In this document: one piece after another, positions 1 to 64,000 of the stretch
Position numbering within the stretch: position 1 is the stretch's first letter
Layout of the letters: every line of letters starts with the position of its first letter
DNA from: Nemertoderma westbladi
Taxonomy: Eukaryota > Animalia > Xenacoelomorpha
Length of the DNA stretch: 64,000 nt
Assembly: GCA_032718475.1 (NCBI GenBank)
Contig: JAUCBJ010000055.1
Location: 62,001 to 126,000 of the forward strand
Direction of reading: 5' to 3'
The notes under the pieces: generated by a model
What the model was told of the DNA's origin: nothing
Databases searched by the model: none
The model's input: the letters and a program-made list of their open reading frames with translations, nothing else
Translations under genes and position numbers: made by a program

Positions 1-1841
1 GTAATACTGGACTTCTACCGGGGAAGTTTCGGAGAGGGAAAATGAATTAGATCTGCTATTTTTAATGTGCCTAAGTGGTGAGCGTATAGAGCGCGGGATT
101 TCATTGGCTAGCGTAGGACCAATAGAAGAAAAGTGCTTATTCAAGATGGTTGCAATACGCGTTGGATCTGTAACGGTTTCTGTAGCACTGCCTGAACGAA
201 TATTAATTTTTTTAGGTGTAGCTAATTTAGTAGATTTATTGAGTGCGCTATTTATAATTATCCAAGTTTTACGCGGGTTATTACTGTTTTGTTTGAATTG
301 CGTTGAATAATAAGTTTTCTCAGCTGAACGTAAAGTTGAGGTCAATTGATTCCTATAAATTTTGTACTTTCTATGGTTGGACTCCGATGGTGACTTAATA
401 TAAGCCTTATACAATTTATTTTTTTTATTGTGCAATTTATTAAATTATTGGTCATCCAAGGTTTATGCGGCACTTTCTGGGTGGGGATTGTTTTTTTTGT
501 AATATGTTTAGTACATATATCCGATAGGTTGCTATAGAAACACTCAAATTTTTCTTTCGGTGGTATATTTGGTGATGAGTACGACCACGAAGCTGGTGAT
601 TTCTTATCTCTCAAAAATTTGGGAGAGTTAAATTTTGAAAAGTCAAAGACAGTGCGGTTTTTTTGGGGATTAAAGTGAACTGAATATTTTTGAAAAATAC
701 AAAAGGTCGGAAAGTGATCTGTAGTGCCTATTTTTAATTGAAAAACACCTGACGAGGAAAATGAAGTAGTAATGTTAGTAATAATATGATCGATAAGACT
801 TTCAGAATAAGGAGTTACACGTGTGGGTTGATTAATAAGCTGAACGAAACCATATGAATTAATTAAATCTATATATTGTTTGGGCTTGAGTTCCATCGCT
901 TTTAGTAGATCTATGTTAAAATCACCTGTAATTATTACATCGTATTTGTGGTCAGTTAGATTCTTTAATGTAGTTTCTAGACTAGGGAGAAAAGTATCAA
1001 GATGGACTGGATCGGGGCGGTATATAGAGCCTATTATAAGTGGTTTTGAGTTTAGGCGGGAGACTTGGATCCATGAATTTTCAAGGCCCGGCATTTTTAG
1101 GTCAACCCGCTCGGTCGTGTCAAGTGATTTATTTACATAAATCGCAGCGCCACCTCTGTGGAGTTTACCAGTGGTCCTGTTGTCTAGAAAGGGGTCAGCA
1201 TATCCGTATTTGTCCAGTTTTATAGGGTCAATACAGTCGTCGTCAGTTGCAAAGGTTTCAGTGAATGTCAGAATGTCAAATTGAGATTTAATAGTCAATA
1301 AAAAATCAGTTATAGCGGATAAATTGGATGATAGACTCCTACAGTTCAAGTTAAAAATGGATAGCGATGGTGATTTTTTTAGGTTAGAGAATTCACTATT
1401 AAATTTACCTTCTGAATAATAACCTTTGTCAATATTTAAATTAATTAAATTACTATCGGGGTCTAAGCTTCTAAATGGTTGGTATAAGATACCCGATGTG
1501 GATAGGTCATCCTCCGGGGTTGGAGTAGACCCATCCCCATGGGTTGGTTCAAACACATCAGAATCATTTACGTGGATAAAAGAGAATGGAAAAGTGTCAC
1601 AATGACAATTGTAGCATATTAAAGGCCATTGTGTGGTAGTAACTTCTTGAGCAGAGAGACATGTGCCGCATGGTATATGGAAAATATTATTACACTGACT
1701 ACACAAAAATTTTGGATCGGTAAGTTCGAGCTTTGAGAAACAAAAATGACATGATCTGCAAGCAGGAGTAGGAAGGGATGGTAAGATGGGGCGAGAATGG
1801 TTAGAGATGGAGGTGTGAGGATTTAGAAATGAGACAGACAT
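1..1841 (-). mobile_element. CR1/L2-type non-LTR retrotransposon ORF2, 5' part (PHD-like finger, APE endonuclease, linker toward RT); frameshifted near 420 and running off the window start
   Basis: ORF 342..1841 has a Cys/His finger (CHFC...CSQCNNIFHIPC...CYNC) followed by APE motifs NCRSL, TFTET, RGGAAIYV, SIYRP, GDFNIDL, PTR, SLIDH and TDH. Another frame in 1-350 reads YRNQLTSTLRSAEKTYY...KTWIIIN...NKHFSSIG, typical of the CR1/L2 linker. Confidence 0.88.
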
Positions 1842-2035
1842 GAGATGATTAAAAGAAAGAGAAGTCTACTTTACTAAAACCGTTTCTTTTAATTGTGAAC
1901 CCGACACCACTGACTGAATGACTAGCCCTGTACTGAAAATATAAACATGTAGAACATACAGTGCACTTTTAAACAAGGATAAGGTAATGTTCATCCTAGT
2001 AAACCTATAATATATTCAGATAATTACCCGATTAG

Positions 2036-2350
2036 TTACTGATCACCCATTATCTTCGGTAGCAGTTTGTGAATTAGTTTCCGAAACTGACTGTGTGTGG
2101 GTACCGGTACCGAGTCGCGTCCTAGTCCTAGCGCTGCTACGGGACTTAGATTTATTACTTGTCTGCCAACATCTGTATCAACCACATTGCCTACTATATC
2201 ACCACCGGTTTCAACTACATCTCCAACAACATCAACGGCTGTATCTACCGCATTGCTAATAATGGGGATTCGTGGTGTACTCCAATTCCCCCATCCTGCA
2301 GCAAAAGCTGCACATGTAATGACAACTAAAAATTGCAGATGATAACGCAT
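2036..2350 (-). CDS. Probable host-gene coding exon encoding a small secreted protein or the N-terminus of one
   Basis: Acceptor-like ttgtttccacAG ends at 2363 and the ATG is at 2350. The N-terminus MRYHLQFLVVITCAAFAAG looks like a signal peptide, followed by V/D/G-rich repeats. A possible donor GTAACT at 2039 overlaps the TAA. Confidence 0.5.
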   Translation of the reverse strand: MRYHLQFLVVITCAAFAAGWGNWSTPRIPIISNAVDTAVDVVGDVVETGGDIVGNVVDTDVGRQVINLSPVAALGLGRDSVPVPTHSQFRKLIHKLLPKIMGDQ

Positions 2351-2606
2351 GATGATTTTCGGCTGTGGAAACAATATAATAATTACTTGTTAATTTTGGA
2401 AGGATTTTCTGTGAAGGTACAGGTAGCACAATTATTAGTAAGATATAGTACTGGTTAAATATATAGAATTTTGTGATATAATTAAACAATCCCAGACCAC
2501 ATCACTAGGTCTAAGGTTGGCTACCATGAAAGCAGAAGGAGTTGAACCAGAGGAGAGTAAACTTCTCTATCTTGCAATCACTACCTTCACATTGTCCCTC
2601 TCAAGC

Positions 2607-2860
2607 ACTACTACTAGGATCGGCATGCTGCATTGCAGCTGCATTTTTAAGAATGCTGTGCCGGCTTGTCAACAAAATTGCACCGCCACAACTCCCTATC
2701 ACCCATGACATTTGCTAGATCATCCGCATCTTTAAGGCCAGTGTCCTTTAAGATGCGTCTCAAGAAAGTCATGGGCTGTCCACCATGCTTATTCACTCCA
2801 TGAGGCTGCCCAAGTACAAGATTATGCACTGGCTGGTCCTCACGGCGAAAGCAATGTCCT
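2607..2860 (-). mobile_element. 3' end of RTE LINE (RTE1) with (TAG)n tail, separated from its body by element A
   Basis: Reads GHCFRREDQPVHNLVL..HGGQPMTF..DTGL, continuing the LRLAG end of the ORF at 49393. GTCCT is duplicated at 2856-2860 and 49398-49402. Confidence 0.92.
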
Positions 2861-3435
2861 TGTGAGCGTATTCAATTCCACCTCACCAACCCCCATAAAG
2901 TGGGAAAGAGCGCCTTTAAGCAATATTGGGGAGTACGAGGTTGATTAACAACCAACCTCGTATCACCCCCAATAAACGGGGACCTCACACAATGGAGGTC
3001 AGAGGTTAAGCCTCCGGGGAGAAGGAAAGTAACAGCAGCGGGGGGGGGGGGGGGGGGGAACACCCCCGCAGAGCTGAAGGCGATAAGTAGGGTATCAGCC
3101 AATGGGGGGACAGGAGAGGCATCAGCTAGGTAATAGGGCCAACATAGCAGTATATTACCGGTTGGTGTTTCTCATTTGTGCAGTTTAGTTAGTCAGCTAC
3201 CGGTCTTAGTGTAGAAGGAGGACATTGTTTTACCGTTGCCACTGGTATGTCATTCAATAGTTATCTCATGTATTCAACTTGTTCAACCACCTTATGCTAT
3301 TATACAACGCTGTCACACATTAACTCTTATATTATTATACCTACATCATCTATAACATCCTACAGTCCTATACCAGCTTGACGACGCGTACGAAACAATT
3401 ACTCCGGTCGGGATTGATCCATTGATCCCGTCACA
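2861..3435 (+). repeat. 5' LTR of element A
   Basis: Direct repeat of 48810-49397 (about a dozen substitutions plus indels by eye); TGTGAG...TCACA. Confidence 0.95.
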
Positions 3436-3496
3436 GTAATACAATCACCAGCTACCCGCTGGTGATTGTTTTACTAACTGCTAGAAAGAAAGAGAG

Positions 3497-6321
3497 ATGA
3501 GTTCGGGAGAACCCAGAGGTTCAGAGGGACAGAGGACACCGCCGCGGACCCCGGACGACAACTTAACGATCCGCAAGGCCGCGGTGAGACAGTATCGACC
3601 CACGAGGCCGGATTCGTCGACAAGAGACGGTCCGGCGGCACAGGCGGAGGGTGGCCGTCTACCACTGCGAGGGAGAGATAAGTCGAGAGAAGGGAGAGAC
3701 AAGTCGACGCACGACGGCAATCGACGTACCGATGTCGTCGGCCAGCCACAGGCCGAGGGCGACGGACGGCCCACCGGAACGGCAACGGTGGGGCCACCGG
3801 TACGACGCCAGATACGGAGAGAAAGAGGAGAGGTCGGCAACGAAGACGTCAGAGTTAGCGACCGGCTCCGACGGGCTTACAATGCCATGGAGGAACAGTT
3901 GAGGGAGGCCAAGGAAGGGGCGAAGATAGACCAGGTGAAGCTAGAAAAGCGGCTAGGTGAGTCGAATAAACACTTTAACTATCTAGTCCGCTTTGGACAA
4001 GGAGAGTTGGTGGGTGAAAGAGCGAGAGGGGTCGCCACTGAACTGTTTGAACTGTGGGAATGTAGGGGTATGGAGCCTGGTGTAGTGTACATAGGGCCAT
4101 ACTTAGTTGATGCCAGGAGAGTTAAGTTAGTGGGTTGGGCGGGACTGCACGAGGGCGAATCCGAGGTTAACTCCGAGGATTAGATCTCGTCGGTCAGCAA
4201 GAACCCCGGAAAGCGGGGGAAAGTTAGTAGGACGGAGGGGCGACGGGAGTCCGTTGCAACCGATAATTCTGCTACATCCTCCGCAAAAGTAAGACGGGTG
4301 CGGGAGATAAATCTGGCGTATAAATTAAAAATTGCGGCGCTAGACCAGAAAGAGTTAGAGAGGCGACGGAGTGAGGAAACCGCATGGTTGGAGAGAGAAA
4401 GAGAGTGGGCAAAGGAGGATAGAGAGAGAGCCAAGGAGCGTAGAGAGTGGGAGATGAGAGTAGAGAGCGAGCCGGCGAGGCGGCTTGAGATGGTTGCGAG
4501 AGAGGCAGAGTTGGCCGAGCGAAGTTTATGAGATGACAGAGAGAGAGAGAGATAGAGGCAGAGCGTGTGCGGGATGATTTGCATGCCCGCCTAAGGGGGC
4601 TTACGCAATATCAAGCCAAACTGAAGCGCCGACTAGAACTGGTTGGGACTATCAGAGAGTGAGACCCCACTTACAAGCACCGGGCGACAGAATCAGAACT
4701 GGTGTAGCCGTACGGACGGGGGGGGGGGGGGGGTAATAATAGTACATTAGGAAATATTAATATTAATAGTACCGTAGTAGATAACACTAATCCCTTTATT
4801 ACAGGAAATATTTTACCCGGTAATTTAAATTTAAATTCAAATAATAATATTAATTCAAATATTCAAAATAATCCGAATAATTTAAATTTAGATACACAGA
4901 ATAATCCAAATAATTCGAATAATAATTTAAATTTAGAAAATAATAATAATTCTAATTTAAATAATTTAAATAATAATATTGATAACGGGGCTATTAATAC
5001 TAATGTAGGAGACACAGATGGTCCGGCCAATGGTAGCCTGCAAGGCAACGCATTTAGTGCACAGGGAGTAGCGGGGGCGAGAAACCCCAACAGGGGCCTG
5101 GTAGGCCACGTAGTTAGTAGGCAGGGAGTAGCGGGGTTGAGTCAACCCAATGGCGGCCTACCAGGCCACGCAGTAGTAGAGAGAGCGGAGGGGGTGAATA
5201 GACCCAGCCGCAGTAGGGTTAGTGCGTCAACTAGAGAGGGGTGTAGAAGTGGAGTAAGAGATAGTGAAGTTAGATGTGGCGAGTGGGGGGGGGGGGGCTA
5301 TGGGCGCCCCACCATGGAAGATTAGTGGCGAGAGAGGGGGTGCAGAGAATGCCCCACAAGGGGGCATAGAAGTGAAGTAAGAGATAGTGAAGTTAGAAGT
5401 AGCGGGTGGGGGGGGGGGGGCTTCGGGCGCCCCACCATGGAAGATTAGTGGCGAGAGAGGGGGGGTAGAGAATGTCCAACAAGAGGGACGCAGAAGTGTA
5501 GTAAGAGATAGTGAAGTTAGAAGTGGCGGGTGGGGGGGGGGGGCTACGGGCGCCCCACCATGAGAGATTAGTAGCGAGAGAGGGGGGGCAGAGAATGTCC
5601 CACAGGCTTCGGCGGATAATGCAAGGGGGCAAGTTAGGTGAACCGCGGCACCCGACGATGGAGAATAGTAGGGGGATGATGAGTATCCCCAGGAGGGTCC
5701 AGCCGGACCGAGTAGAGTCAGACCAAGATTCCATCCAGAGTGACGGAGACATCAGGGAGCATGTTACCAGGCACCGTAGACACAGAGGACAAAGATAAGA
5801 AACCGGAGGTGGTAGATGAGCCAGATGGGGAAGTAGAAGTAAGAGAGTGGGCGGAGGAGAATGGATATCCCAGCAAGTATCGGTATGGAGATGGAGAGGA
5901 GCGGACAGCGAGATGTCCGGAGGACAACACTCCGGAGGAGTGCCCGGAGGAGTGTCGGAAGGAGTGTCCAGAGGAGTGTCCGGAAGAGACGCCGGTCCGG
6001 ATGAGATTCATACCGACAAGGGGGAGCTTGAGTAGGAAGCCAGGATGGACAGGGATAGGACTATTATTGTACCTTCTGTTTTGCCTGTTCTTTCACTTTC
6101 TTTTCATTCTGCCGCCGGGAGACAACAAAGTGGGAGGTGGCATTTTGATGCCAAGTGGCAACAAAGTTAAGAAGGCAGTGGAGAGACCCGATTTCAGGGT
6201 GGCAGAAGAGAGAGAACCAATTCCTGGTGAGTTGGAATTGGCGAGGAGAGTGCGGCGAATCCTACAGGACCTACAAGGGGAGCAGTGGGAGAGTGCCTGT
6301 TGGAAGAATCGCCCTAGTTAG
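3497..6321 (+). pseudogene. gag: Element A decayed gag N-terminus fused to remnants of the integrase end
   Basis: The VVYIGPYLVDAR block is shared with B (7626) and C (23214), followed by an E/R coiled-coil and an Asn-rich tract. The 3' end resembles the RAVGKCCLLEGAP integrase terminus of B. No RT motifs are present. Confidence 0.75.
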
Positions 6322-6582
6322 GTTAAGTTTAGTCGTCCAATATTTTGGACTGAGGGGGGTGAGAATGAGGGCGAGATGCCCTTCCCACAAAAAATAATTA
6401 TTTAATTAAAAATAAATAATAATAAATAATTAAATAATAAGTAAGTAGAAGGTAGAAAGTAGAAAGTAATAGTTAGTAGAAGATGGTAAGAAGTAGTAGT
6501 CAGAAAGTTAGTCAGAAAGTTAGGTAGAAAGTTAGGTTAGAAGGCGGCGGGGTATAGGGAGTGTGGTATATAGACATACCAC

Positions 6583-6770
6583 GGGAGTAGAGAGGTTGTG
6601 GGCACCGGAAGCGCCACGTAGACGGAAGTAGTAGTAGAGAGGTTGTGGGCACCGGAAGCGCCACATAGGTGGAAGTAGTAGTAGAGTGGTTGTGGGCACC
6701 GCAAGCGCCATGTAGACGGAAGTAGTAGTAGTGTGGTTGTGGGCACTGCAAGCACCACGTAGATAGAGGT
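6583..6770 (+). repeat. Tandem array (~45-bp unit containing GGTTGTGGGCACCGGAAGCGCCAC) downstream of the pol remnant of A
   Basis: About 4 copies are visible directly in the sequence. Confidence 0.85.
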
Positions 6771-6887
6771 GGTAACAGAGTTAGAGGTAGTAGTAGAGTT
6801 AAGAGTTAGTAGAGGTAGAGAGTTAGAGTTAGTAGAGAGTTAGAGAGTCCTAGTTAGAGGTAGTAGCAGAATTAGAGCTAGTAGAGT

Positions 6888-7472
6888 TGTTAGCGTATTC
6901 AATTCCGCTAGCCAAGCCCACACAAAGTTAGCTTTTAAGCAATATTGGGAGCATGAGGTTGGTTACCAATCAACCTCGTGTCACCCCAATAAGCGGGGAC
7001 AACAGGCCCCAAAGGGAACACACACACAACGGGGGTCAGAGGTTACACCTCCAGGAGAGAGAGAGACAACAGCAGCAGGGAAAAACACTCCCAGGGAGAT
7101 GGGAGGGTGAGAAGTGAGTTATTAGCCAATGGGGGGAAGGCATCGGCTGAGTAACGCAATATGGCCAACCGTTGCAGTATATTACCAGCTACCATGTCAT
7201 TCACTTCAGTTATCTCATTCAGTTAGTCGGTTCAGTTAGGGCAGAGCAGTGACTTCTAATACTGTCCGCTGCCGCCATCATTCACTTATATTTTATATCC
7301 TATTAATTCAATACTGCAATAACTGTGTCTGTGCTTATCCTATTATATTTATACTGCTACAGCGTCAACAATATCAGAACTCTTAATCCGACAATAAACC
7401 CTTTTCACTCACACGGCGGGGACGCGTAAATAAAAGAACCGGGATAAATCGGGATCTTCAGATCCCGTCACA
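6888..7472 (+). repeat. 5' LTR of element B
   Basis: Direct repeat of 47762-48331; TGTTAG...TCACA. Confidence 0.95.
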
Positions 7473-7528
7473 GTATTAGAAACCAACAGCCCAAACTGTA
7501 GCTGCCAGCCACCGACCAAAAGACTAAA

Positions 7529-9910
7529 GATGAGTCGAGGAAGAGAAACGACACCGCCGCGGAACCCGGACGATGATGAAGACCTAACGATCCACTAACG
7601 GTACAGACCCACGACGCCGGACCCATTGACAACGGGCGATCCGGTAATCCAAGATGAGGGGGGCCGTCTACAACGAGAGGACGAGTTGGGAGAGGAGAAA
7701 GACGAGTCAACACAGAGTGGCGGTCGACGTGCCGAAGTCGCCAGCCAGCCACAGGCCAAGTTTGACGGACGGCCCACCGGAACGGCGACGGTGGGGCTGC
7801 CGGTACGACGCCGGACCCGGAGAGATGGAGGAGATGTCGGCGACGAGGACGTCGGGGTCAGCGACCGGCTCCGACGAGCCTACAACGCGACCCGAAAGCA
7901 ACTGAAAGAAGCCAAAGGAGGGGCCAAAATAGATGAGGTGAAGTTGAAAAAACAACTAGGTGAGTCGAACAGACATTTTGATTACCTAATGCGTTTTGGG
8001 CAGGGAGAGCTACCCGACGAGAGAGCGAGAGGTGTTGCCAGCGAACTGTTTGAACTATGGAAATGTAGGGGTATGAAACCTAGTGTAGTGTACATAGGGC
8101 CATACTTAGTCGATGCCCGGGGAGTAAAATTAGTGGGTTGGAGGAGAACGCAGGAGGGCAAATCCGAGTTTAACCCCGAGGATTTGGTCTCGTCTGTCGG
8201 AGAAAGTTCCGGAAGGCGGGGGAAAATTAGTAGGACGGGAAGGCGGAGGGAGTCCTTCGTAACCGATAAGTCTGCTACATCCTCCGCAAAAGGAAGACGG
8301 GTGCAAAAAATAGATCTGGCATGCCAACTTGATCTGGCGGCGCTAGACCAGAGAGAATTAGAGAGACAGTTAGAGGAAGAGAGTGCATTAATAGAGAAGG
8401 AGAAAGAACTGGTTAGAGAGAACAAAGAGAGGGCCGAGAGGGCCACGAGAAGCTTTAGGGAGTGCGAGGAAATAGGAAAGATAAAAAGGAAGGAGCAAGA
8501 AGAGCGCGAGGCAGCGAGTGAGGCGGAACGTAAAGAGCGTGAGGCGGAACGTAAAGAGCGCGAGGTGAGGGCGGAGAGTGAACGTAAGGAGCGCGAGGTG
8601 AGGGCAGATAATGAGCAGAGAGAACGTGAGGAGAGACGACTTAAGAGAGTTGCGAGAGAGGCAGAGTTAGCCGATCAGAGTTCACGAGAGAATAGAGAGA
8701 GAGAGAGAGCGAGATAAAACTTGTTCGGGATGGTATGCATGCCCGGCTAAGGGGGCTTATGCAGTATCAGACCAAACAGAAGCGCCGACTAGAACTGGGG
8801 CAGATGGGGCTGTCAGAGAGCGAGACTGGCTCGAGTATTTATGAGAAGCCAAGGGCTGTGGAACCATTTATTAATACCCCACTTACAGGGACTGGACGAC
8901 AGACCCAAGACTGGTGTGACCGCACTGGCGGGGGGGGGGGGGGGGGTGGGGGTAATGATAATAATACAGTAGATGACGTTAATATTAATAGTACCGTAGT
9001 GGATAATTCTAACCAAACTTTCATTGCAGGAAATAATATTTTGCCCGACAGTAGTAATTTAAATCCGAGTAATTCTAATATTAATGTAGGAAATAACTCA
9101 AATAATATAATTACGCAAAATAATTCAAATAATTTAAATCTAAATCCTAATTTACAAAATAATTCAAATAATCTTATTCCGAATGAACAAAACAATACCG
9201 TTTCTGATTTAGGTGTGCAAAATAATTTAATTGAATTGGAAGATTTAATTGATTTAACGGACGGTGTTGGTAGTGGTGCTATTAATGTGAGTGTGGCAGA
9301 CGTGCATAGCCCGGCAAATGAGGGCCTGGTAGGCCGCGTAGTCAGTAGGCAGGAAGTGGCGGGGTTGAGCCAACCCGAAGGGGGCCTGGTAGGCCATGTA
9401 GCTAGTAGGCAGGAAGTGGCAGGGTTGAGTCAACCCGAGGGGGGCCTGGTAGGCCACGCAGTAGTAGATAGAGAGGCGGGGGTGAATAGACCCAGCCGCA
9501 GTAGAGACATTGTGTCGACTGGAGAAGGGTGTAGAAGTTAAGTAAGAGGTAGTGGAGTGATATGTGGTGAGTGGGGGGGGGGGGGCTGCAGGAGTCCTAC
9601 AGCGAGAAGTTAGCGGCGAGAGGGGGGGGGGCAGGGAGTGCCTCACAGGCGTCGACGGATAATGCGCGGGCCGAATTAGGTAAACCGCAACACCCGGCAA
9701 TGGAGAGTAATAGGGGGATTGCGAGTATCCCCAGCGGCGTGCGATCGGGCAGAGAGAGACAGGTTGACATCGCGAGAGGGCGGACGAAGCATCAAGCCCG
9801 ATCAGAAGAGGGAAGAAGAACAGTGGAGTTTAACCGGGAGGTTGACGAGAGATCTCACGAGCGGGAATACTGCACTGGAGAGAGAAGAAGAGAAGAAAGT
9901 AAAAGAAGTG
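7529..9910 (+). pseudogene. gag: Element B gag, 5' portion (ORFs 7626-8717, 8735-9541, 9571-9910)
   Basis: Collinear with C 22589-25205. It stops at the D insertion and continues as the reverse complement from 40438 downward. Confidence 0.82.
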
Positions 9911-11760
9911 TTATTCAAAGAGACAGTAACAATACCTGCAATATCCTACTGTAGAGTTTGTGAATCAAATCATAAATCCGACCTTCTCACCAAAACAGTA
10001 AACTCCAAGTAAGCGAATATATATTGCAGTATCGGTCTCTTATAACCGGTGAGGCAGAAAACAGTCTACAAACAGACAAACTTCGATAAAACAAAATCCC
10101 GCGCAGCGAATCCTAAAATCAGGCTGACTCACTGACGGACTAAGGGGCTCGTATACTTTGCCGCGGTGTGATTTATATGGTTGGGCGAAAAGGACGCTAG
10201 CTAGGTGCAGAGATCTGGAGATGCCTAACTAGCGGGCAAAGCGCAGTACGGACAAAAGTTAATTTTATATATTTTGAGGTGTAAATAATTTCTAACTCGC
10301 GTGTGTTAATTCTGAACCATCAACATCAGTTTTGCTCCTTCATATATATAATTACTGGGTACGGTGTGCATTTTACAAATATTCTAATTTTGTAACTTGT
10401 AGGTCCAATACTCACAAATGATAAGGCTCCTTCCCCTTTCATGTATTTCCAGGACTCAAATTCAGGCATAAGGTTAATACTACGCCCAGAATTCGGCAAT
10501 TTAATTTACCAGGTCCCTAATACTAAGAAGAAATGTTAGTTTACTACAGTAGGCGTACTGTTACTAATAGCTAGCCTGGCGTCCTATCTAGAATTTTGGT
10601 TACCTAGGTGGGCTTGGTAACTTCCTATCAGGATGTCGGCGGGGACACGGTAGATGTTAGTATCCCTAATTAGCCTCAATTTATTTGCGCCTAGTCGTAA
10701 ACTGCCCTACCGCCTGAACGGTACAATCCTAATTCAGGTAAAACACAGTAACCCTCCTGGCCTACAAGTTCTAATGCAATGGACACCGTTGTACTACAAA
10801 TAGTCACAGACGCACCTGCACTTAGCAAGAGTTAGGCGTACAGTTTGCTGCACCCTACCAATGTGTATGCCTTGTACCGGTGTGCCTACGTCCTATCTGC
10901 GTACTAGTATCTCTGCCTGCTCTCCCCCCGTAGGAGTATGAAGGTCTACTGCGGTTTTTTCCTGAATTAAAACAGTACAATTCCTAGATGTAATTTTTGG
11001 CGCACAGCGTGTCACTACCTCTACCTTCGATCTTTGGTCTTATACTTAGGTAGCAAGGCATCGAACGCTGTCTAACCTTTCAGGCGATGGGCGAATAACT
11101 AAGAGTGATATTGCGGGTTGTCTCCTGTCTACATTCCTTAGATGTTCTCGTTCATTGCTGTGGCCCAATGTCTAGCCAGCCATCCTGTCCCTCAGTTGAG
11201 TTCACCGTGGTGAAGCATAGTAAAACAGATAGAAAAAGGGCAGATTAGCGATAATTCTGACTTTATTACAGAAGATATACTGAGAGATATAAAGATAGAT
11301 ATAACTGAGAGATAACTAATGAACAAATCGCACCCTTTTATAGCAAATTTGTGCTGCAATCAATCGAGAAAATTCTCGATTGTTCTATGAGTTCTAATAG
11401 GTTTTTAAAGATAACTATTGGTCCAGCGAATATATAACTTGCACGACATTGGTTACAATCTAATAACTACAATCTCATTGGTTAATCTTACTTCGAGCAA
11501 ATGCAATTAATCTGTAGCGGTCAATTTAAATGAGTTGAACTCTGCACAAAAAATAATTCGCACCTACTAGGATTCGAACTCAATACACACTACATATAAT
11601 TTCCAACGCTCTACCGACTGAGCTACTGAACCACTTGAATAATCATCGTACAAATAGATATAGTAATACAAATGAGGACTTAATGTAATCTTTTAACAAA
11701 GTTAATTCGAATAAAATAAAATTTTGAAAATCCACGGCGTTTAGAGAATATAATTCTATA
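9911..11760 (-). repeat. 3' LTR (~1.85 kb) of BEL/Pao element D
   Basis: Near-identical reverse complement of 40439-42433. Preceded on the minus strand by purine-rich GGAGCGG; TSD AGTG at 9907-9910. Confidence 0.9.
11559..11632 (-). other. tRNA-derived sequence (Pol III A and B boxes) in the D 3' LTR
   Basis: GGTTCAGTAGCTCAGTCGGTAGAGC...GAGTTCGAATCC. The D-arm pairs, but the acceptor and anticodon stems do not. Confidence 0.65.
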
Positions 11761-12604
11761 CCGCTCCATGAAAACAGGATATTATCGTGCATAAAATATA
11801 CGGTTTTCACCAATAATCAATCAAATTATAGAATACTTAGGGCGTACTTACATATTTACAAATTAAATTTCAAGCAATACTTCCTTTCTACATAATGATT
11901 CGATACAAAATAATTTCAAATTCAAACTTTACATATTTAAGGCTTTACTAAGTAAGTACAATATTTTGTTTATTTATGAATAGCTACATTATAATAATTT
12001 AATAATATAAACGTAAAAATTAAATAATTAAGTACAATATAAATCTAAATTAAATTCACCAATATAAATCTATTGCATCTCAATATTGCAAAATTCAAAT
12101 AATTACAAATACAAATAAATGAAAATCATAAGAAAGGCTCGCGAGTCTTCCATCTACTATTGCATCTCAACCATTGCATAAATTCAAATAATTACAAATA
12201 CTTTCGTGCCTAAATGTAGATTGCATAAGTTCGGAATAATTACAAATATGAGTCTTTCTAAGTACAAAACTTTCTAACTATAAAACTTTCTAAATACAAA
12301 TATAACACTTTACAAATGAAACTATAAGAAAGGCCCACGAGTCTTCCATCTACTCTTACTTTCTATTTCACTGTAAATACAAATACTGCTTATAAGATAT
12401 AAATTGCATAGTATTCGGAACAATATAAATTGCATAAGTTCGGAATAATCACAAATATAAAATATAAATCTTGCAAAATATAATTTCCTTCTAAATATAA
12501 ATCTTACTAAATATAAATTCCTTCTAAATATAAATCTTACTAAATATAAATCACAAATTCACAAGAAAGGCTCACGAGTCTTCCGTCCACCCTTGCCCTC
12601 CCTT

Positions 12605-13804
12605 TTATCGCTTAGTAGATCGAGCCCTGCCGCGTCCTCGAAAACTGCGCACAGGTGACTTTGCTCGCGATATGGGACTCGTGGGGCGAGTCACTGGTTT
12701 TGCTTGTACGTTGGGAGACGGTGCGACCGTTTCCTCACAAATTCGTCTATTTGGTATCCCAAAACCTCGACCGATTCCTCGTGACCGATCAGTTGTCACT
12801 ACAGTTGGTAAAACGTCTGGCAACGCGCGGAAAGCGGTCGACGCAGACCCAAGAGTAGCTTGCGCCCCCTTTTGATCAGCTGGTGTATGTCCCGATCCTC
12901 CTGTTGGTTCTCTAGGAAGCGATACCGTATCCCGAGTAATTCGAATGGTCGGCTCAACTCCCTTGCGTTCTTCTATATTAATAGACTTCTTTAATTGTTG
13001 GCTCACTTTCTGGACCCTTATGATCCTACCCTGTCCGTCCTCCCGAGGGTGACGTGCAGACGGCGCAACCGGAGTGGCTGGTATATTTGTCGCCTCTAGG
13101 ATCTCCTCTTCCTCAAATACGCTCGCTCGTATACGTTTGTGGTAAAACGCGGCTCGGTATGCCCATGCGACGGTTAACCAAGCTCCCTTATTCCGCTTTT
13201 CAGTTCGGAAACAATCAAATTCACCATACGTGATACGATTCACAACTTTCTGAAAATTCCACGTATTTTTATTGTCCGGGTGAATCTGTAACAGATACTC
13301 GCGCACCACTCTAAATCCACTATCGTGAGGCAAAATGTCGACTACCTCGATAAGTTCGTCATATTGGGGCATAGCGGAGATGTATCCTTCCGACATCATC
13401 GTTTGGGGATTTACCGCCCAAAATCCAAGATGCGCTCTCATCGGAAATCGTCTTCTTTGTGCCGATACGTGTTCGTCGGCTAAATCTTCCCACTCATCGA
13501 ATAGTTTTCTCACGAGTTTTACAGATTCGTGTTCATAAGGTATGTCTCTTAGTTGGCATTCAGATGCTCGATGCCCTTTTATATTGCAATAAGTACATTG
13601 AGCCATAAATCTCCAGCAATTATAAAAGGTATGAGACCCTTGATCTCCACACCATCCACAGATTAGTTGAGTCGTAGTAATGTGCTTTCCACTGCACTTG
13701 GTCAAATGATGTCCAGCGACGCCACATTTACCACACATTGTATTGGCAGGGTACCACACTCGTTCATATATAAGATCTCCAATTGGTCGAGCGCTTCCTC
13801 CCAC
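12605..13804 (-). CDS. Element D accessory ORF, C-terminal part: three CCHC zinc knuckles and a basic RG-rich tail
   Basis: CGKCGVAGHHLTKC, CGWCGDQGSHTFYNC, CTYCNIKGHRASEC. In frame with ORF 13859-16438 across a single TGA. Confidence 0.85.
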   Translation of the reverse strand: MGGSARPIGDLIYERVWYPANTMCGKCGVAGHHLTKCSGKHITTTQLICGWCGDQGSHTFYNCWRFMAQCTYCNIKGHRASECQLRDIPYEHESVKLVRKLFDEWEDLADEHVSAQRRRFPMRAHLGFWAVNPQTMMSEGYISAMPQYDELIEVVDILPHDSGFRVVREYLLQIHPDNKNTWNFQKVVNRITYGEFDCFRTEKRNKGAWLTVAWAYRAAFYHKRIRASVFEEEEILEATNIPATPVAPSARHPREDGQGRIIRVQKVSQQLKKSINIEERKGVEPTIRITRDTVSLPREPTGGSGHTPADQKGAQATLGSASTAFRALPDVLPTVVTTDRSRGIGRGFGIPNRRICEETVAPSPNVQAKPVTRPTSPISRAKSPVRSFRGRGRARSTKR

Positions 13805-13858
13805 ACTATAATCATAATCATCTGGATCTATGGGTTGGTAGGTTTCTGAAGGTTGTAT

Positions 13859-16438
13859 TCAAACTACAGCATCTGTTGCTTCAAGTTGTCGAATCTCCGT
13901 CTGAGATTTCTTCGGGAGGTTCCTTTCTATCTCAAGAAGTTCCTCTAAAGGATCGTCAGTGATCGTAGTCGTTACTTCGAAATCATCACCAAGGTGACCG
14001 ATAGGCGCGCGCGTCTGCCGTGATTCATCCATAACCTCCACGATACGTTCTCCTTCATAGGGTAACAATGTAAACATAGATGGTCTTTCGATAAGAGATC
14101 CCGCACAGCGAAGATACACGTCTCGAAATATACTAAATCCTGCTCGAGTAAAGGCATTACACTGAGCGTCGGAGTTGTAGAAGGGTTCAAGAAATCGTCT
14201 AAACACGTCGGTATGAATTCTCCCTTCCATGTAGAACATATGATCTTCTCCGAGACAAAGTGGATGTCTTTTAAGAGTCCGAGACACAATGTCGGCGATT
14301 AAGCAAACATTCACTGACGACTCTATTGCTAAATAATATTGTAGGACCGCTCTTGGAGGTGACGTAATAGCCCAATACACGCATCCTCTCCATTTGAGCT
14401 GTGATTCAAACTCACTCATATCTGGAGTATCACCTTCTCCATAAGTCTCAATATACTTGGCTCTCTTACTTTCCTTATAATCCCAATTGAATAACAGGTA
14501 GGAAATGTATCCAGTTCCGGTCTTCTGAGTATTATACTCACGAAAATATCCTTGTTCTATAGACCACAAGATAAGAGGTCGAGTGTCGACGTACGGTGTC
14601 GGTAGTCGGTCATCGCTGTCCGTCATGCCGGTGAAGTCGCTAATTAAGTCCTCTCTTACTCCTGATCCAATCTTTACAACAGTTTTATCTAAAATCATAT
14701 TTCTTACCATCTTCGGTAGCATTCTAGCATCGATATTACAAGCTTGGTCCATCTTCTTTACTATGTCAGTGATGAGATGGTGTCGCTTTGTATTTGCTGG
14801 AGGTATCGGCATTCGTTTGTCGCTCCTCTGTCTACTGAAAACGTGCAAGACTCCGTCCGCCGCTCTAATTTGTATAGTCTTAGAAGTCAAACTCTGTTGA
14901 TGACTGCCGCCCTCGTTATCGTAAAACATGTAACCGTTTTCCTGAAACGATCTAAACGTTCTATTCCATTCGTCCAACAATTCTTCCGAAGGTTGCCAAA
15001 TCTTCTCTATGTCCTTATCATCTTCGAAACGAATAACCTTACCTCGCCAATCCGCGGCAATATCTGTATCCGACTCGAAGGTTCCAGTTCCAATCCATAA
15101 ACGAATCGTTCTGGTTAAATATCCTTTCAAATTACTCGGAGCTATATCAGCACCAGCTCTATCCAGTTCCCTAAAGTCTTGAATATGAGGTGGAACGTTA
15201 TACACGACCTTTTGAGTAATATGTCTACGTAAATCATATATCTTACTCATATCGCTAAAAACAACTGCAGGAAGAAACTCCAAGTTTGAAATAATTTCTG
15301 GATGATCCACGATGGGTATTTCGTACGTCGTATCCTGTCGGACTGGTATACTAATAGGAAAATTGAGTGTCGTACTCAATGGTTTCGTAGTCGAAGTACT
15401 ATATGGTTGCATTTCTCTTTTCCTCTCCGGGGATGCAATCTGTAGTCTCTGAATAACATTTTGAGCAAAGTTTATGCTCTCGAAAACTTCCGGTGTCATC
15501 TCCTTAGCTGGAGTTTGATCGTGTGACGTCCAATGGTAAGGTAGGCTCGCGAGTCTTCCGCCCCATTCTTCCATCTCACCTTTCTCAAAAGCCTTGTAGG
15601 CTCTGTATAGGCTAAGAGCTTCTTTCTTTTCGCGGGTTGACTGATTCGCCTCGTCCAGCATAAGTTCAAATGCATCGGGTTCAACAACCTTAGGTGGGTA
15701 AACGACAGTTTCTCCCGCCTTTGGTCCAGTCATAGCAAACGAATGATATGGATTTGATAAAGGATACCCTCCTTCCTGGTAGCGTAGTCGTTGATGGTTC
15801 GAACACCTCGCCAATATCGGTTCGGGATTTTCCTTATTCAAACGCATTGGAATCGCATTTCGTTGTTCGCGCATACAAGAACCGCATTGATAATAAAGTT
15901 TATAAACTGAAAATGCTTCCTTTGTTTCTCTATCGTCCCCTCGAGTTCGTCTGTAAAGGTGCATTCCATCGAATTCATCTCGTACCGCAGGCATAGGTTC
16001 GTGCGCCTTCAGGTATTGCATGGTATGATACAAATGACTAATTTCAGTATCGGGGTCTTCGCTAATGTCTCCCGTATCACACAAAGCGTCGTACGGGTAA
16101 AGTTCATTGAAGGTTTTGCGCAAACTTTCGATTCTTTCATTTAATGCGTTTTGCCTCCTTTTTAATACATTTGAGTCATATTTAGTTCTCGCGAGTTTCG
16201 CAGTACTTTCTGATAATTCCTTTATACCAAATATAGTGTAGTCTTTGGCTCCAAATCTCTCGAATGGCGCTGCTGCTTCCTCTTGGATATCATATCCCCA
16301 TCTCGGCTCTCCATGTATCTCCTTCTCCATAATTAGAGGTGTAGTTACATAATCATTACTACTAGAGGGAATACAACAGAGTTTGTAGTTAGTTGTGAGG
16401 AGACGTGAGAGTTTTCGTCTGCCCTTTTGGCTCGACAA
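13859..16438 (-). CDS. Element D accessory ORF containing a DEDD(y)-type 3'-5' exonuclease domain (WRN/EXD/Mut-7-like); likely ATG at 16330
   Basis: ExoI-like YMFYDNEG (~14909-14935), TIQIR, ExoII-like LDKTVVKIGSGVREDL, YVDTRPL, TGTGYISYLLF, and a possible ExoIII QYYLAIE. The ORF is open for 859 aa. Confidence 0.72.
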   Translation of the reverse strand: MSSQKGRRKLSRLLTTNYKLCCIPSSSNDYVTTPLIMEKEIHGEPRWGYDIQEEAAAPFERFGAKDYTIFGIKELSESTAKLARTKYDSNVLKRRQNALNERIESLRKTFNELYPYDALCDTGDISEDPDTEISHLYHTMQYLKAHEPMPAVRDEFDGMHLYRRTRGDDRETKEAFSVYKLYYQCGSCMREQRNAIPMRLNKENPEPILARCSNHQRLRYQEGGYPLSNPYHSFAMTGPKAGETVVYPPKVVEPDAFELMLDEANQSTREKKEALSLYRAYKAFEKGEMEEWGGRLASLPYHWTSHDQTPAKEMTPEVFESINFAQNVIQRLQIASPERKREMQPYSTSTTKPLSTTLNFPISIPVRQDTTYEIPIVDHPEIISNLEFLPAVVFSDMSKIYDLRRHITQKVVYNVPPHIQDFRELDRAGADIAPSNLKGYLTRTIRLWIGTGTFESDTDIAADWRGKVIRFEDDKDIEKIWQPSEELLDEWNRTFRSFQENGYMFYDNEGGSHQQSLTSKTIQIRAADGVLHVFSRQRSDKRMPIPPANTKRHHLITDIVKKMDQACNIDARMLPKMVRNMILDKTVVKIGSGVREDLISDFTGMTDSDDRLPTPYVDTRPLILWSIEQGYFREYNTQKTGTGYISYLLFNWDYKESKRAKYIETYGEGDTPDMSEFESQLKWRGCVYWAITSPPRAVLQYYLAIESSVNVCLIADIVSRTLKRHPLCLGEDHMFYMEGRIHTDVFRRFLEPFYNSDAQCNAFTRAGFSIFRDVYLRCAGSLIERPSMFTLLPYEGERIVEVMDESRQTRAPIGHLGDDFEVTTTITDDPLEELLEIERNLPKKSQTEIRQLEATDAVV

Positions 16439-16990
16439 CGCTCTAACCTCCTACCCATAGCCTAAGATCTAGGGTTTCTTTAATGACACGCTGCTTCTTA
16501 TCTAAAATTTTTTGCCGAAATAAAAACGAATTTGGGCTAAACTGGCTGTGAGTCTAAAATACTCACCTTTTGATCCCAAACTATTATCAGAAAATAAGCA
16601 GTCAAGAGTTAGTAATAAATATAGGGAAGTCTATTTTGACGTAACTTATTGAAACAAGACCGTGTAAAATTTAATTAAAATTTTTAAGAAAGGCTCGCAA
16701 GTCTTCCTCTCTTGTTTCTCTAATTTTAAGTTCCACCCGACTGTACCCTGAAATCTATTCACTGTAGAAAATTTTAAAATTTTTCAAATCCAAATGGATT
16801 GTCTAAAATTTCGAAAATGTCTCAATATTGTGAGTTCCAAGTAGAATTCCATTTCTTATACCTACAAATCCCGCTCCTATGTGACACATAAGGGTACTAC
16901 CCTCAATGTTCACATATAAAGACAATGGAATTCTACCGCTGTCCTTACTACAGTGTACAGGTACGTGGAAATCTATTTGTAAACTCCTAA

Positions 16991-19900
16991 TTATTTACTA
17001 ATATTAGGTGGAGATTTGTAGTCTCCAGACTCGTTACGAGTCTCTTCAAGAAGTACGAGACGTTGAGTCGGTCTGTCTACTGTACGACCGTCAATTGTCC
17101 GTACCGTCACAGTTCTTGTCACTCCATCCATAGATGGATGTGTGGCTAAAATTACACCTGTTATCCAGAAGCGTCTTTTTAGATTCACTTCCGCTAACAG
17201 CACGTGATCTCCCGGCTTTAATGCGCGGGTGTTATTGTACCATGTTGTTCTGGCAGAAATAGAGGGCAAATAATGGTTTTGCCATATTTCCCAGAATTTG
17301 TTAGCTAGTATTTGTGTGATTTTCCACGCTTTTCTACCGTAGCTATCGCCTTCCATTGGAAAAGAAATAGGCGTCAAAGTAGTCGGTGCCTGCATAAGCA
17401 GGTGTGCCGGTGTCAAAGCAAACTGGGATTGTTTGTCATCGGGTACTAATACTATTGGTCTAGTATTTAGTATTGCCTCGATTTCAACAAACAGTGTTGT
17501 CAGTTGGTCGTCTGTCAAAATGTGGTTTACTGGAATGACCTTTGCCATTGCCGTTTTTATATATCTAATCAATCTCTCCCAGACTCCGCCTCTCCATGGA
17601 CTATCTGGAGGATTAAACTTCCAAACAATCTTGTAAGGACGTAGTTCGTTTGAGATTTGATCATGATCTAATTTCTTAAAGGCTCTAGCAATTTCATTTC
17701 GAGCACCAACAAAGTTTGTACCTTGGTCTGAGTACAAGCATTTCACTAGTCCGCGTCTAGCGATAAATCGCCGCAATGCTAGTATAAACGCGTTGGTGGA
17801 AAGATCCATCACACGTTCAATATGAACTGCCCTACTGGACATACATGTGAAAATCAGTCCCCAGCGTTTTACTAGTATACGTCCACGTTTCGTATGTATG
17901 GGACCAAAGCAATCAATTCCAGTCTCTGTAAAAGGTGGTCTGAATGCTTGAAGTCGTGCTTGTGGAAGTTCACTCATTTCTTGAGTGCCTATTCTAGAAT
18001 GTACCTTTTTACAAATAATACACGTACGTATCACTGAACTTAACGCTTTACTGGGTCTAATTAATACAAATCTTGTACGTAAGTAGGAAAGACAGTGGTG
18101 TCTTCCAGCGTGTTTCAGATGTAAATGTGTGTCCAGTATCATTGCACGTTGTAATTCGTGATGCTGCGGTATTATTATTGGGTATCTAAAGTTTGTGTTA
18201 AAGTCAATGTTTTGAAGCCGAGATTTATGACAAATTAAGCCATTATAAATTATCGGACTCCAACTCAATATTGGTGATGACTTGATTGGTTGACCTTGAT
18301 TTATAGATGTGAATTCGCGTGCGAAATATCGCAGTTGGTAATGGCGAATTAATTTAATTTCACACCTGTCAATCTCAGTCAATGTAAGTCGACGTGTAAA
18401 GTCTCGTTTGCCTTTAACGTATTGTACAAAACGTACAATCCACGCTAATTTTCGGCAAGCATTTGTCCAAGAATCTGTTAAGTTTACAATACGGTCGACG
18501 TAAGTATTTGTGACGTCATCAGGTAAGTCAATGGAGAATTTGGAAGGTTTTGATTTACTAGAAGGGCCCACGGGTCCGCCGGTAGGTATTCCCTTGTTGA
18601 CTGTTGATCCGTCCGGGTCTACAAGTAATTTGTCCTTCTTTGTTTTCTTACCTTGATTGTCAGTACTTTGTAAGTCGATCGTTAATGGTGGTTTGAACTC
18701 TATGGGGTCACTGGGTTTCGGTAAACTTATTTTTCTGCCGATATTAATCCCAGGTCTCACCATAGGTTGCAAGTTTGGTATGTCTCTTGAGCGCAAAGTA
18801 ACACCTGTATTTACATTTACGTAGGTACTACCCACATCTGTAATACATGAGGTTTCACTGTGCTTATGGTTACTCAAGTGTGTCAAATTTGGTAGTTTGT
18901 CAATACAAGGCCGCTCCAATAGGGAAACTGCTGCTTTACTATTTGTCAATAGGTTACTAGTACTAGTGTCTGGTAGAACATTTTGTGACATGTCTGGTAG
19001 AATGTTTCGCGGAACATCCGCCGAAATATCTAGTGACGTGTCTGGCTAAATGTCTGGTTGACCGTCTAGTAACGCGTCTGGTTGACCATCTGGCGATATG
19101 TCTGGTGTAGAAAGGGTCGCAAGTCTTCCGTTCTTGACCTTTGAAGTTATATCTTTCCATTTCGCCTTCGGTTTTTTCTTGAGTTTAGCCGCCGTCCTTT
19201 TCTTTGCTTTCCCTTTCTTTGGTTTTTTAATTTCGGCGTCTTTAGGGATAGCGTTAGACTTGTTGTCGTATAGTGGCGGCCAATGTTGTACTGATCTTTG
19301 CAAGAATTGTGGTCCGTGTTGCCAAAATTCTTTGTTTTCCGGTTTACAGAATTCCTCGGGCATCATTCCTCGCGACGCAATATCAGCTGGATTTTGTGGT
19401 CCGGGACAATGTCGCCAATCTTCCTTTATTGAACGGTCTAGAATTTCTGCGCGACGGTTAGCTACGAATGTCTTGAATTCAAGTGTGTCGTTGTTTATGT
19501 AAAATAAAACCAACGTCACGTCAGTCCAATAAAATATCTGTAAACTTGACTGTAGTTCCGTCTGTATAAGGTTCACGATTGTGGTTGACAGGGTTGCGGC
19601 TTGTAGCTCAGCGCGTGGTGTCGTCATATACTTAGTAGGCATGGTCTTAGCCTTAGAAGTAATGAGCGAAACATCAAACTCTTCTGAGTCTACTTGTCTG
19701 CGCAAGTACGCTGCCACACCAAAGCCGTTGTCACTGGTGTTGGAAAAACAATGTAATTCCAAGTTGTCAGGAAACGTCGTTTGTAATGGAAAGTACACTC
19801 TGGGTATGGAATAATCCTCTAGTGAAGATAATTGTGCCTCCCAGGTTTTCCATAAGTCCACTTGTTCTGATGAGATCGGCTCGTCCCATGTCAGTCCATC

Positions 19901-21967
19901 CTTCCAAATACTGCGCATATAAATTCTGGCTTGCAGTATTATTGGACTGATGAAACCTAATGGATCGAACAATCGACTCAATTTTGATAAGCAGGACCTC
20001 TTTGTCAGAGTGTTTTCTTGAGTGTCCAGTCTCACCTTCACTCGAAAGTTGTCCGTGTTTGGGTCCCAAAAGAGCCCCAACACCTTGGTCGTCGGTAGTG
20101 GTTCGAACTCTAGGTCAATGTCACCACCTCCACGCTCAGTCGTTCCGAATGAGTCTACCAATTCGGCACTGTTTGAGGCGAATTTGGTGAGGTTAAAACC
20201 TCCGCCCGCTAAGCAGTCCCGTAATTGATGTGCTACTGTTATAGCACGTTCTACTGTGTCACAACTCTGTAACCCGTCGTCTACGTAAAAGTCACGTTCT
20301 ACGATCTTGATTATCTCTGGGTCATATATATGTTTCTGATCCCTAGCGGCTTGCTTTAGGGCGTACATCGTACAGTTTGGGCTGTCCCTGGCACCGAAAA
20401 CGCGAACTTGCATTTGGTAAGTCGCCGGTGGTAGACTTAAGTCTCCTTCCGGGTACCAGAGGAACCTCAAACTGTCTCTGTCTCGCTCTAACGCTCGCAC
20501 TTGGTGAAACATAGCTTAGACGTCACAAGTAAAGGCTACTTGACGCTGACGGAAGCGCATAATCACCCCCATAAGATAATTATTCATGTTTGGTCCATCC
20601 ATTAACTCACTATTGAGGGACATTCCCTCAAATAGAGCCGCGCAGTCATTGACTACATGTACTTTGTCTGGTTTGTCGGGGTGTCTCACATAGTGATGTG
20701 GCAAGTAGTATGTCTGGTCAGTCACAATCTCTGGGTTAGTCATTCTGATAGCGTATCCCTTCGTTAAATACATCTCCATCTGAGTATTATACTGCAGATG
20801 GGCTTTCTCGTCCTTTAATAGACGTTGTCGTATTGAGTGTAAACGTCTTAAGGCTAGCGGATAGTTATTTATAAGTTTAGGACGTTGGTTACGCCATAGC
20901 ATCCCTACCTCATAATGTCCGTCTTTCGTCTGGCGGATAGTATCTTCCATGATCTTCAAAGATTGTTTCTCTTGTTCCGACATACATGGTTCGTAGCTAC
21001 CAGGTTCGGCTGTATCTTGTTCTAACCACCTGATAGTCTTCTCCGTTAGTTCTTTGTCCAGTGCAGCTTGTTCCACTTGATGATATCTTAACGCGTCGTC
21101 ATCGATATCGACGGGCATTGTTGAGGTTATTAGTGTAGATAGACTCGCAAGCCTTCCGGCGTTATCATCTGTTGTCGATGGAATCTCTGGCTGACTCGTC
21201 TTCTCCCCAAGTTCTAAACTCACCTGGTGGATTAGCTGCTCCTTGTGACTTATCATACTCGCTACACACGTCGTGTCATGTTTTGTCGAATGTAGTGTAG
21301 TATAGTCTACGTCGTGTGAAAAGGAATGAGTCGAAGTTGTAGTTAATAAACTACATGTACTTTGTATATCGTCTTCCTCGTCACTTATATCCAGTGTGCG
21401 CACAGGCGCTTGAGTATACCACCCTATCGGCGTTCTTCAGGCGTATGCGTTTCCCGCTACGACTGCCGATGGTCTGGTTTCCCACACTTGATGTAGGTTG
21501 AATTGATCTGTCCCGATCAGCATTGCTACCGACCTATAGTTGACAGGACATTCAGGTACACCAAGGTGTCTGAAGTACTTACGGTCCTCCAAGGATTGTT
21601 CTGGGACAGGACCTAGTAGGTTACTAAAGTCCTTTGTGGCCGCAAAGGTTAAATCTTTAAAGGGTAACAAAGACCTCTCCTTTTTGCTATGTTGCGATTT
21701 CGGAAGATGAGTGTCTAAGTTCAACTTAACTCGTGTTACTGGTATTGCACGTTGTCCATGCATACTACTTACGGTGTAACTGACGTTCTTACCTTGTCTA
21801 AGATCCGTGACGACATCAGCTACCTTCTCATCCACGTAACTATGAGATGAGGCTGAATCCAGGATAGCGTAGATCCTTTTGCTCCCTTTGGTGCCAGTAA
21901 TCTTGACAGGAATTATACTAAACCCCTTTAGTTGATCAGGCGTCAGAAGCGCAATCGATGGTTGTTC
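16991..21967 (-). pseudogene. pol: Element D pol (protease, RT, RNase H, integrase) with nonsense mutations at 21437 and 20516 and a frame break near 19000
   Basis: Protease AILDSAS; RT YYLPHH, MFHQV and FYVDD; Pao RNase H LHCFSNTS, TTPRAEL and QNPAD; integrase HAG..CIIC, GIDCFGP, SDQGTNF and GGVWERL. Confidence 0.95.
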
Positions 21968-21972
21968 GTCTC

Positions 21973-22516
21973 TGTTAGCTTATTCAATCCCGCTAACACC
22001 CCATAAAGTTATAAGCCGATAAGCAATATTGGGAGCCACGAGATTGGGTAATTAGCCAACTCGTGCCATCCCAATAAGAATGGGAAGGAAACACACAACG
22101 AGGGTCAGGGGCCAAACCCCTAACCCAGAGAGAATAGGTGGAGTGAACGGGAACACTCCAAAGGGCGCCAACAAGGGTATCAACCAATCAGAGGGGGAAA
22201 GGCATCGATTAGGTAGAGTAACAAGGCCAACCGTGCAATATAGCCACTTGGCAGTAATCATATCAATTCAGTTATCTCAGTGCAATACCGGTGCTAGATT
22301 AGGTTACATAGTTTAGCTAGGGAAGGACCGGGACTTTAGTTACCGTATCCCGCCTTCCGTATACGACAATATTATCTCATATCTATATCTATATCTATAT
22401 CTGCATACCCGAATATTATATACGACAAACAGCACAAACTCATTCACTCTTTATACACGGCGGGGACGCGTGAACTAACAACGGATAAACCGGGATCCCT
22501 CTTGGATCCCGTCACA
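21973..22516 (+). repeat. 5' LTR of element C
   Basis: Direct repeat of 30799-31343. Confidence 0.96.
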
Positions 22517-22588
22517 GTAACTAAACCAGAGCTGCCGCCCTAGCTAACTAGACTCAGCAACCACCAGCCACCAACCTGCAGAAGAGAG

Positions 22589-25500
22589 ATGAGTCGGTCA
22601 GGTGACACGACACCGACGCGGACCCCGGACGAAGAGCTAACGATCCGCGAGGCCGCGACCAGGCGGTATAGGCCCACGACACCGGAGCCATCGATAAGGG
22701 GCGACCCGGAAGTTCAAGATGAGGGGGACCGTCTGGAGTCAGAAGCTGAGTCGAGAGGAGGGGGAATCGAGTTGGAGGATAGAGAGAACGAGCTCGAGGG
22801 TGAAGGAGACGGGTCGACACGGGACAGGGGTCGACGCACCAGTGTCGCCGGCCAGCCACAGGCCGAGGGCGACGAGCGGCCCACCGAAACGGCGACGGTG
22901 GGGCCGACGGTGCGGCGCCGGACGCGGAGAAACGGAGGAGAAATCGGTACCGATGTCGCCGGCCAGCCACAGGCCGAGGGCGACGGACGGCCCACCGGAA
23001 CGGCGACGGTGGGGCCGCCGGTACGACGTCGAACCAGGAGAGACGGACGAGAGGTCGGCGACGAGGACGTCGGGGTTTCTGAGCGACTTCGACGGGCCTA
23101 CAACGCGACCCGGAGACTACTAGAGGAGGCCAGAAAGGGGAAAGCGATAGACGAGAAGGGTTGCCGAGGAACTGTATGACTCATGGCGGCATGGGGGTAT
23201 ACAACCTAGTGTAGTGTACATAGGGCCATATTTAATCGATGCCCGGGGTATAAAATTAGTGGGTTGGAACAGACCTGAGGAGGGCGAATCCGAGGCGGAC
23301 CCCGCGGTTTTGGTCTCGTCGGTCGGAGGGAGTTCCGGGAGGAGGGGGAAAGTTAGTAGATCGGGAAGGCGGAGGGAATCCTTCACAACCGATAAGTCTG
23401 CTACATCCTCCGCGAAAGAAAGACGGGTGAGAGAGATAGTCGCTAGGTACCGTCTCAATCTAGCAGTGCAAGGTAATAGATAAGTAGGTAGACGGCTAGA
23501 GGAAGGGAGAGTGCTGCTAGAGAGGGAAATGGTGTCGATTGGAGAGATAAGAGAGAGGGCCGAAAGGGCCGTGAGGAGCCTTAGGGAGTATGATGAAATA
23601 GAGTTGAAGGAACAAGAGGAGCGTGTGGCGAGAGAGAAAAGCGAACGCGAGAAGCGTGAAGCGAGGGAGGAAAGTGAACGCAGAGAGCGTGAAGCGAGGG
23701 AGGAGAGTGAGCGTAGAGAGCGTGAGGCGAGGCAAAGGGAGGGGATTAGGAGAGAGATGGAATTGGCCGAGCAGAGCGAATGGGAGGCTATGGATAAAAT
23801 AGCAAAAGTGGAGCGTGAGCGGAAAGAATTGGAGAAACAGCGAGACAAACTCGTAGAGTATGAAGCCGTACACACGCGTGAGGTGGAACTGGCGCAGATG
23901 GGGGCGTCTGAGAGCGAGGCTGGCTCGAGTATTTTTGAGGAGCCGGGGGCCGTGGATACATTTATTAATGCCCCACTTGCGGGGACCGCACGACAGACCC
24001 AAGACTGGTGTGACCGTGCTGGCCGGGGGGGGGGGTAATAATGATAATGGTACAGTAGACGTGGTTAATATTAATAGTACCGTATGGGATAATTCTAATC
24101 AATCCTTTATTGCAGGAAATACTTTGCCTAGTGATAGTAATTTAAATTTAAATCAGAACAACCCTAATATTAACGTAGAAAATAATTCTAATATTAATGT
24201 AGCTAGACAAAATAATCAAAATAATCAAAATAATAACCCAAATTCGAACCTACAAAATAATTTAAGTAACGCAATTACACAAAATAATCCAAATAATTTA
24301 AATAATGATCCGAGCCCGAATTTACAAAATAATTCAGATAGTGTAGTCGCGCAAAGTAATTCAAATGATTTTATTTCGAACGAACAAATTAATTCCGTTT
24401 CCAATATGAGTGCTATTAACGTAAACACGTCGGGCGTGTATAGCCAGACAGACGGGGGCCTGGTAGGCCACGTAGTTGGTAGGCAGGGAGTGGCTGGGTT
24501 AGGTAGACCCAGTGAGGGCCTGGTAGGTCACGTAGTTGGTAGGCAGGGAGTGGCTGGGTTGAATAGACCCAGCGAGGGCCTGGTAGGCCACACAGTTGGT
24601 AGGCAGGGAGTAGCTGGGTTAGGTAGACCCAGCGAGGGCCTGGTAGGCCACGTAGTTGGTAGGCAGGGAGTGGCTGGGTTGAATAGACCCAGCGAGGGCC
24701 TGGTAGGCCACATAGTTGGTTTGGCAGGGAGTAGAGGGCCTGGTAGGCCACGCAATAGCAGAGGGAGAGGCGGGGGTGAATAGACCCGACCGTGGTAGGG
24801 TTGATGTGTCGACTGGAGAGGGATATAGTAGAGGGGTGAGGAGTAGCGAAGTTAGATGTGGCGAGTGGGGGGGGGGGGGGGGGCTACGAGAACCCCACAA
24901 CAGCGAGTTAGCGGCGAAAGGGGGGGGCAGAGAGTGTCCCACAGCCGTCAGCGGATAATGCGCGGACCGAAATAGGTAAACCGCAACAACCGGCGACGGA
25001 AAGTAATAGGGGGATTGCGAGTATCCCCAGCGGCGTGCGACCGAGCAGAGAGAGACAGGTTGACATCGTAAGAGGGCGGACGAAGCGTCGAGCCCGATCA
25101 GAAGAGGGAAGAAGAACAGTGGGGTTTAACCGGGAGGTCGACGAGAGATCTCACGAGCGGGAATACTCCACTGAAAGGAGAAGAAGAGAAGACAGTAGTA
25201 GAGGTATCGCCGCGAACGATAGAAGAGCGAGGACGGATAGCGAGCCGTCGGTAGTTGAGATGAGAACGGAGAGTCAGTGGGGTCGGACTCCGGGAGATTG
25301 CCGTCGCCCCGGAGAGATGCGACCCGGCGAGGCGCACTACGCGCCGATGGAGGGGTACGCGATGTACCGGTACAAAGACGAGAACAGTAGAGGGGGGGGT
25401 CGAAGAGAAACTTTCCGACGGAATACACCTATCGATCGAGAATACGGTAGCCGCGGGGAGGATTATTCGAGAAGAATAAACTTCGATCCCGAGCGACACA

Positions 25501-25808
25501 TGCAGACTGTAGGACATACTGTAGGCCTTACTGCACATACCATAGGCCATACTGAGAGAGGCAATGTAGGCGATAGGATGGCGTGGACAACGGGATTAAA
25601 CCCGGAAGTCGCGGAATACATACCGGCGAGTAGGCCAGAAGCTGATAGGCCTATACCGGTACCAGCACTGCAGTATGACTACAGCATGCAGGGACATAAC
25701 ATATACCCAGGGGAGGGGGGAATTATTGCGGATAGGTGTATGGGCCCCAACATATTAACATCAACCCCAGTACCAAACATACCGGTGGGGGGGGGGGGGA
25801 CAGGGTGA
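22589..25808 (+). pseudogene. gag: Element C gag N-terminal region, broken by stops and poly-G frameshifts
   Basis: Homologous to the gag starts of A and B, with a coiled-coil, an Asn-rich tract and 60-bp repeats at 24455-24750. Confidence 0.78.
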
Positions 25809-25866
25809 CATTCCCCCATCACAATATCAACAATATACCCCGATAGGAGCAAGAACAACGAGACCC

Positions 25867-28503
25867 TTGGATGAGAATAGGTCGTGTGATACAGAAATAT
25901 GGAGGGGGCCGCTACCCCCGATGACATACCCAAGTCAGAGAAAGTCAAGAAATAGGACGGACGAGCCGCACCAGACAGGAGAAACTATGCAGCACCCATC
26001 GAATCCATTGGAAGCGCAGGCGATGGGGATGGCCACGTTGATCGATGCGTTGAAAACGAGGATCGAGTTACCACCCGTGGAACCATTCAAATTCGATGGG
26101 AGCAGGCCGGAAGAATATCTACAGTTTCGGCGCATGTATAGTAACGAAATACTAACAAAGAACTTGACGCAGGCGGAGTGCCTAAAGTATCTGCAAGTAT
26201 ACACGGGAGGCCCAGCATACGACATCGTGAGGCAATATCAAGGAATAGAGGGCGGCTTCACGACAGCATGGAGGGCACTGGATAGGGAATACGGGCACCC
26301 GGCCAAGATCATCAGACAGACACTGAGAGGCATAACATCGGGTGGCCTACAGGATAATCCCGTTAGCATTAAGACGTTTGCTAACAAAGTCGAAAAGGCG
26401 CTGATCGTGCTGAAGACGCTAGACGCGCCATACGAGCTCAATGCGTCCAATAACATCACCACGATAGCGCAGGCACTACCGAGTTGGATGCGCAACAAGT
26501 GGAGGAAAATTGCTTTCTCCACTCGAGAAAAGAAGGGTGCGGAACCGGGTTTAGAAGAAATGTCAAACTTCTTAAACTACGAGGCTGAGATAATAACTGA
26601 CCCAGTCTACAGCGAAGATAGCCTGGGAAAGGGACCGAAGACGGATTACCATAGACCGAAACCAGAGCACAATACATCAAACGCATTACCGAGGCTCAGG
26701 CAATCATTGCCATATGCAGCGACGCAGGGGACTGCAAGTCCACAGCTAGCCGAAGATGAGACAACACCATGGAACGGACAGGGGAACAATAACAGCACGA
26801 ATAAACATAACCCCAGTACGTCCAGTAGGCTGAATCCAAACAATAAGAATAGTAGGGACTTTGGTACGAACGCAACTGCGATACGCAATGCGCTGTATAA
26901 AGAGGGCTACGACCCAAAGAGCAAATGCCAGCTACATGCAAATGCGCTTCATCAAACCATGAACTGCAGGTACTGGCAGGCGCTACCTAGGCAAGATCAG
27001 ATAGATTATGCGTTGAGCAATAATATCTGCTCGCGATGTGTAATGAGTGGACATAGAGCAAGGGAGTGCAAGGAGAAGCCGATAAAATTTGGTCAGAGAA
27101 GAGGCCAAACGATGGCGACGAGCACAGTAGGAGCGAAGAAGAGAGGAACGGTGCTACTTGGAGTAGTACCCGTGCGAGTGATTGGGGAAGGCAATCGATC
27201 AGTAACAACGCTAATGCTGGTTGATAGTGGAGCTGCCTTCACATTAGTTGAGGAATGGGTGGCCGAAGAGATAGGATTGAGAACGAGGCCAAGCAGAATG
27301 GCGGTAACAACCATATCTAGCAAAGATGAGATCCTGGAGATGAGAACAGGAAGGTGCGCAATTGCAGCAGTGGCACCAGGATGCGACTATGGGGCAACCA
27401 TCGACCCCATCCAAGTGATAGAGTCAATTAATATCAATGCCAGGCGGCCAACCAACATCGAGGTCAAGCAGTATAAATTTCTGGACGACATTGACTTCTC
27501 AATCCCAGACGTGGACGTTAGGAAGGTATCCATCATAGTAGGGATGGACTGCCCAACGGCCCACGAAAGAATGCAAACGGTCTTCGGCGAAGACAAGCAG
27601 TGTGACCCGGTGGCGATATTAACACCATTCGGGTGGACACTGACAGGCCCAATTAAGAGTAATATACCATTCCATGCGTCTGAGAGTTCAGGATGCATGG
27701 TGCCAGGAACTGTCGATGAGATAGAGGAGAGGCCAGAGATGGGCAATAGTGGTAGACAGCTAGAAGTGGAAGCAACACCACGAGAGTGGGCGGAGGAGAA
27801 TGGCATGGATGCAGAAGATCTAGAGACGATGGGTTGGAACAAGAGTCCCAGCAAGAATCGGTATGGAGATGGAGAGGAGCGGACGGCAAAATGTCCGGGG
27901 GACAGGCCGGAGGAGTGTCCGGAAGAGATGCCGGTCCGGTTGGGAGGCATGCCGACAAGGGGGAGGCCGAGCAGGAGGACTAAATGGAAAGGGAGAAGAC
28001 TTGAGACGATCAGACCAGGGGCAGAGAAGCCAGTGGGTGGGCGTGTGATGGACAAAGGATCCGGGAAAGTAGGAGGCGTGCTGCATACGCACGCGGGACT
28101 GACAGAGTGTGAGGGGGCATTACATGGGCAGAGACCGTGTATACCGAAGGACGAACGGGGGTCGTCGAGGCCTTTAATGCCAGCACACATATTAAGGGGG
28201 AGGCCAGCAGAGGTGGCATCTAAGATTAAGGAGAAGAACAGGGGCGGCATTATACCGCCGGGTGACACGTTGAAGGGTGGCACTTTGCCGCCAAGGGACG
28301 ACCACGAGATCAGAAACATAAATAGCAGACAGCATTTCCAAAAACAGGAGAAAAGACCACCTATCGAATTGACAAGGAGAGCGGAGCGAAGAATTAGAGA
28401 ACCTATAGGGGGGCAGTGGGAGAGTTGCCTGCTGGAGGAATCACCCCTTGGGTCGCTGAGTTGTCCAAAAGGTTGGACTGGGATGGAAGAGTTAGATCCG
28501 TAA
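25867..28503 (+). CDS. gag: Element C gag core, zinc knuckles and aspartic protease, fused to scrambled pol remnants
   Basis: PFKFDGS..EYLQF (BEL gag core), CQLH..H..NC, CSRCVMSGHRAREC, MLVDSGA, TPFGW. No YVDD motif. Confidence 0.88.
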   Translation: MDENRSCDTEIWRGPLPPMTYPSQRKSRNRTDEPHQTGETMQHPSNPLEAQAMGMATLIDALKTRIELPPVEPFKFDGSRPEEYLQFRRMYSNEILTKNLTQAECLKYLQVYTGGPAYDIVRQYQGIEGGFTTAWRALDREYGHPAKIIRQTLRGITSGGLQDNPVSIKTFANKVEKALIVLKTLDAPYELNASNNITTIAQALPSWMRNKWRKIAFSTREKKGAEPGLEEMSNFLNYEAEIITDPVYSEDSLGKGPKTDYHRPKPEHNTSNALPRLRQSLPYAATQGTASPQLAEDETTPWNGQGNNNSTNKHNPSTSSRLNPNNKNSRDFGTNATAIRNALYKEGYDPKSKCQLHANALHQTMNCRYWQALPRQDQIDYALSNNICSRCVMSGHRARECKEKPIKFGQRRGQTMATSTVGAKKRGTVLLGVVPVRVIGEGNRSVTTLMLVDSGAAFTLVEEWVAEEIGLRTRPSRMAVTTISSKDEILEMRTGRCAIAAVAPGCDYGATIDPIQVIESININARRPTNIEVKQYKFLDDIDFSIPDVDVRKVSIIVGMDCPTAHERMQTVFGEDKQCDPVAILTPFGWTLTGPIKSNIPFHASESSGCMVPGTVDEIEERPEMGNSGRQLEVEATPREWAEENGMDAEDLETMGWNKSPSKNRYGDGEERTAKCPGDRPEECPEEMPVRLGGMPTRGRPSRRTKWKGRRLETIRPGAEKPVGGRVMDKGSGKVGGVLHTHAGLTECEGALHGQRPCIPKDERGSSRPLMPAHILRGRPAEVASKIKEKNRGGIIPPGDTLKGGTLPPRDDHEIRNINSRQHFQKQEKRPPIELTRRAERRIREPIGGQWESCLLEESPLGSLSCPKGWTGMEELDP

Positions 28504-28704
28504 AAGGTGCGGGCAGAAGTGTTACCTGTCTGCTAGAAGGAGCACCTTAACTTGGAGTTAGAGTAGAGTTTAGTCGTCCAAGATTTGGACTGAGGGGGGT
28601 GGGATTGAGGGCGAGACGCCCTTCCCACACAAATAAAATAAAAATAAAATAAAAATAATAAGTACACAGTAGGTACGCAGTTAGTAGGCAGAAGTTAGTT
28701 AAGA

Positions 28705-29240
28705 GGTACGTAATACCTAGTTAGTTAGTTAGATAGGAGGTACGTAGTACCGATAGTTAGTTAGAGAGTTAGAGGGTACGTAAGTACCGATAGTTAGTTA
28801 GAGAGTTAGAGGGTACGTAAGTACCGCTAGTTAGTTAGAGAGTTAGAGGGTACGTAAGTACCGCTAGTTAGTTAGAGAGTTAGAGGGTACGTAAGTACCG
28901 TTAGTTAGTTAGAGAGTTAGAGGGTACGTAAGTACCGTTAGTTAGTTAGAGAGTTAGAGGGTACGTAGTACCGTTAGAGAAGAGTTAGAGTTAGGGTACG
29001 TAGTACCGTTAGTTAGAGAAGAGTTAGAGGGTACGTAGTACCGTTAGTTAGAGGAGAGTTAGAGGGTACGTAGTACCATTAGAGAAGAGTTAGAGTTAGG
29101 GTACGTAGTACCGTTAGTTAGAGAAGAGTTAGAGGGTACGTAGTACCGTTAGTTAGAGGAGAGTTAGAGGGTACGTAGTACCGTTAGTTAGAGAAGAGTT
29201 AGAGTTAGAGGGTACGTAGTACCGTTAGTTAGAGAGAGAG
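28705..29240 (+). repeat. Tandem array (~30-35-bp unit with palindromic core GGTACGTAGTACC) in C
   Basis: About 15 copies by eye. The homologous array lies at 34100-34580 (-) in B. Confidence 0.92.
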
Positions 29241-29548
29241 AGTAAGAGGTAGAAGGGTATATAAGATATAGATATTAGTTAGCAGTTAGTAGCGTTAGTA
29301 GCGAGAGGAGGGCATATGAGTACAGCTGGGTAAATTGTGTGGCCACACGACGCACACTGCTGTACTGCATAGGCCCACAGAGTAGGCCAGAATGTGGATT
29401 AGGGAATAGAATAATCAATAGGAAGCAGTAAGGTAGTAGGATTGAAATTAAATCAAAAATAAAATTAGAATAAGAATAGGGCTAAGAAGGGGAACAAATT
29501 ATGGTAACAGTAGTAAGAATAGGCAATAACTCAGAAATTCAGAAAGAG

Positions 29549-30089
29549 ATAGGCCATCGAACTGAACTTAAACCACCTAAGCCCATCACTCATCACGTTT
29601 GCGCCTTGGCAAGGCACCACCTACAGGTGAGCGATCGGGCAGAGTTCGAGATGGCAGGTAAACTTGTGAGAGAGAAGAGAAGCAGAGGAGAGGGAGGAGG
29701 AAGCTAGGGCGCAGAGCTACGGCTTTGAGGAATAAGCAGCCTTAGACGAACTTCGTTGGGCTTCGTCAGGGAGTTCGGGGGAGTCTCTAGGGAAAGAACT
29801 GGGGTGGACGGTGGGATCACCGAAACAGTCGACGTCGGGATTGCAAGCAATGAAGATGATCTTATGGGACGCCACCAGAGGGAGACAACCGGGCCACTCT
29901 GAGGGGCCACCTGCGAAACGGTATCGGGCACTAATAACACCAGCGCCCAAGGAGCCAACAACCGGAATCAGCAGGGAGGTGGCGGCGAGAGTCCGAAAGC
30001 AGAAAGCGGATCCCAGAGGAGCGGTGGTGACCAAGAAACGACCCAGGGAAGAGGACGCCAGGGGGAACTATCCTCAGAGGAACAGATAG
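29549..30089 (+). pseudogene. Internally deleted remnant of the accessory ORF in C
   Basis: CALARHHL matches the B ORF 33387-33716. It then jumps to sequence matching B ~45690-45850 and ~46810-47040. Confidence 0.75.
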
Positions 30090-30798
30090 GTTCCCAGGGC
30101 CGGGGGAGAGAAACTGGGACTTGGACGTGGTACGCCTGGAAGGCGCCGCGTGGGACGTACGAACTATTAAGTACAAATCTAATTAATGCAAATAATCACA
30201 TAAGTGCAATTTGTATGTACGTACGTAGTGATTAGTAATCTAGAATATATACGCTCGAAGTAAGTACTATAGTCATACAACCTTTCTCAATTAGCTACTG
30301 GGACTGGGGGGTAAACTGACTATGGCACTATGGACGAGACACCAGACAATTTCACACTTCTTGAGTGCGACGGCACGAGAGGGGGGGAGATTTGTCAGAA
30401 GAGATGAGGTAGTCAGAGTGGGATTGAGGGACGGAGTAATGGAGCGAAGTGCAGAGGGAGTGCGGACGCAATTCTAGTGTGTGGGGGAGGAGAATAAGAG
30501 GCTGAGTGAGGGACGAGGAGGTCCGAGTGTATGAGAGTGTTAGGATGAGAGTGAAGAAGAGATAGGGCGGAAGTGTTGGGGAAACAAAAGTTGCGTGAGA
30601 GGTGAGCGCGATCGGCCCGACATGAGACGCCAGGCACACAGGGTAGCGTTATCATACCCATAGGGGGTGGCCTGGAAAGCCGGCTCCGAGAGAAAAGAAT
30701 TCCACCCCACACCCGATACTAGATCGGGATCCAGCGGGATTGTAGCGCACTTTTTGGTTGATGCTATCTTCTTACCGGGAAGATAGCATGGGGGGGAG

Positions 30799-31343
30799 TG
30801 TTAGCTTATTCAATCCCGCTAACACCACATAAAGTTATAAGCCGATAAGCAATATTGGGAGCCACGAGATTGGGTAATTAGCCAACTCGTGCCATCCCAA
30901 TAAGAATGGGAAGGAAACACACAACGAGGGTCAGGGGCCAAACCCCTAACCCAGAGAGAATAGGTGGAGTGAACGAGAACACTCCAAAGGGCGCCAACAA
31001 GGGTATCAACCAATCAGAGGGGGGAAAGGCATCGATTAGGTAGAGTAACAAGGCCAACCGTGCAATATAGCCACTTGGCAGTAATCATATCAATTCAGTT
31101 ATCTCAGTGCAATACCGGTGCTAGATTAGGTTACATAGTTTAGCTAGGGAAGGACCAGGACTTTAGTTACCGTATCCCGCCTTCCGTATACGACAATATT
31201 ATCTCATATCTATATCTATATCTATATCTGCATACCCGAATATTATATACGACAAACAGCACAAACTCATTCACTCTTTATACACGGCGGGGATGCGTGA
31301 ACTAACAACGGATAAACCGGGATCCCTCTTGGATCCCGTCACA
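30799..31343 (+). repeat. 3' LTR of element C
   Basis: Follows the hairpin and PPT; followed by TSD GTCTC. Confidence 0.96.
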
Positions 31344-31348
31344 GTCTC

Positions 31349-33390
31349 CAGTATCAAAGTAAACGTCGTCGTCTTCCGACTCTTCATCCGACGATCCTGA
31401 TTGTTCTGAGAAGCAATCTCTAATGTGCGTCACGAAGGTCGGTGTTATTTTCGACTCTCGACCCTTATATGCTGTGTTGCATCTTGCTGCCGCTTCCGGG
31501 TGTTCCCTGGTGAAGCGTTTGGTCGGCGTATGACTGTTTGTGTGGAGCAAACCGTCATGGTTGCGTCCACAGGAAGGACAGGTGTCTGTATTTGGGCAGT
31601 CTTTACGGATATGTCCATGTAGCGTACACCGCCAACAAGAGTCCAATGGCCGTATTTGCAGTCGTCGTTCCTCTGAATTCAATTCGCGGAATAGTCGACA
31701 TCCTCTTAGTTTATGGCTAGTATGTCGTTTACCTAGCCGTTCGCAATATTGGCAACCGCTAAAGTCTGTGCTCAGTTGCTGTCGGGTCTGTTTGGTTCCA
31801 ATCGGTGCGGATACCTTATTACCGTCCGAAAATTGTTGGGTGTCGGTCGACGTGGCGTAAGTGGCCGTCTTGGTGGATGTTGTTTGGGGTTTTTGTCGGT
31901 TCGAGGATGGTAAGGTTGTTCCTTCCGCCACAATATGTTGGTCCGTGTAGTTCGAACGCGTCTCGACTACTGCCTCTCTAGATATCAGTAAGTAGACGTC
32001 TTCCAACTTCAAGAATCCGCCTCTCTCTTCTCGCTGATATTCTATCTTTCGCCACTCCCGACGAAGTCGATGGTGTAATCTTCCTATTATTTTCAATAGG
32101 ACTGTCGGAGTGTTCGCGTAGTCAAGTTGTCCAATCGAGCGTAGTGTAGTAATGGCGTTCTTAATCTCGTCAGCTAATTTCAGTAAGTCAACGGGTTTTG
32201 TTATAGCCCCCCCTTACAGAGTTCTTCTATCACTGACTTAGCCATGCTTACGGTGCCTCCGTAAATCGAAGTTAAGCGATCGTACGCTAGTTCGAAGGCG
32301 TCTGGTACACCGACAAAGGTCTCCGCTAGACGTTTCGGTTCTCCCGTCAGCGTTTGTAGCAGGTAGTTGAATTTCTCCCTCGATGTAAAGGCGCACGCTG
32401 CTATTTGGGTTTCGATGTAGTCCACAAAGGTGTGCCAATGTTTCGAGTTACCGGAAAACTTAGGTAGTTGTTGCACCAGTAATCCTTGTCTGGCTGCGAA
32501 TTTCGCTATCTCCTCGGCCACGTTCAAAGTTTCGCGTCCTTCGTTGGCAATCGAGTTGATGTTTTCTCGTCTTGGCACTTTTCCTTGATACGAGGTGTTT
32601 CTCGAGGGTTGTTTTCTTTGCTGCTTCGGGTGTCTAGAGTGTTCGAACTCGGTACCTCGCGAACTATCAGTTTGAGTTTCCTCTAAACGTTCCTCTATCT
32701 GGGCCAACTTGTCTACAACTGGGCGCATTATTTCGGCGAGTTGTTGCATACTAATTGCGTCCGTTGGTTGTAACGCCTTCTGTGTTGGTGTATTTTGTGG
32801 AGGATTATCGATAAAGGAGTTATCTGAACGCTCACCTTTATATTCGTCGGCCGCTCCTGTTCTAAATACCTCACGTTTCGGGTAATCCGATTCACTCGAA
32901 GTACTACTGTCACCTGGATACGGTGGTCGACGTGCTCGCGTCCGTTGTGCTGTCTGAATCCTAACATTCCGTTTTGGAACATCGTCTACTGGGTTCCGTC
33001 GTTCGGTAGGCTCGCAAGTCTTCCTCGAAGTCGTAGATTGCGATGTAAACTGATTAAACGGTCGCGTATCCACTGGTCTCCGTTGTTCGGTAGGCTCGCA
33101 AGTCTTCCTCGAAGTCGTAGATTGCGATGTAAACTGATTAAACGGTTGCGTATCCACTGGTCTCCGTTGTTCGGTAGGCTCGCAGGTCTTCCTCGAAGTC
33201 GTAGATTGCGATGTAAACTGAACCGGTGGTTGAATGACAGCATTTGAATCTAAAGGCCTTGTAGGCCTAAACGTCATTGGGTACGTGTAATGCATAACGG
33301 GTTTTGGCGTCGAAGGTGGACTCACCTGTTTAGTCGTTAGTAGTGCAGGTCCTGTCAACAAACTACTACGATCTGTAATCGGTGGGTTAC
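31349..33390 (-). pseudogene. gag: Element D gag, 3' portion (core and BEL zinc knuckles)
   Basis: LPKFSGNSKHWHTF..EKFNYL; CQYC..H..C, CWRCTLHGHIRKDC, CPSCGRNHDGLLH; three 84-bp repeats at ~32985-33230. Confidence 0.9.
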
Positions 33391-33716
33391 TTACCTTGAC
33401 TTTCAGAATGGGTGATGACGTTGCTCTTGGCGGTGTAAACTTGTCCCCGCTGTTTGTGCACCTCCCTGAAATGGTCTTGTAGCGCTCGCGCTCCGTGACC
33501 TCTCTCTAATTGCTCGTAGTATCCCCTCGTCTTCTCTTCCGGATGCCTCTTGGTGAAATCCACCAGTATCTCCTTTCCTCCTAACTCCGCCTTTCTCTTC
33601 CTGATCAGTTTTCCCACCATTCCGAACTCTCTCACTCGCTCACCTGTAAGGTGGTGCCTTGCCAAGGCGCAGTACAGATGAGTGATAAGTTTAAGATGGT
33701 CTGTGCAGTTCGACAA
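33391..33716 (-). pseudogene. N-terminus of the element B accessory ORF, cut by the inversion breakpoint
   Basis: Lies after B pol and the tandem array, matches C at 29549, and joins 44823 via GTAA. Confidence 0.7.
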
Positions 33717-34099
33717 TGGCCTATTTTCTACTTAATTCTGAGTTATAGCCTAAGTTTTCTTACTTAATTCCTAAAGTGCTAAATTGTACCCTAAATTGCA
33801 ATTTTGTCCGTTACTTTAATTATGTTCCAGAATTTTCTTACTACTGTTACCATAATTTGTTAGTTTTCTTATTTTGTTTTAATTTAATTCAATCCTACTA
33901 TGCTACTACCTACTTATTAATGCCAATGGATTACTCTATTTTGTAATCCACATTCTGGCCTACTCTATGGGCTTGTGCAGTACAACAGTATGCGTCGCGT
34001 GGCCTACACAATTTGTCCAGCTGTACTCATACGCCCCCCTCTCGCTTCTCACTACTAACTAATATCTACATTATACATACCCTTCTACCACTAACTCTT

Positions 34100-34580
34100 A
34101 CTATCCGGTACTACGTACCCTCTTACTAACTTCTAACTAACTTCTACCAACCGGTACTACGTACCCTCTTACTAACCTCTAACTCTATCTAACTAACTAA
34201 CAGTACTACGTACCATCTAACTCTTACTCTCTCTAACTAACTAATGGTACTACGTACCCTCTAAATCTTACTCTCTCTAACTAACTAACTAATGGTACTA
34301 CGTACCCTCTAACTCTTACTCTCTCTAACTAACTAACGGTACTACGTACCCTCTAACTCTTACTCTCTCTAACTAACTAACGGTACGACGTACCCTCTAA
34401 ATCTTACTTTCTCTAACTAACTAACGGTACTACGTACCCTCTAAGTCTTACTCTCTCTAACTAACTAACGGTACTACGTACCCTCTAACTACTAACTCTC
34501 TACCTAACGGTACTACGTACCTTCTAACTACTAACTCTCTACCTAACCGTACTACGTACCTTCTAACTACTAACTAACTA
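34100..34580 (-). repeat. Tandem GGTACGTAGTACC-core array of element B
   Basis: Reverse complement of the C array type. Confidence 0.9.
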
Positions 34581-34731
34581 ACTAACTTCCATCTGCCTAC
34601 TTACTCTTTCTTTATTTTATTTATTATTTTTATTATTTTTATGTGTGGGAAGGGCGTCTCGCCCTCAATCCCACCCCCCTCAGTCCAAAACTTGGACGAC
34701 TAAACACCACTAAACTTCACTCTAATTCAAC

Positions 34732-37700
34732 TTAAGGTGCTCCCTCTAGAAGACAGCACTTCCCTACAGCCCTCCTATAGGTTTTATTGTCTTTCGCACC
34801 TATCTTGCCACCTATCCACACTTCTACCGATCGGACTCTTCCATCCTCATCGGAGTAAGTGCCCACAACTCTCACCAACCGCCATTGGTTGTTGATGATG
34901 GTATCGTCAGTGACGATCACAAGATCACCCTTCTTTAGCTCTCTATTCGTGTTCCTCCACTTACTTCTTCTATGTAGTGTGGGCAGATATTCCTCGACCC
35001 ACCTCTTCCAGTACTCTGCGCTTATCGCCTTAGCAACTTTCCAACTCTGTCGGGAGTGTATATCGTCTGGGTCTACACCCCGCATGTCGATTGTCGCTGG
35101 CCTTTCCATTAGAAAGTTACTGGGCGTCAGCACGTCTAATGACTCAGGGTCATCATTTTCTAGATATAGCGGTCTGCTATTAATGATACCCTCACACTTC
35201 GCTAGTACTGTCCTTAGTACGTCCTCCATAACCATGTGGGTGTTCATCAACTTCGTCATCAGACGCTTGGAAATCCTATCCCACTTCACCTGTTGTCTTC
35301 TCATGGCTGCCCTGACTTCTTCCCCTTCCAGGATATCCAAGGCCTCTGCCATCTTGTTCTCCGCCCCCACAAAGTTGGTCCCATTGTCAGAATATATTAC
35401 TGTGATCGTACCACCTTTGCGGTCTCTAAACCTTTCTAGAGCATTAATGAATGCTGATGCGGTTGCATCCTGGGCGAGTTCTATCCCTACCGCCCGCGTG
35501 TTGTTACATACGAATATAATGCTGTAGCGTTTCTCAGTGTGTCGCATCACCTTAAACTTTATTGGCCCGAACATATCCACACCGCAATGCGTAAATGGCG
35601 GGTCATGTTGCCTTACCCTACTCGCCGGTAGTGGTGCCATCTCCTGTATGGCTCGCTCCTTCTTTGCTCATCGGCAGGTCTGGCACTGCCCCACTACCGC
35701 CTTTACCTTCTTCCTCAGCTGTTTGACCCAAAAGGTCCTCCGTATCTCCGTGAGGGTTCGGTTGGTACCCCCGTGCAATATCGACTTGTGGGAGTCCCAT
35801 ATAATCTGATGGACTATCGGCGATCCAGTAGGTATGATGATGGGCTTTGGCGGTATTACAATACTGTTGTTATTCAGTACCCTAGAGTTCATTACTAGGA
35901 TCCCGTCATCATTAAGTTGTGGTGATAGCGTGATCAGCTCGCTGTCCCGTCGGAGATGCTGTTGTTTACTGACGCGTTCCACCTCGTCGCCGTAGTTCTT
36001 TCTCTGCTTGTAGCAGATGATTGCCTTGGCCGCTCCTTCCAGATCGATGGTTGTCCTGATTTTTACGTCCTTGCCGACTCCCTTGAGGAAATCCCCAAAG
36101 GCTCTCCAGTAAGCCACTAACTTCTTGGTCTTGTACCAACTAGAGCTGTAGCTAAAGAGTTTGTCCATTGGGTTATCGCACAGTTCTTCCGGTTTCGGTT
36201 GCACGTCCCTTATCTCCCTCACCATTTGACTATATATCTCCTCACCTTCTGAATCTACTCCCTCCTCCTCTAATGCTACTTGTTCTGCGCCCGGGTCCAT
36301 TGGCGGCCAGGCCTCCTTATTGTTCAGAAACTGTGGCCCGTGTTGCCACAATACTTCCTTTTTTAAGAAAGTGTGGCGTGCCACGCTCCTTGATAACAAG
36401 TCCGCTGGGTTCTCGACCGTTGGGCAGTAGTGCCACCTTTCTAGCTCTGTGGTCGCCCTTCTTTCGTCTACCCTATTTGCGACGAATATAGGGTATCTCG
36501 TCCTTTCGTTATGTGGCCAACCAAGCACTACCATGGAATCCGTCCAGTAGTGTGTCTCCACTATGTTGGGAATAGCGTCCATTAAGTAGACTGTGGCCCA
36601 AACTCCTAGCCTCGCAGCTGTCAATTCGAGTTTGGGAACCAACGCTGAATCTGGTGGTGTCGACTTTGCCTTGCTGAAGGCGAGCCTGGGCTTGTGTGCC
36701 CCCTATCGTTGTACTAAATAGAGTGCCGCTCCGTATGCCTCTAATGACGCATCGGAGAACATGTGCAGATCCAGATTCGTCATGTCCCCATCCGGGAAAT
36801 ACACTTGTGGCATGCTGTATGTTCCCATCTGCTCCAAACTCTCTGTCCATTTACACCACTGTTTCCAGATCTCTTCTGGTACCTCTGCGTCCCACTCGTC
36901 CTTCAATTTGTACACTCTTTTGAGTATCTGTTTTCCTGTGACTAGTAATGGGGATGCTAGGCCTAGGAGATCGTATATCCTCGCTATATACGACACATAG
37001 CCCCTTTTCGTGTGGATGTCTGCGCCCTCCTGGCTTAATTGGTACTTCAGCTCGTCTGTCTCTTTGTTCCACACGATCCCCAGTGCCTTCTGTTGGGACT
37101 CTAAACGTTTGGTCGCCATGTCCTGCCCCTTGGCTGTCGTGGGATTATCCATGGTCGATCCTGGCTTCTCAAGTTTTATCGCCTCGATAAATTCCTCCAA
37201 ACTGGATTGGAATTTGGTTAGGTTAAAGCCGGATCCTTTAAGGATGTCGCGAACCTCGCGCCCTGTGTCCAGTAGCCCCTTAACCATCTTCCCAGACTCC
37301 ATCCCGTCATCTACGTAGAAGCCGCGTTGAATCATATCCACGGCCCTAGCACTGTATTTATCTTCCTTCCCCTCTACTGTATCTCTCACGGCTATAGTCG
37401 TCGTAAACGAAGACGACTTGGCTCCCATATTCTGTACTACCATCTTGTACATCGGTATAGTAGACGGTTCCTCGTCGCCGTCGTACCATAGGAAGCGTTG
37501 GCTGTCTCTATCCTCTTTGTCACACGGCCTTGGTTGAACATGCCTTCTATGTCACAGGTGAAGGCGTGTTTCCCGTTCCTGAATCTAAGTAGGACCTTGA
37601 TCCCTGAGTTGTAGATATTGGGACCCTCCAGCAGATAATAGTTTAGGCATTTGCCGTTTGTTTTAGCCGATGCGTCAACTACCATCCGCAGTTTACCTTT

Positions 37701-40434
37701 CTTTGGGTCTAGAGCCAAAGAGCCTTAGAGCAAAAGAAAGCCTTTCTCGACGTACTTCCTAATCGTCCTGTGGATGTACTCATTCTTCTCGGGGCTCCGT
37801 TTTAGTGTCTGCTTCAACTTACAAAGCCTCGTAAGTACCATCCCTCTATTGTCGGGTAGCAGTAGCTTCGGTAGTTTCCATACCATCCCTATGGTATACC
37901 GCCCCTCGTCGCATCTCATCGACTCCTTTACACTCTGTAGAGCCTGCTCGTCTTCTACCGAGGTTCTGACCCCGGTTTCTTTTAGTCCCTCAAAATCCTG
38001 CCTGAGCAGTCTCTTGAGTTGCTCCTCCGCTCCCTCATCCTCCATATCTTGCATAGTTCCCGCAAACATGTAGCCTGATGTCTCCGACATCCTAAAGGGT
38101 ATTTTACTCTTAATTGGGCCGCTCAGCGTCCACCAGAATGGTGTTAGAATCGCCACCGGGTCACACTGCCTGTCTTTGCCGAAGACCATTTGCATTCTCT
38201 CGTGGGCCGTTGGGCAGTCCATTCCTACTATGATGGATACCTTCCTAACTTCCACCTCTGGGATTGAGAAATTGATACTGTCCAGGAATCTGTATTGTTT
38301 GACCTCGATGTTGGTTGGTTGCCTGGCGTTGAAGTTTATCGATTCTATTACCTGGATTGGGTCGATGGTCGCCCCATAGTCACATCCCGGTGCCACCACT
38401 GCTATCGCGCACCGTCCGGTCCTCATCTCCAGGACCTCATCTCTGCTGGAGATGGTTGTTACTGCCATTCTACTTGGCCTCGTTCTCAATCCTATCTCTT
38501 CGGCCACCCAATTCTCGATTAATGTGAAGGCAGCTCCACTATCGACCAGCATCAGTGTGGTCACTGATCGATTGCCTTCTCCAATCACTCGCACTGGTAC
38601 TACCCCGAGTAGTACCATTCCTCTCTTCTTTGCTCCCACGGTGCTCGTTGCCATTGTCTGACCCTTACTTTGACCGAACTTAAACGGCATTTCCTCGCAT
38701 TGTTTAGCTCTATGTCCACTCATCACACATCGCGAGCAGATTTAATTTATTCTCGCGTACCTGAACTTCTCTGGGTAGCGCTTGCCAGTACCTGCAGTTC
38801 ATGGTCTGATGAAGTGCATTTGTATGTAGTTGGCATTTGCTCTTTGGGTAGTAGCCATCCTTATACAGTGCGTTACGTATAGCAGTTGAGTTAGTACCAA
38901 AGTCCCCACTATTCTTATTGTTTGGGTTTGGCCTACTGGGCGCGCTGGGGTTGTGTTTATTTGTGTTGTTATTTTTCCCCTGTCCGCTCCATGATGTGGT
39001 CTTACCCCTGGCTACCTGTGGACTGGCAGTCCCCTGCATCGCTGCGTATGGCAGTGACTGTCTGAGCTTTGGCAATGCGTTTGACGCGTTGTGTTCTGGT
39101 TTCGGTCTATGGTAATCAGTCTTTGGTCCTTTTCCCAGGCTATCCTCGCTATAGACTGGGTCCGTTATTAGTTCAGCTTAATAGTTTAAGAAGCTCGACA
39201 TCTCTTCTAAACCCGGTTCCGCACCCTTCCTATCTCGAGTGGAGAAAGCGATCTTTGTCCACTTATTGCGCAGCCAAATCGGTTGTGCCTGCGCTATCGT
39301 AGTGATGTTGTTAGACACGTTGAGTTCGTATGGCGCATCCAGTGTCTTTAGTACGATTAGCGCCTTCTCAACTTTGTTAGCAAATGTCTTTATGCTAACA
39401 GGGTTATCCTGTAGGCTACCTGATGTTATGCCTCTCAGGGTTTGCCGGATGATCTTGGCTGGGTGCCCGTATTCCCTGTCTAACGCCCGCCATGCCGTTG
39501 TGAAGCCACCCTCGATTCCCTGGTATTGCCTCACGATGTCATATGCTGGGCCTCCTATATACACTTGTAGATACTTTAGGCACTCCACCTGCGTCAAATT
39601 CTTTGTTAATATTTTATTACTATACATGCGCCGAAACTGTAGGTATTCTTCAGGCCTACTTCCATCGAATTTGAATGGTTCCACGGGTGGTAGCTCGATC
39701 CTGGTTTTTAATGCATCGATTAATGTGGCCATTCCCATTGCTTGCGCTTCCAATGGGTTCAATGGATGCTGTATAGGATGTTCTTGCACCTATTGGGGTA
39801 TATTGTTGATATCGTGATAGGGGAATGTCACCCTGTCCCCCCCCCCCCCCCCCCCCCACCTGTATGTTTGGAACTGGGGTTGATGTTAATATATTGGGGC
39901 CCACGCCTCTATCCGCAATAATTCTCCCCTCCCCTGGGTATATGTTATGTCCCTGCATGCTGTAGTCATACTGCTGTGCTGGTACCGGTATAGGCCTATC
40001 AACTTCTGGCCTACCTGCCGGTATGTACTCCGCGACTTCCGGGTTTAATCCCGTCGTCCGCGCTATCCTATCGCCTACGTTATCTCTCCCAGCATGGCCT
40101 ATAGTATGTGCAGTAAGGCCTACAGTATGTCCTGCAGTCTGTATGTGCCGCTCGGGATCAAAGTTTAATCTTCTCGAATAATCCTCCCCGCGGCTACCAT
40201 AATCTCGATTGGCAGGTATATCCCGTCAGAAAATTTCTCTTCGACCCCCTCCACTACTCTCGTCCTTGTGCCGGTACATTACGTACCCCTCTCTCAGTGC
40301 GTATTGCGCCTTGTCAGGTCGCGTTTCTCCGGGACGACGGCAATCTCCCGAAGTTCGACCCCATTGACTTTCCGTTTCCACCTCGACTACCGACGGCTCT
40401 TTATCCGTCCTCGCTCTCCTGTCGTTCTTGACGA
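34732..40434 (-). pseudogene. pol: Element B gag core and pol (PR, RT, RH, IN), fragmented and inverted relative to its LTRs
   Basis: PFKFDGS, MLVDSGA, RMVVDAS, FYVDD, LHMFSDAS, VPKLEL, ENPAD, HGG..CQTC, GVDMFGP, SDNGTNF. Confidence 0.95.
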
Positions 40435-40566
40435 CACTTATAGAATTATATTCTCTAAACGCCGTGGATTTTCAAAATTTTATTTTATTCGAATTAACTT
40501 TGTTAAAAGATTACATTAAGTCCTCATTTGTATTACTATATCTATTTGTACGATGATTATTCAAGT

Positions 40567-40640
40567 GGTTCAGTAGCTCAGTCGGTAGAGCGTTGGATAT
40601 TATATGTAGTGTGTATTGAGTTCGAATCCTAGTAGGTGCG
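40567..40640 (+). other. tRNA-derived sequence in the D 5' LTR
   Basis: A box TAGCTCAGTCGG and B box GAGTTCGAATCC. Confidence 0.65.
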
Positions 40641-40716
40641 AATTATTTTTTGTGCAGAGTTCAACTCATTTAAATTGACCGCTACAGATTAATTGCATTT
40701 GCTCGAAGTAAGATTA

Positions 40717-40905
40717 CTACTACTAGGATCGGCGTGCTGCATTGCAGCTGCATTTTTAAGAATGCTGTGCCGGCTTGTCAACAAAATTGCACCGCCACAA
40801 CTCCCTATCACCCATGACATTTGCTAGATCATCCGCATCTTTAAGGCCAGTGTCCTTTAAGATGCGTCTCAAGAAAGTCATGGGCTGTCCACCATGCTTA
40901 TATGC
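40717..40905 (-). mobile_element. 5'-truncated RTE1-family insertion
   Basis: Almost identical to 2608-2792, with a (TAG)n tail and an 11-bp TSD AAGTAAGATTA (40706-40716 and 40906-40916). Absent from the other D LTR. Confidence 0.95.
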
Positions 40906-43290
40906 AAGTAAGATTAACCAATGAGATTGTAGTTATTAGATTGTAACCAATGTCGTGCAAGTTATATATTCGCTGGACCAATAGTTATCTTTAAAAACCT
41001 ATTAGAACTCATAGAACAATCGAGAATTTTCTCGATTGATTGCAGCACAAATTTGCTATAAAAGGGTGCGATTTGTTCATTAGTTATCTCTCAGTTATAT
41101 CTATCTTTATATCTCTCAGTATATCTTCTGTAATAAAGTCAGAATTATCGCTAATCTGCCCTTTTTCTATCTGTTTTACTATGCTTCACCACGGTGAACT
41201 CAACTGAGGGACAGGATGGCTGGCTAGACATTGGGCCACAGCAATGAACGAGAACATCTAAGGAATGTAGACAGGAGACAACCCGCAATATCACTCTTAG
41301 TTATTCGCCCATCGCCTGAAAGGTTAGACAGCGTTCGATGCCTTGCTACCTAAGTATAAGACCAAAGATCGAAGGTAGAGGTAGTGACACGCTGTGCGCC
41401 AAAAATTACTTCTAGGAATTGTACTGTTTTAATTCAGGAAAAAACCGCAGTAGACCTTCATACTCCGGTACAAGGCATACACATTGGTAGGGTGCAGCAA
41501 ACTGTACGCCTAACTCTTGCTAAGTGCAGGTGCGTCTGTGACTATTTGTAGTACAACGGTGTCCATTGCATTAGAACTTGTAGGCCAGGAGGGTTACTGT
41601 GTTTTACCTGAATTAGGATTGTACCGTTCAGGCGGTAGGGCAGTTTACGACTAGGCGCAAATAAATTGAGGCTAATTAGGGATACTAACATCTACCGTGT
41701 CCCCGCCGACATCCTGATAGGAAGTTACCAAGCCCACCTAGGTAACCAAAATTCTAGATAGGACGCCAGGCTAGCTATTAGTAACAGTACGCCTACTGTA
41801 GTAAACTAACATTTCTTCTTAGTATTAGGGACCTGGTAAATTAAATTGCCGAATTCTGGGCGTAGTATTAACCTTATGCCTGAATTTGAGTCCTGGAAAT
41901 ACATGAAAGGGGAAGGAGCCTTATCATTCGTGAGTATTGGACCTACAAGTTACAAAATTAGAATATTTGTAAAATGCACACAGTACCCAGTAATTATATA
42001 TATGAAGGAGCAAAACTGATCTTGATGGTTCAGAATTAACACACGCGAGTTAGAAATTATTACACCTCAAAATATATAAAATTAACTTTTGTCCGTACTG
42101 CGCTTTGCCCGCTAGTTAGGCATCTCCAGATCTCTGCACCTAGCTAGCGTCCTTTTCGCCCAACCATATAAATCACACCGCGGCAAAGTATACGAGCCCC
42201 TTAGTCCGTCAGTGAGTCAGCCTGATTTTAGGATTCGCTGCGCGGGATTTTGTTTTATCGAAGTTTGTCTGTTCGTAGACTGTTTTCTGCCTCACCGGTT
42301 ATAAGAGACCGATACTGCAATATATATTCGCTTACTTGGAGTTTACTGTTTTGGTGAGAAGGTCGGATTTATGATTTGATTCACAAACTCTACAGTAGGA
42401 TATTGCAGGTATTGTTACTGTCTCTTCGAATAATAGGAGTATGTGTATTATTTAACATATTTCCTAGAATAGTAGGAGTATGTTTTACTGAACTACGGTT
42501 CGGTAGGACTAAAGTTATTTAAAAAAAAAAAAATTTTGTATTTTGAAGTAAAAGTTTATATTTGATTAGCTAAGTGCTAATATTTTGAAATAAAATTTGA
42601 TTTGAACCGCGTGTAAAATATTTTGGAATTGAATACCGGTGTTTAAAAAGGGTTTAAATACCATATTGTACCGGTACAAAATTCTCGTAAAAGTAAAACC
42701 TAACTCTTTTGTTTTTCAGGATTCAGAGCTCATTTCTAGACTGTAACGAGAGCAAGACCGTGTTTAGCAAGTTTGGGAGATAGATAACCCAACAACTTTG
42801 GTTGGGAAAATCGCACTTCGTCCGCAACGCTGGAAACGGAACGGTTCACGTCCGGTTTGTATCTGGGAATCTGTTTTTCTGGAGAATCATTGGAGTGGGT
42901 GAGTTCGAAAAGTTGCATAAGTAAGTTAGGCATTACCGTATTAGTTAAAATTATTGTGGGTTCCACTGTCTCAAGTATTTATGCATTCCGTATGATTTCT
43001 TTGTTTATTGCTGAATTAGTCCGTATTATTGTATTTAATTTATATTTTGATAACGTATATCGTTATCCGCTTTATTTGTTATAAAATTGGCCGTTAGGCT
43101 AATTTTATTATATACTTATTCCGTGACATTTATTTGCTGTAAAATTGGCCGTTTAGGCTAATTTTATCCATCTGCTATAAAATCGGCCGGTAGGCTAATT
43201 TTATATGACTGTAACTAGTACCGTTTAGATATAAATACGGTAAATTTGATACTTTGACACTCACATTTTACTTGACTTACAACTACCGAA

Positions 43291-44822
43291 ATGAGTGACA
43301 AGCAAGACTATACGAAGAATACACCTACCGACTATGACTCATGTGACGCGGATAAGTCAGCAGCGGAAGAACTACAGGGGAAGACTCGCGAGCCTACCGA
43401 ACCTACACCGTGTGCGTCACCAGTACATCCAACGGGAGTACCGGATGCCGTAGTACGAGGCGACGGCAGGACCGAGGACTTTCTAACTGTTCCGCAACCT
43501 AGATACAGGGAAACGGACATGGTAAGTTCAGTAGGAAGCCAGGAGAGCGTGGTTAGAAGCGTCGGAGGATACATGGCGCATATTACCAGGAGTATTGGAG
43601 AAGGCCAATGCATATTAGACGAGTTGACCACTCCGATGTCTCGGTTTGAGTTCTACACCCTCCAGGTTAGAGTACAAAGTAGAGTACATAAGTCCGTAGA
43701 TAACCTTATCAGTCTACAAGATCTAGCTAGACAGAGACAGGACGTGGATACTCAACTTAGAATCCTCGAGAAACTAATGATCGCTAGAGCGAAACTGATT
43801 CAGTTTAAGTCGACGATTAGGCAGATACAACAGGAACAAGCGGACCAGTTGTTAGGTGAGTCAGTTTCGGACGAATTATTGCAACCCGAGGAAGAACAGG
43901 AACTGTATAGGCTGGATGGACAATTGAAACACCTGACGGATCATTTACGCATGTACGGCGAAGACGTCGGCGATTTGGAAACCGTGCCGGAATATACGAG
44001 GGAAACTTCACCCGTACAAATCGAATCGGCACCGGGAATACTGGACCAATCGTTAGTGAGTATTCGCAGCGAAATTGATGAGGTAAGTATAGTGACGTCA
44101 GAAATTTCCAGACAGCAACAACAGCACTATAGACAACAACGGGAAATTGAGGAACAAACTCAACTGTTGACGGTACAAGCGGCGGTAGAAGAAGAAAAAC
44201 TACGCATTGCAAATGTCGCGAGAATCTCTCATCTGCAAGAACAAGCCGAGTTGGAAGCAGCTGAGATGGAAAGGTTGGAGCTAGAAATAGCACAGCGAAC
44301 AGCTGAGTTAGCGCAACAAGCGGCAACAGCTGAGTTGGAACGACAAGCGGCAGCGGCTGCGCAACAAGCAGCAGCAGCGGAGTTAGAGCGACGAGCAGCG
44401 GAGTTGGAAGAACATAAGCGAGTTTCCGAAGCAAGAGCCGAGATGAAAAAACGGCAAATAAAGGCTCAATCAGCTATACGACAAGCGGAGTTCGAGGCGC
44501 AACAACAACAGACGGAACAACGCGAGAAAGAAGTTAAACTTTATTTCGAACTCGAGAAGAAGGCGAGAGAATTAGCCAACGCGAAGGAAGATCTAGATCT
44601 ACAAGCCCGCGATCGATCGATGAGATCTCGAGACGGACACGATTTAGACTGGTTAGAGGTAAGACACCGCCAAATTCAGGAACGAATGAATGAAGGAAGT
44701 GTAGGGGCACCTGGGCGAGAAAGACAATTAGTTAAAGACTTATGTCAAAGATTCCCTCAAGTAACTCCTATGTTTGCACCGATTACGACTAAGGAAACTG
44801 TTTCGATTGCTGGTAGTAGTAA
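43291..44822 (+). CDS. gag: Element D gag, N-terminal coiled-coil portion
   Basis: ATG ORF downstream of the D 5' LTR, Q/E/A coiled-coil, joining the 33361 ORF in frame across the breakpoint. Confidence 0.85.
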
Positions 44823-46942
44823 TATTTCTCCTATCCATGGTGCGACGGAACACAGGTTTTCGGGACCTACGGGACACTGTCGCTGGACAACGCAATCTTC
44901 GAGCATTTCCACTACGTGGTGAAAGGAGATGAGGCAAAGTTCAGAATTTCGAAGTACGCGAGAGAGCCACCAAAGAAAGATTGGAAGAGGTTCGTAGAGT
45001 CCGTCAGCAGGGAAGGATACATGATCCTAGACGACGAAGGAACCGTGGAAGACGAGGAGGGTTAGACGATGCGGTTTGCGACGATGCGGAAAGAATCATC
45101 GGTCCGGACACCCCCAATCTTCTGGACATGCAGACGGTCTTCATGGCTATGACAGCACCAGACGGGTTGGGACTAGTCGAGAACACAGGCCATTGTGGAG
45201 CGGTGGCGATGGGCCAGCTATTGGGACTTGTGTGTCACAAAACAATGGACTGGGGGAAGTTCAGAGAAGAGTACGGAGCAGAGTTAGCAAACTCGCTGAA
45301 GTGGGGAGCAAGGCCAGGGAAACAAGAGGTGTATCAATTCCGGAGAGGAGCAATAAAGGTATATCAGAAGCGATATATCCTGCAGGAGGACTGGATAATG
45401 ATGGGTTTGCTAAATCTATTCATGACCGTCATCATTGGGAAGGAACCAACGGCATTCCTGCTATCGGGATCACCCCTGAGCTACAGAAGCGCCTTTAAAA
45501 CGGCTTTCGAGGGTCTGGTAGACCACCCGGGGCTGAAGAGCAAGTCGGTGTACTACAATAGCCGACATCTGGTAGACAGGGACGTAGATACGCCATATCA
45601 GAGATGGGAGCCGCTAGAGGTGGATAGACGAGAAGCAAAGCGATTGGAAGAAATCGCTAGACAGGAGAGGAGAGAAGCAGAGGAAAGGGAGGAGGAAGCT
45701 AGGGCACAGAGCTACGGCTTCGAGGAACAGGTGGCCTTAGACAAACTTTGCTGGACATCGTCAGGGAGTTCGGGGGAGTCTCTAGGGCGAGAACTAGGAT
45801 GGACGGTGGGATCACCGAAAGAGTTGACATCGGGATCGCAGGCGATGCCCATAACAGCGGGCGCTGAGGGCGATCACCGCTGAGGAGGCTAGGAGAGTTA
45901 GAGGGGTGGAGAGTCATGGGCGAGAGCCAAGGTGGGAAGGGACACAGTGGGTCCACCAGGATACCAGGGTTGGAGCCACTCCCAGAGAAGGACGAGGATG
46001 ACGACGAATTCGGAGAGATGCCGCCCATCGCAAGGATAGGCCACTCGGACACGGACTGGGTTGGCAGGAGGGTGGTGACGGCCAGTGGGGCGAGGGCCTT
46101 CTGGGACAGACCCGGCAAGCGGGCCTGGGTGCATGAGGAGCCGGCGATGGATTTCGCAGGGAGCACTATCAGGTTGGGCGAGCAACCGGGAACGGCACCA
46201 CGGGTAATATTCGGGGAGACGATGCCTGGGAGGGGCGAGGAGATCAACATAGACAGGGACGCTAACATTCAGAAATTCGCTTACCAGCGACTCCACAGAC
46301 CGCGGTGATTGCTTGGGACAAAAGACGACGTGGGGCAGGAGACATTGGTGCTCGGCTGTGATTACTGTGGGAGACAGACCCACCAGGAAAGGAGCTGTCT
46401 GTACCGGTTCCAGAAAGTTGTTGTCTAGTTGTCTCTACTGCCGCGAGTCAAGCCACAGGATGGGGGCGTGTCCACAGTTGCACAACCGATGTTTGAAGTG
46501 TAACTTTCGGGGGCAGTACGGGTGCCAGTGCGACTGGATGGACGACGAAGAGAAGTTTAGAATCTTTGAGGAGTGGGCCAACGTCAGTGCCATGACACGG
46601 CAACATATGAAGGCCCAGGAGTTCCGGTGGGGCTCCTTTAACATCAATCAGGAGGTCCACACGGAGGCTTCCGTTTACCTACCAGGAAGTGGCGACGGCA
46701 GCGTCGTATGCCGGAGTGATAAATACGCAGAGGTATTTGGACAGGTGGACGCCATAGAACAGAGAAGAGTTCAGGGATTTCTTGGCGGAGCATGTGCCGC
46801 GGGCGATGAAAGTGATCCTATGGACGCCACCAGGGGGAGACAACAGGGCCACTCGGAGGGGCCACCCGTGAAGCAATACCGGGAGCTAATAACACCAGCG
46901 CCCAAGGAGTCGACAATCGACGAGTCCTTAGTGAAGAGGTGA
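44823..46942 (+). pseudogene. Element B accessory gene (exonuclease-like domain and three zinc knuckles), frameshifted and partly deleted
   Basis: WKRFVESVSREGYMILDDEG (44982-45041); LLDMQTVF..CGAVAMGQLLGLVCHK; CDYCGRQTHQERSC (46357), CLYCRESSHRMGAC, CLKCNFRGQYGCQC, FEEWA. Confidence 0.75.
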
Positions 46943-47761
46943 CGGCGAGGGTCAGGAGCCTGAAAGCAGACAAGACCAAAGGAGCGACGGTGACCAGGAA
47001 ACGACCAAGGGAGAAGGACGACAGAGGGAAAGAGTTAAGGTGGTTCCCAAAGGCAGGCGGAACGAACTAGAGTTCGATGTGACATGCCTGGAAGGCACCA
47101 CGCGAGACGTGCAAACTCCTAAATACAAATTCATGTAATCTAAATAATTGAAAAGTGCAATTAGCATGTACGTACGTAGTAATCATTATTAGTTTAGCAA
47201 GTAAATACAATCGAAGTAAGTACTATAGTCATACAACCTTTTCTCGATTAGCTACTGGGACTGGGGACCAATAGACTATAATACTATCACGGAAGAGACA
47301 CTGGACGACATCACACTTCTTGAGTGCGACGGCACAGGAGGGGGGTGAAGCTCGTCGGGAGTGAGTGGGTGAGATAGGGGTTGAGTTGTAGTGCGGAGAG
47401 AGTGCGGGTGCAATTCAAGTGTGGGGGGAGAGGAATAAGAGGCTGAGTGAGGGACAGGGAAGTCCGAGAGTTAGAGCGGAAGTAAGAAGGAGTAGAGGAG
47501 AGTCAGAATGAGAACAGAGTGGAGTTAGAGTGGCGAAAGTGTTGGGGAAACAAAGGTCGTGTGAGAGGAGCGCACGATCGGCCCGGCACGGGGCGCCAGA
47601 TAAACAGGGTAGCGATATCATACCCATAGGGAGCGGCCTGGAAAGCAGGCTCCGAAAAAATAATTCCACCCCACTCCCGATACTAGATCGGGATCCAGCG
47701 GAATTGTAGCGCACTAGAGGTGGATGCTATCTTCTCACCGGGAAGATAGCATGGGGGGGAG

Positions 47762-48331
47762 TGTTAGCGTATTCAATTCCGCTAGCCAAGCCCACACAAA
47801 GTTAGCTTTCAAGCAATATTGGGAGCACGAGGTTGGTTACCAATCAACCTCGTGTCACCCCAATAAGCGGGGACAACAGGCCCCAAAGGGAACACACACA
47901 CAACGGGGGTCAGAGGTTACACCTCCGGGAGAGAGAGAGACAACAGCAGCAGGGGGAAACACTCCCAGGGAGATGGGAGGGTGAGAAGTGAGTTATTAGC
48001 CAATAGGGGGAAGGCATCGGCTGAGTAACGCAATATGGCCAACCGGTGCAATATATTACCAGCTACCATGTCATTCACTTCAGTTATCTCATTCAGTTAG
48101 TCGGTTCAGTTAGGGCAGAGCGGTGACTTCTAATACCGTCCGCTGCCGCCATCATTCATTTATATTTTATATCCTATTAATTCAATACTGCAATAACTGT
48201 GTCTGTTCTTATCCTATTATATTTATACTGCTACAGCGTCAACAATATCAGAACTCTTAATCCGACAATAAACCCTTTTCAATCACATGGCGGGGACGCG
48301 TAAATAAAAGAACCGGGATAAATTGGGAACA
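47762..48331 (+). repeat. 3' LTR of element B (terminal hairpin partly deleted)
   Basis: Matches 6888-7472, ends in ACA, then TSD AGAGT. Confidence 0.93.
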
Positions 48332-48809
48332 AGAGTTAGAGTAGTAAGAGAGTTAGATAGTAGGTAGTTAGTAAGCTAGAGAGTTAGAAGATAGTAGGTA
48401 GTTAGTAAGTTAGAGAGTTAGATAGTATGATAGCACAGGGGTAGCATTAGAGATTAGGGCCTTAGGGAGTGGCAGAGAGTAGAGAGGAGATAGTGAGAGG
48501 AGCTGTTGGCAAGAGAGAAGTTAGAGTGCGATTCAGGTGTGGGGAGTTAGAGCGGAGTTCGACTGGAGAAGTTAGAGCGGAGTTAGAGTTATAGTGGAGA
48601 GCTTTTAAAATTGTGTGAGAGTCCACAATTGGCTCGACACAAGACGTCAGACTGGGTAGCATTATCATACCCATAGGGAGCGGCATGGAAAGCCGACTCC
48701 AAGAAAATAACTCCACCCCACACCCGATAGTAGATCGAGTTCCAGCGGAATTGAAGCGCACTTAGAGGTTGATGCTATCTTCTCACCGGGAAGATAGCAT
48801 GGGGGGAAG

Positions 48810-49397
48810 TGTGAGCGTATTCAATTCTGCCTCACCAACCCCCATAAAGTGGGAAAGAGCGCCTTTAAGCAATATTGGGGAGTACGAGGTTGATTAACAA
48901 CCAACCTCGTATCACCCACAATAAACGGGGACGACAAACCCCAGAGGGCCTCACACAATGGAGGTCAGAGGTTAAGCCTCCGGGGAGAAGGAAAGTAACA
49001 GCAGCGGGGGGGGGGAGGGGAACACCCCCGCAGAGCTGAAAGCGAGAAGTAGGGTATCAGCCAATGGGGGGACAGGAGAGGCATCAGCTAGGTAATAGGG
49101 CCAACATAGCAGTATATTACCGGTTGGTGTTTCTCATTTGTGCAGTTTAGTTAGTCAGCTACCGGTCTTAGTGTAGAAGGAGAACATTGTTTTACCGTTG
49201 CCACTGGTATGTCATTCAATAGTTATCTCATGTATTCAACTTGTTCAACCAGCTTATGCTATTATACAACGCTGTCACACATTAACTCTTATATTATTAT
49301 ACCTACATCATATATAACATCCTACAGTCCTATACCAGCTTGACGACACGTACGAAACAATTACTCCGGTCGGGATTGATCCGTCGATCCCGTCACA
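48810..49397 (+). repeat. 3' LTR of element A
   Basis: Matches 2861-3435, followed by TSD GTCCT. Confidence 0.95.
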
Positions 49398-52018
49398 GTC
49401 CTGCCAGGCGGAGGCGATTTTGTTCTAGTGTCAAGCTTGGGGGAACCAATGAGACACCTCCAATGTTATATAGTGCCTGGTTGGAGATGTGCGCATTGTA
49501 CTTGACAGAATGAACCCGGCGTAGCATTCTTGTGAATGTGCCATCCAGAGATTTGGTGTCCTCAGCAGTTAGAGCCCAGCATGGACTCCCGTAGAGGAGT
49601 ACTGGAACTACTGATGCTCTAAATAATCGGACCTTAAGTTTCCGATTAATTCTCGGTGACTTCCAAATCCTGGAAAGCCTATTCAAGGCTGCCCATGCCT
49701 TTCCCTTACGTATTCGAAGGTCCTCACCTGACTTCCGGATCCATAATCCCAGGTAACAGAAGTCGTCCACATGCTCAAGCATACCATCCTTTGAGCTTAT
49801 GCTCATCCGATCAGAGACTCGCTGAGGACTTTCAAAGTTAACTGTCAGAACTTTGGTCTTTCTGGAGTTAATAAAAAGACCAACACTAGAAGCAGCATGT
49901 TCCAATGAGCTGAGGAGCCGTTGGGCTCCCTCTAATGATTCTGAGAGTACTCCTAAGTCATCAGCAAAGTCTAGATCAGTTAGGTACTTGGCAGGATTTC
50001 CTCGACTTCTGGAGCCAGTAGGTGGAGTTATCATCACCCCATCATCATTATAATGATCTAAGGACATGCGTAGAACATAGTCAACCACAATCATGAACAA
50101 GAATGGTGCAAGTGTGTCTCCTTGGAGGACGCCCCATAACACTTCAAATGGTTCTGTGTCACCATCAACAGTAGACACAAATGTTGTCAAACCATCGTAT
50201 ACTGATCTGATTGCTGCAATAATTTCATCAGGAATCCCATATAATGAAAGTATGCTGAACATACGTGAGCGAGAGACGAAGTCAGAGGCCTTGAAGAAGT
50301 CAACAAAGATAACAGCCAGATGCCTGTCTTTCTTTTTTGATAACTCTTCAATTATCCTTCTAAGTGCCAAAATGGGCTCCATGGTCCCACGACCTTTACG
50401 GAACCCATTCTGATTTCCACGGAGCAGTCTCTCAATGGGATCCCTGATGCGATTTAATAGAATCCTATTGTATAGCTTTGCATCAATCGAGATCAATGAG
50501 ATTCCCCGAAAAGAAAGTGTTAGGTTGCCCTTCTTGGGAACTGGCACCAACTTATTTGTTTTCATTTCTTGTGGGACTCTTGTTGTTCGGTACATGTCTA
50601 CTATGATGGGATAGATGAGCTTTAAACACTCAGGTATTTTGAAGACCTCAGGGGGAACACCATCTACTACACTGGCACGATTGGTCTTAATGCTCTTTGC
50701 AGCAGCCTTCACTTCTGCAAAGGAGATATCGCCAATGGGAATATCTGGGAGTACAGACTCAGACACTTTTACTTCTATAAAGTTATCAGGCAATACCCTG
50801 TCATTATTGAGGAGCTTTTCAAAGTGGGCTTTCCAACCATTGAGGCGATCGGCTGGTGATTCAGCCTTAACCTTGGTGGTTGGTTGGCTTTTCCGCCCAG
50901 TAAGCAGATTGATCGATTTCCATGCCTGGGATGATTGCCTGCTGTCGCCAGCATCATTGATGGCATCAACCTGTTGGTTTATTAGCTCCTGTAGATTAAC
51001 AGAGTACTGCCTGTTCAGGGACCTAGATGCAGCCTTAACTGCATTCTTGGCCGCTGTAGTCTGTTTGAGTCGGGACTCTTTCTGCGCCTTATGAAGGTCA
51101 TTTCGGCACTTCTGAATTTTGTTGTCAGTCCAGGGGGCCCTTTTCCTGTTTCGAGGGTATACAGGAACTGTTTTTGCAGCTGCTAACTTAACTGCTTCTG
51201 TAAAGGCCGTATAGCCCTCACAGTGATCTGCCGCCTCAGAGGCAAGAGCCTCATACCTGTTGCTCAGCTGTAGTATGAAGCTGGATCTCACACTTGGCTG
51301 TTGCAACAGAGAGGACCAGTCATGCCGCGGCAAGGCAGATTTCGTTGTTCTGCTAGAACGCAGACTAAGTCTTACCTTGGCCACAATAAGGCGGTGATCA
51401 CTGGAAAAGGGTCGAAGTATATATGCATTACAGTCTTGTATAGAGCTCCTATATTTCCTACGAAACAGAATATGGTCTATCTGGGACTTGTGACCACTGG
51501 GTCCACTATGAGTCCATAGCTTTCCAGTTCGCTTCTTAAACTGGGTTCCAGCCGAAAACAATCCATTTCCAGAGATAAAATCCTGAAGATGGACAGAATT
51601 TCGGTTAACACTATTGCTATAGACCCAGGGCGATGTAGGTGATTGATGCAGACTTGCATTAAAGTCTCCCAGGAATGTTAAGAATGCATGCTGATCCACT
51701 CCATCAGTGGCTGCTTGTAGATTGTGGTAGAAATTTTCCACCTCCTCTACAGGGGCAACACTAGTTGGAGAGTAGCACACAATCAGAACCACCTTAGGGA
51801 ACTTCTTAGCCAGTCTTCCAGAACATGAGAAGTGGCAACGGATGATGCGGTTAGAGATTTGGTCTATTTTGTCCAATGCTGCATGTGCAGTTGGATTCAT
51901 CAATAGACCAATTCCACCATTGCCACTATCATCTGCTGACGCGAGGGCGAGTCGCCAACCACCCCCCATGTCCTTAATCAGAACCTCATCAGTCTGTCCA
52001 GTCTGCATTCGGTGCTCT
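49398..52018 (-). mobile_element. RTE LINE (RTE1) body: APE endonuclease and reverse transcriptase, 5'-truncated
   Basis: 871-aa open frame with GGIGLL, YSPT, GDFNA, QIDHI, SDHR, QNGFR, FVDF, GVLQGDTLAP, DFADD and FCYLG. Confidence 0.95.
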
Positions 52019-52111
52019 CACACCCGATAGTAGATCAGGTTCCAGCGGAATTGAAGCGCACTCATAGGTGATGCTATCTTCTCACCGGGAAGATAGCATG
52101 GGGGGGAGTGT
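52019..52111 (+). mobile_element. Orphan fragment of the A/B/C-type 3' UTR ending at the PPT plus TGT
   Basis: Matches 48719-48812, including the ATGCTATCTTC/GAAGATAGCAT hairpin. Confidence 0.85.
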
Positions 52112-53020
52112 ACTACTACTACTACTACTAGGTCGAGCGAACTCGGACAGTGGAAATGAGATCCTTCCAGGCTTCCCGATTCTCCATAGTTGTCGCAATT
52201 TCGTTTCTCCCAAGTTCAGTATCCCTTTCAAGTTGATCTATATATGTTATGGCAGGTCGTCCACGACTACGCTTTCCATGAGTTGGTTGCCAGAGAAGTA
52301 GATCTGGTATGACCTCGTCTTTACTTCGCCAGCAGTGCCCGCTGAATCTTAATCTGCGTTCACGGAGGGTGGTTGATACAGGTGGTATTGTACCATAAAG
52401 CTCGGCGTTTGTCATGTGTTGTCTCCAGCTGATGTTTAGGGCTGCCCTTAGTAGTCTTGTGTAGCAACCATCAATTCGTTGTTCAAGTGATTTAGTCAGT
52501 GTCCAGGTCTCACCCCCGTATAAAAATACACTTTCCACTGTGGCTCGAAAGAACTTAGTCTTCAGGTGCCTGGAGAGATCTGATTTCCAGATGGTATCCA
52601 TTTTTGAAAGAGCTACCCAAGCCTTTGCTTTCCTAACTTCTATGTCCTTTTTGCTACTCTCTATCCATGATCCAAGGTACTGGAAGTCATCGACCTTCCT
52701 TAGTTGATTATTATCAATGGTTGTCAAGTTTCCATCAACATTAAAGGTCATGAATTCGGTCTTGGTAGCATTTATATGCAATCCAACCTCCTTAGCAGCC
52801 CTCTCCACTTTATTTAGTAGAAACTGTGCATCTGCTAGCGTATTAGAGAGCAGGGCGATGTCATCCGCAAAGTCGGTGTCAGTGACTGTAGTTGCCGGAT
52901 ATCTACTACTTCTGCGTTCTTGAAGTGTGAATCCCAGATCTTCACCCTTTGTGGCCGTCCTCATTGCGTAATCCAGCAAAATTACAAATAGTAATGGTGC
53001 TAATGTGTCACCTTGCAGTA
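52112..53020 (-). mobile_element. Second RTE family (RTE2): 5'-truncated RT C-terminus with (TAG)n tail
   Basis: VLQGDTLAP, DFADDIALL, FQYLGS, RLRFSGHCWR, RGRP; TAC repeats at 52111-52130. Confidence 0.93.
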
Positions 53021-53221
53021 CAAACTATAGTAACGTCTTGAAGAAGGTTACGATTGAGTATGTAATTATTTATTAGCCATTTAATATTGCGTAGGTATTA
53101 GTATTAGACTATGGTGCGCACGTAGCAACAAAACATACTTATGTTAATTGTACATGTACATTGTATATGACGGCCGCATATGCAACAATTTAATTTAACA
53201 GTAAATTATTTGACTTAAAAC

Positions 53222-53350
53222 TTAACCCTATTAAACCCGGGGGGGGGGGGGGGGGTCAATATGACCCTTCCCGTGGTTTTTTTATTATAATTCTGAAACA
53301 AACGCAGTTGGGAATCTGAGATTTTATGAATTTTCCTAAAAATCTATTGT
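53222..53350. mobile_element. Possible terminus of a non-autonomous DNA transposon (TTAA-CCCT..., poly-G, GGGTCA..TGACCC)
   Basis: Resembles piggyBac/MITE-like ends, but no partner end was found. Confidence 0.3.
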
Positions 53351-54577
53351 CTTCCTAGTAGTGAAAACCGTTTTCAATATATATTATATATTCATATTTT
53401 ATATTTTATATTTTATTTATTTATATTTGTATATTTTATATTATATATTCAATATATATATATACTCAAACTCGCACCTCGATATGTTGAAACACCCTCT
53501 TCCGATAAACGAGGTTCTCGGGACAGCATGCGGAGATGATGGATATGATAACGGCTGATCTCACTGGTGAATCTACCGAACCCACTCTCACAGTATGTCG
53601 CCCGTATGGACGTGTGGACAAAGAGCGGACGTAGCGTGGACGATTGAACGACGAGCGCGAATCAGCTCTTTGGTCCAACCCGCGGTCCAGACTTTAATGT
53701 AAGGGTTCCAAAGTAAAGCACGTATTCATGCGTCTGCGTCTGTAAAGCGTTTTCAGTGTCGCTTATAGTCAAACCCGACCGATACCTCTCGACACCGACA
53801 TCTCCAACCCCAATTTAGTTGTGAATGCTCTGATGTTGTAAACTCACGTCGTAGAGCCTATATGCGACGGTACTGATGAATGGATTATCGCTCCTCCTAG
53901 TCGAGCTGATCAAACGAAGATTTTAATTCGGGATAATTACCTCGAAAGACGTCCTCTCCATCCCACGTGCTATGGGACTCAGGACCACCCGGATTTCGTC
54001 TTGCTCGGTCAACATTGTGTAACGAAACCCGAGCATCCCACCTGCAGCGTTGATTTCCTATCCCTGGTTAATTCCCTCGACGACACCAAAGTCGAGCCCC
54101 TGAAGAAATATCTTGACCACACTGAAATGCTTATAACCAAGTCAAATATCTTTCGACTCGACCCAAAAGGACAACGAAATATCCCTTCTGAAATATATCA
54201 GATTGTGGGATTACTCCGCGAATTTACAGCGGATTGTGCGATCACGTTAGCCCATAAAAAGTTATTGCGCTATTCTGTTCCCACATCAATCCTGGTTAGC
54301 TAACCTCAACCGGGAACATCTACTGGTGGACCAACCGTACGAACTGTCGCACCCCCTTCTGACTCATTGAAACTTCATCCTTCCGCTGCTGAGGGGCTAC
54401 AAGTGCAAGGTTATCCACCTCCGGTACCTGGTAATGGCTCCCTACTACCGAAACGTCGCAATCGACCCCCAAAAAGAAAAATAACCTGGAAATGTTTTTT
54501 TTGGGTTACTTTTTATTATGCTATTCTACTTTATATGACTTATATTTCTACTTTATATTATGCGTAAAATAAGTACG

Positions 54578-54850
54578 TGGTATCCCCAATAATTCATTTA
54601 GCTTATTTGTTCACGAGCTGAGACCTTTTATATGTATTAGATATATTCTTTAGCACTATAGTTTGCTTATTTAGAAATAATTGGTACCCAATAATTCATT
54701 TAATTTGATTTGTTCACGAGCTGAAACCTTTTATATATGTATTAGATACTCTTGGTCTTGGCACTATAGTTGGCTTATTTAGAGGTGATAGATATTCACT
54801 AATCCACTCGATTTAATTTGTTCACAAGTTGAGATGTTTTTTATATGTTG
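54578..54850 (+). repeat. Three degenerate ~105-bp tandem repeats
   Basis: TTGTTCACGAGCTGAGACCTTTTATATG-like core at ~54607, ~54710 and ~54818. Confidence 0.7.
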
Positions 54851-56195
54851 GTTACGTATGCCCTGTATAATTCTCGTTTGATATTGATAACTGCATTATT
54901 TACTTATTGGATTTCTTTCTATGTACGAATTTGAACTTCTGCCTTGATTTTAACACCTTTGTAGCTAAATGAATGGAAGCGGTGTTGCTGCAGTTATATA
55001 TCCTGCCTTTAAAATTACTTATTTTACCATTTTTACTCAAAAACGGTATTTGTATTGATAAAGGACCAGTTACGGTGTCATAATAATTATTATGACACCG
55101 TAACTGGTCCTTTATCAATAAAAATAACTATTTGTCTAATAATAATTTGTTAGGAATAATTATAATTATTCCTAACAAATTATTCTCTAGTAAAGGGTCT
55201 TACGCTATCTAGTGCTATTATACCTATATTCGAACTAATCTATTCAATCTGTAAGCCTCAATGGAATACGTGATGTCTTATTGCCCCAATGGAATACGTG
55301 ATGTCTTATTGGTCCAAATTATTCTATTAACTATACCTAGTATAAATATTCGTTGGTTGGCCTACTCAGGCACTTGTAATCCGTGTCCTGAAGAATAATT
55401 TCCTTCACATGCAGGCTCTTAAGCACTGGTCAGATTACTGACAATCGGTGTTTATTACATGTCTTAGTATAATGTCCTTATGTCTTGTAATATCCCTTGT
55501 TAATTATTATTATTAATTGATATTCTGTCGTTAAACTCAATTTGTTCTCGTATTGTTTAATATACCGCCAATATTACGTAATCAAGGAGGTTTTACACGC
55601 GCCATAACAGGTGGGTCTCTGCAATTAAGTATCAGTGATAATCTGGACAATTGTATTAGATTCGTGTGTTGTCTTACCTCTGATTTACTAAATAATTAAT
55701 ATATGGCGATATACCAGACCATTAATATAAGAAAAGCACTTGTTATTGATTGTATCACGATTGAGAGTTGTCATAAATTGATTGCGATATAAATATGCAT
55801 ATAATTATACATAAAGACAAGTCACTATACGTTTCCCCTAAAGGCAAACACAAACACCGAACTTGAGCCCTTACAGAATTAATTTGTCAGTCATTTACTT
55901 GTTATACTTTGTTGTCACACCCTCCCGGTATAGTATCTCAGTTAAATACAATAGATAATCAAATACCGTATCGAACCAAATAAGTTATAAAGCAAATCAA
56001 TACATGAGAAGGAAAGGAAAGGGAAGTGATCGACACAGTGAGCGGTCCTTGTTGACAGGTACACTGGTGCAATCCCGTTTATTGTCCAGTGGTCAAGGAG
56101 CCCTAAATGCATAGATTCTCTGCACAGGTATTAAACAAGTCAAAATATATGCAATTGAGATTGGAAGAACATATTGTACTAAAAGCGCTAACAGT

Positions 56196-57507
56196 GGTAA
56201 AGGAAACATCGTTGCAGACACAGTCTCACGAGCAGTATGTGCCTCTGCTGCCATTGCCCTCCCAACTATTGACTACACCAAGTTAGCTGCTGACCAAGAG
56301 TGCGAAGAGATCAATGCCTACCAAACAGCCATTACTGGAATGGCACTTGTCGATGTCCAACTGACAAACAATGTCTCCATCCTATGTGATACCTCCACCG
56401 GCAAACCGCGCCCTATTGTCCCAGCAACATGGACCCATCGTAAATTTGGTGCAATTCATGGACTCTCCCACCCGGGGCGTCGACCCATACAGCGCGCCAT
56501 ATCTTCCTGTTTCGTTTGGCATGGACTCAAGCGTGATGTGCGCCGCTGGGTCAAAGGTCACCCAACATGTGCATGGACCCGTGACTCAACGCCCGCATGC
56601 AGAGCGACGTTTCGGCAGTTTTCACGTCGACCTTGTTGGACCTCTTCCAGAGTCTGAGGGCAATGTCTACCTCTTCACAATAATGGACCGCTTCACATGC
56701 TGGCCTGAGGCCATACCAATCACCAATAGCGAGACTGTGACTTGTGTTTGCTCCCTCATCCGCGGCTGGATATCCCTTTTTGGTATTCCAAACGACATCA
56801 CATCAGACCGTGGCCCTCAATTTACAAGCTGCCTCTGGTCCGAACTCGGGGCAACACTCGGCATCTCAACCAACAATACAACTGCCTACCACCCTGCAGC
56901 CAATGGTATGGTGGAGCAGTTGCACCGACAACTGAAATCAGCACTGAAGGCACGCCTAACAGGACACAATTGGATGGATGAACAACCCTTTGTCCTACTC
57001 GGCATTCGTACTGCCTGGTGCGAGCGCACTAATGCATCAGCAGCTGAGCTTGTCTTTGGCACAGCCATGCGTGTGCCAGGTGAGTTTGTGCCAGATACCT
57101 CGCGTGCCACAGCCCCGCCTGATGCTTCCCTCCGCCAGCTGCAGGCTGACATGCGTGCCATACAGCCACCTCCTGTCGTATTCCACGCTGACCCACCAGT
57201 CCACATGCCTCCGGACCTCGAAAAAGCAACACACGTGTACATCCACCACGATGCTCACCCCGCACCCTTACGGCGACCTTATGACGGTCCATTCCGCGTC
57301 CTCCAAGCTGGTGACAAATCCTTCATTGTCGACTGCAATGGCAAAGAATATACTGTCTCTGTGGAAAGGCTGAAAGCCGCCTACCTGCCAATGCAGCCTC
57401 CGACCCAGCCCATTCCACAACCTCACCAGCCTCCTGGTTCGCCACTGCCAGCAACTGTAACACGCTCAGGCCGTCATGTCCGCCGGCCAGCCCGTTTCCC
57501 TGACTGA
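56196..57507 (+). pseudogene. pol: Ty3/Gypsy pol 3' remnant (RNase H end and integrase), followed by a PPT and LTR start at ~57564
   Basis: GKGNIVADTVSR, HGLSHPG, HVDLVGPLP, TSDRGPQF, YHPAANGMVE, RPYDGPF; GGGGGGAGG then TGTGG. Confidence 0.92.
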
Positions 57508-57676
57508 CGAATCGCCACCTCGTCCAGGAACTCGGCCCTGTCCTCCTCGCTGGGGGGAGGCCCTGTGGCGCCCCTAAAGGACCGAACAGTCTTCTGCGCC
57601 TCTTAGCAACTGATTATATTATATTATTTGTGTGGAAGGATTTTTTATGTTGGATTATCCTCGTCCCACAATGGAT

Positions 57677-57850
57677 CCGAAGTCAGGTGACGACCTTTCG
57701 ATACTCAAGGGAAAGGCATGGGCAGCGTTACATAGACTGTCCAGGATTTGGAAGTCCCATAGAATAAAACGGAACCTTAAGGTTCCATTATTTATGGCTG
57801 TAGTAGTACCAGTACTCTTATATGGGAATTCATGCTGTGCTGTAACTGCT
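57677..57850 (+). mobile_element. RTE1-related RT fragment (also at ~63916-64000)
   Basis: KSGDDL..KGKAWAAL.RLSRIWKS..VVPVLLYG matches RTE1. Confidence 0.85.
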
Positions 57851-58513
57851 GCAGACAGACAGACAGACAGGTTTGTAACCTATTCTTACAGTTAGTTACC
57901 TGTCGGTTCATGACTAGAAACGGTCTGTCTGTCTGTCTGTTAGTTACAGACTACTATTGCAGTGTACTCTCATCTAATAATAATTGTTTTATTTGGAATG
58001 CATAACAGACATTCCCTACCCTGCATAATACTCAATGCAAATATAGTAATCAAATAAATAAAAATGATTTAATGTATTAAAAGGTTCTGTGTATTACCAC
58101 TTTATTGAGAATTTTACATAAATTATTAATAAGTGTTTCAATTTGCCCTTGCTCCGTGCTAGATTCCTTGTTTTGGTTTAGGACAGGGTATAGGTTTAGG
58201 TTTTGGTAGGGTTTGGTTTAGGCAGCCCAGAATAGGACACCTGATAGATATAAATTATTTAATGTAATAAACACCTGACTCATCACCTCTCGCTTATTGC
58301 TGAATACACAACGGATATACATCAGTGGTTGTTCCTGCAGTTATACATCCTGCCTTTAAAATTACTTATTTTACTTAAAAACGATATTTTTATTGATAAA
58401 GGACCAGTTACGGTGTCATAATAATTATTCCTAACAAATTATTCTCTAGTAAAGGTTCTTACGCCATCTAGTGCTATTATACATATATTCGAACTAATCT
58501 ATTCAATCCTCAA

Positions 58514-61500
58514 AATAGCGTATTTACTCTGGCCAGGCAAAGGCACACAACCTCTGATATCGTGGGAGGGTCACTCATATATTAGTTAGTTTAGAGTTTT
58601 TTTTACAATTTACTCAAATTTTAAGACATACAATGCATTGTGTCTAACAGTGTGGGACTGTGGGGCGAGCCACGAAGTAAGTCATCGAGTTGTCTGTCGT
58701 CGTTGTTGTCCGTAACAATTTTGATCGCTAATTTCTCAGCCACTTTCAATACAAATGAAACAAATCAAACTAGAGAAAATGTTAGGATCGAATATGAATT
58801 ATGGTGAATAATGAAATGAAAATGAATAATGAAAATTATTATTATTATATTATTATTATTATTAGCACAATTATTATGTGGTATTATCTAATAGACTATA
58901 ATACTTATTTGTGATATTTGGCAGCATATTTCTTCTTTGATGCAGTAGAGCCTACAATTTCAGTTTTCCGTTTGGCAAAATTGTTCATAAGAATGTTGGA
59001 CACACGTCGGAAGTCTTTATCCTCGAGACGAATATAAGAAAAACCGTGACTAAGTAGCTTAAAGGCTTTACCCAGCTGTGCAAGACAATACAGAGATGGG
59101 TCGGTTACAGTAAAAAATACTACGCAACAAGATATAAACTGCACTAAACTTTCTGCCGGAATACAGAGGCTTCCTCGGGAAACTAACTTTGTATAAGCTA
59201 CCCACTCGAGAGGACATTCGGGGCTATCGGGCATCTCTATAGAACGACCATCTTTAAGGGCTTTATGGAGCAGGTAACCTCCAATATAAACTACGACACT
59301 TCGAGTTGTTGGGGGAACATCTCCAGTAGTAACTGAGTCATACGCAAAGTCTATTTCAGATAAAGCTTCTTCAGTTAGTTCACAATCGCATTTCGAACAG
59401 GAATGGCATATAGGGATGTCGCATAAGGAAGAAATAGACACTCCGGCATGGAAAGCATGTTTCGCTAACATTAGCCTCATAGTATTATGAAGCATCTCGT
59501 GGGTAACGTAATAAGAAGCTGCATTTCTTTGACGGACTTCACTGAACAATTTTTCAATATCATTGGAGGAATAGCGGCTTGGCAGAAAATATGAATACTC
59601 AGGAGAGAGGAGGAGTCGAGTTGACAAAGTTTTCAGGCCACGTGTTAATCGAAGCAATCCTTTCTTTGTATCGGAAGAAAGGCTCGATGTTTGCATGGCT
59701 GATGCAAAATCAATTACCCAGTTAAGTTCCTCTGGGTCAGTTATCCGCTCATCAGAGAGAGTTCGCCAGAAACGGATAACAAGTCGAATCAGAGTGGCCG
59801 TGGGAGGATGTCGGGTTTCAACAGCTGCGGCTGTTTTATCATTCCACAATTGGAGAGCCAGTGGAACACTTTGTTTTCCATAATTATCCAATTCAACGGA
59901 CTTTTTTGTAAGAGCCGATTGACGCAGAAGTTTGCTTTCCTCCTCGACCTGTAGATTGATAATAACATTCCAATCTGCTATAAGCACTTCGTTCGTATCT
60001 GGATTGGTGAATTCAAATTTACACTTCGAAAAGAAGTTATTTCGAATAGACTTAATTATATGCACGAAATCGCACAGTGCAATTCCTCCCCTGCCACTAA
60101 TAATGTCCAAGAAAGACTGATTGACCCGGCAGTTGTCAGTTACAACAGCAATAACTTCACAACCAACATCAACGATAGCTGTAGTAATATCATCATGGAA
60201 TGAAAGCAGTTCATCTGATGTAAGAGATGCGGCAGGGAGGAACTTAATAGGAATACGCGGGCCACCGAACTCGAACTTCAGCAGGGCACCCAATGCAGTC
60301 TTAGCCACCTTTCCATTATTTGTGAGGCCATAAAAGTTTCCACCGCGATACTGAATTCCAGGTTTTAAATATATTTCATCATACTGGATTACAAGTAGCC
60401 TTTGTCGTTGTTCTAATGATGAAACAATTGAACGTAGAAAATCTCTATCAGTCTGTGAAATAACAGCAGACATGATCGTACGCATTAGACGAGGCGAAGG
60501 CAAAGACATCTCAGATCGTAAAAATAAATAAGCTGAACGCGAACGGGAGAGAAGATCCAGGGCAAATACTATGTCGTGATCAGTATAACGCCGACCAACC
60601 TTCTTCTGGCGGAGTTTTCGTTCAATAATTTGCAGAGGCAGTTGGCTCTTGGAAAATTCTCCATGCATCATGTCGAGGAGGCCTGTTAATTCTGACCATT
60701 TTGTGAGGTTTCGCCCGCGACGAAATACAGTCTGATTAGTCATATAGAAGGGATCTCCTCCTATAAACGCATCCTTGACAAGAAGGGAATTATGGGATGT
60801 ATCTTTCTCCACTACGAGTGTTACATTAGCAAGCGGGCCGGTAGTTTCTACAGACAATATTCTAGCTTGTGTTGGAGAAACTTCTACTACAACATTTTGT
60901 GGAGAAACTCTCTCTTTCAGCATTGCAGAAAAGGTGCCGGTAATAGGATCCAGGTTTATAGTATCCCTTTTTAGAAACTCTTCCATGGAATCTACTTCAA
61001 CACGGCGGTTCTGTGCAGATATCTTACCTGCATGGACACGCTTTGGTGGTGCTGGTGATGGTGCAGATGAGTGCGGAATATTATGAAAAATGGATGGTGG
61101 ACAAGTTGCTTGTTTGGATCCACGGGGCCCGATCTTAAAGGAATCCATGGGAAAATGTTTTTCACATATTGTATGGCAAGTTTTGGGCTGCCAGCCAATT
61201 GGAAGTTTGTTGGGGAGGGACCGGATCCAAGCGTTTCTCTCCTCGGGATCGGAAGGAAATCGAAACCTGGCAAGGTGAGGATCTATAGTGCCAGTTGTTT
61301 TCCGGCATTTTCTAATAAGGTAACCGGTGCGACAGCCATATACCATGCAAGTATTTACCATTGTTAAGTTTTTACATTTCCGAGATTAGTTCGTTATAAT
61401 TGAATATGATTCGTAATAACAGAATAATGATTCGTTATAATCGTTATATGGATTAATCTACTGTACACAATATAGCCTACGTACTTTGTACCAGTAGGCT

Positions 61501-62156
61501 ACTTTTGTATACAGGAAAACAATAACAAAATTAAAATGTGGGGAGGAAACTACCGAACTACAAAAGTGCCAAAATATAATTAGGCTTAGTTTAATTGAAC
61601 ACATAGCGCCGAATGCTGTACACAATATAGCCTATGTACATTGTACCAGTACTGCAGTAGGCTACTTTTGTATACAGTGGGGAGGAAACTACTGAACTAC
61701 AAAAGTGCAAAAATATAATTAGGCTTAGTTTAATTGAATACATAGCGCGGAATGCCGTCCAAATGACCCGCAACTGATCGGCTATACCAGTATACGCGGC
61801 GTCCCGACTGAGCTGTCCGCCATGCCCTGGTTCGTCGGCCTCGTCGACGAGTGGCGTCGCCATAGGCTGGCGCGAATTTTAGCTTGGTTGCCTTGGGCGG
61901 GCAACAGACCAGCCAGACTGCTTCCGCAGTTAGCTAATTCAGTAATTACACCATACGCCAATTACGGTACCAGGGTACAGGACTGTGTACTGCAGTACTG
62001 GTACTGTACACTGTACACAATTACTGCATACTGCAATGTCAGACTCCTGGACACAGAATACAGTTCAGCAATTGCAGAAATGGGCAGCAAGTAAAGTGAC
62101 CCTCCCACGATTTCAGAGGTTGTGTGCCTTTGCCTGGCCAGAGTAAATACGCTATT
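58514..62156 (-). mobile_element. P-superfamily DNA transposon, apparently complete
   Basis: 62-bp terminal inverted repeats at 58514-58575 and 62095-62156 with 1 mismatch; 8-bp TSD ATCCTCAA at 58506-58513 and 62157-62164. Confidence 0.93.
58905..61361 (-). CDS. THAP-domain P-element transposase, 818 aa, uninterrupted
   Basis: THAP motifs CMVYGC..RFP..W..ICEKHF..PSIF; catalytic-type motifs YDEIYLK, VTDN, DFVHIIKSIRNN, NDIEKLFSEVRQ, YIGGY and SRGSL. Confidence 0.92.
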   Translation of the reverse strand: MVNTCMVYGCRTGYLIRKCRKTTGTIDPHLARFRFPSDPEERNAWIRSLPNKLPIGWQPKTCHTICEKHFPMDSFKIGPRGSKQATCPPSIFHNIPHSSAPSPAPPKRVHAGKISAQNRRVEVDSMEEFLKRDTINLDPITGTFSAMLKERVSPQNVVVEVSPTQARILSVETTGPLANVTLVVEKDTSHNSLLVKDAFIGGDPFYMTNQTVFRRGRNLTKWSELTGLLDMMHGEFSKSQLPLQIIERKLRQKKVGRRYTDHDIVFALDLLSRSRSAYLFLRSEMSLPSPRLMRTIMSAVISQTDRDFLRSIVSSLEQRQRLLVIQYDEIYLKPGIQYRGGNFYGLTNNGKVAKTALGALLKFEFGGPRIPIKFLPAASLTSDELLSFHDDITTAIVDVGCEVIAVVTDNCRVNQSFLDIISGRGGIALCDFVHIIKSIRNNFFSKCKFEFTNPDTNEVLIADWNVIINLQVEEESKLLRQSALTKKSVELDNYGKQSVPLALQLWNDKTAAAVETRHPPTATLIRLVIRFWRTLSDERITDPEELNWVIDFASAMQTSSLSSDTKKGLLRLTRGLKTLSTRLLLSPEYSYFLPSRYSSNDIEKLFSEVRQRNAASYYVTHEMLHNTMRLMLAKHAFHAGVSISSLCDIPICHSCSKCDCELTEEALSEIDFAYDSVTTGDVPPTTRSVVVYIGGYLLHKALKDGRSIEMPDSPECPLEWVAYTKLVSRGSLCIPAESLVQFISCCVVFFTVTDPSLYCLAQLGKAFKLLSHGFSYIRLEDKDFRRVSNILMNNFAKRKTEIVGSTASKKKYAAKYHK

Positions 62157-62621
62157 ATCCTCAACCATCTGTAGATGGTTGAGGCTCTGTAGTCTCAGAG
62201 GCTCTGTAAGCCTCAACGGAATACGTGATGTCTTATTGCCCCAATGGAATACGTGATGTCTTATTGGTCCAAATTATTCTATTAACTATACCTAGTATAA
62301 ATATTCGTTGGTTGGCCTACTCAGGCACTTGTAATCTGTGTCCTGCAGAATAATTTCCTTCACATGCAGGCTCTTAAGCACTGGTCAGATTACTGACAAT
62401 CGGTGTTTATTACATGTCTTAGATAATGTCCTTATGTCTTGTAATCTCCCTTGTTAATTATTATTATTAATTGATATTCTGTCGTTAAACTCAATTTGCT
62501 CTCGTATCGTTTAATATACCGCCGATATTACGTAATCAAGGAGGTTTTACACACGCCATAACAGGTCAAAATATATGAAATTGAGATTGGAAGAACATAT
62601 TTTACTAAAAGCGCTAACAGT

Positions 62622-63752
62622 GGTAAAGGAAACATCATTGCAGACACACTCTCACGAGCAGTATGTGCCTCTGCTGCCATTGCCCTCCCATCTATTGACT
62701 ACACAAAGTTAGCTGCTGACCAATAGTGCGAAGAGATCAATGCCTACCGCACAGCCATTACTGGAATGACACTTGTCGATGTCCAACTGACAAACAATGT
62801 CTCCATTCTATGCGATACCTCCACCGGCAAACCGCGCCCCATTGTCCCAGCAAAATGGACCCATTGTAAATTTGGTGCAATTCATGGACTCTCCCACCCG
62901 GGGCCTCGACCCACACAGCGCGCGATATCTGCCCGTTTCGTTTGGCATGGACTCAAGCGTGATGTGCGCCGCTGGTGCCGTGAGTGCCACCCGAGCCAGG
63001 CGTCAAAGGTCACCCAACATGTGCATGGACCCGTGACTCAACGCCCGCATGCAGAGCGACGTTTCGGCAGTTTTCACGTCGACCTTGTTGGACCTCTTCC
63101 AGAGTCTGAGGGCAATGTCTACCTCTTTACAATAATGGACCGCTTCACACGCTGGCCTGAGGCCATACCAATCACTAATAGTGAGACTGTGACATGTGTT
63201 TGCTCCCTCATCCGCGGCTGGATATCCCTTTTTGGTATTCCAAACGACATCACATCAGACCATGGCCCTCAATTTACAAGCGGCATTCGTGAGCTTGTCT
63301 TTGGCACAGCCCTGCGTGTGCCAGGTGAGTTTGTGCCAGATACCTCGCGTGCCACAGCCCCGTCTGATGCTTCCCTCCGACAGCTGCAGGCTGACATGTG
63401 TGCCATACAGCCACCTCCTGTCGTATTCCACTCTGACCCACCAGTCCACATGCCTCCGGACCTGGAAAAAGCCACACACGCGTACATCCGCCACGATGCT
63501 CACCGTGCGCCCTTACAGCGACCTTATGACGGTCCCTTCCGCGTCCTCCAAGCTGGTGACAAATCCTTCATTGTCGACCGCAATGGCAAAGAATATACTG
63601 TCTCTGTGGAAAGGCTGAAAGCCGCCTACCTGCCAATGCAGCCTCCGACCCAGCCCATTCCACAACCTCACCAGCCTCCTGGTTCGCCACTGCCAGCAAC
63701 TGTAACACGCTCAGGCCGTCAGGTCCGCCGGCCAGCCCATTTCCCTGACTGA
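62622..63752 (+). pseudogene. pol: Duplicate Gypsy integrase remnant with an internal deletion
   Basis: Near-identical to 56196-57507. It retains CRECH but lacks ~220 bp of the integrase core. Confidence 0.92.
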
Positions 63753-64000
63753 CGAATCGCCACCTCGTCCAGGAACTCGGCCCTGTCCTTCTCGCTGGGG
63801 GGAGGACCTGTGGCTCCCCAAACGGACCTAACAGTCTTCTGCGCCTCTTAGCAACTGATTATATTATATTATTTGTGTGCAAGGATTTTTTATGTTGGAT
63901 TATCCTCCTCCCACAATGGATCCGAAGTCAGGTGACGACCTTTGGATACTCAAGGGGGAGGCATGGGCAGCGTTACATAGACTGTCCAGGATTTGGAAGT

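Follow-up and report, generated by a model that had tools for sequence, protein, structure and literature searches.

A candidate self-priming site inside the LTRs of BEL/Pao retrotransposons

Our results support a model, which we hold at a probability of about 65%, whereby these BEL/Pao elements use their own RNA, from a site inside the LTR, as the primer for minus-strand DNA synthesis, in a Tf1-like manner. The sequence-only reading of the window, the 64,000-nt stretch of DNA analysed here, had proposed such self-priming, and the covariation tests described below went its way; cleavage and priming themselves we infer. In animals, BEL/Pao counts among the three big LTR superfamilies, and our literature search found no paper on BEL/Pao self-priming.

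Results

Four nested elements in the window

The window contains four nested BEL/Pao elements, A, B, C and D. The LTRs and coding regions of the first three are as follows.

2861..3435, + strand: element A 5′ LTR, TG..CA termini, target duplication GTCCT, 97.9% identity to the 3′ LTR
48810..49397, + strand: element A 3′ LTR
6888..7472, + strand: element B 5′ LTR, target duplication AGAGT, 97.4% identity to the 3′ LTR
7450-7467, + strand: U5 hairpin in the element B 5′ LTR
47762..48331, + strand: element B 3′ LTR, with a 15-nt deletion near its end
34732..39789, − strand: element B gag-pol (DUF1759, protease, RT with YVDD, Peptidase_A17, integrase, DUF5641)
21973..22516, + strand: element C 5′ LTR, target duplication GTCTC, 99.3% identity to the 3′ LTR
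22491-22511, + strand: U5 hairpin in the element C 5′ LTR
30799..31343, + strand: element C 3′ LTR
25759..28503, + strand: element C gag (DUF1759) and protease

Judged by their proteins (A by its DNA), the four are BEL/Pao elements that depart from the tRNA priming described for this group. They have the LTRs, PPT and target-site duplications of BEL/Pao, with non-canonical termini and a boundary ambiguous by one base in D, and the Pao-type domain order (gag, PR, RT, RNase H, IN) is found in B and D, with an aspartic protease in B. The gag-pol of B is interrupted by stops and frameshifts and sits in an inverted block (about 33550-44925). The domain search gave no RNase H or integrase match in C and no Pfam match in the three ORFs scanned in A, which we assign to BEL from its DNA similarity to B and C. 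A, B and C are sister families, with a mean column identity of 70%, that agree in the first three bases at their primer-binding site (PBS); they are therefore not independent of each other. Trees built without named clade references gave no reliable placement of B and D: both have long branches, which join each other and two families with a tRNA-type TGG, a join flagged as possibly false. ARAGORN found no tRNA genes in the window, and Rfam no ribozyme or tRNA family, the only hit being a weak mir-6 match at 55055.

Pairing between PBS and LTR in A, B and C

In each of these elements, the bases after the 5′ LTR (PBS) are complementary to a segment of the element's own LTR (anti-PBS).

3220-3223 and 3224-3233, + strand: element A DRAC motif and anti-PBS
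3436..3445, + strand: element A PBS, pairing 9/10 with the anti-PBS and with a T-T mismatch at position 5
7250-7253 and 7254-7262, + strand: element B DRAC motif and anti-PBS
7473-7481, + strand: element B PBS, 9/9 to the anti-PBS
7473..7516, + strand: element B PBS and leader, the leader predicted to pair with 7226-7250
22331-22334 and 22335-22343, + strand: element C DRAC motif and anti-PBS
22517-22525, + strand: element C PBS, 9/9 to the anti-PBS
22517..22546, + strand: element C PBS and leader, the leader predicted to pair with 22314-22322

The anti-PBS has a homologous position in the LTRs of A, B and C. The earlier observation is partly to largely confirmed. All eight strings on which it was built lie where it had placed them, the matches of B (9/9), C (9/9) and A (9/10) recur within the element's own LTR, and the tRNA-type TGG it had declared absent is indeed missing within 8 nt of every 5′ LTR in A-D. 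Its claim that pairing always begins with the first base after the LTR holds for A, B and C, where TG..CA termini together with 5-bp target duplications define the LTR ends independently, and probably fails for D, where the LTR likely ends one base earlier and a mismatch comes first. A CG after the anti-PBS proved not to be general, and the stem said to hold the site in its loop in B and C does not stand out from shuffles (z −1.4 to −1.6, 14-15 of 200), is weaker in the 3′ LTR of C and is missing from A and D.

A perfect 9-mer reverse complement within the preceding 575 nt exists at 313 of 63,416 window positions, and shuffled LTRs matched the observed pairing in 3/1000 cases for B and 0/1000 for C. 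The 9/10 pairing of A was equalled at 42 of 1500 random positions, and its perfect run of only 6 in 268 of 1000 shuffles. As a control, the three 3′-LTR/host junctions gave match lengths of only 4, 6 and 0.

Element D

40439..42432, + strand: element D 5′ LTR, 99.6% identity to the 3′ LTR, with a LINE-tail insertion near 40706-40905
9912..11760, − strand: element D 3′ LTR, TA..TA termini
10930..10940, − strand: element D anti-PBS, intact only in the 3′ LTR copy
42433-42443, + strand: element D PBS, 10/11 to the anti-PBS
42472-42482, + strand: second PBS copy, 11/11 to the anti-PBS
16991..21979, − strand: element D pol (RT with YVDD, Peptidase_A17/RNase H, integrase, DUF5641), three in-frame stops
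12605..16450, − strand: extra 3′ ORF, one stop, zinc knuckle, 3′-5′ exonuclease-like features (a lead only)

Most likely, the LTR of D has a 5-bp duplication and TA..TA ends and stops at 42432, the PBS starting at 42433 with a mismatch, subject to a one-base ambiguity. A 54-nt deletion after 41464 in the 5′ LTR runs through the anti-PBS and removes the last 4 nt of the 10-mer for which a 10/10 match had been reported. Both strings of that match exist, but with the site in the 3′ LTR only and the LTR end probably one base earlier the case is weaker than stated; 10-mer matches of this type within 1850 nt occur at 242 of 62,140 positions. At 1.85 kb with TA..TA ends, this LTR also exceeds the 0.2-1.2 kb given by the ICTV (PMC8742986). 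For the extra ORF, 24 of 30 Atlas matches fall in the PF01612 set (score 0.92, 162 shared features); searches of Pfam, PDB and protein databases returned no match, leaving the exonuclease lead unconfirmed, the structure prediction has a pLDDT of 30, and no relative of the ORF was found in B, C or the 86 loci. We weighed a tRNA-like box in D as a possible encoded primer and discarded it, since by eye only about 5 nt of it are complementary to the PBS.

Covariation in BEL relatives from metagenomes

Our analysis covered 18 of 45 metagenome families of BEL relatives as placeable rows, the LTR ends of 9 being placed by motif only. TGG is absent in 16 of the 18, and 13 of these 16 have an own-LTR match of 9-15 nt, mostly 11, which in 12 of the 13 begins precisely with the first post-LTR base and in 10 exists only across a GT-AG intron; the two TGG rows have own-LTR matches of only 6 and 4. 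A single family can include both forms that bear the intron and forms that are precisely free of it (L122/L142, L193/L185), and A-D have the intron-free form.

At offset 0, matches of at least 9 nt were found with the own LTR in 13/19 rows vs 14/342 cross-pairs, and the summed own match of 168 exceeded the maximum of 143 in 100,000 permutations; pooled, own matches summed to 189 vs a permutation maximum of 162. At offsets 0-3, 30/342 cross-pairs reached 9 nt. In 14 aligned rows, 145 of the 154 cells at positions 1-11 are Watson-Crick and none is G-U, a count biased downward because sites were chosen by best Watson-Crick match (positions 1-5 being matched by construction in 10 metagenome rows). 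Position 12 is Watson-Crick in 1/14, so that the helix ends sharply at position 11; it usually adjoins a DRAC motif, and the adjoining predicted helix has 50 G-U in 348 pairs. PBS positions 4-11 differ among families and track each element's own LTR. Thus, the claim that letters change while pairing is kept, to which A-C cannot speak as independent cases, is borne out by the other BEL families. Because the PBS letters vary with the own LTR, often only across an intron junction, one host tRNA cannot be their source.

A 14-nt LTR-end pattern matched 120 stretches in viral contigs, which we took as chance matches in phage-type records; a protein scan of viral contigs gave no relative, and a specific LTR-end pattern had 0 matches in metagenome contigs. 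One sequencing run contained 7% of the words, and its contigs cover no anti-PBS or PBS.

Folding of the leader and transcript signals

Across families, pairing of the segment upstream of the anti-PBS with the leader beats all 100,000 permutations, while a helix 3′ of the anti-PBS, as in Tf1, is unsupported (16,663 of 100,000 permutations as good). In whole-leader folds the probability of the PBS helix is 0.97 in B, 0.2-0.3 in C and 0 in A, where the PBS, besides its one mismatch, is hidden by a strong local hairpin.

3436..3475, + strand: element A leader hairpin (z −9.9, 0/200 shuffles), in which an exact second anti-PBS copy (3465-3474) pairs locally with the PBS

TATA/initiator-like motifs lie 50-110 nt upstream of the anti-PBS in A-C. 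AATAAA follows the anti-PBS in B and D, which would leave repeat sequence for strand transfer, and is not found there in A and C. From these promoter and poly(A) motifs the anti-PBS would lie in R, and the suggestion of a primer internal to the LTR transcript gains from the upstream pairing with the leader together with the promoter-like motifs of A-C.

Discussion

In our model, the start of the RNA would lie upstream of the cut, by about 50-75 nt in A-C and about 375 nt in D, and the 5′ segment of this RNA would fold onto the leader as a PBS helix, a purine-rich DRAC bulge and a second helix, beside the U5 hairpin. In Tf1, a U5 hairpin likewise lies beside the priming helix. By analogy with Tf1, the element's RNase H would cut after ..TAC, just 3′ of the anti-PBS. 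Plus-strand synthesis would then rewrite the PBS by copying the final 9-11 bases of the primer and halt at the bulge, and this would account for the strictness of the Watson-Crick match. Many relatives would have the priming site only once the LTR intron has been spliced. We further speculate, as a tentative extension that we think possible but would not bet on, that a large, old part of BEL/Pao swapped tRNA for an internal self-primer, splice-built in many families and intron-free in others, and that a conserved, possibly methylated DRAC bulge stops plus-strand copying after 9-11 bases, as m1A58 does in tRNA.

An own-sequence primer could instead act in trans or derive from the 3′ end, be it as a small RNA, a short transcript of the LTR or the genomic 3′ R copy, and be trimmed to the helix by a 3′-5′ exonuclease. 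The same covariation is expected from it, the extra ORF of D (24/30 matches in the PF01612 set) might supply the enzyme, and DEDDy exonucleases are known as extra ORFs in LTR elements (PMC5408684). However, that ORF is a lead only, given the missing database matches, the low pLDDT and the lack of relatives, and the primer requires the spliced form although the 3′ R copy would have to retain the intron, so that a 5′ primer fits better; we regard this route as unlikely. Somewhat less likely still is that the helix is structural or regulatory (packaging, dimerisation or a translation switch) and that priming takes another route. It does belong to a longer R-leader pairing, the leader of A has a competing hairpin, and a conserved hairpin without a known role in the available part of the source occupies the same position in fungal GalEa (PMC5445492); yet the helix starts exactly where a primer 3′ end must lie in A-C and 12 of the 13 matching relatives, lacks G-U pairs, has a fixed length, and no further candidate for a primer site can be seen.

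A PBS to which a fragment of a host tRNA, or another small RNA of the host, binds, the LTR match being secondary, could be argued from the half-tRNA primers found in Copia lineages, according to the accessible sections of one survey (PMC6317226), and from the few terminal bases that many primers would have in common; with PBS positions 4-11 tracking the own LTR, across the intron junction only in 10 rows, this is very improbable. Chance matches in AT-rich LTRs would suit element A taken alone, the relatedness of A-C and the wider search space opened by allowing introns, but own-LTR sums unmatched by any of 100,000 permutations run with the same search, the homologous position in A-C and the negative TGG controls and 3′ junctions effectively refute it.

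Self-priming from an internal LTR site thus has to be placed among known systems. As in Tf1/Tf2 of Schizosaccharomyces pombe, Tj1 of S. japonicus and the Tf1/sushi group of Ty3/gypsy, there is no tRNA PBS and about 11 nt of the element's own R, as placed from motifs, pair just after the 5′ LTR. In contrast to that group, A-D have Pao-type domains and not a Ty3/gypsy (chromovirus-related) polyprotein. While the primer of Tf1 is its first 11 bases, cut by RNase H between bases 11 and 12 according to the parts available of three reports (PMC7175516, PMC4600332, PMC5341516), the site here apparently lies at least 50-75 nt into the RNA; pairing also extends upstream, a DRAC motif marks the far end of the helix and, in relatives, the site is interrupted by an intron. 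Self-priming in the plant TAR (Houba, Osr-1; Ty1/copia) and Tcn1 lineages has been predicted in the same way, from at least 10 nt after the 5′ LTR that are complementary to the LTR, but these belong to other superfamilies, and BEL/Pao does not figure in the available sections of that survey (PMC6317226). The Conserved Hairpin Site of fungal GalEa also replaces a tRNA PBS, its 9-nt post-LTR site pairing with a downstream copy as in the leader of A; the portion at hand describes no LTR complement there, whereas here the LTR complement is general and a local hairpin is found only in A (PMC5445492). The ICTV describes Belpaoviridae as primed by host tRNA through an 18-nt PBS for tRNA-Arg or tRNA-Gly and their replication as "poorly understood" (PMC8742986). 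A-D resemble these viruses in their LTRs, PPT, Pao-type domains and order of gag, protease, RT, RNase H and integrase, and lack the 18-nt tRNA PBS (PMC8742986).

If true, a self-primer in the 17 families seen here would change the description of BEL/Pao as tRNA-primed and would represent another origin of self-priming outside Tf1/sushi. It raises the mechanistic question of how cleavage of an internal primer, in some cases built by splicing, is achieved and how copying of that primer comes to a halt, and because it predicts exact RNA ends, it is directly testable. Finally, we note that PBS-based LTR finders will under-call such elements.

Structure of the nested elements

The four nested BEL/Pao elements A, B, C and D are delimited by the following LTRs, and those of D face each other because a block at about 33550-44925, with breakpoints within the D gag region and the B 3' region, is inverted.

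2861-3435 and 48810-49397: LTRs of A, outermost, enclosing B
6888-7472 and 47762-48331: LTRs of B, inside A
40439-42432 (+) and 11760-9912 (-): 5' and 3' LTR of D, inside B in opposite sense
21973-22516 and 30799-31343: LTRs of C, inside pol of D

LTR-pair identity is 97.9% (A), 97.4% (B), 99.3% (C) and 99.6% (D). A, B and C have TG..CA termini, 5-bp target duplications and a PPT; the D LTRs, unusually long at 1.85 kb, end most simply in TA..TA in place of TG..CA, with a 5-bp duplication and a boundary ambiguous by one base. Pao-type gag-pol, interrupted by stops and frameshifts, is present in B and D, and C carries gag and protease only. The DNA of A is similar to B and C, and its three scanned ORFs gave no Pfam match. 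Common to A, B and C is a long ORF between the site of primer binding (PBS) and gag (3497-4183, 7530-8717 and 22589-23179, all +), which belongs to no Pfam family and represents about 2.5-3 kb of additional 5' coding sequence. D has an additional 3' ORF (12605-16450, -; about 1280 codons, one stop) with a zinc knuckle and, by language-model search, 3'-5' exonuclease-like features; a search for sequence homologues of this ORF found none, and a weak knuckle region in the B 3' ORF (46253-46942) is shared with it. In both LTRs of D, the U3 portion contains tRNA-like A and B boxes followed by a T run (40566-40651, +, and the corresponding part of the 3' LTR), which gave neither an ARAGORN nor an Rfam call and form no stable cloverleaf; they are possibly a Pol III promoter or a SINE remnant carried by the LTR.

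Pairing between the PBS and the LTR in the window

The sequence-only reading had proposed that these elements lack a tRNA PBS and pair instead with a site inside their own LTR (the anti-PBS). All primer-site strings lie at the coordinates it gave, TGG follows none of the four 5' LTRs, and the pairing of B and C (9/9, beginning with the base that directly follows the LTR) and of A (9/10) was confirmed. LTR shuffles equalled the 9/9 match in 3/1000 cases for B and 0/1000 for C, and a match as good occurs at 313 of 63,416 window positions; the A match was equalled at 42/1500 random positions and, when confined to a homologous-sized zone, at 67/60,000. For D, the proposed pairing stands for the 3' LTR and fails for the 5' LTR, where a 54-nt deletion runs through the site. 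If the D LTR is taken to end at 42432, its PBS shows 10/11 pairing and a mismatch at the first base; pairing is complete (11/11) for a second copy at 42472. The two copies in the D leader (42433-42482) lie 39 nt apart, each after the same five LTR-terminal bases, and were perhaps left by an error during priming or transfer. Because A, B and C are sister families, the window gives about two independent cases. The stem proposed around the site did not go beyond shuffles. The broken D 5' LTR and the A mismatch fit decay after insertion; both also count against a clean picture in the window.

Pairing in related elements

A search with an RT-RNase H alignment turned up 418 related stretches in metagenome contigs, the best 80 of which were retained, and six in genome contigs; at 85% identity the 86 loci fall into 45 families. 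The 5' LTR end was placed in 18 loci, nine from both LTR copies and nine by eye via the U5-end motif. Two have a TGG site, with own-LTR matches of just 6 and 4 nt, the latter in a contig with only 107 nt of LTR. Among the 16 others, 13 match their own LTR over 9-15 nt, nine over exactly 11 nt, and 12 of the 13 start directly behind the LTR, on its first following base; three matches are contiguous and ten arise only across a GT-AG intron. The LTRs of the remaining three (L121, L146 and L182) are only partly within contigs, and in L121 and L146 the expected 6-nt half adjoins a splice donor. Intron-bearing and precisely intron-free forms occur inside one family (L122/L142, and L193 with the L185 3' LTR, which is followed by non-element flank), with assembly chimeras a possible source; the window elements have the intron-free form.

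Individual loci show further features. The 15-nt match of L194 begins 3 nt after the LTR, L129 keeps the pairing with a PBS and LTR end that depart from the GT-type rule, and the L123 5' LTR (L123:5892-6490) is chimeric with a tandem L122-type element. The BEL elements of L201-L205 lie in contigs from the bacterial MAGs of Endozoicomonas and Sedimenticola and are most likely mis-binned host DNA.

After merging L122 with L123 and adding the four window elements, we applied the same intron-allowing search to every PBS and every LTR. At offset 0, matches of at least 9 nt occur in 13/19 own pairs versus 14/342 cross-pairs (own sum 168, compared with a mean of 107 and a maximum of 143 in permutations), and at offsets 0-3 in 16/19, one of them a stray match (L146), versus 30/342 (own sum 189; mean 130, maximum 162); since kin share letters, the permutation figures are not exact probabilities.

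We aligned ten relatives and the four window elements, leaving out L123, L194, L202, L121, L146, L182 and the TGG loci. Positions 1-11 are Watson-Crick in 145/154 cells and contain no G-U, most of them showing two to four pair types, and position 12 is paired in 1/14, in a table that is descriptive and no test, its sites having been picked by best match. A motif, [AGT][AG]AC (DRAC), reaches exactly up to the far helix end in 13/18 loci and elements, among them A, B and C with adjoining helices of 10, 9 and 9 nt; its background is about 2% per position, it was defined post hoc and the sequences are related. A helix 3' of the site had no support in permutations across families.

Proposed self-priming and its alternatives

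Altogether, the signature is real and well supported at the sequence level, and likely reflects self-priming. The way LTR ends are generated requires the primer to end on the base directly following the LTR. Because the only pairing partner found for the PBS is the element's own sequence, the primer is most likely the element's own RNA. A host RNA fragment is very improbable as primer; chance matches, to be set against the own-versus-cross counts, are the least credible explanation of all. The site is internal, and a 3'-OH must therefore be generated. By analogy to Tf1, the self-priming element of fission yeast, we favor a model (probability about 0.65) whereby the element's RNase H would cut its own RNA in cis, here at an internal site, to yield this 3'-OH. 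During plus-strand synthesis the primer would be copied back into the PBS and copying would halt at the DRAC bulge, which would account for both the covariation without G-U and the sharp length. A primer that acts in trans, or that comes from the 3' end and is trimmed by an exonuclease, would also be the element's own RNA, and we regard this as a distinctly weaker candidate, with a purely structural helix somewhat less probable still.

Folding predictions pair the LTR upstream of the motif with leader sequence past the PBS (sum over own pairs -329 kcal/mol versus a permutation mean of -252, with 0/100,000 as low), with a poor rank in 3/16 loci and elements and G-U in 50/348 pairs. In A, B and C a U5 hairpin (pair probability 0.93-0.98) lies five or six bases ahead of the PBS. 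Whole-leader folds assign the PBS helix a probability of 0.97 for B, 0.2-0.3 for C and 0 for A. The A leader (3436-3481) repeats the PBS and 7 further nt in inverted orientation, and the very stable hairpin that results would hide the PBS. CCAAT, TATA-like and initiator-like motifs, taken as eukaryotic consensus, would put transcription initiation about 50-75 nt upstream of the site's 3' end in A-C and about 375 nt upstream in D.

BEL/Pao elements have been described as tRNA-primed with an 18-nt PBS (PMC8742986). Full-text searches showed no paper on BEL/Pao self-priming, and an earlier mention in print is possible. Such self-priming is absent from the consulted passages of PMC3601003, PMC6317226, PMC554778, PMC4600332, PMC7175516, PMC6934838, PMC5408684, PMC5341516, PMC5443660 and PMC5445492, and the main text of two BEL/Pao surveys (PMC3118150, PMC6238403) contains none of the terms PBS, primer, priming and tRNA.

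Other features of the window

Further mobile-element remnants and a hairpin were observed; a LINE tail (2607-2792) similar to that beside the first feature is inserted in the D 5' LTR.

52019-52128: BEL 3' internal piece ending at the PPT, between two LINE fragments and beside a (TAC)n tail
58905-61385 (-): THAP/P-element-like transposase
56115-57755 and 62560-64000 (+): pair of integrase fragments from another LTR element
55055-55118: 64-nt hairpin, perfectly paired, that gave a weak mir-6 match

Follow-up and report, generated by a model that had tools for sequence, protein, structure and literature searches.

Dispersed copies of a 20-bp palindrome in a BEL/Pao-type retrotransposon as putative DNA sites for its accessory protein

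VANDAL elements are plant Mutator-like DNA transposons. Their VANC motifs are 9 bp long, non-palindromic and located in non-coding regions, and both VANC binding and demethylation have been shown (PMC5735166, PMC10398659). In Spm, also a DNA transposon, the element's own TnpA protein binds a CpG-containing, family-specific motif, leading to hypomethylation; its motifs form terminal clusters, and dense clustering is required (bioRxiv 10.64898/2026.08.24.746577). Plant Copia elements of the Sirevirus group carry palindromic RM boxes with a CGG-CCG core, which are clustered mainly in the LTRs and are also found upstream of the extra gene (PMC2829016). Plant DNA transposons have thus been shown to encode proteins that counter silencing of their own family in a sequence-specific way (VANC, TnpA). 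In the literature that we searched, we found no element-encoded, sequence-specific anti-silencing in an animal LTR retrotransposon, nor a report of a long palindrome embedded throughout retrotransposon coding sequence.

The window (the whole 64,000-nt stretch analysed) contains element D, a BEL/Pao-type LTR retrotransposon of ~18.6 kb with LTRs of 1.85–2.0 kb. Its 3′ LTR (9912..11760, minus strand, termini TA..TA) and 5′ LTR (40439..42432, plus strand) are 96–99.6% alike, and the 5-bp target duplication ACACT is common to both ends, giving D the LTRs and target-site duplication of a BEL/Pao LTR retrotransposon. The 5′ LTR bears a 186-bp insertion that occurs a second time at 2607–2792. The LTR pair and the common duplication show that D's 5′ part has the opposite orientation to the remainder: the 5′ UTR and the 5′ part of gag (42433..44850) are on the plus strand of the inverted segment, and the 3′ part of gag (31346..33460, with DUF1759, knuckles and a frame change near 32201) and pol (16991..21972, encoding protease, RT, RNase H and integrase, with stops at 19046, 20516 and 21437) are on the minus strand. 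Element C (21973..31345, plus strand), which belongs to another BEL/Pao-type family, is inserted into D with the 5-bp target duplication GTCTC. Pfam identifies DUF1759, Peptidase_A17, Integrase_H2C2 and DUF5641, in that order; both the Gag/Pol domains and their order are those of the Belpaoviridae (PMC8742986). The protease motif was recognised by eye only, the RT stretch has no Pfam RVT match and matches element B at 33%, and the best relatives of the integrase share at most 41% identity, the named ones coming from marine invertebrates and fish. Unlike the Belpaoviridae profile of 4.2–10 kb elements with 0.2–1.2 kb LTRs (PMC8742986), D is longer in both respects, has TA..TA termini and lacks an evident tRNA primer site: no TGG-type primer-binding site was seen from 42433 onward, behind the 5′ LTR. 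ARAGORN found no tRNA genes.

The preliminary description reported a 17-nt quasi-palindrome in D with 11 copies at 0–2 mismatches. All 11 copies were found again in place; the word itself is longer and more symmetric, namely a perfect, degenerate 20-bp palindrome with the consensus GRWAGRCTYGCRAGYCTWYC, both halves of which match the single half-site GRWAGRCTYG, and a weaker 12th copy was added. Three copies lie in the 3′ UTR, at 12132..12151 (0 mismatches), 12328..12347 (2 mismatches, in a local duplication) and 12565..12584 (1 mismatch, 21 nt past the accessory stop). The accessory gene holds one at 15540..15559 (read as GRLASLP) and the weaker one at 14000..14019 (3 mismatches, minus strand, read as RQTRAPI), and the non-coding spacer between pol and the accessory gene holds one at 16688..16707. 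In pol, 19110..19129 falls in the RNase H–integrase linker (1 mismatch, read as GRLATLS), and 21138..21157, with its inner arms swapped, in the protease–RT linker. Three further copies (33005, 33089 and 33173; 33005..33192, read as KTCEPT) form part of an 84-bp tandem repeat in gag, and one (43379..43398, read as KTREPT) is in the N-terminal part of gag. Ten of the 11 originally listed copies are on the minus strand and 43379 is on the plus strand, which is still element-sense because of the inversion. The outer letters bear out the claim that the word always points in the element-sense direction (8/8 loci); the inner arms do so at 7/8.

Since three copies belong to the 84-bp tandem repeat and three to a local 3′ UTR duplication, the 11 copies reduce to 7 independent loci (8 including 14000), spaced 1.1–2.5 kb apart along D. 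All 12 matches are within the internal 14.7 kb of D. Neither LTR has a match, and the 45,414 non-D bases of the window have none with up to four mismatches allowed, confirming the reported absence from elements A–C. By chance, 0.01 copies are expected and 0/100 shuffles reach 11, a significance that is post hoc as the consensus was derived from these same copies. In a de novo scan of all 14-mers, which is independent of that consensus, the word ranks first in D with 8 clusters; words elsewhere reach at most 4 clusters (C) or 5 (the rest), and A and B have none. The family specificity of the word is supported. Viral contigs gave no match. Single exact matches in 23 metagenome contigs were treated as unrelated, as tblastn found no match to D proteins there; 22 of these contigs have no second copy within 3 mismatches.

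Six loci fall in linker-like coding sequence, and the frames noted earlier were confirmed: GRLASL or GRLATL at 15540, 19110 and 21138, and KT(C/R)EPT at 33005 and 43379. Because these six loci are read in two frames, the constraint sits on the nucleic acid, as had been proposed; together with the non-coding copies (4/12, against 8/12 coding), this led us to reject a protein-level constraint. The flanks of the 8 loci are mutually unrelated, while the 20 bp are kept. The same holds within the duplicated 3′ UTR units, which average 66–68% identity, with the word matching at 18–20 of 20 positions. Contigs of other D copies retain both pol sites next to diverged flanks. In the X1 and X3 contigs, the 19110 site has a 22-letter match to the 16688 copy, while the adjoining 15-nt flank has 9 differences; a ~85% relative (X2, X3) is alignable across the 21138 site and unrelated from 2 nt past it. 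At the swapped-arm positions of 21138, zero variants are listed in four runs. A 9-nt deletion variant at this site, constituting 26% of depth in X3 and the sole contig in X4, strips the first letters of the word. Compared by hand with the window, the result still has 0 mismatches to the consensus, best read in reverse orientation, an outcome with a chance of ~1 in 16. Conservation among D relatives, named earlier as a check, is seen in the retained pol sites but not in the variant count: variants in other D copies affect 2/20 motif and 28/171 flank positions, a non-significant difference without depletion.

The accessory gene is located behind pol on the minus strand and consists of two open stretches in the same frame. 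The first (13859..16330) encodes 823 aa from Met, with a CxxC...CxxH near residues 148–179, and ends at a stop; the second (12605..13858) encodes 417 aa and contains all that is recognisable as domains in the protein, namely three CCHC knuckles and an Arg/Gly-rich tail. The first frame has no homolog among 1.84 billion representatives, and a length-limited word search, metagenome loci and PDB sequences yielded none for the accessory frames. Pfam gave nothing at E ≤ 0.01, with a weak zf-CCHC match only (E 0.024). Atlas leads all scored below 0.9 (EXD1-like or 3′-5′ exonuclease, 0.85; DUF8363 and CCHC proteins, 0.89), and the weak exonuclease-like lead was not confirmed by the PDB-sequence or Pfam searches. 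Single-sequence structure models reached a mean pLDDT of 33 and 42, too low for use. Element B has a related accessory gene, yet no comparable long dispersed word; BLASTP of the first D frame against the B frame at 44933–45880 was not significant, and no counterpart of the N-terminal ~400 residues of the D protein was found in B's accessory gene. Bdelloid rotifer LTR elements likewise carry a third gene (ORF3) behind pol, with a 3′-5′ exonuclease-like domain in rotifer ORF3s (PMC5408684); the third gene of D differs in having no family match and an unconfirmed exonuclease lead.

CpG decay provides a view of how the host treats its transposons. Transitions between repeat pairs occur at 32/423 CpG, 21/1795 other C/G and 2/398 GpC control sites; CpGs in host transposons mutate ~7-fold faster than other C/G sites. 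In contrast to neighbouring elements, D is without CpG depletion, with a codon-junction CpG odds ratio of 1.39 (1.18–1.65), against 0.68 (0.55–0.85) for B+C and 0.43 (0.34–0.54) for other elements; with RT/RH+IN only, the ratios are 1.15 for D and 0.62 for B. Around the sites, the CpG ratio follows no gradient, with 1.39 near them, 1.21 far from them and a non-monotonic course across bins. D shows an enrichment of ApC as well, and its CpG excess could therefore reflect composition or horizontal origin. The window's own D copy does decay at CpG: by hand count among the best-supported differences listed, 11/18 differences of the window-A/family-G or window-T/family-C type have a CpG context.

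Between the options raised in the preliminary description, a family-specific binding site or an RNA hairpin, a binding site is the most likely reading. Our tentative choice, held at somewhat less than even probability, is that the word is a putative double-stranded DNA site at which a protein binds as a dimer; the likely binder is the accessory protein, in a VANC-like role. The 20-bp word at 8 internal loci would be the selected target of this dimer, bound as DNA rather than RNA, and the N-terminal ~400 residues of D's own accessory protein are a candidate binding region. Binding would tag D copies throughout their length and might protect them from CpG methylation, in the way that VANC protects VANDAL. 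The common orientation of the sites could stem from template jumps of the reverse transcriptase that copied them, or from an asymmetric optimum. The VANDAL parallel suggested earlier might apply to D; it is favoured indirectly, because host transposons show CpG decay and D alone is not CpG-depleted. The fuller picture of an animal LTR retrotransposon with its own anti-silencing, comprising a new accessory protein, 20-bp palindromes every 1–2.5 kb, active copies free of CpG methylation and sister families with other palindromes, we consider unlikely.

The word may instead act on the sense RNA, as a signal for Gag or accessory knuckles (packaging, export or localisation) or as a self-complementary stretch through which copies pair, either inside one genomic RNA or across the two, a possibility that we take seriously but rather doubt. 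The outer letters are sense at 8/8 loci, sites recur every 1.1–2.5 kb along the RNA, and pyrimidine variation (C/U) at position 19 opposite G keeps pair 2:19 at 8/8 loci in sense and 3/8 in antisense. The loop is YGCG at 8/8 loci, which resembles YNMG tetraloops. The orientation, the 2:19 pair and this loop are patterns expected of an RNA site and speak against a DNA site, as do the lack of any copy in the LTR promoter, an accessory protein whose sole recognisable domains are knuckles and an RG-rich tail, the undepleted variant count, the flat CpG profile around the sites, the other possible origins of D's CpG excess, the CpG decay of the window's own copy, the apparent skipping of one 3′ UTR copy in some contigs and B's related accessory gene without such a word. 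CCHC knuckles usually bind single-stranded nucleic acid and would therefore be better matched to an RNA site than to a palindrome in DNA. Folding argues the other way. Sense-strand hairpins are weak (0 to −3.3 kcal/mol), which weakens the proposed RNA hairpin; pair 6:15 is open at 7/8 loci and pair 3:18 at 5/8. Within their surroundings these hairpins mostly fail to form: pair 5:16 has a probability ≤0.35 at 12/12 copies with 15- or 40-nt flanks and exceeds 0.5 at 1/12 with 100-nt flanks, and the antisense strand folds better at 10/12 copies. The arm swap at 21141 had been said to keep the pairing; in sense RNA, a fixed A.C mismatch is present at 7/8 loci and a G.U pair at 21141 only. The pol-site deletion variant, examined by hand, does yield an unbroken 6-bp stem. 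Copy-to-copy RNA duplexes reach −13 to −24 kcal/mol, and duplexes involving the arm-swapped pol copy −22 to −31 kcal/mol, but this strength follows automatically from the palindromy. At E ≤ 1, Rfam assigned no family to the sites between 9800 and 22000; its single match, at chance level, is away from the sites.

A DNA site could also serve a host factor, recruited by D as an activator or methylation-protecting protein, or used by the host to recognise D. Two-fold symmetry, a CpG core, the absence of CpG depletion and an accessory protein with no known DNA-binding domain all fit this explanation, which we nonetheless judge improbable: the word is missing both from D's LTRs and from elements A–C, its relatives in this host, 20 constrained positions are long for a single host factor, and a repressor site should be selected against rather than multiplied. 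Compared by eye, BANP, p53, HSF, Smad and nuclear-receptor sites overlap the word only partially, which also counts against a host factor. Very improbable, in our estimate, is a neutral by-product, in which one 20-mer was spread by template switching and tandem duplication and tolerated in linkers. Six of the 12 copies do come from two local duplications, all coding sites are in linker-like sequence, and variants are not depleted; against this stand the word's retention among unrelated flanks, its excess identity over the 3′ UTR units, the preservation of both pol sites next to diverged flanks, and a deletion after which the consensus is present again. We also consider a role in site-specific recombination unlikely: no recombinase was among the domains found, and recombination events would remove genes.

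Set beside VANDAL, D shares an accessory gene and many family-specific motif copies, part of them in tandem repeats, and its relatives B and C carry different repeated words, in their case other palindromes in arrays (PMC5735166, PMC10398659). D differs in being an LTR retrotransposon rather than a Mutator-like DNA transposon, with a 20-bp palindrome and an accessory protein without a family match; Pfam and the homolog search of the first frame revealed no VANC-family protein, and the copies are mostly coding rather than concentrated in non-coding tandem repeats. With Spm, D has in common a CpG-containing, family-specific motif, protein binding being putative in D, but its sites occur singly in the internal region, with none in the LTRs (bioRxiv 10.64898/2026.08.24.746577). 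Sirevirus RM boxes, whose function is putative too, are likewise repeated CpG-containing palindromes of an LTR retrotransposon; D, by contrast, has 0 LTR copies, another core, BEL/Pao domains and sites in gag, pol and the accessory gene (PMC2829016). Among RNA signals, those that RNA viruses disperse along their genomes for packaging present short degenerate motifs in stem-loops (PMC6281560), and retroviral dimer-initiation palindromes are single and in the leader (PMC12789967). D resembles the former in a shared sense-strand motif spread along the genomic RNA, including coding sequence, and the latter in a self-complementary, GC-centred word; it departs from both in a long, nearly invariant word that folds poorly on the sense strand. 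By predicted folding, the stem-loop in context that typifies packaging signals is not found in D, and bound protein could stabilise it. Foamy viruses also have an accessory gene 3′ of pol; its product, Tas, targets cis elements in the provirus that encodes it, at the LTR and an internal promoter (PMC12789967); such action is putative for D, which has no site in its LTR.

If the word is a DNA site, the anti-silencing strategy would have been invented independently here, by means of a new DNA-binding protein and its 20-bp address. If it acts as RNA, LTR retrotransposons, a group in which little is known of packaging and export signals, would gain a clear example of near-invariant signals scattered along the RNA. 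On either reading, the motif would offer a direct handle on the function of the orphan third gene in BEL/Pao-type elements. Two possible related sites, of significance not established, are at 17027..17043 at the integrase end (both inner half-sites with a 3-bp spacer) and at 12676–12692 (a shorter half-site pair with a 5-bp spacer). In some contigs, the middle 3′ UTR copy is apparently skipped, with joints ending at 12358.

Element D, a BEL/Pao-type LTR retrotransposon of ~18.6 kb (domains DUF1759, Peptidase_A17, Integrase_H2C2 and DUF5641), contains a palindrome that is real and specific to its family. The preliminary description reported a 17-nt quasi-palindrome in 11 copies; all 11 were recovered in place with at most 2 mismatches, against an expectation of 0.01, and 100 shuffles gave nothing close to this count. 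The word extends to 20 bp, and its pooled pattern, GRWAGRCTYGCRAGYCTWYC, is self-reverse-complementary. The internal 14.7 kb of D holds 7, 10, 11 and 12 matches at 0, 1, 2 and 3 mismatches, starting at 12132, 12328, 12565, 14000, 15540, 16688, 19110, 21138, 33005, 33089, 33173 and 43379. In 300 Markov controls, the mean at 2 mismatches is 0.007, a significance that is post hoc because the pattern was derived from the copies themselves. Allowing up to 4 mismatches, there are no matches in the LTRs of D or in the other 45.4 kb of the window, which bears out the reported absence from the related elements A, B and C. When all 14-mers are scanned de novo, this word comes first in D, with 8 dispersed clusters; the best word elsewhere reaches 4 clusters in C (another BEL/Pao-type family), none in A and B, and at most 5 in the rest. 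A tandem repeat of 84 bp accounts for three copies and a local duplication within the 3′ UTR for another three, so that eight independent loci remain, spaced 1.1 to 2.5 kb.

The constraint acts on the nucleic acid rather than the protein, as had been proposed: six of the eight loci are coding, in two reading frames, and two are non-coding. The coding loci all fall within linker-like sequence; three read GRLA, and the other three KT(C/R)EP or QTRAP. Across the 3′ UTR units, which average 66-68% identity, the word is kept at 18-20 of its 20 positions. The 20-bp palindrome is apparently under selection; neutral copying is a very improbable explanation.

Public sequencing runs (X1 to X4) contain D as many diverged contigs; X1 and X2 represent one sample, and X1 is possibly the source of the window itself. 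The anticipated conservation in relatives holds in part, as the word is kept at both pol sites (19110 and 21138) beside diverged flanks, but the variant count shows no significant depletion (2/20 motif vs 28/171 flank positions at 21138). This full count covers one site; other differences are the best 40 of 1051. Contigs from X1 and X3 match the 16688 copy over 22 letters, possibly with internal mismatches, followed by 14 further letters and then by D from 19145 onward. The 15 nt that separate the 19110 site from 19145 correspond exactly to one letter plus these 14, so we read these contigs as a relative keeping the word at 19110, with 9/15 flank letters altered; a true deletion with filler is possible. 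Other D copies have no listed variant at the swapped positions of the 21138 site, where the majority departs from the window at one degenerate position only, and one CpG change occurs at 1.2%. A relative of ~85% identity (X2, X3) aligns through this site and is unrelated from 2 nt past it. A deletion of 9 nt (26% of depth in X3, the sole contig of X4, a trace in X2) takes away the opening letters of the word, and the junction it creates has 0 mismatches to the preset consensus, reading best in reverse (by hand; chance ~1 in 16). Some contigs apparently skip the middle 3′ UTR copy.

Both halves of the word match a single half-site, and the halves are swapped at 21138. This arrangement would suit a protein of two-fold symmetry bound to double-stranded DNA, by analogy with established dimeric binders. 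The sense orientation described for all copies survives in the left half, GG(A/C)AG at 8/8 loci, but not in the inner arms at 21138, and it would suit a signal in the sense RNA, either for knuckle proteins or for RNA-RNA pairing, which we consider possible though doubtful. Pair 2:19 (kept at 8/8 loci in sense vs 3/8 in antisense), the YGCG loop at 8/8, copy-to-copy pairing predicted at -13 to -31 kcal/mol and an LTR promoter without any copy lend weight to such a signal, and CCHC knuckles usually bind single strands. Beyond that loop and pair, the hairpin once offered as an alternative to a binding site fares poorly: sense hairpins are predicted at 0 to -3.3 kcal/mol and in context mostly fail to form, folding predictions are better for the antisense strand in 10/12 copies, pair 6:15 is A.C at 7/8 loci, and 5/8 have no pairing at 3:18. 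The DNA reading is only modestly ahead of the RNA reading. Starting from the observed word, its placement, its retention and the CpG pattern of D, we tentatively favor selected DNA sites, spaced along D, where a dimer, probably of the accessory protein encoded by its third gene, would bind double-stranded DNA and counter silencing. The full anti-silencing chain is unlikely for D, and a host DNA-binding factor as the ligand of the word is also unlikely.

Transitions between paired repeats of the window affect 32/423 CpG positions, 21/1795 other C/G positions and 2/398 GpC controls, an excess that makes it most likely that the host methylates transposon CpGs. CpG odds ratios at codon junctions are 1.39 (1.18-1.65) for D, 0.68 (0.55-0.85) for B and C, and 0.43 (0.34-0.54) for other elements; in RT/RNase H and integrase alone, they are 1.15 (0.81-1.63) for D and 0.62 (0.44-0.87) for B. 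A lineage replicating from unmethylated copies would show this pattern; horizontal origin or composition would explain the CpG level of D equally, and ApC is likewise enriched. The CpG odds ratio shows no gradient near the sites (1.39 up to 500 bp away, 1.21 farther off), and the window copy has lost CpGs (of 18 listed differences with A in the window for G in the family, or T for C, 11 are in CpG context). One paper (PMC6673714) reportedly describes a methyl-CpG domain encoded by a retrotransposon.

D may work like VANDAL/VANC (PMC5735166, PMC10398659) or Spm/TnpA (10.64898/2026.08.24.746577) without being a member: it differs in element class, lacks a related protein, its palindrome is long and most of its sites are coding. 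Sirevirus RM boxes are palindromic and clustered mainly in LTRs (PMC2829016), from which the word of D is absent; dispersed packaging signals (PMC6281560) and retroviral dimer palindromes (PMC12789967) would be RNA analogues, with foamy Tas (PMC12789967) as the transactivator analogue. For BEL/Pao elements, the ICTV profile states a length of 4.2-10 kb and a third gene of env-like type (PMC8742986). Third genes mentioned in passages of PMC3118150, PMC13524379, PMC12440569 and PMC5408684 are env-like or, in rotifers, exonuclease and esterase, types other than that of D. For a BEL/Pao-type element D is unusually large; its third gene is an orphan, and a palindrome runs through its genes. The literature searched (main texts, few subscription papers) yielded no report of this arrangement.

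The LTRs of D (9912-11760, -; 40439-42432, +) share the 5-bp target duplication ACACT. D is nested within B and interrupted by C (21973-31345). An inversion of ~11 kb (~33460 to ~44850), either a real rearrangement or an assembly error, has one short word common to both ends and splits D and B, which is why the copy at 43379 lies on the + strand. Stops and one frame change disrupt pol and gag. The nearest integrase relatives are at most 41% identical, the named ones coming from echinoderms, cnidarians, molluscs, amphioxus, a copepod and fish, which suggests a marine animal as host. Behind pol, the third gene encodes 823 aa, a stop, and 417 aa in frame, the latter containing three knuckles of CCHC type and ending in a tail rich in Arg/Gly; no homolog was found among the sequence databases, metagenome loci and PDB sequences searched, and Pfam gives a weak knuckle match only. 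The single TGA between the parts (13859-13861) is absent from the best 40 of 1051 differences to other D copies and may reflect either decay or programmed read-through. Splice-acceptor/donor-like signals, seen by eye and in a crude scan, at 42700-42930 (5′ UTR) and 16450-16600 (before the accessory gene) suggest expression from spliced RNA. Three near-identical hairpins (43080-43205, predicted -10 to -14 kcal/mol) just upstream of the gag start are candidates for a classical packaging signal. A tRNA-like A-/B-box sequence was noted by eye near the LTR start (~11555-11635, -; ~40565-40645, +), where ARAGORN and Rfam return nothing; no tRNA-type primer site was found downstream of the 5′ LTR. 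A 10-mer occurring twice behind this LTR (42434-42443, 42473-42482) is complementary to 10931-10940 inside the 3′ LTR and might allow self-priming; a deletion in the 5′ LTR spans the matching stretch.

The broken accessory gene of B (33461-33619, -; 44853-46939, +) is related to that of D in two stretches, the knuckle region (z 8.1) and D residues 416-474 (z 4.7), with 0/300 shuffles each and 2/22 piece comparisons passing; no counterpart to the first ~400 residues was found in B. Another palindrome, the 13-bp GGCCT-N3-AGGCC, is found within the 60-bp repeats that A, B and C carry, and at one place in gag of D (5095-5167, 9323-9455, 24457-24749, 33255-33267), with 14 matches at up to 2 mismatches vs 1.2 expected, mostly from tandem repeats; two copies in A have oppositely oriented 3-bp centres. 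The internal regions of B and C each hold 16 copies of TAGGCC, for the most part in sense orientation, against 4 in D and two outside, an excess that is not significant once clustered, B and C being ~85% alike. The palindrome GGTAC-GTA-GTACC forms tandem arrays in non-coding stretches of C and B (28705-29223, 34107-34560), the B array separating pol from the accessory gene; these arrays are closer to the VANC layout than the word of D. Neighbouring elements (342-1865, 49393-53024, 56134-57755, 58905-61385, 62560-64000) comprise a LINE fragment with an endonuclease, two reverse-transcriptase frames of LINE type, an 826-aa THAP/P-element-like transposase and two LTR fragments with an integrase.

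Follow-up and report, generated by a model that had tools for sequence, protein, structure and literature searches.

Organization of element C

The window analysed here, a stretch of 64,000 nucleotides from Nemertoderma westbladi, holds a BEL/Pao LTR retrotransposon (element C) of approximately 18.6 kb by coordinates, which carries an extra open reading frame, ORF3, in the env position. The 3' LTR (9912..11760, minus strand; 1,849 bp) has the termini TAT...ATA and is followed by the target-site duplication ACACT. The 5' LTR (40439..42432, plus strand), which has gained 200 bp by an insertion and lost 54 bp by a deletion, was displaced through inversion and is preceded by ACACT. The two LTRs are 99.6% identical (1787 matches and 7 mismatches) and are flanked by this one 5-bp duplication. 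Two other readings of the 1.85-kb inverted repeat, an independent element and a set of terminal inverted repeats, were rejected because a single ACACT duplication flanks the LTRs and the arrangement of element C and of a second BEL/Pao element, B, is accounted for by one inversion; a misassembly would give the same picture as this inversion.

The pol gene (16991..21979, minus strand), encoding protease, RT, RNase H and integrase, lies in a single frame with three stops, and was matched by PF05380 (E=3.4e-41), PF18701 (E=3.6e-21) and PF17921 (E=1.6e-4) in Pfam. The C-terminal portion of gag (31346..33450, minus strand; approximate breakpoint) was matched by PF03564 (E=7.4e-8). Its likely N-terminal part (43276..44850, plus strand; approximate breakpoint), assigned by inference, is located downstream of the 5' LTR inside the inverted segment and had no Pfam match. 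The protein order PR-RT-RH-INT together with PF05380, PF18701 and PF03564 represents the BEL/Pao signature. The integrase ends at 16991 and ORF3 follows it before the 3' LTR; with the LTR pair and its duplication, this bears out the original prediction of a BEL/Pao element with an extra gene in the env position. Nested inside C is element A (21973..31345, plus strand), a deletion derivative of the B family of BEL/Pao elements, with LTRs of 542 matches and 4 mismatches and the duplicated flank GTCTC. The purine-rich end before the 3' LTR of C is short (ATGGAGCGG) compared with the approximately 10-nt polypurine tract of the ICTV profile. The copy in the window is dead, having three stops in pol and one in ORF3.

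ORF3 and its predicted exonuclease domain

ORF3 extends from Met to stop over 1,241 codons of one frame (12605..16330, minus strand). In the window copy a single in-frame stop (13859-13861) parts it into two minus-strand ORFs of the same frame, 16450-13859 (863 aa stop to stop) and 13858-12605 (417 aa). The first Met of the 863-aa ORF lies at 16330, which corrects the start of the ORF previously placed at 12605..16438 and leaves the ORF itself confirmed at the locus. A sense codon occupies the stop position in most public contigs (79% of depth in run X1, and 100% in X3, X4 and X5), and since most contigs are without the stop, programmed read-through was rejected. A consensus scan of the spacer between pol and ORF3 (16331..16990, minus strand) revealed splice-like signals, including TACTAAC (16614-16608), AG at 16581, GTGAGT (16566-16561) and an acceptor-like site near 16362. 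Frameshifting indels among the listed differences of other copies fall at 16337, 16412 and 16415, all upstream of the ORF3 Met. ORF3 was found to lack a transmembrane signal (best Kyte-Doolittle window of 19 aa, 1.38) and a furin site (RxK/RR absent), in agreement with the earlier observation that env features are missing.

The N-terminal part of ORF3, of approximately 450 aa (14987..16330, minus strand), contains a CxxC...CxxH motif by eye and yielded no family, with no Pfam match below E=0.18 and no HMMER match. The three predicted CCHC zinc knuckles were recovered (13556..13735, minus strand), beginning at 13735, 13660 and 13597 with the spacings CX2CX4HX4C, CX2CX4HX5C and CX2CX4HX4C, respectively, and the Pfam zf-CCHC family matched the third knuckle only (E=0.024). 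An origin of these knuckles from a Gag duplication is unlikely, their spacing being, by eye, unlike that of the Gag knuckles of C.

Residues approximately 490-727 (14270..14986, minus strand) form the predicted DnaQ-like domain, to which profile, fold and selection results apply and which is unbroken in the window copy. In Atlas, 24 of the 30 matches to the domain were PF01612, at 0.92, with a feature count of 168, slightly below the usual 170. The DnaQ epsilon profile of NCBIfam matched ExoI (E=0.024), and the domain ranked first of 1113 window segments with 3/3 enlarged DEDDy profiles; small bacterial profiles put ORF3 first in 0/5 cases. The hhalign comparison with a WRN-like profile gave E=2-4e-4, with 0/30 shuffles as good, at a probability of just 35-46% across 46-65 columns. 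This subfamily scored best (RNase D 0.045, NrnC 0.57, PolA 0.66) in a reference set with few or no animal EXD2/Mut-7 rows, and the fold Z values were tied. A structure model of the domain (pLDDT 70.6) matched diDNase with Z 13.5 (rmsd 3.3, 165 aligned), WRN with Z 12.2 (rmsd 3.2, 171 aligned), EXD1 with Z 11.9 and Egalitarian with Z 10.3; it was built on 53 borrowed DEDDy rows, so the fold match is partly circular, and a single-sequence model reached pLDDT 31.

Pfam gave no exonuclease match in ORF3 at E up to 10. No sequence relative was obtained with HMMER (an 823-aa part against 1.84 billion representatives, E up to 0.001), by word-index searches (474-1511 aa and 141-450 aa), among 59 metagenome contig candidates (0/59) or in PDB sequences, plasmids, phages and PHROGs, and no donor gene was identified.

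ORF3 contains all three motifs on which the original prediction rested, FYDNEG (aa 509, nt 14926), KIGSGVREDL (aa 593) and VDTRPL (aa 621), the last being a conserved post-ExoII strand and not a catalytic motif. D511, E513, D601, Y706 and E710 fall in catalytic columns of the reference alignment. The ExoI DxE (D511, E513) and ExoII D (D601) did so in 2/2 alignments; in one MAFFT run out of two, ExoIII came to lie at another position. ExoIII reads YxxxE (YLAIE) and not YxxxD, D being found in 52 of the 53 rows of the reference set. E thus takes the fourth acidic position, and ExoI has F where the references have an invariant G. Judged by these residues, the predicted domain is a D-E-D-E variant and not canonical DEDDy. 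A literature search for the effect of D-to-E at ExoIII found no paper.

Residues approximately 490-727 are predicted to be DnaQ-like and seem nearest to WRN/EXD2/Mut-7, with Atlas, NCBIfam, HMM rank and hhalign concordant and each weak alone. Chance resemblance is unlikely, as four largely independent methods converge on one superfamily. The domain stands above chance because it was top of the 1113 segments, no shuffle equalled it and selection acts on its core. The model over this region, built from a borrowed alignment, is compatible with the DnaQ fold that had been set beforehand as a check. Of the DEDD reading in the WRN/EXD2/Mut-7 family, the DnaQ-like and WRN-like likeness held up (profiles, hhalign and a compatible model), and the canonical ExoIII did not; the interpretation is only partly supported, because ExoIII has E for D and the evidence for the fold is either weak or borrowed.

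Selection and a homologue in element B

Copies of this multi-copy element were compared through public contigs only, in which pol plus ORF3 were covered in 30/30 bins in runs X1, X3 and X4, and none of the listed contigs by itself bridges the end of pol and the start of ORF3. In the ORF3 core, 24 of 29 listed differences were synonymous versus 32% expected (p=3e-8), and in the linker 3 of 10 were; the predicted exonuclease core is under purifying selection. None of the listed amino-acid changes falls at candidate catalytic codons; with the compatible fold, neither of the refuting outcomes named with the prediction was observed. Among the 20 best-supported differences over the whole of ORF3, 7 were synonymous, and in pol 8 of 19; the low share across ORF3 is as expected if the changes are mostly private to the dead window copy.

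Element B contains a broken homologous ORF3 (44901..46940, plus strand), whose start lies across the inversion at 33620 (minus strand). Its motifs include GYMILDDEG (45015), KRYILQED (45368) and three knuckles at 46357, 46430 and 46490, and its ExoIII is YILQE, the D-to-E change being common to C and B. Shuffles matched the similarity between B and C in 0/1000 cases for the ExoI region and in 171/1000 for the ExoIII region, and the knuckle regions were aligned by blastp at E=9e-5. The whole ORF3 of C against the middle piece of B reached only E=0.74 in blastp, global hhalign gave no alignment of the two ORF3s, and shuffles equalled the B piece alone against WRN profiles in 4-5 of 15 cases. The pol proteins of B and C share 33-37% identity in their best blocks, and the layout of ORF3 is alike in both. 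Because a second, divergent BEL/Pao family in the window has a homologue in the same layout, ORF3 is a cargo of a BEL/Pao lineage. It is useful to the element, since strong purifying selection acts on the domain and two deeply diverged families have it in common.

Comparison with known systems and possible functions

Juno and Vesta, two LTR retrotransposons of bdelloid rotifers, are presumably of the Ty3/gypsy type. A DEDDy ORF3 has been published from both, and from Terminons (Rodriguez et al. 2017, PMC5408684), as the original prediction had stated. The rotifer gene described there resembles ORF3 of C in its DnaQ-like 3'-5' exonuclease, predicted in C, in the env position, in having no transmembrane features and in its altered acidic motif (DEED in rotifers, D-E-D-E in C). 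The ORF3 of C differs in its 1,241 codons and three C-terminal knuckles, and its host element is BEL/Pao, a group whose name BEL is absent from the main text of PMC5408684. In the 2017 report the rotifer ORFs showed no significant departure from neutrality and no clear sign of selection, whereas the core of C is under purifying selection. Our literature searches for a DEDDy ORF in BEL/Pao elements found none. BEL/Pao would be another LTR superfamily with this cargo, similar cargo being already known in other transposon groups. Dada DNA transposons, for example, are described as carrying a DEDDy-type domain as well, a canonical DEDD inserted within the DDE transposase and proposed to process DNA ends (PMC3706591).

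Among host enzymes, WRN, EXD2, Mut-7, Nibbler and EXD1 share with ORF3 the ExoI DxE, the IQI strand and the KxGxGV..D ExoII, with fold Z of 11-12; ORF3 differs from the DEDDy reference rows in its identity of 11-20%, insertions of approximately 25 and 20 aa and YxxxE. Trypanosoma brucei RNase D (TbRND, PDB 7c42), like ORF3, combines a DEDDy-type domain with a following zinc-finger array (model Z 10.7, rmsd 4.0, 182 aligned), and its knuckles are reported to increase RNA binding and cleavage (PMC7797062). TbRND is a host enzyme with four fingers near the nuclease, whereas ORF3 has approximately 180 aa between the predicted domain and the three knuckles downstream of it, along with a long N-terminal region, a transposon context and a sequence profile favouring WRN-like enzymes over RNase D.

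We tentatively favour the explanation that ORF3 is a selectively kept accessory gene for a WRN/EXD2/Mut-7-like 3'-5' exonuclease with three CCHC knuckles, which trims or degrades host silencing RNAs. The protein may be expressed from a spliced env-type message, and D-E-D-E would supply the metal ligands for catalysis. By analogy with TbRND, the knuckles would hold single-stranded RNA and the nuclease would shorten its 3' end, the substrates probably being small RNAs or their precursors, and the enzyme would act against silencing RNAs aimed at the element. A host-facing role may fit better than one replication step, because DEDDy cargo turns up repeatedly in elements that replicate differently (PMC5408684, PMC3706591). 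The knuckle array, predicted to bind RNA, suggests a defined substrate, and the domain is compact enough for assay. A block of small-RNA silencing by ORF3 would make it a counter-defence nuclease encoded by a transposon. Against such counter-silencing, the relatives Mut-7 and Nibbler promote silencing and do not block it. This point is also raised in the rotifer report (PMC5408684).

A somewhat unlikely alternative is that the enzyme serves replication, entering the particle via its knuckles and trimming the 3' end of a self-primer, or of another RNA, flush to the LTR boundary, by which the LTR replication cycle would gain an enzyme. In its favour, a tRNA-type TGG primer site is missing downstream of all four BEL/Pao 5' LTRs that were examined, and the leaders of B (9/9), A (9/9) and D (9/10) pair with a site inside their own LTR, at the same offset and with compensatory changes. 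The leader of C pairs 10/10 with a site in its 3' LTR. The C LTR has a tRNA-like segment that neither ARAGORN nor Rfam called. Shuffles equalled the pairing in 14/2000, 9/2000 and 6/1000 cases, and the complementarity in A, B, C and D resembles a Tf1-like self-priming signature, which lends primer processing a circumstantial hook. RNase D-type enzymes are also described as trimming 3' overhangs of structured RNAs (PMC7797062). On the other side, the D match was equalled in 503/1000 shuffles under exact matching, the site in the 5' LTR of C is cut by a deletion (109/1000), ORF3 is separate from Gag and Pol with no fusion, and Tf1 is reported to self-prime with RNase H alone (PMC7175516).

It is likewise unlikely that the domain has little or no catalytic activity and is an RNA-binding fold, as in EXD1, Egalitarian or Maelstrom, which escorts, localises or shields the element RNA. 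The D-to-E change that C and B share at ExoIII, the F for G in ExoI and the fold matches to EXD1 and Egalitarian speak for this reading, but all four positions are still acidic, the ExoIII tyrosine is retained, the ExoI DxE and YxxxE are common to two families as divergent as B and C, and the rotifer cargo is reported to vary its motif too (PMC5408684).

Rather improbable is a broader proposal of an undescribed giant self-priming BEL/Pao clade in which both tRNA primer and env were replaced and the D-E-D-E exonuclease, with its nucleocapsid-like knuckles, would mature the primer as a fourth enzyme of LTR-retrotransposon replication.

The ICTV Semotivirus profile gives genomes of 4.2-10 kb, LTRs of 0.2-1.2 kb and an 18-nt tRNA-Arg or tRNA-Gly primer site (PMC8742986); element C exceeds both sizes and lacks the primer site, so it is not filed under that description. 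BEL/Pao elements with an env-like third ORF, namely roo (F-type) and mosquito elements with chuvirus-like glycoproteins, share with C a gag-pol plus a third gene upstream of the 3' LTR (PMC8742986, PMC13524379); that gene is a glycoprotein in them and a predicted enzyme in C, which, like its LTRs, is about twice as large as those listed.

Proofreading or end-trimming of cDNA for RT and integrase, permitting a larger genome, is quite doubtful and the least favoured of the three functions originally suggested. The size of C relative to the ICTV range (PMC8742986), the DNA substrates of WRN-type enzymes and the non-canonical TAT...ATA termini agree with it, but PolA proofreading domains scored worst among the subfamilies in hhalign, element B has ordinary TG...CA ends with the same cargo, and cargo and long LTRs make up much of the extra size. 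Finally, a chance likeness, or a passenger ORF (a nested insertion or captured host fragment) useless to the element, would agree with the lack of significant matches in Pfam, PDB sequences, the 1.84 billion representatives and metagenome contigs and of a listed contig joining pol to ORF3, but is highly improbable and already largely refuted by the agreement of four largely independent methods on the superfamily, selection confined to the predicted domain, the absence of a separate repeat bounding ORF3 and a second family with the same arrangement.

Structure and setting of element C

The window contains a nest of animal transposons. Element C, a large BEL/Pao LTR retrotransposon present on the minus strand as a decayed copy, is inserted in element B and is itself interrupted by element A, both further BEL/Pao elements. 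Its pol (21979-16991, minus strand) is a single frame with three stops and was matched in Pfam by PF05380 (E=3.4e-41), PF18701 (3.6e-21) and PF17921, and a gag piece (33505-32204, minus strand) was matched by PF03564. A 1.85-kb repeat pair at 9912-11760 and 40439-42432 (1787 matches, 7 mismatches) was assigned as the LTR pair of element C because one ACACT duplication bounds its outer sides. These LTRs end in TAT...ATA, not TG...CA, despite the clean 5-bp target duplication. By coordinates the element spans about 18.6 kb, whereas a genome range of 4.2-10 kb is given in the ICTV BEL/Pao profile (PMC8742986). The 5' LTR and the likely gag start lie in an inverted segment with approximate breakpoints near 33.45 and 44.85 kb, and this 11-kb inversion or misassembly (about 33450-44850) cuts both the gag of element C and the extra ORF of element B.

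Several minor features were also recorded. A tRNA-like segment resembling an RNA polymerase III A-box/B-box region lies in the element C LTR at about 11560-11640 (minus strand) and at the corresponding place in the 5' LTR; it received no call from ARAGORN or Rfam and is possibly a SINE head. A 186-bp insertion is present twice at 99% identity (2607-2792 and 40716-40901, the latter within the 5' LTR). Other mobile elements recognized by eye are a THAP/P-element-like transposase, LINEs of RTE-like and CR1/L2-like type, and a Gypsy integrase in two copies (58905-61385, 49393-53024 and 342-1865 on the minus strand, 56365-57507 on the plus strand).

ORF3 in the family copies

Two ORFs in one shared frame (16450-13859 and 13858-12605) separate the pol of element C from its 3' LTR, and ORF3, the extra gene in the env position, occupies 12605..16330 (minus strand). 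The exonuclease-like motifs and three CCHC zinc knuckles described in the original prediction were located where it had placed them, and ORF3 was likewise found to be without a transmembrane or furin signal. Family copies were sampled in contigs from four public runs of four studies, one of which may be the assembly source. A total of 11972 (X1), 5111 (X3), 444 (X4) and 52 (X5) contigs were placed on pol plus ORF3, covering 30 of 30 bins in X1, X3 and X4 and 28 in X5; the pieces overlap, and none of the contigs listed includes both the end of pol and the beginning of ORF3. The stop between the two ORF3 parts is a sense codon in most contigs (79% of X1 depth and 100% of that in X3-X5), and thus the predicted nuclease domain and the knuckles belong to a single polypeptide of about 1,240 aa in the family. 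In other copies, frameshifting indels fall shortly before the start Met (16330; among 12 of 37 rows listed), and none at 20% share was found among the differences listed for 13810-14960. A consensus scan of the pol-ORF3 spacer revealed branch-point, acceptor and donor sites, and ORF3 may be expressed by env-type splicing.

Selection was assessed as a count on contigs, not as a formal dN/dS, from the 40 listed of 45 differences that reach a share of at least 20% in 13810-14960. Within the core (aa 500-720), 24 of the 29 listed differences were synonymous vs an expectation of 32% under the same spectrum (p=3e-8), the linker after the core had 3 of 10, and no amino-acid change affected the five candidate catalytic residues among the 40 of 45 differences listed. 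Over the whole of ORF3 only 7 of the 20 best-supported rows were synonymous, similar to pol (8/19); these are mostly near-fixed differences, which we read as decay private to the window copy. ORF3 is a real, selected, lineage-level cargo gene.

At the position corresponding to ORF3, element B (pol 33-37% identical to that of element C across the best blocks) carries a disrupted ORF, in which GYMILDDEG is followed by a deletion and frameshift, a KRYILQED stretch and three knuckles. Its ExoI region matched that of element C better than 1000 of 1000 shuffles and its knuckle region matched at E=9e-5 (blastp); the ExoIII match, equalled by 171 of 1000 shuffles, does not stand out. Since domain order and the YxxxE form are common to both elements, the gene either predates the split of the families or has passed from one to the other. 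Tandem arrays of 35-44-bp units lie between pol and the extra-ORF region in elements A and B (28680-29260, 34050-34590).

Predicted exonuclease fold and possible function

No sequence relatives of ORF3 were found by HMMER against 1.84 billion representatives, word-index searches, metagenome contigs or PDB sequences, and Pfam gave no exonuclease match. Four weaker lines agree on an exonuclease fold. In the Atlas, 24 of 30 matches belonged to the PF01612 set (0.92); 168 features were shared, and the top match was an unnamed cluster. NCBIfam reported DnaQ epsilon over the ExoI stretch at E=0.024, far below the family cut-off. Profiles of DEDDy proteins ranked ORF3 first of 1113 six-frame segments in all three enlarged sets (E 0.15, 0.013, 0.27) and in none of five small bacterial sets. 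With hhalign, WRN-like and pooled profiles gave E=2-4e-4, a score reached by 0 of 30 shuffles, whereas the RNase D, NrnC and PolA profiles gave E values of 0.045, 0.57 and 0.66; the probability was only 35-46% and the match was centred on ExoII.

Alignment with 53 reference DEDDy rows placed D511, E513, D601, Y706 and E710 in the D, E, D, Y and D columns, ExoIII being placed about 20 residues earlier in one of two trial alignments. AlphaFold reached pLDDT 70.6 and pTM 0.67 with this alignment, and pLDDT 31 from the single sequence. Foldseek returned nine matches at E up to 0.001, all EXD2 chains with poor superposition (TM about 0.33), and VIA-align gave diDNase Z 13.5 (rmsd 3.3, 165 aligned) and WRN Z 12.2 (rmsd 3.2, 171); the scores for EXD1, Nibbler, RNase D and TbRND differed by no more than about 3 Z units. 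As this model was built on a borrowed alignment, its fold match indicates compatibility and is not independent proof. The domain very probably has a DnaQ-like fold, and its active-site motif as read from the sequence is D-E-D-E, not canonical DEDD.

We tentatively suggest that the product would be an RNA exonuclease working against silencing. The layout of an exonuclease domain followed by a zinc-binding array resembles TbRND, in which zinc fingers after the DEDDy domain increase RNA binding and cleavage (PMC7797062). DEDDy ORF3s are described for rotifer LTR elements and such cargo also for Terminons (PMC5408684, PMC6431247), and Dada DNA transposons bear DEDDy cargo (PMC3706591); this recurrence, together with the separate accessory gene, fits a host-facing job. 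Primer or RNA-end maturation is an unlikely alternative to this anti-silencing role, and a pseudo-nuclease with RNA binding is slightly less likely again. Proofreading of cDNA is improbable, and a chance likeness or passenger ORF highly so.

Nuclease cargo in the env position of LTR elements is already known, and the available text of PMC6338049 cites only the rotifer case. No description of exonuclease cargo in BEL/Pao was found in the literature covered, Repbase and most subscription journals being outside its scope and possibly holding such elements; neither a BEL/Pao survey (PMC3118150) nor PMC13524379 or PMC12440569 uses the word exonuclease in its main text. What sets this case apart is a new host superfamily, BEL/Pao, together with the array of knuckles, an active site that departs from canonical DEDD, and a signature suggestive of self-priming.

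Leader-LTR complementarity

None of the four BEL/Pao elements examined (A, B, C and D) has a tRNA-type primer site after the 5' LTR. In all four, the first 9-10 leader bases are complementary to a site in the LTR: 9/9 in B (LTR site 7254, leader 7473-7481), 9/9 in A (22335, 22517-22525), 9/10 in D (3224, 3436-3445) and 10/10 in C (3' LTR position 821, leader 42434-42443). In A, B and D the site is found 362-366 bases from the LTR start, and compensatory changes are seen among the three. An equal match arose in 14 of 2000 shuffles for B, 9 of 2000 for A and 6 of 1000 for C; by exact matching, element D and the deletion-bearing 5' LTR of element C were not better than shuffles. At the sequence level, this complementarity resembles the self-priming of Tf1 (PMC7175516, PMC6317226). 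A hairpin, CGGGAT...ATCCCG, with differing loops is present at the LTR 3' end in B (7455-7472), A (22497-22516) and D (3410-3435).

Follow-up and report, generated by a model that had tools for sequence, protein, structure and literature searches.

Two families of LTR retrotransposons, B and D, lie within a 64,000-nt stretch of Nemertoderma westbladi DNA (contig JAUCBJ010000055.1, positions 62,001 to 126,000; hereafter the window), and each carries a third gene, ORF3, a real, selected and probably homologous accessory gene of the known enzymatic-ORF3 type. To judge from the literature searched, what is new here is the occurrence of an ORF3 combining DEDDy-type exonuclease and knuckle motifs in BEL/Pao elements, together with its purifying selection in family B and its presence in very distant families.

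By self-comparison and Pfam, the window consists of eukaryotic transposons nested in one another: D sits within the gag of one family-B copy (B2) and a second family-B copy (B1) sits within the gag of D (self-comparison). Judged by their domains, B and D are BEL/Pao LTR retrotransposons with the order PR-RT-RH-IN; Peptidase_A17 and DUF5641 exceed the Pfam cut-off in both, and DUF1759 is found in both gags. The superfamily includes Bel, Pao, Tas, Suzu and Sinbad, with Flow and Dan likewise counted in it. Identity between B and D is 29-32% for the pol proteins and, over short blocks, 22-25% for the gags. BEL/Pao is described as a metazoan group (PMC3118150), from which an animal host would be likely.

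B2 begins with a 5´ LTR at 6888 (6888-7454, self-comparison), has its gag-pol at 34732..40225 on the minus strand (protease, Peptidase_A17, integrase and DUF5641, by Pfam), and ends with a polypurine tract and 3´ LTR at 47750..48328 on the plus strand, with TG at 47762; this LTR is 97% identical to the one at 6888-7454 and lacks its 3´ end. The internally deleted copy B1 (21973..31343, plus strand) has LTRs that are 99% identical, TG..CA ends, a polypurine tract and a 5-bp target duplication. D pol (Peptidase_A17, Integrase_H2C2 and DUF5641) occupies 16991..21979 on the minus strand, with three internal stops in 1663 codons, and the N-terminal part of D gag (43276..44859, plus strand) lies downstream of a D terminal repeat at 40439-42433 and abuts the B ORF3; the boundaries of the D termini are not cleanly resolved. 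This gag N-terminus, rich in Q, E and A, is predicted to form a long coiled coil and matched no Pfam family. Because the two halves of D gag are on opposite strands, D-gag contigs exit the window at 44859 and the B1 ORF3 is collinear, we infer that a segment of about 11 kb, from ~33.45-33.5 kb to 44859, is inverted, splitting both D gag and the B ORF3. The B1 ORF3 start at 29651 matches 33620 on the minus strand and is collinear with pieces that correspond to 45665-45847 and 46803-47867. No exact inverted repeat longer than 10 nt was found at the inversion breakpoints, and the three-level nesting (6888-48328) with its inferred inversion could be genuine or an assembly join.

The remainder of the window holds further mobile elements. 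More B-related LTRs and gag fragments, at 2861-6500 and 48607-49399, belong to a second subfamily whose LTRs are 94% identical to each other and ~70% to those of B2. A THAP/P-element-like transposase frame of 826 codons is open at 58905-61385 (minus strand), and non-LTR elements at 49393-53024 and 342-1865 (both minus strand) comprise an endonuclease-RT frame of 874 codons, another RT piece and a frame with Cys-rich and endonuclease parts. Related gypsy-like integrase fragments at 56365-57507 and 62727-63752 (plus strand) are 93-98% identical in DNA.

The ORF3 of family B lies between integrase and the polypurine tract and LTR in both copies. In B2 its main part (44860..46942, plus strand) is broken and comprises an exonuclease-like domain, an acidic linker, three knuckles and a tail; its likely 5´ end, at 33441..33620 on the minus strand, matches the start of the B1 ORF at 29651 and would have been displaced by the inferred inversion. 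B1 retains the ORF3 start and pieces of the linker and tail, in order, from the end of integrase to the 3´ LTR. The initial annotation had placed the gene at 44823..46942, which stands from 44860 onwards, but 44823-44859 is assigned to D gag because 44859 is where the D-gag contigs depart from the window, and the ORF3 start is at 33620 on the minus strand. That this ORF3 might be part of the abutting D gag was rejected. Between the integrase stop and the ORF3 start, both B copies have arrays of 35-44 nt tandem units (28680-29260 and 34050-34590), and D has an AT-rich repeat stretch past ORF3 (12100-12600); these are possible ORF3 expression or splice signals.

All of the B motifs quoted in the initial annotation were found (WKRF..ILDDEG at 44982-45041, LLDMQTVF at 45119-45142, KFREEYG at 45257-45277, CLKCN at 46490, FEEWA at 46565 and WG at ~46628), spread over pieces and not in one open frame. 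The helix and Exo I motif (D-x-E) at 44982..45041 aligns to D and is in register with 38 bacterial DEDDy domains. An Exo II remnant and a middle block ending in LKW (45071..45307) and an Exo III-like Y-x-x-x-E-x-W (45374..45394) were placed by alignment, the former not being significant alone. The single knuckle that had been quoted is present, but B has three CCHC-type knuckles, like D (46357..46531, with starts at 46357, 46430 and 46490; in this copy the last one lacks its His). They are followed by a tail, F-x-E-W ... W-G-x-F, at 46565..46639, with counterparts in D and in P0002, the outside homologue described below; all of these features are on the plus strand. The lesions of the B2 copy are an internal deletion at 45063-45071, a frame change at ~45850-45990, a stop at 46306-46308 and a frameshift at ~46420. 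At 45063/45071, where 14, 7 and 7 contigs show loose ends, other copies have extra sequence; they have neither the stop at 46306-46308 nor the frameshift at ~46420.

The ORF3 of D runs over 1241 codons at 12605..16330 on the minus strand, starting 661 nt past the integrase stop, with no transmembrane-strength segment and one in-frame stop, a TGA at 13861-13859 between the exonuclease and knuckle parts that may be a mutation private to this copy or a site of programmed read-through. One stop in 1241 codons, against three in 1663 for D pol, is as expected if both frames were open until insertion. The exonuclease core is at 14318..14926 (Exo I 14926-14909, Exo II 14674-14642, Exo III 14335-14318) and three CCHC knuckles, placed by Pfam and motif positions, are at 13556..13735, all on the minus strand. 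The exonuclease domain itself is uninterrupted in this copy, which makes the role of retroelement-borne DEDDy domains directly testable. About 450-470 residues N-terminal to the exonuclease (14970-16330, minus strand) were matchless in all searches; the corresponding region in B and P0002 is ~100 residues or fewer.

With D as query, phmmer gave three matches among 1.84 billion proteins: the gag knuckle proteins P0001 and P0003 and a 558-residue protein from an ENA record, P0002 (E 7.8e-6), the sole outside homologue in that scan. P0002 has the same order as D, exonuclease-linker-triple knuckle-tail; the two are ~31% identical and both keep the Tyr and each of the four acidic positions, and with Cys/His masked none of 100 shuffles reached their score (z 9.1). 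P0002 is a closer match to D than B is. Word-based protein searches gave no relatives of D, only P0002 itself for P0002, and none among longer proteins for the B piece, and no ORF3 relatives were found in metagenome, viral or GTDB contigs or in plasmids, with two chance matches in phages. An env-like ORF3 was rejected because no hydrophobic segment exceeds KD 1.43 (maximum 19-residue hydropathy of 1.3-1.4 in D, the B piece and P0002), and there was no fusogen-type Pfam match.

From the sequence comparisons, we consider it highly likely that the B and D ORF3s are homologous. The D counterparts quoted in the initial annotation occupy 14968-13415 on the minus strand and follow the order seen in B, and the reported lack of DNA similarity was borne out (best blastn E 0.99). 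Against shuffled controls, the proposed protein alignment held for the Exo I block, the tail and the whole chain, but not for the middle block alone, and was marginal for the chain with Cys/His masked. The Exo I block was matched by 0/1000 shuffles against all of D, 2/2000 against the D exonuclease part and 0/200 against a D+P0002 profile (P=4e-5), and the tail past the knuckles gave moderate support (26/2000). The whole collinear chain scored above all of 100 window-shuffles (z 4.8), and the knuckle piece above all of 1000; this knuckle match is generic, because unrelated gag knuckles outscore B with the same profile (P0001 43.6 bits, P0003 30.8, B 18.8).

The opposing reading, in which the two genes are separate captures or resemble each other by chance in one short block plus generic knuckles, seems very improbable to us. 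It draws on the middle block, which falls in the expected register in its best alignment and is not significant alone (604/1000 shuffles against all of D, 217/2000 and 47/200 in the other comparisons; hhalign P=0.29), on the masked chain (5/100, z 1.8), which is close to a B-gag control (7/100), and on the masked comparison of B with P0002, whose score was reached by 8/100 shuffles. Against it stand the Exo I block, with P values from ~1e-3 to 4e-5, the tail, and a Fisher combination of the three non-knuckle blocks (p=2e-4, over windows picked after the fact). Our preference for homology rests on these Exo I and tail statistics together with the order, the element position, the knuckle triplet and, in the alignment, an LKW insertion and a Glu at Exo III that B and D have in common.

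The initial annotation had called this an exonuclease-knuckle gene, and profile comparison, Atlas, MAFFT and column shuffles indicate that it is likely a DEDDy-type exonuclease-knuckle fusion. DEDDy was tested as a single hypothesis against bacterial PF01612 domains, with 40 of 173 PF01612 matches hand-picked as reference rows so that three classes were represented (L152 did not survive trimming, and L141 was left out of alignment A4). A profile of P0002, D and B matched 38 bacterial PF01612 domains over Exo I-II (P=1.7e-5, probability 79%) and 10 EXD2-like domains with Exo I-III in register (P=0.006). Column shuffles reached the score in 0/100 cases for the profile, 1/100 for D alone, 2/100 for the B Exo I piece and 28/100 for the B Exo II-III piece, which alone gave no DEDDy signal (P=0.78). 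In an unguided MAFFT alignment, the D, E, D, Y and E of family D land in invariant or near-invariant catalytic columns. In Atlas, 24 of 30 matches to D were in PF01612 clusters (best 0.91, with 153/256 features shared, at a noise level where shuffled proteins reach 0.9 in 4-10/100), and the matches to the B piece were to unrelated families only.

A D+P0002 profile had a sole match in the PDB, EXD2, at E=1.2; with B included (A5), Lon protease ranked above EXD2, and when D or P0002 was compared singly with PDB sequences no nuclease came up. Single-sequence HMM scores against DEDDy profiles were near noise (up to 2.9 bits), and PF01612 had no match in Pfam at E<=1 for the B pieces, D or P0002. 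Because ORF3 escapes Pfam, it would be overlooked in repeat annotation. A structure model without borrowed rows was unusable (pLDDT 30). One built with 29 bacterial DEDDy rows, and hence circular, reached pLDDT 63 and had EXD2 at the top in Foldseek, along with other DEDDy proteins (Z up to 13.4, rmsd 3.6, 173 aligned); to that extent, the model is compatible with a DnaQ-like fold.

At the level of motifs, Exo I D-x-E is present in B, D and P0002, and the Exo II Asp is in its K-x-G context in D and P0002, B keeping an Asp-bearing remnant whose context was lost to the deletion at 45063-45071. The Exo III Tyr is in register in all three; the acidic residue is Asp in P0002 and Glu in B and D, a replacement that may lower activity. 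We are confident of a DEDDy fold in D and P0002, and regard one in B as quite probable. Catalytic activity is somewhat favoured.

Family B also gives evidence of selection. Contigs matching 43200-47300 numbered 6441, 4704 and 3794 in three DNA runs from two studies; they range from under 90% to over 99% alike and cover all 30 bins, at a depth that is not a copy number. Because thousands of diverged contigs cover the stretch, the B ORF3 is a regular part of a diverse family. One contig carries a second organism label (X5) at a depth of 4.45; it covers 45285-45570 and has 40 differences, 35 of them listed. Third codon positions hold 26 of these 35, first positions six and second positions three (p=9e-7); X1 shares 33 of the 35, and the Exo III stretch at 45353-45396 contains none of those listed. 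The initial annotation's view that the gene is selected is thus upheld for the B frame, which is under purifying selection by these third-position differences. Its view that this is no one-off capture is likewise upheld, by two families with 29-32% pol identity, thousands of contigs, a second organism label and P0002.

The further proposal of an old accessory module of a BEL clade fared less evenly: the gene is accessory, selected and present in two families, but vertical inheritance within one BEL clade is plausible rather than proven, given that P0002 matches D more closely than B does and that modules are known to be exchanged. ORF exchange between retroelement types has been reported (PMC5408684). 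We lean slightly towards descent from an old shared BEL ancestor, with swapping of ORF3 between elements as a plausible alternative to inheritance.

What might such a protein do? There is, in our judgement, an even chance that in both families the sense-strand third gene encodes a DEDDy-type 3´-5´ exonuclease with three nucleocapsid-like knuckles that acts on the element's own RNA or 3´ ends. The protein would be made from a separate or spliced message, its gag-like knuckles would bind single-stranded nucleic acid, including the element's own RNA, and the DEDDy domain would trim 3´ ends while particles assemble or DNA is reverse-transcribed. The best matches to the knuckles are those of retroelement gags (P0001, P0003), and there is a weak match to HIV nucleocapsid (E 0.18). 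Because the knuckles resemble nucleocapsid, we favour as substrate the RNA of the element itself or its nascent cDNA within the particle, an assignment that, given activity or binding, we hold tentatively and at somewhat less than even. A more sweeping scenario is possible, and we would call it doubtful: an old BEL/Pao lineage may have swapped env for an active DEDDy exonuclease and a captured knuckle triplet, selected across families with ~30% pol identity, which would make this either the first nuclease of an LTR retroelement with a proofreading or end-trimming role or an element-encoded destroyer of host piRNAs.

Counter-defence is the main rival to action on the element's own RNA and is, in our view, unlikely. 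Here the exonuclease-knuckle protein would trim or destroy host piRNAs, siRNAs or RNA triggers, relieving silencing of the element. The nearest cellular kin, taken from a structure list that the model biases, include small-RNA pathway enzymes (Nibbler/mut-7 and EXD1), a silencing role has been raised (PMC5408684), an arenavirus ExoN is reported to suppress host innate signalling (10.1101/2021.02.01.429129), and families B and D both appear abundant from contig matches. Nucleocapsid-like knuckles, on the other hand, suit the element's own RNA. The protein could also be a non-catalytic RNA-binding adaptor that localises or packages element RNA, of which EXD1 and Egalitarian are examples. The Exo III change from Asp to Glu in B and D would fit such an adaptor, as would the long insertions and 470-residue N-terminal extension of D; the retention of the four acidic positions and Tyr in D and P0002 despite their divergence, and of B Exo III codons without a listed difference from the second-organism contig, make it decidedly improbable.

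In comparison with cellular PF01612 DEDDy proteins (EXD2, WRN-exo, Nibbler/mut-7, RNase D and NrnC), the ORF3 proteins have the same helix, Exo I D-x-E and LQI strand, followed in order by Exo II L-x-D-x-x-x-x-K-x-G-x5-D (in D and P0002) and Exo III Y-x3-D/E. They differ in being element-encoded, knuckle-fused and under all Pfam thresholds, with 9-17% identity and with insertions past the LQI strand and ahead of Exo III. The env-type ORF3s of BEL/Pao elements, such as roo and the mosquito elements with Chuviridae-like glycoproteins, occupy the same place, from integrase to the 3´ LTR (PMC13524379, PMC3118150), whereas the genes described here have nuclease and knuckle motifs instead of a transmembrane segment. 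In the parts available of these two papers, env is the only ORF3 described and the word exonuclease is absent (PMC3118150, PMC13524379). A transposon-borne DEDDy domain is also found in Dada DNA transposases, where it has been proposed to process 3´ ends (PMC3706591); there it is inserted in the DDE transposase of a DNA transposon, whereas here it is in a separate retroelement ORF (PMC3706591). Reviews repeat the rotifer and Dada cases (PMC6431247, PMC5718144, PMC6338049). Among the papers listed in the literature searches (the top listings for the broad ones), we found no BEL/Pao exonuclease or DEDDy-knuckle fusion; Repbase, Dfam and subscription papers could hold such elements.

The host elements are BEL/Pao here, as against Juno and Vesta, which are gypsy-like, in rotifers. 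Enzymatic ORF3s in LTR retrotransposons have so far come mainly from rotifers, where their selection and function are unclear (PMC5408684); DEDDy-like ORF3s were described there in the bdelloid Juno and Vesta LTR elements and are shared with Terminons (PMC5408684). As in the elements described here, the Juno, Vesta and Terminon ORF3 is a separate sense ORF downstream of pol, of DEDDy type, with an altered acidic tetrad and no transmembrane segment (PMC5408684). The tetrad is D-E-D-E here and DEED in rotifers. A fusion with three CCHC knuckles and a conserved tail also sets the ORF3 described here apart from the rotifer ORF3s as they are described in the parts of that paper available to us (PMC5408684). 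Finally, ORF3 is under purifying selection in family B, in contrast to the rotifer ORF3s, for which no clear departure from neutrality is reported in the same parts (PMC5408684).
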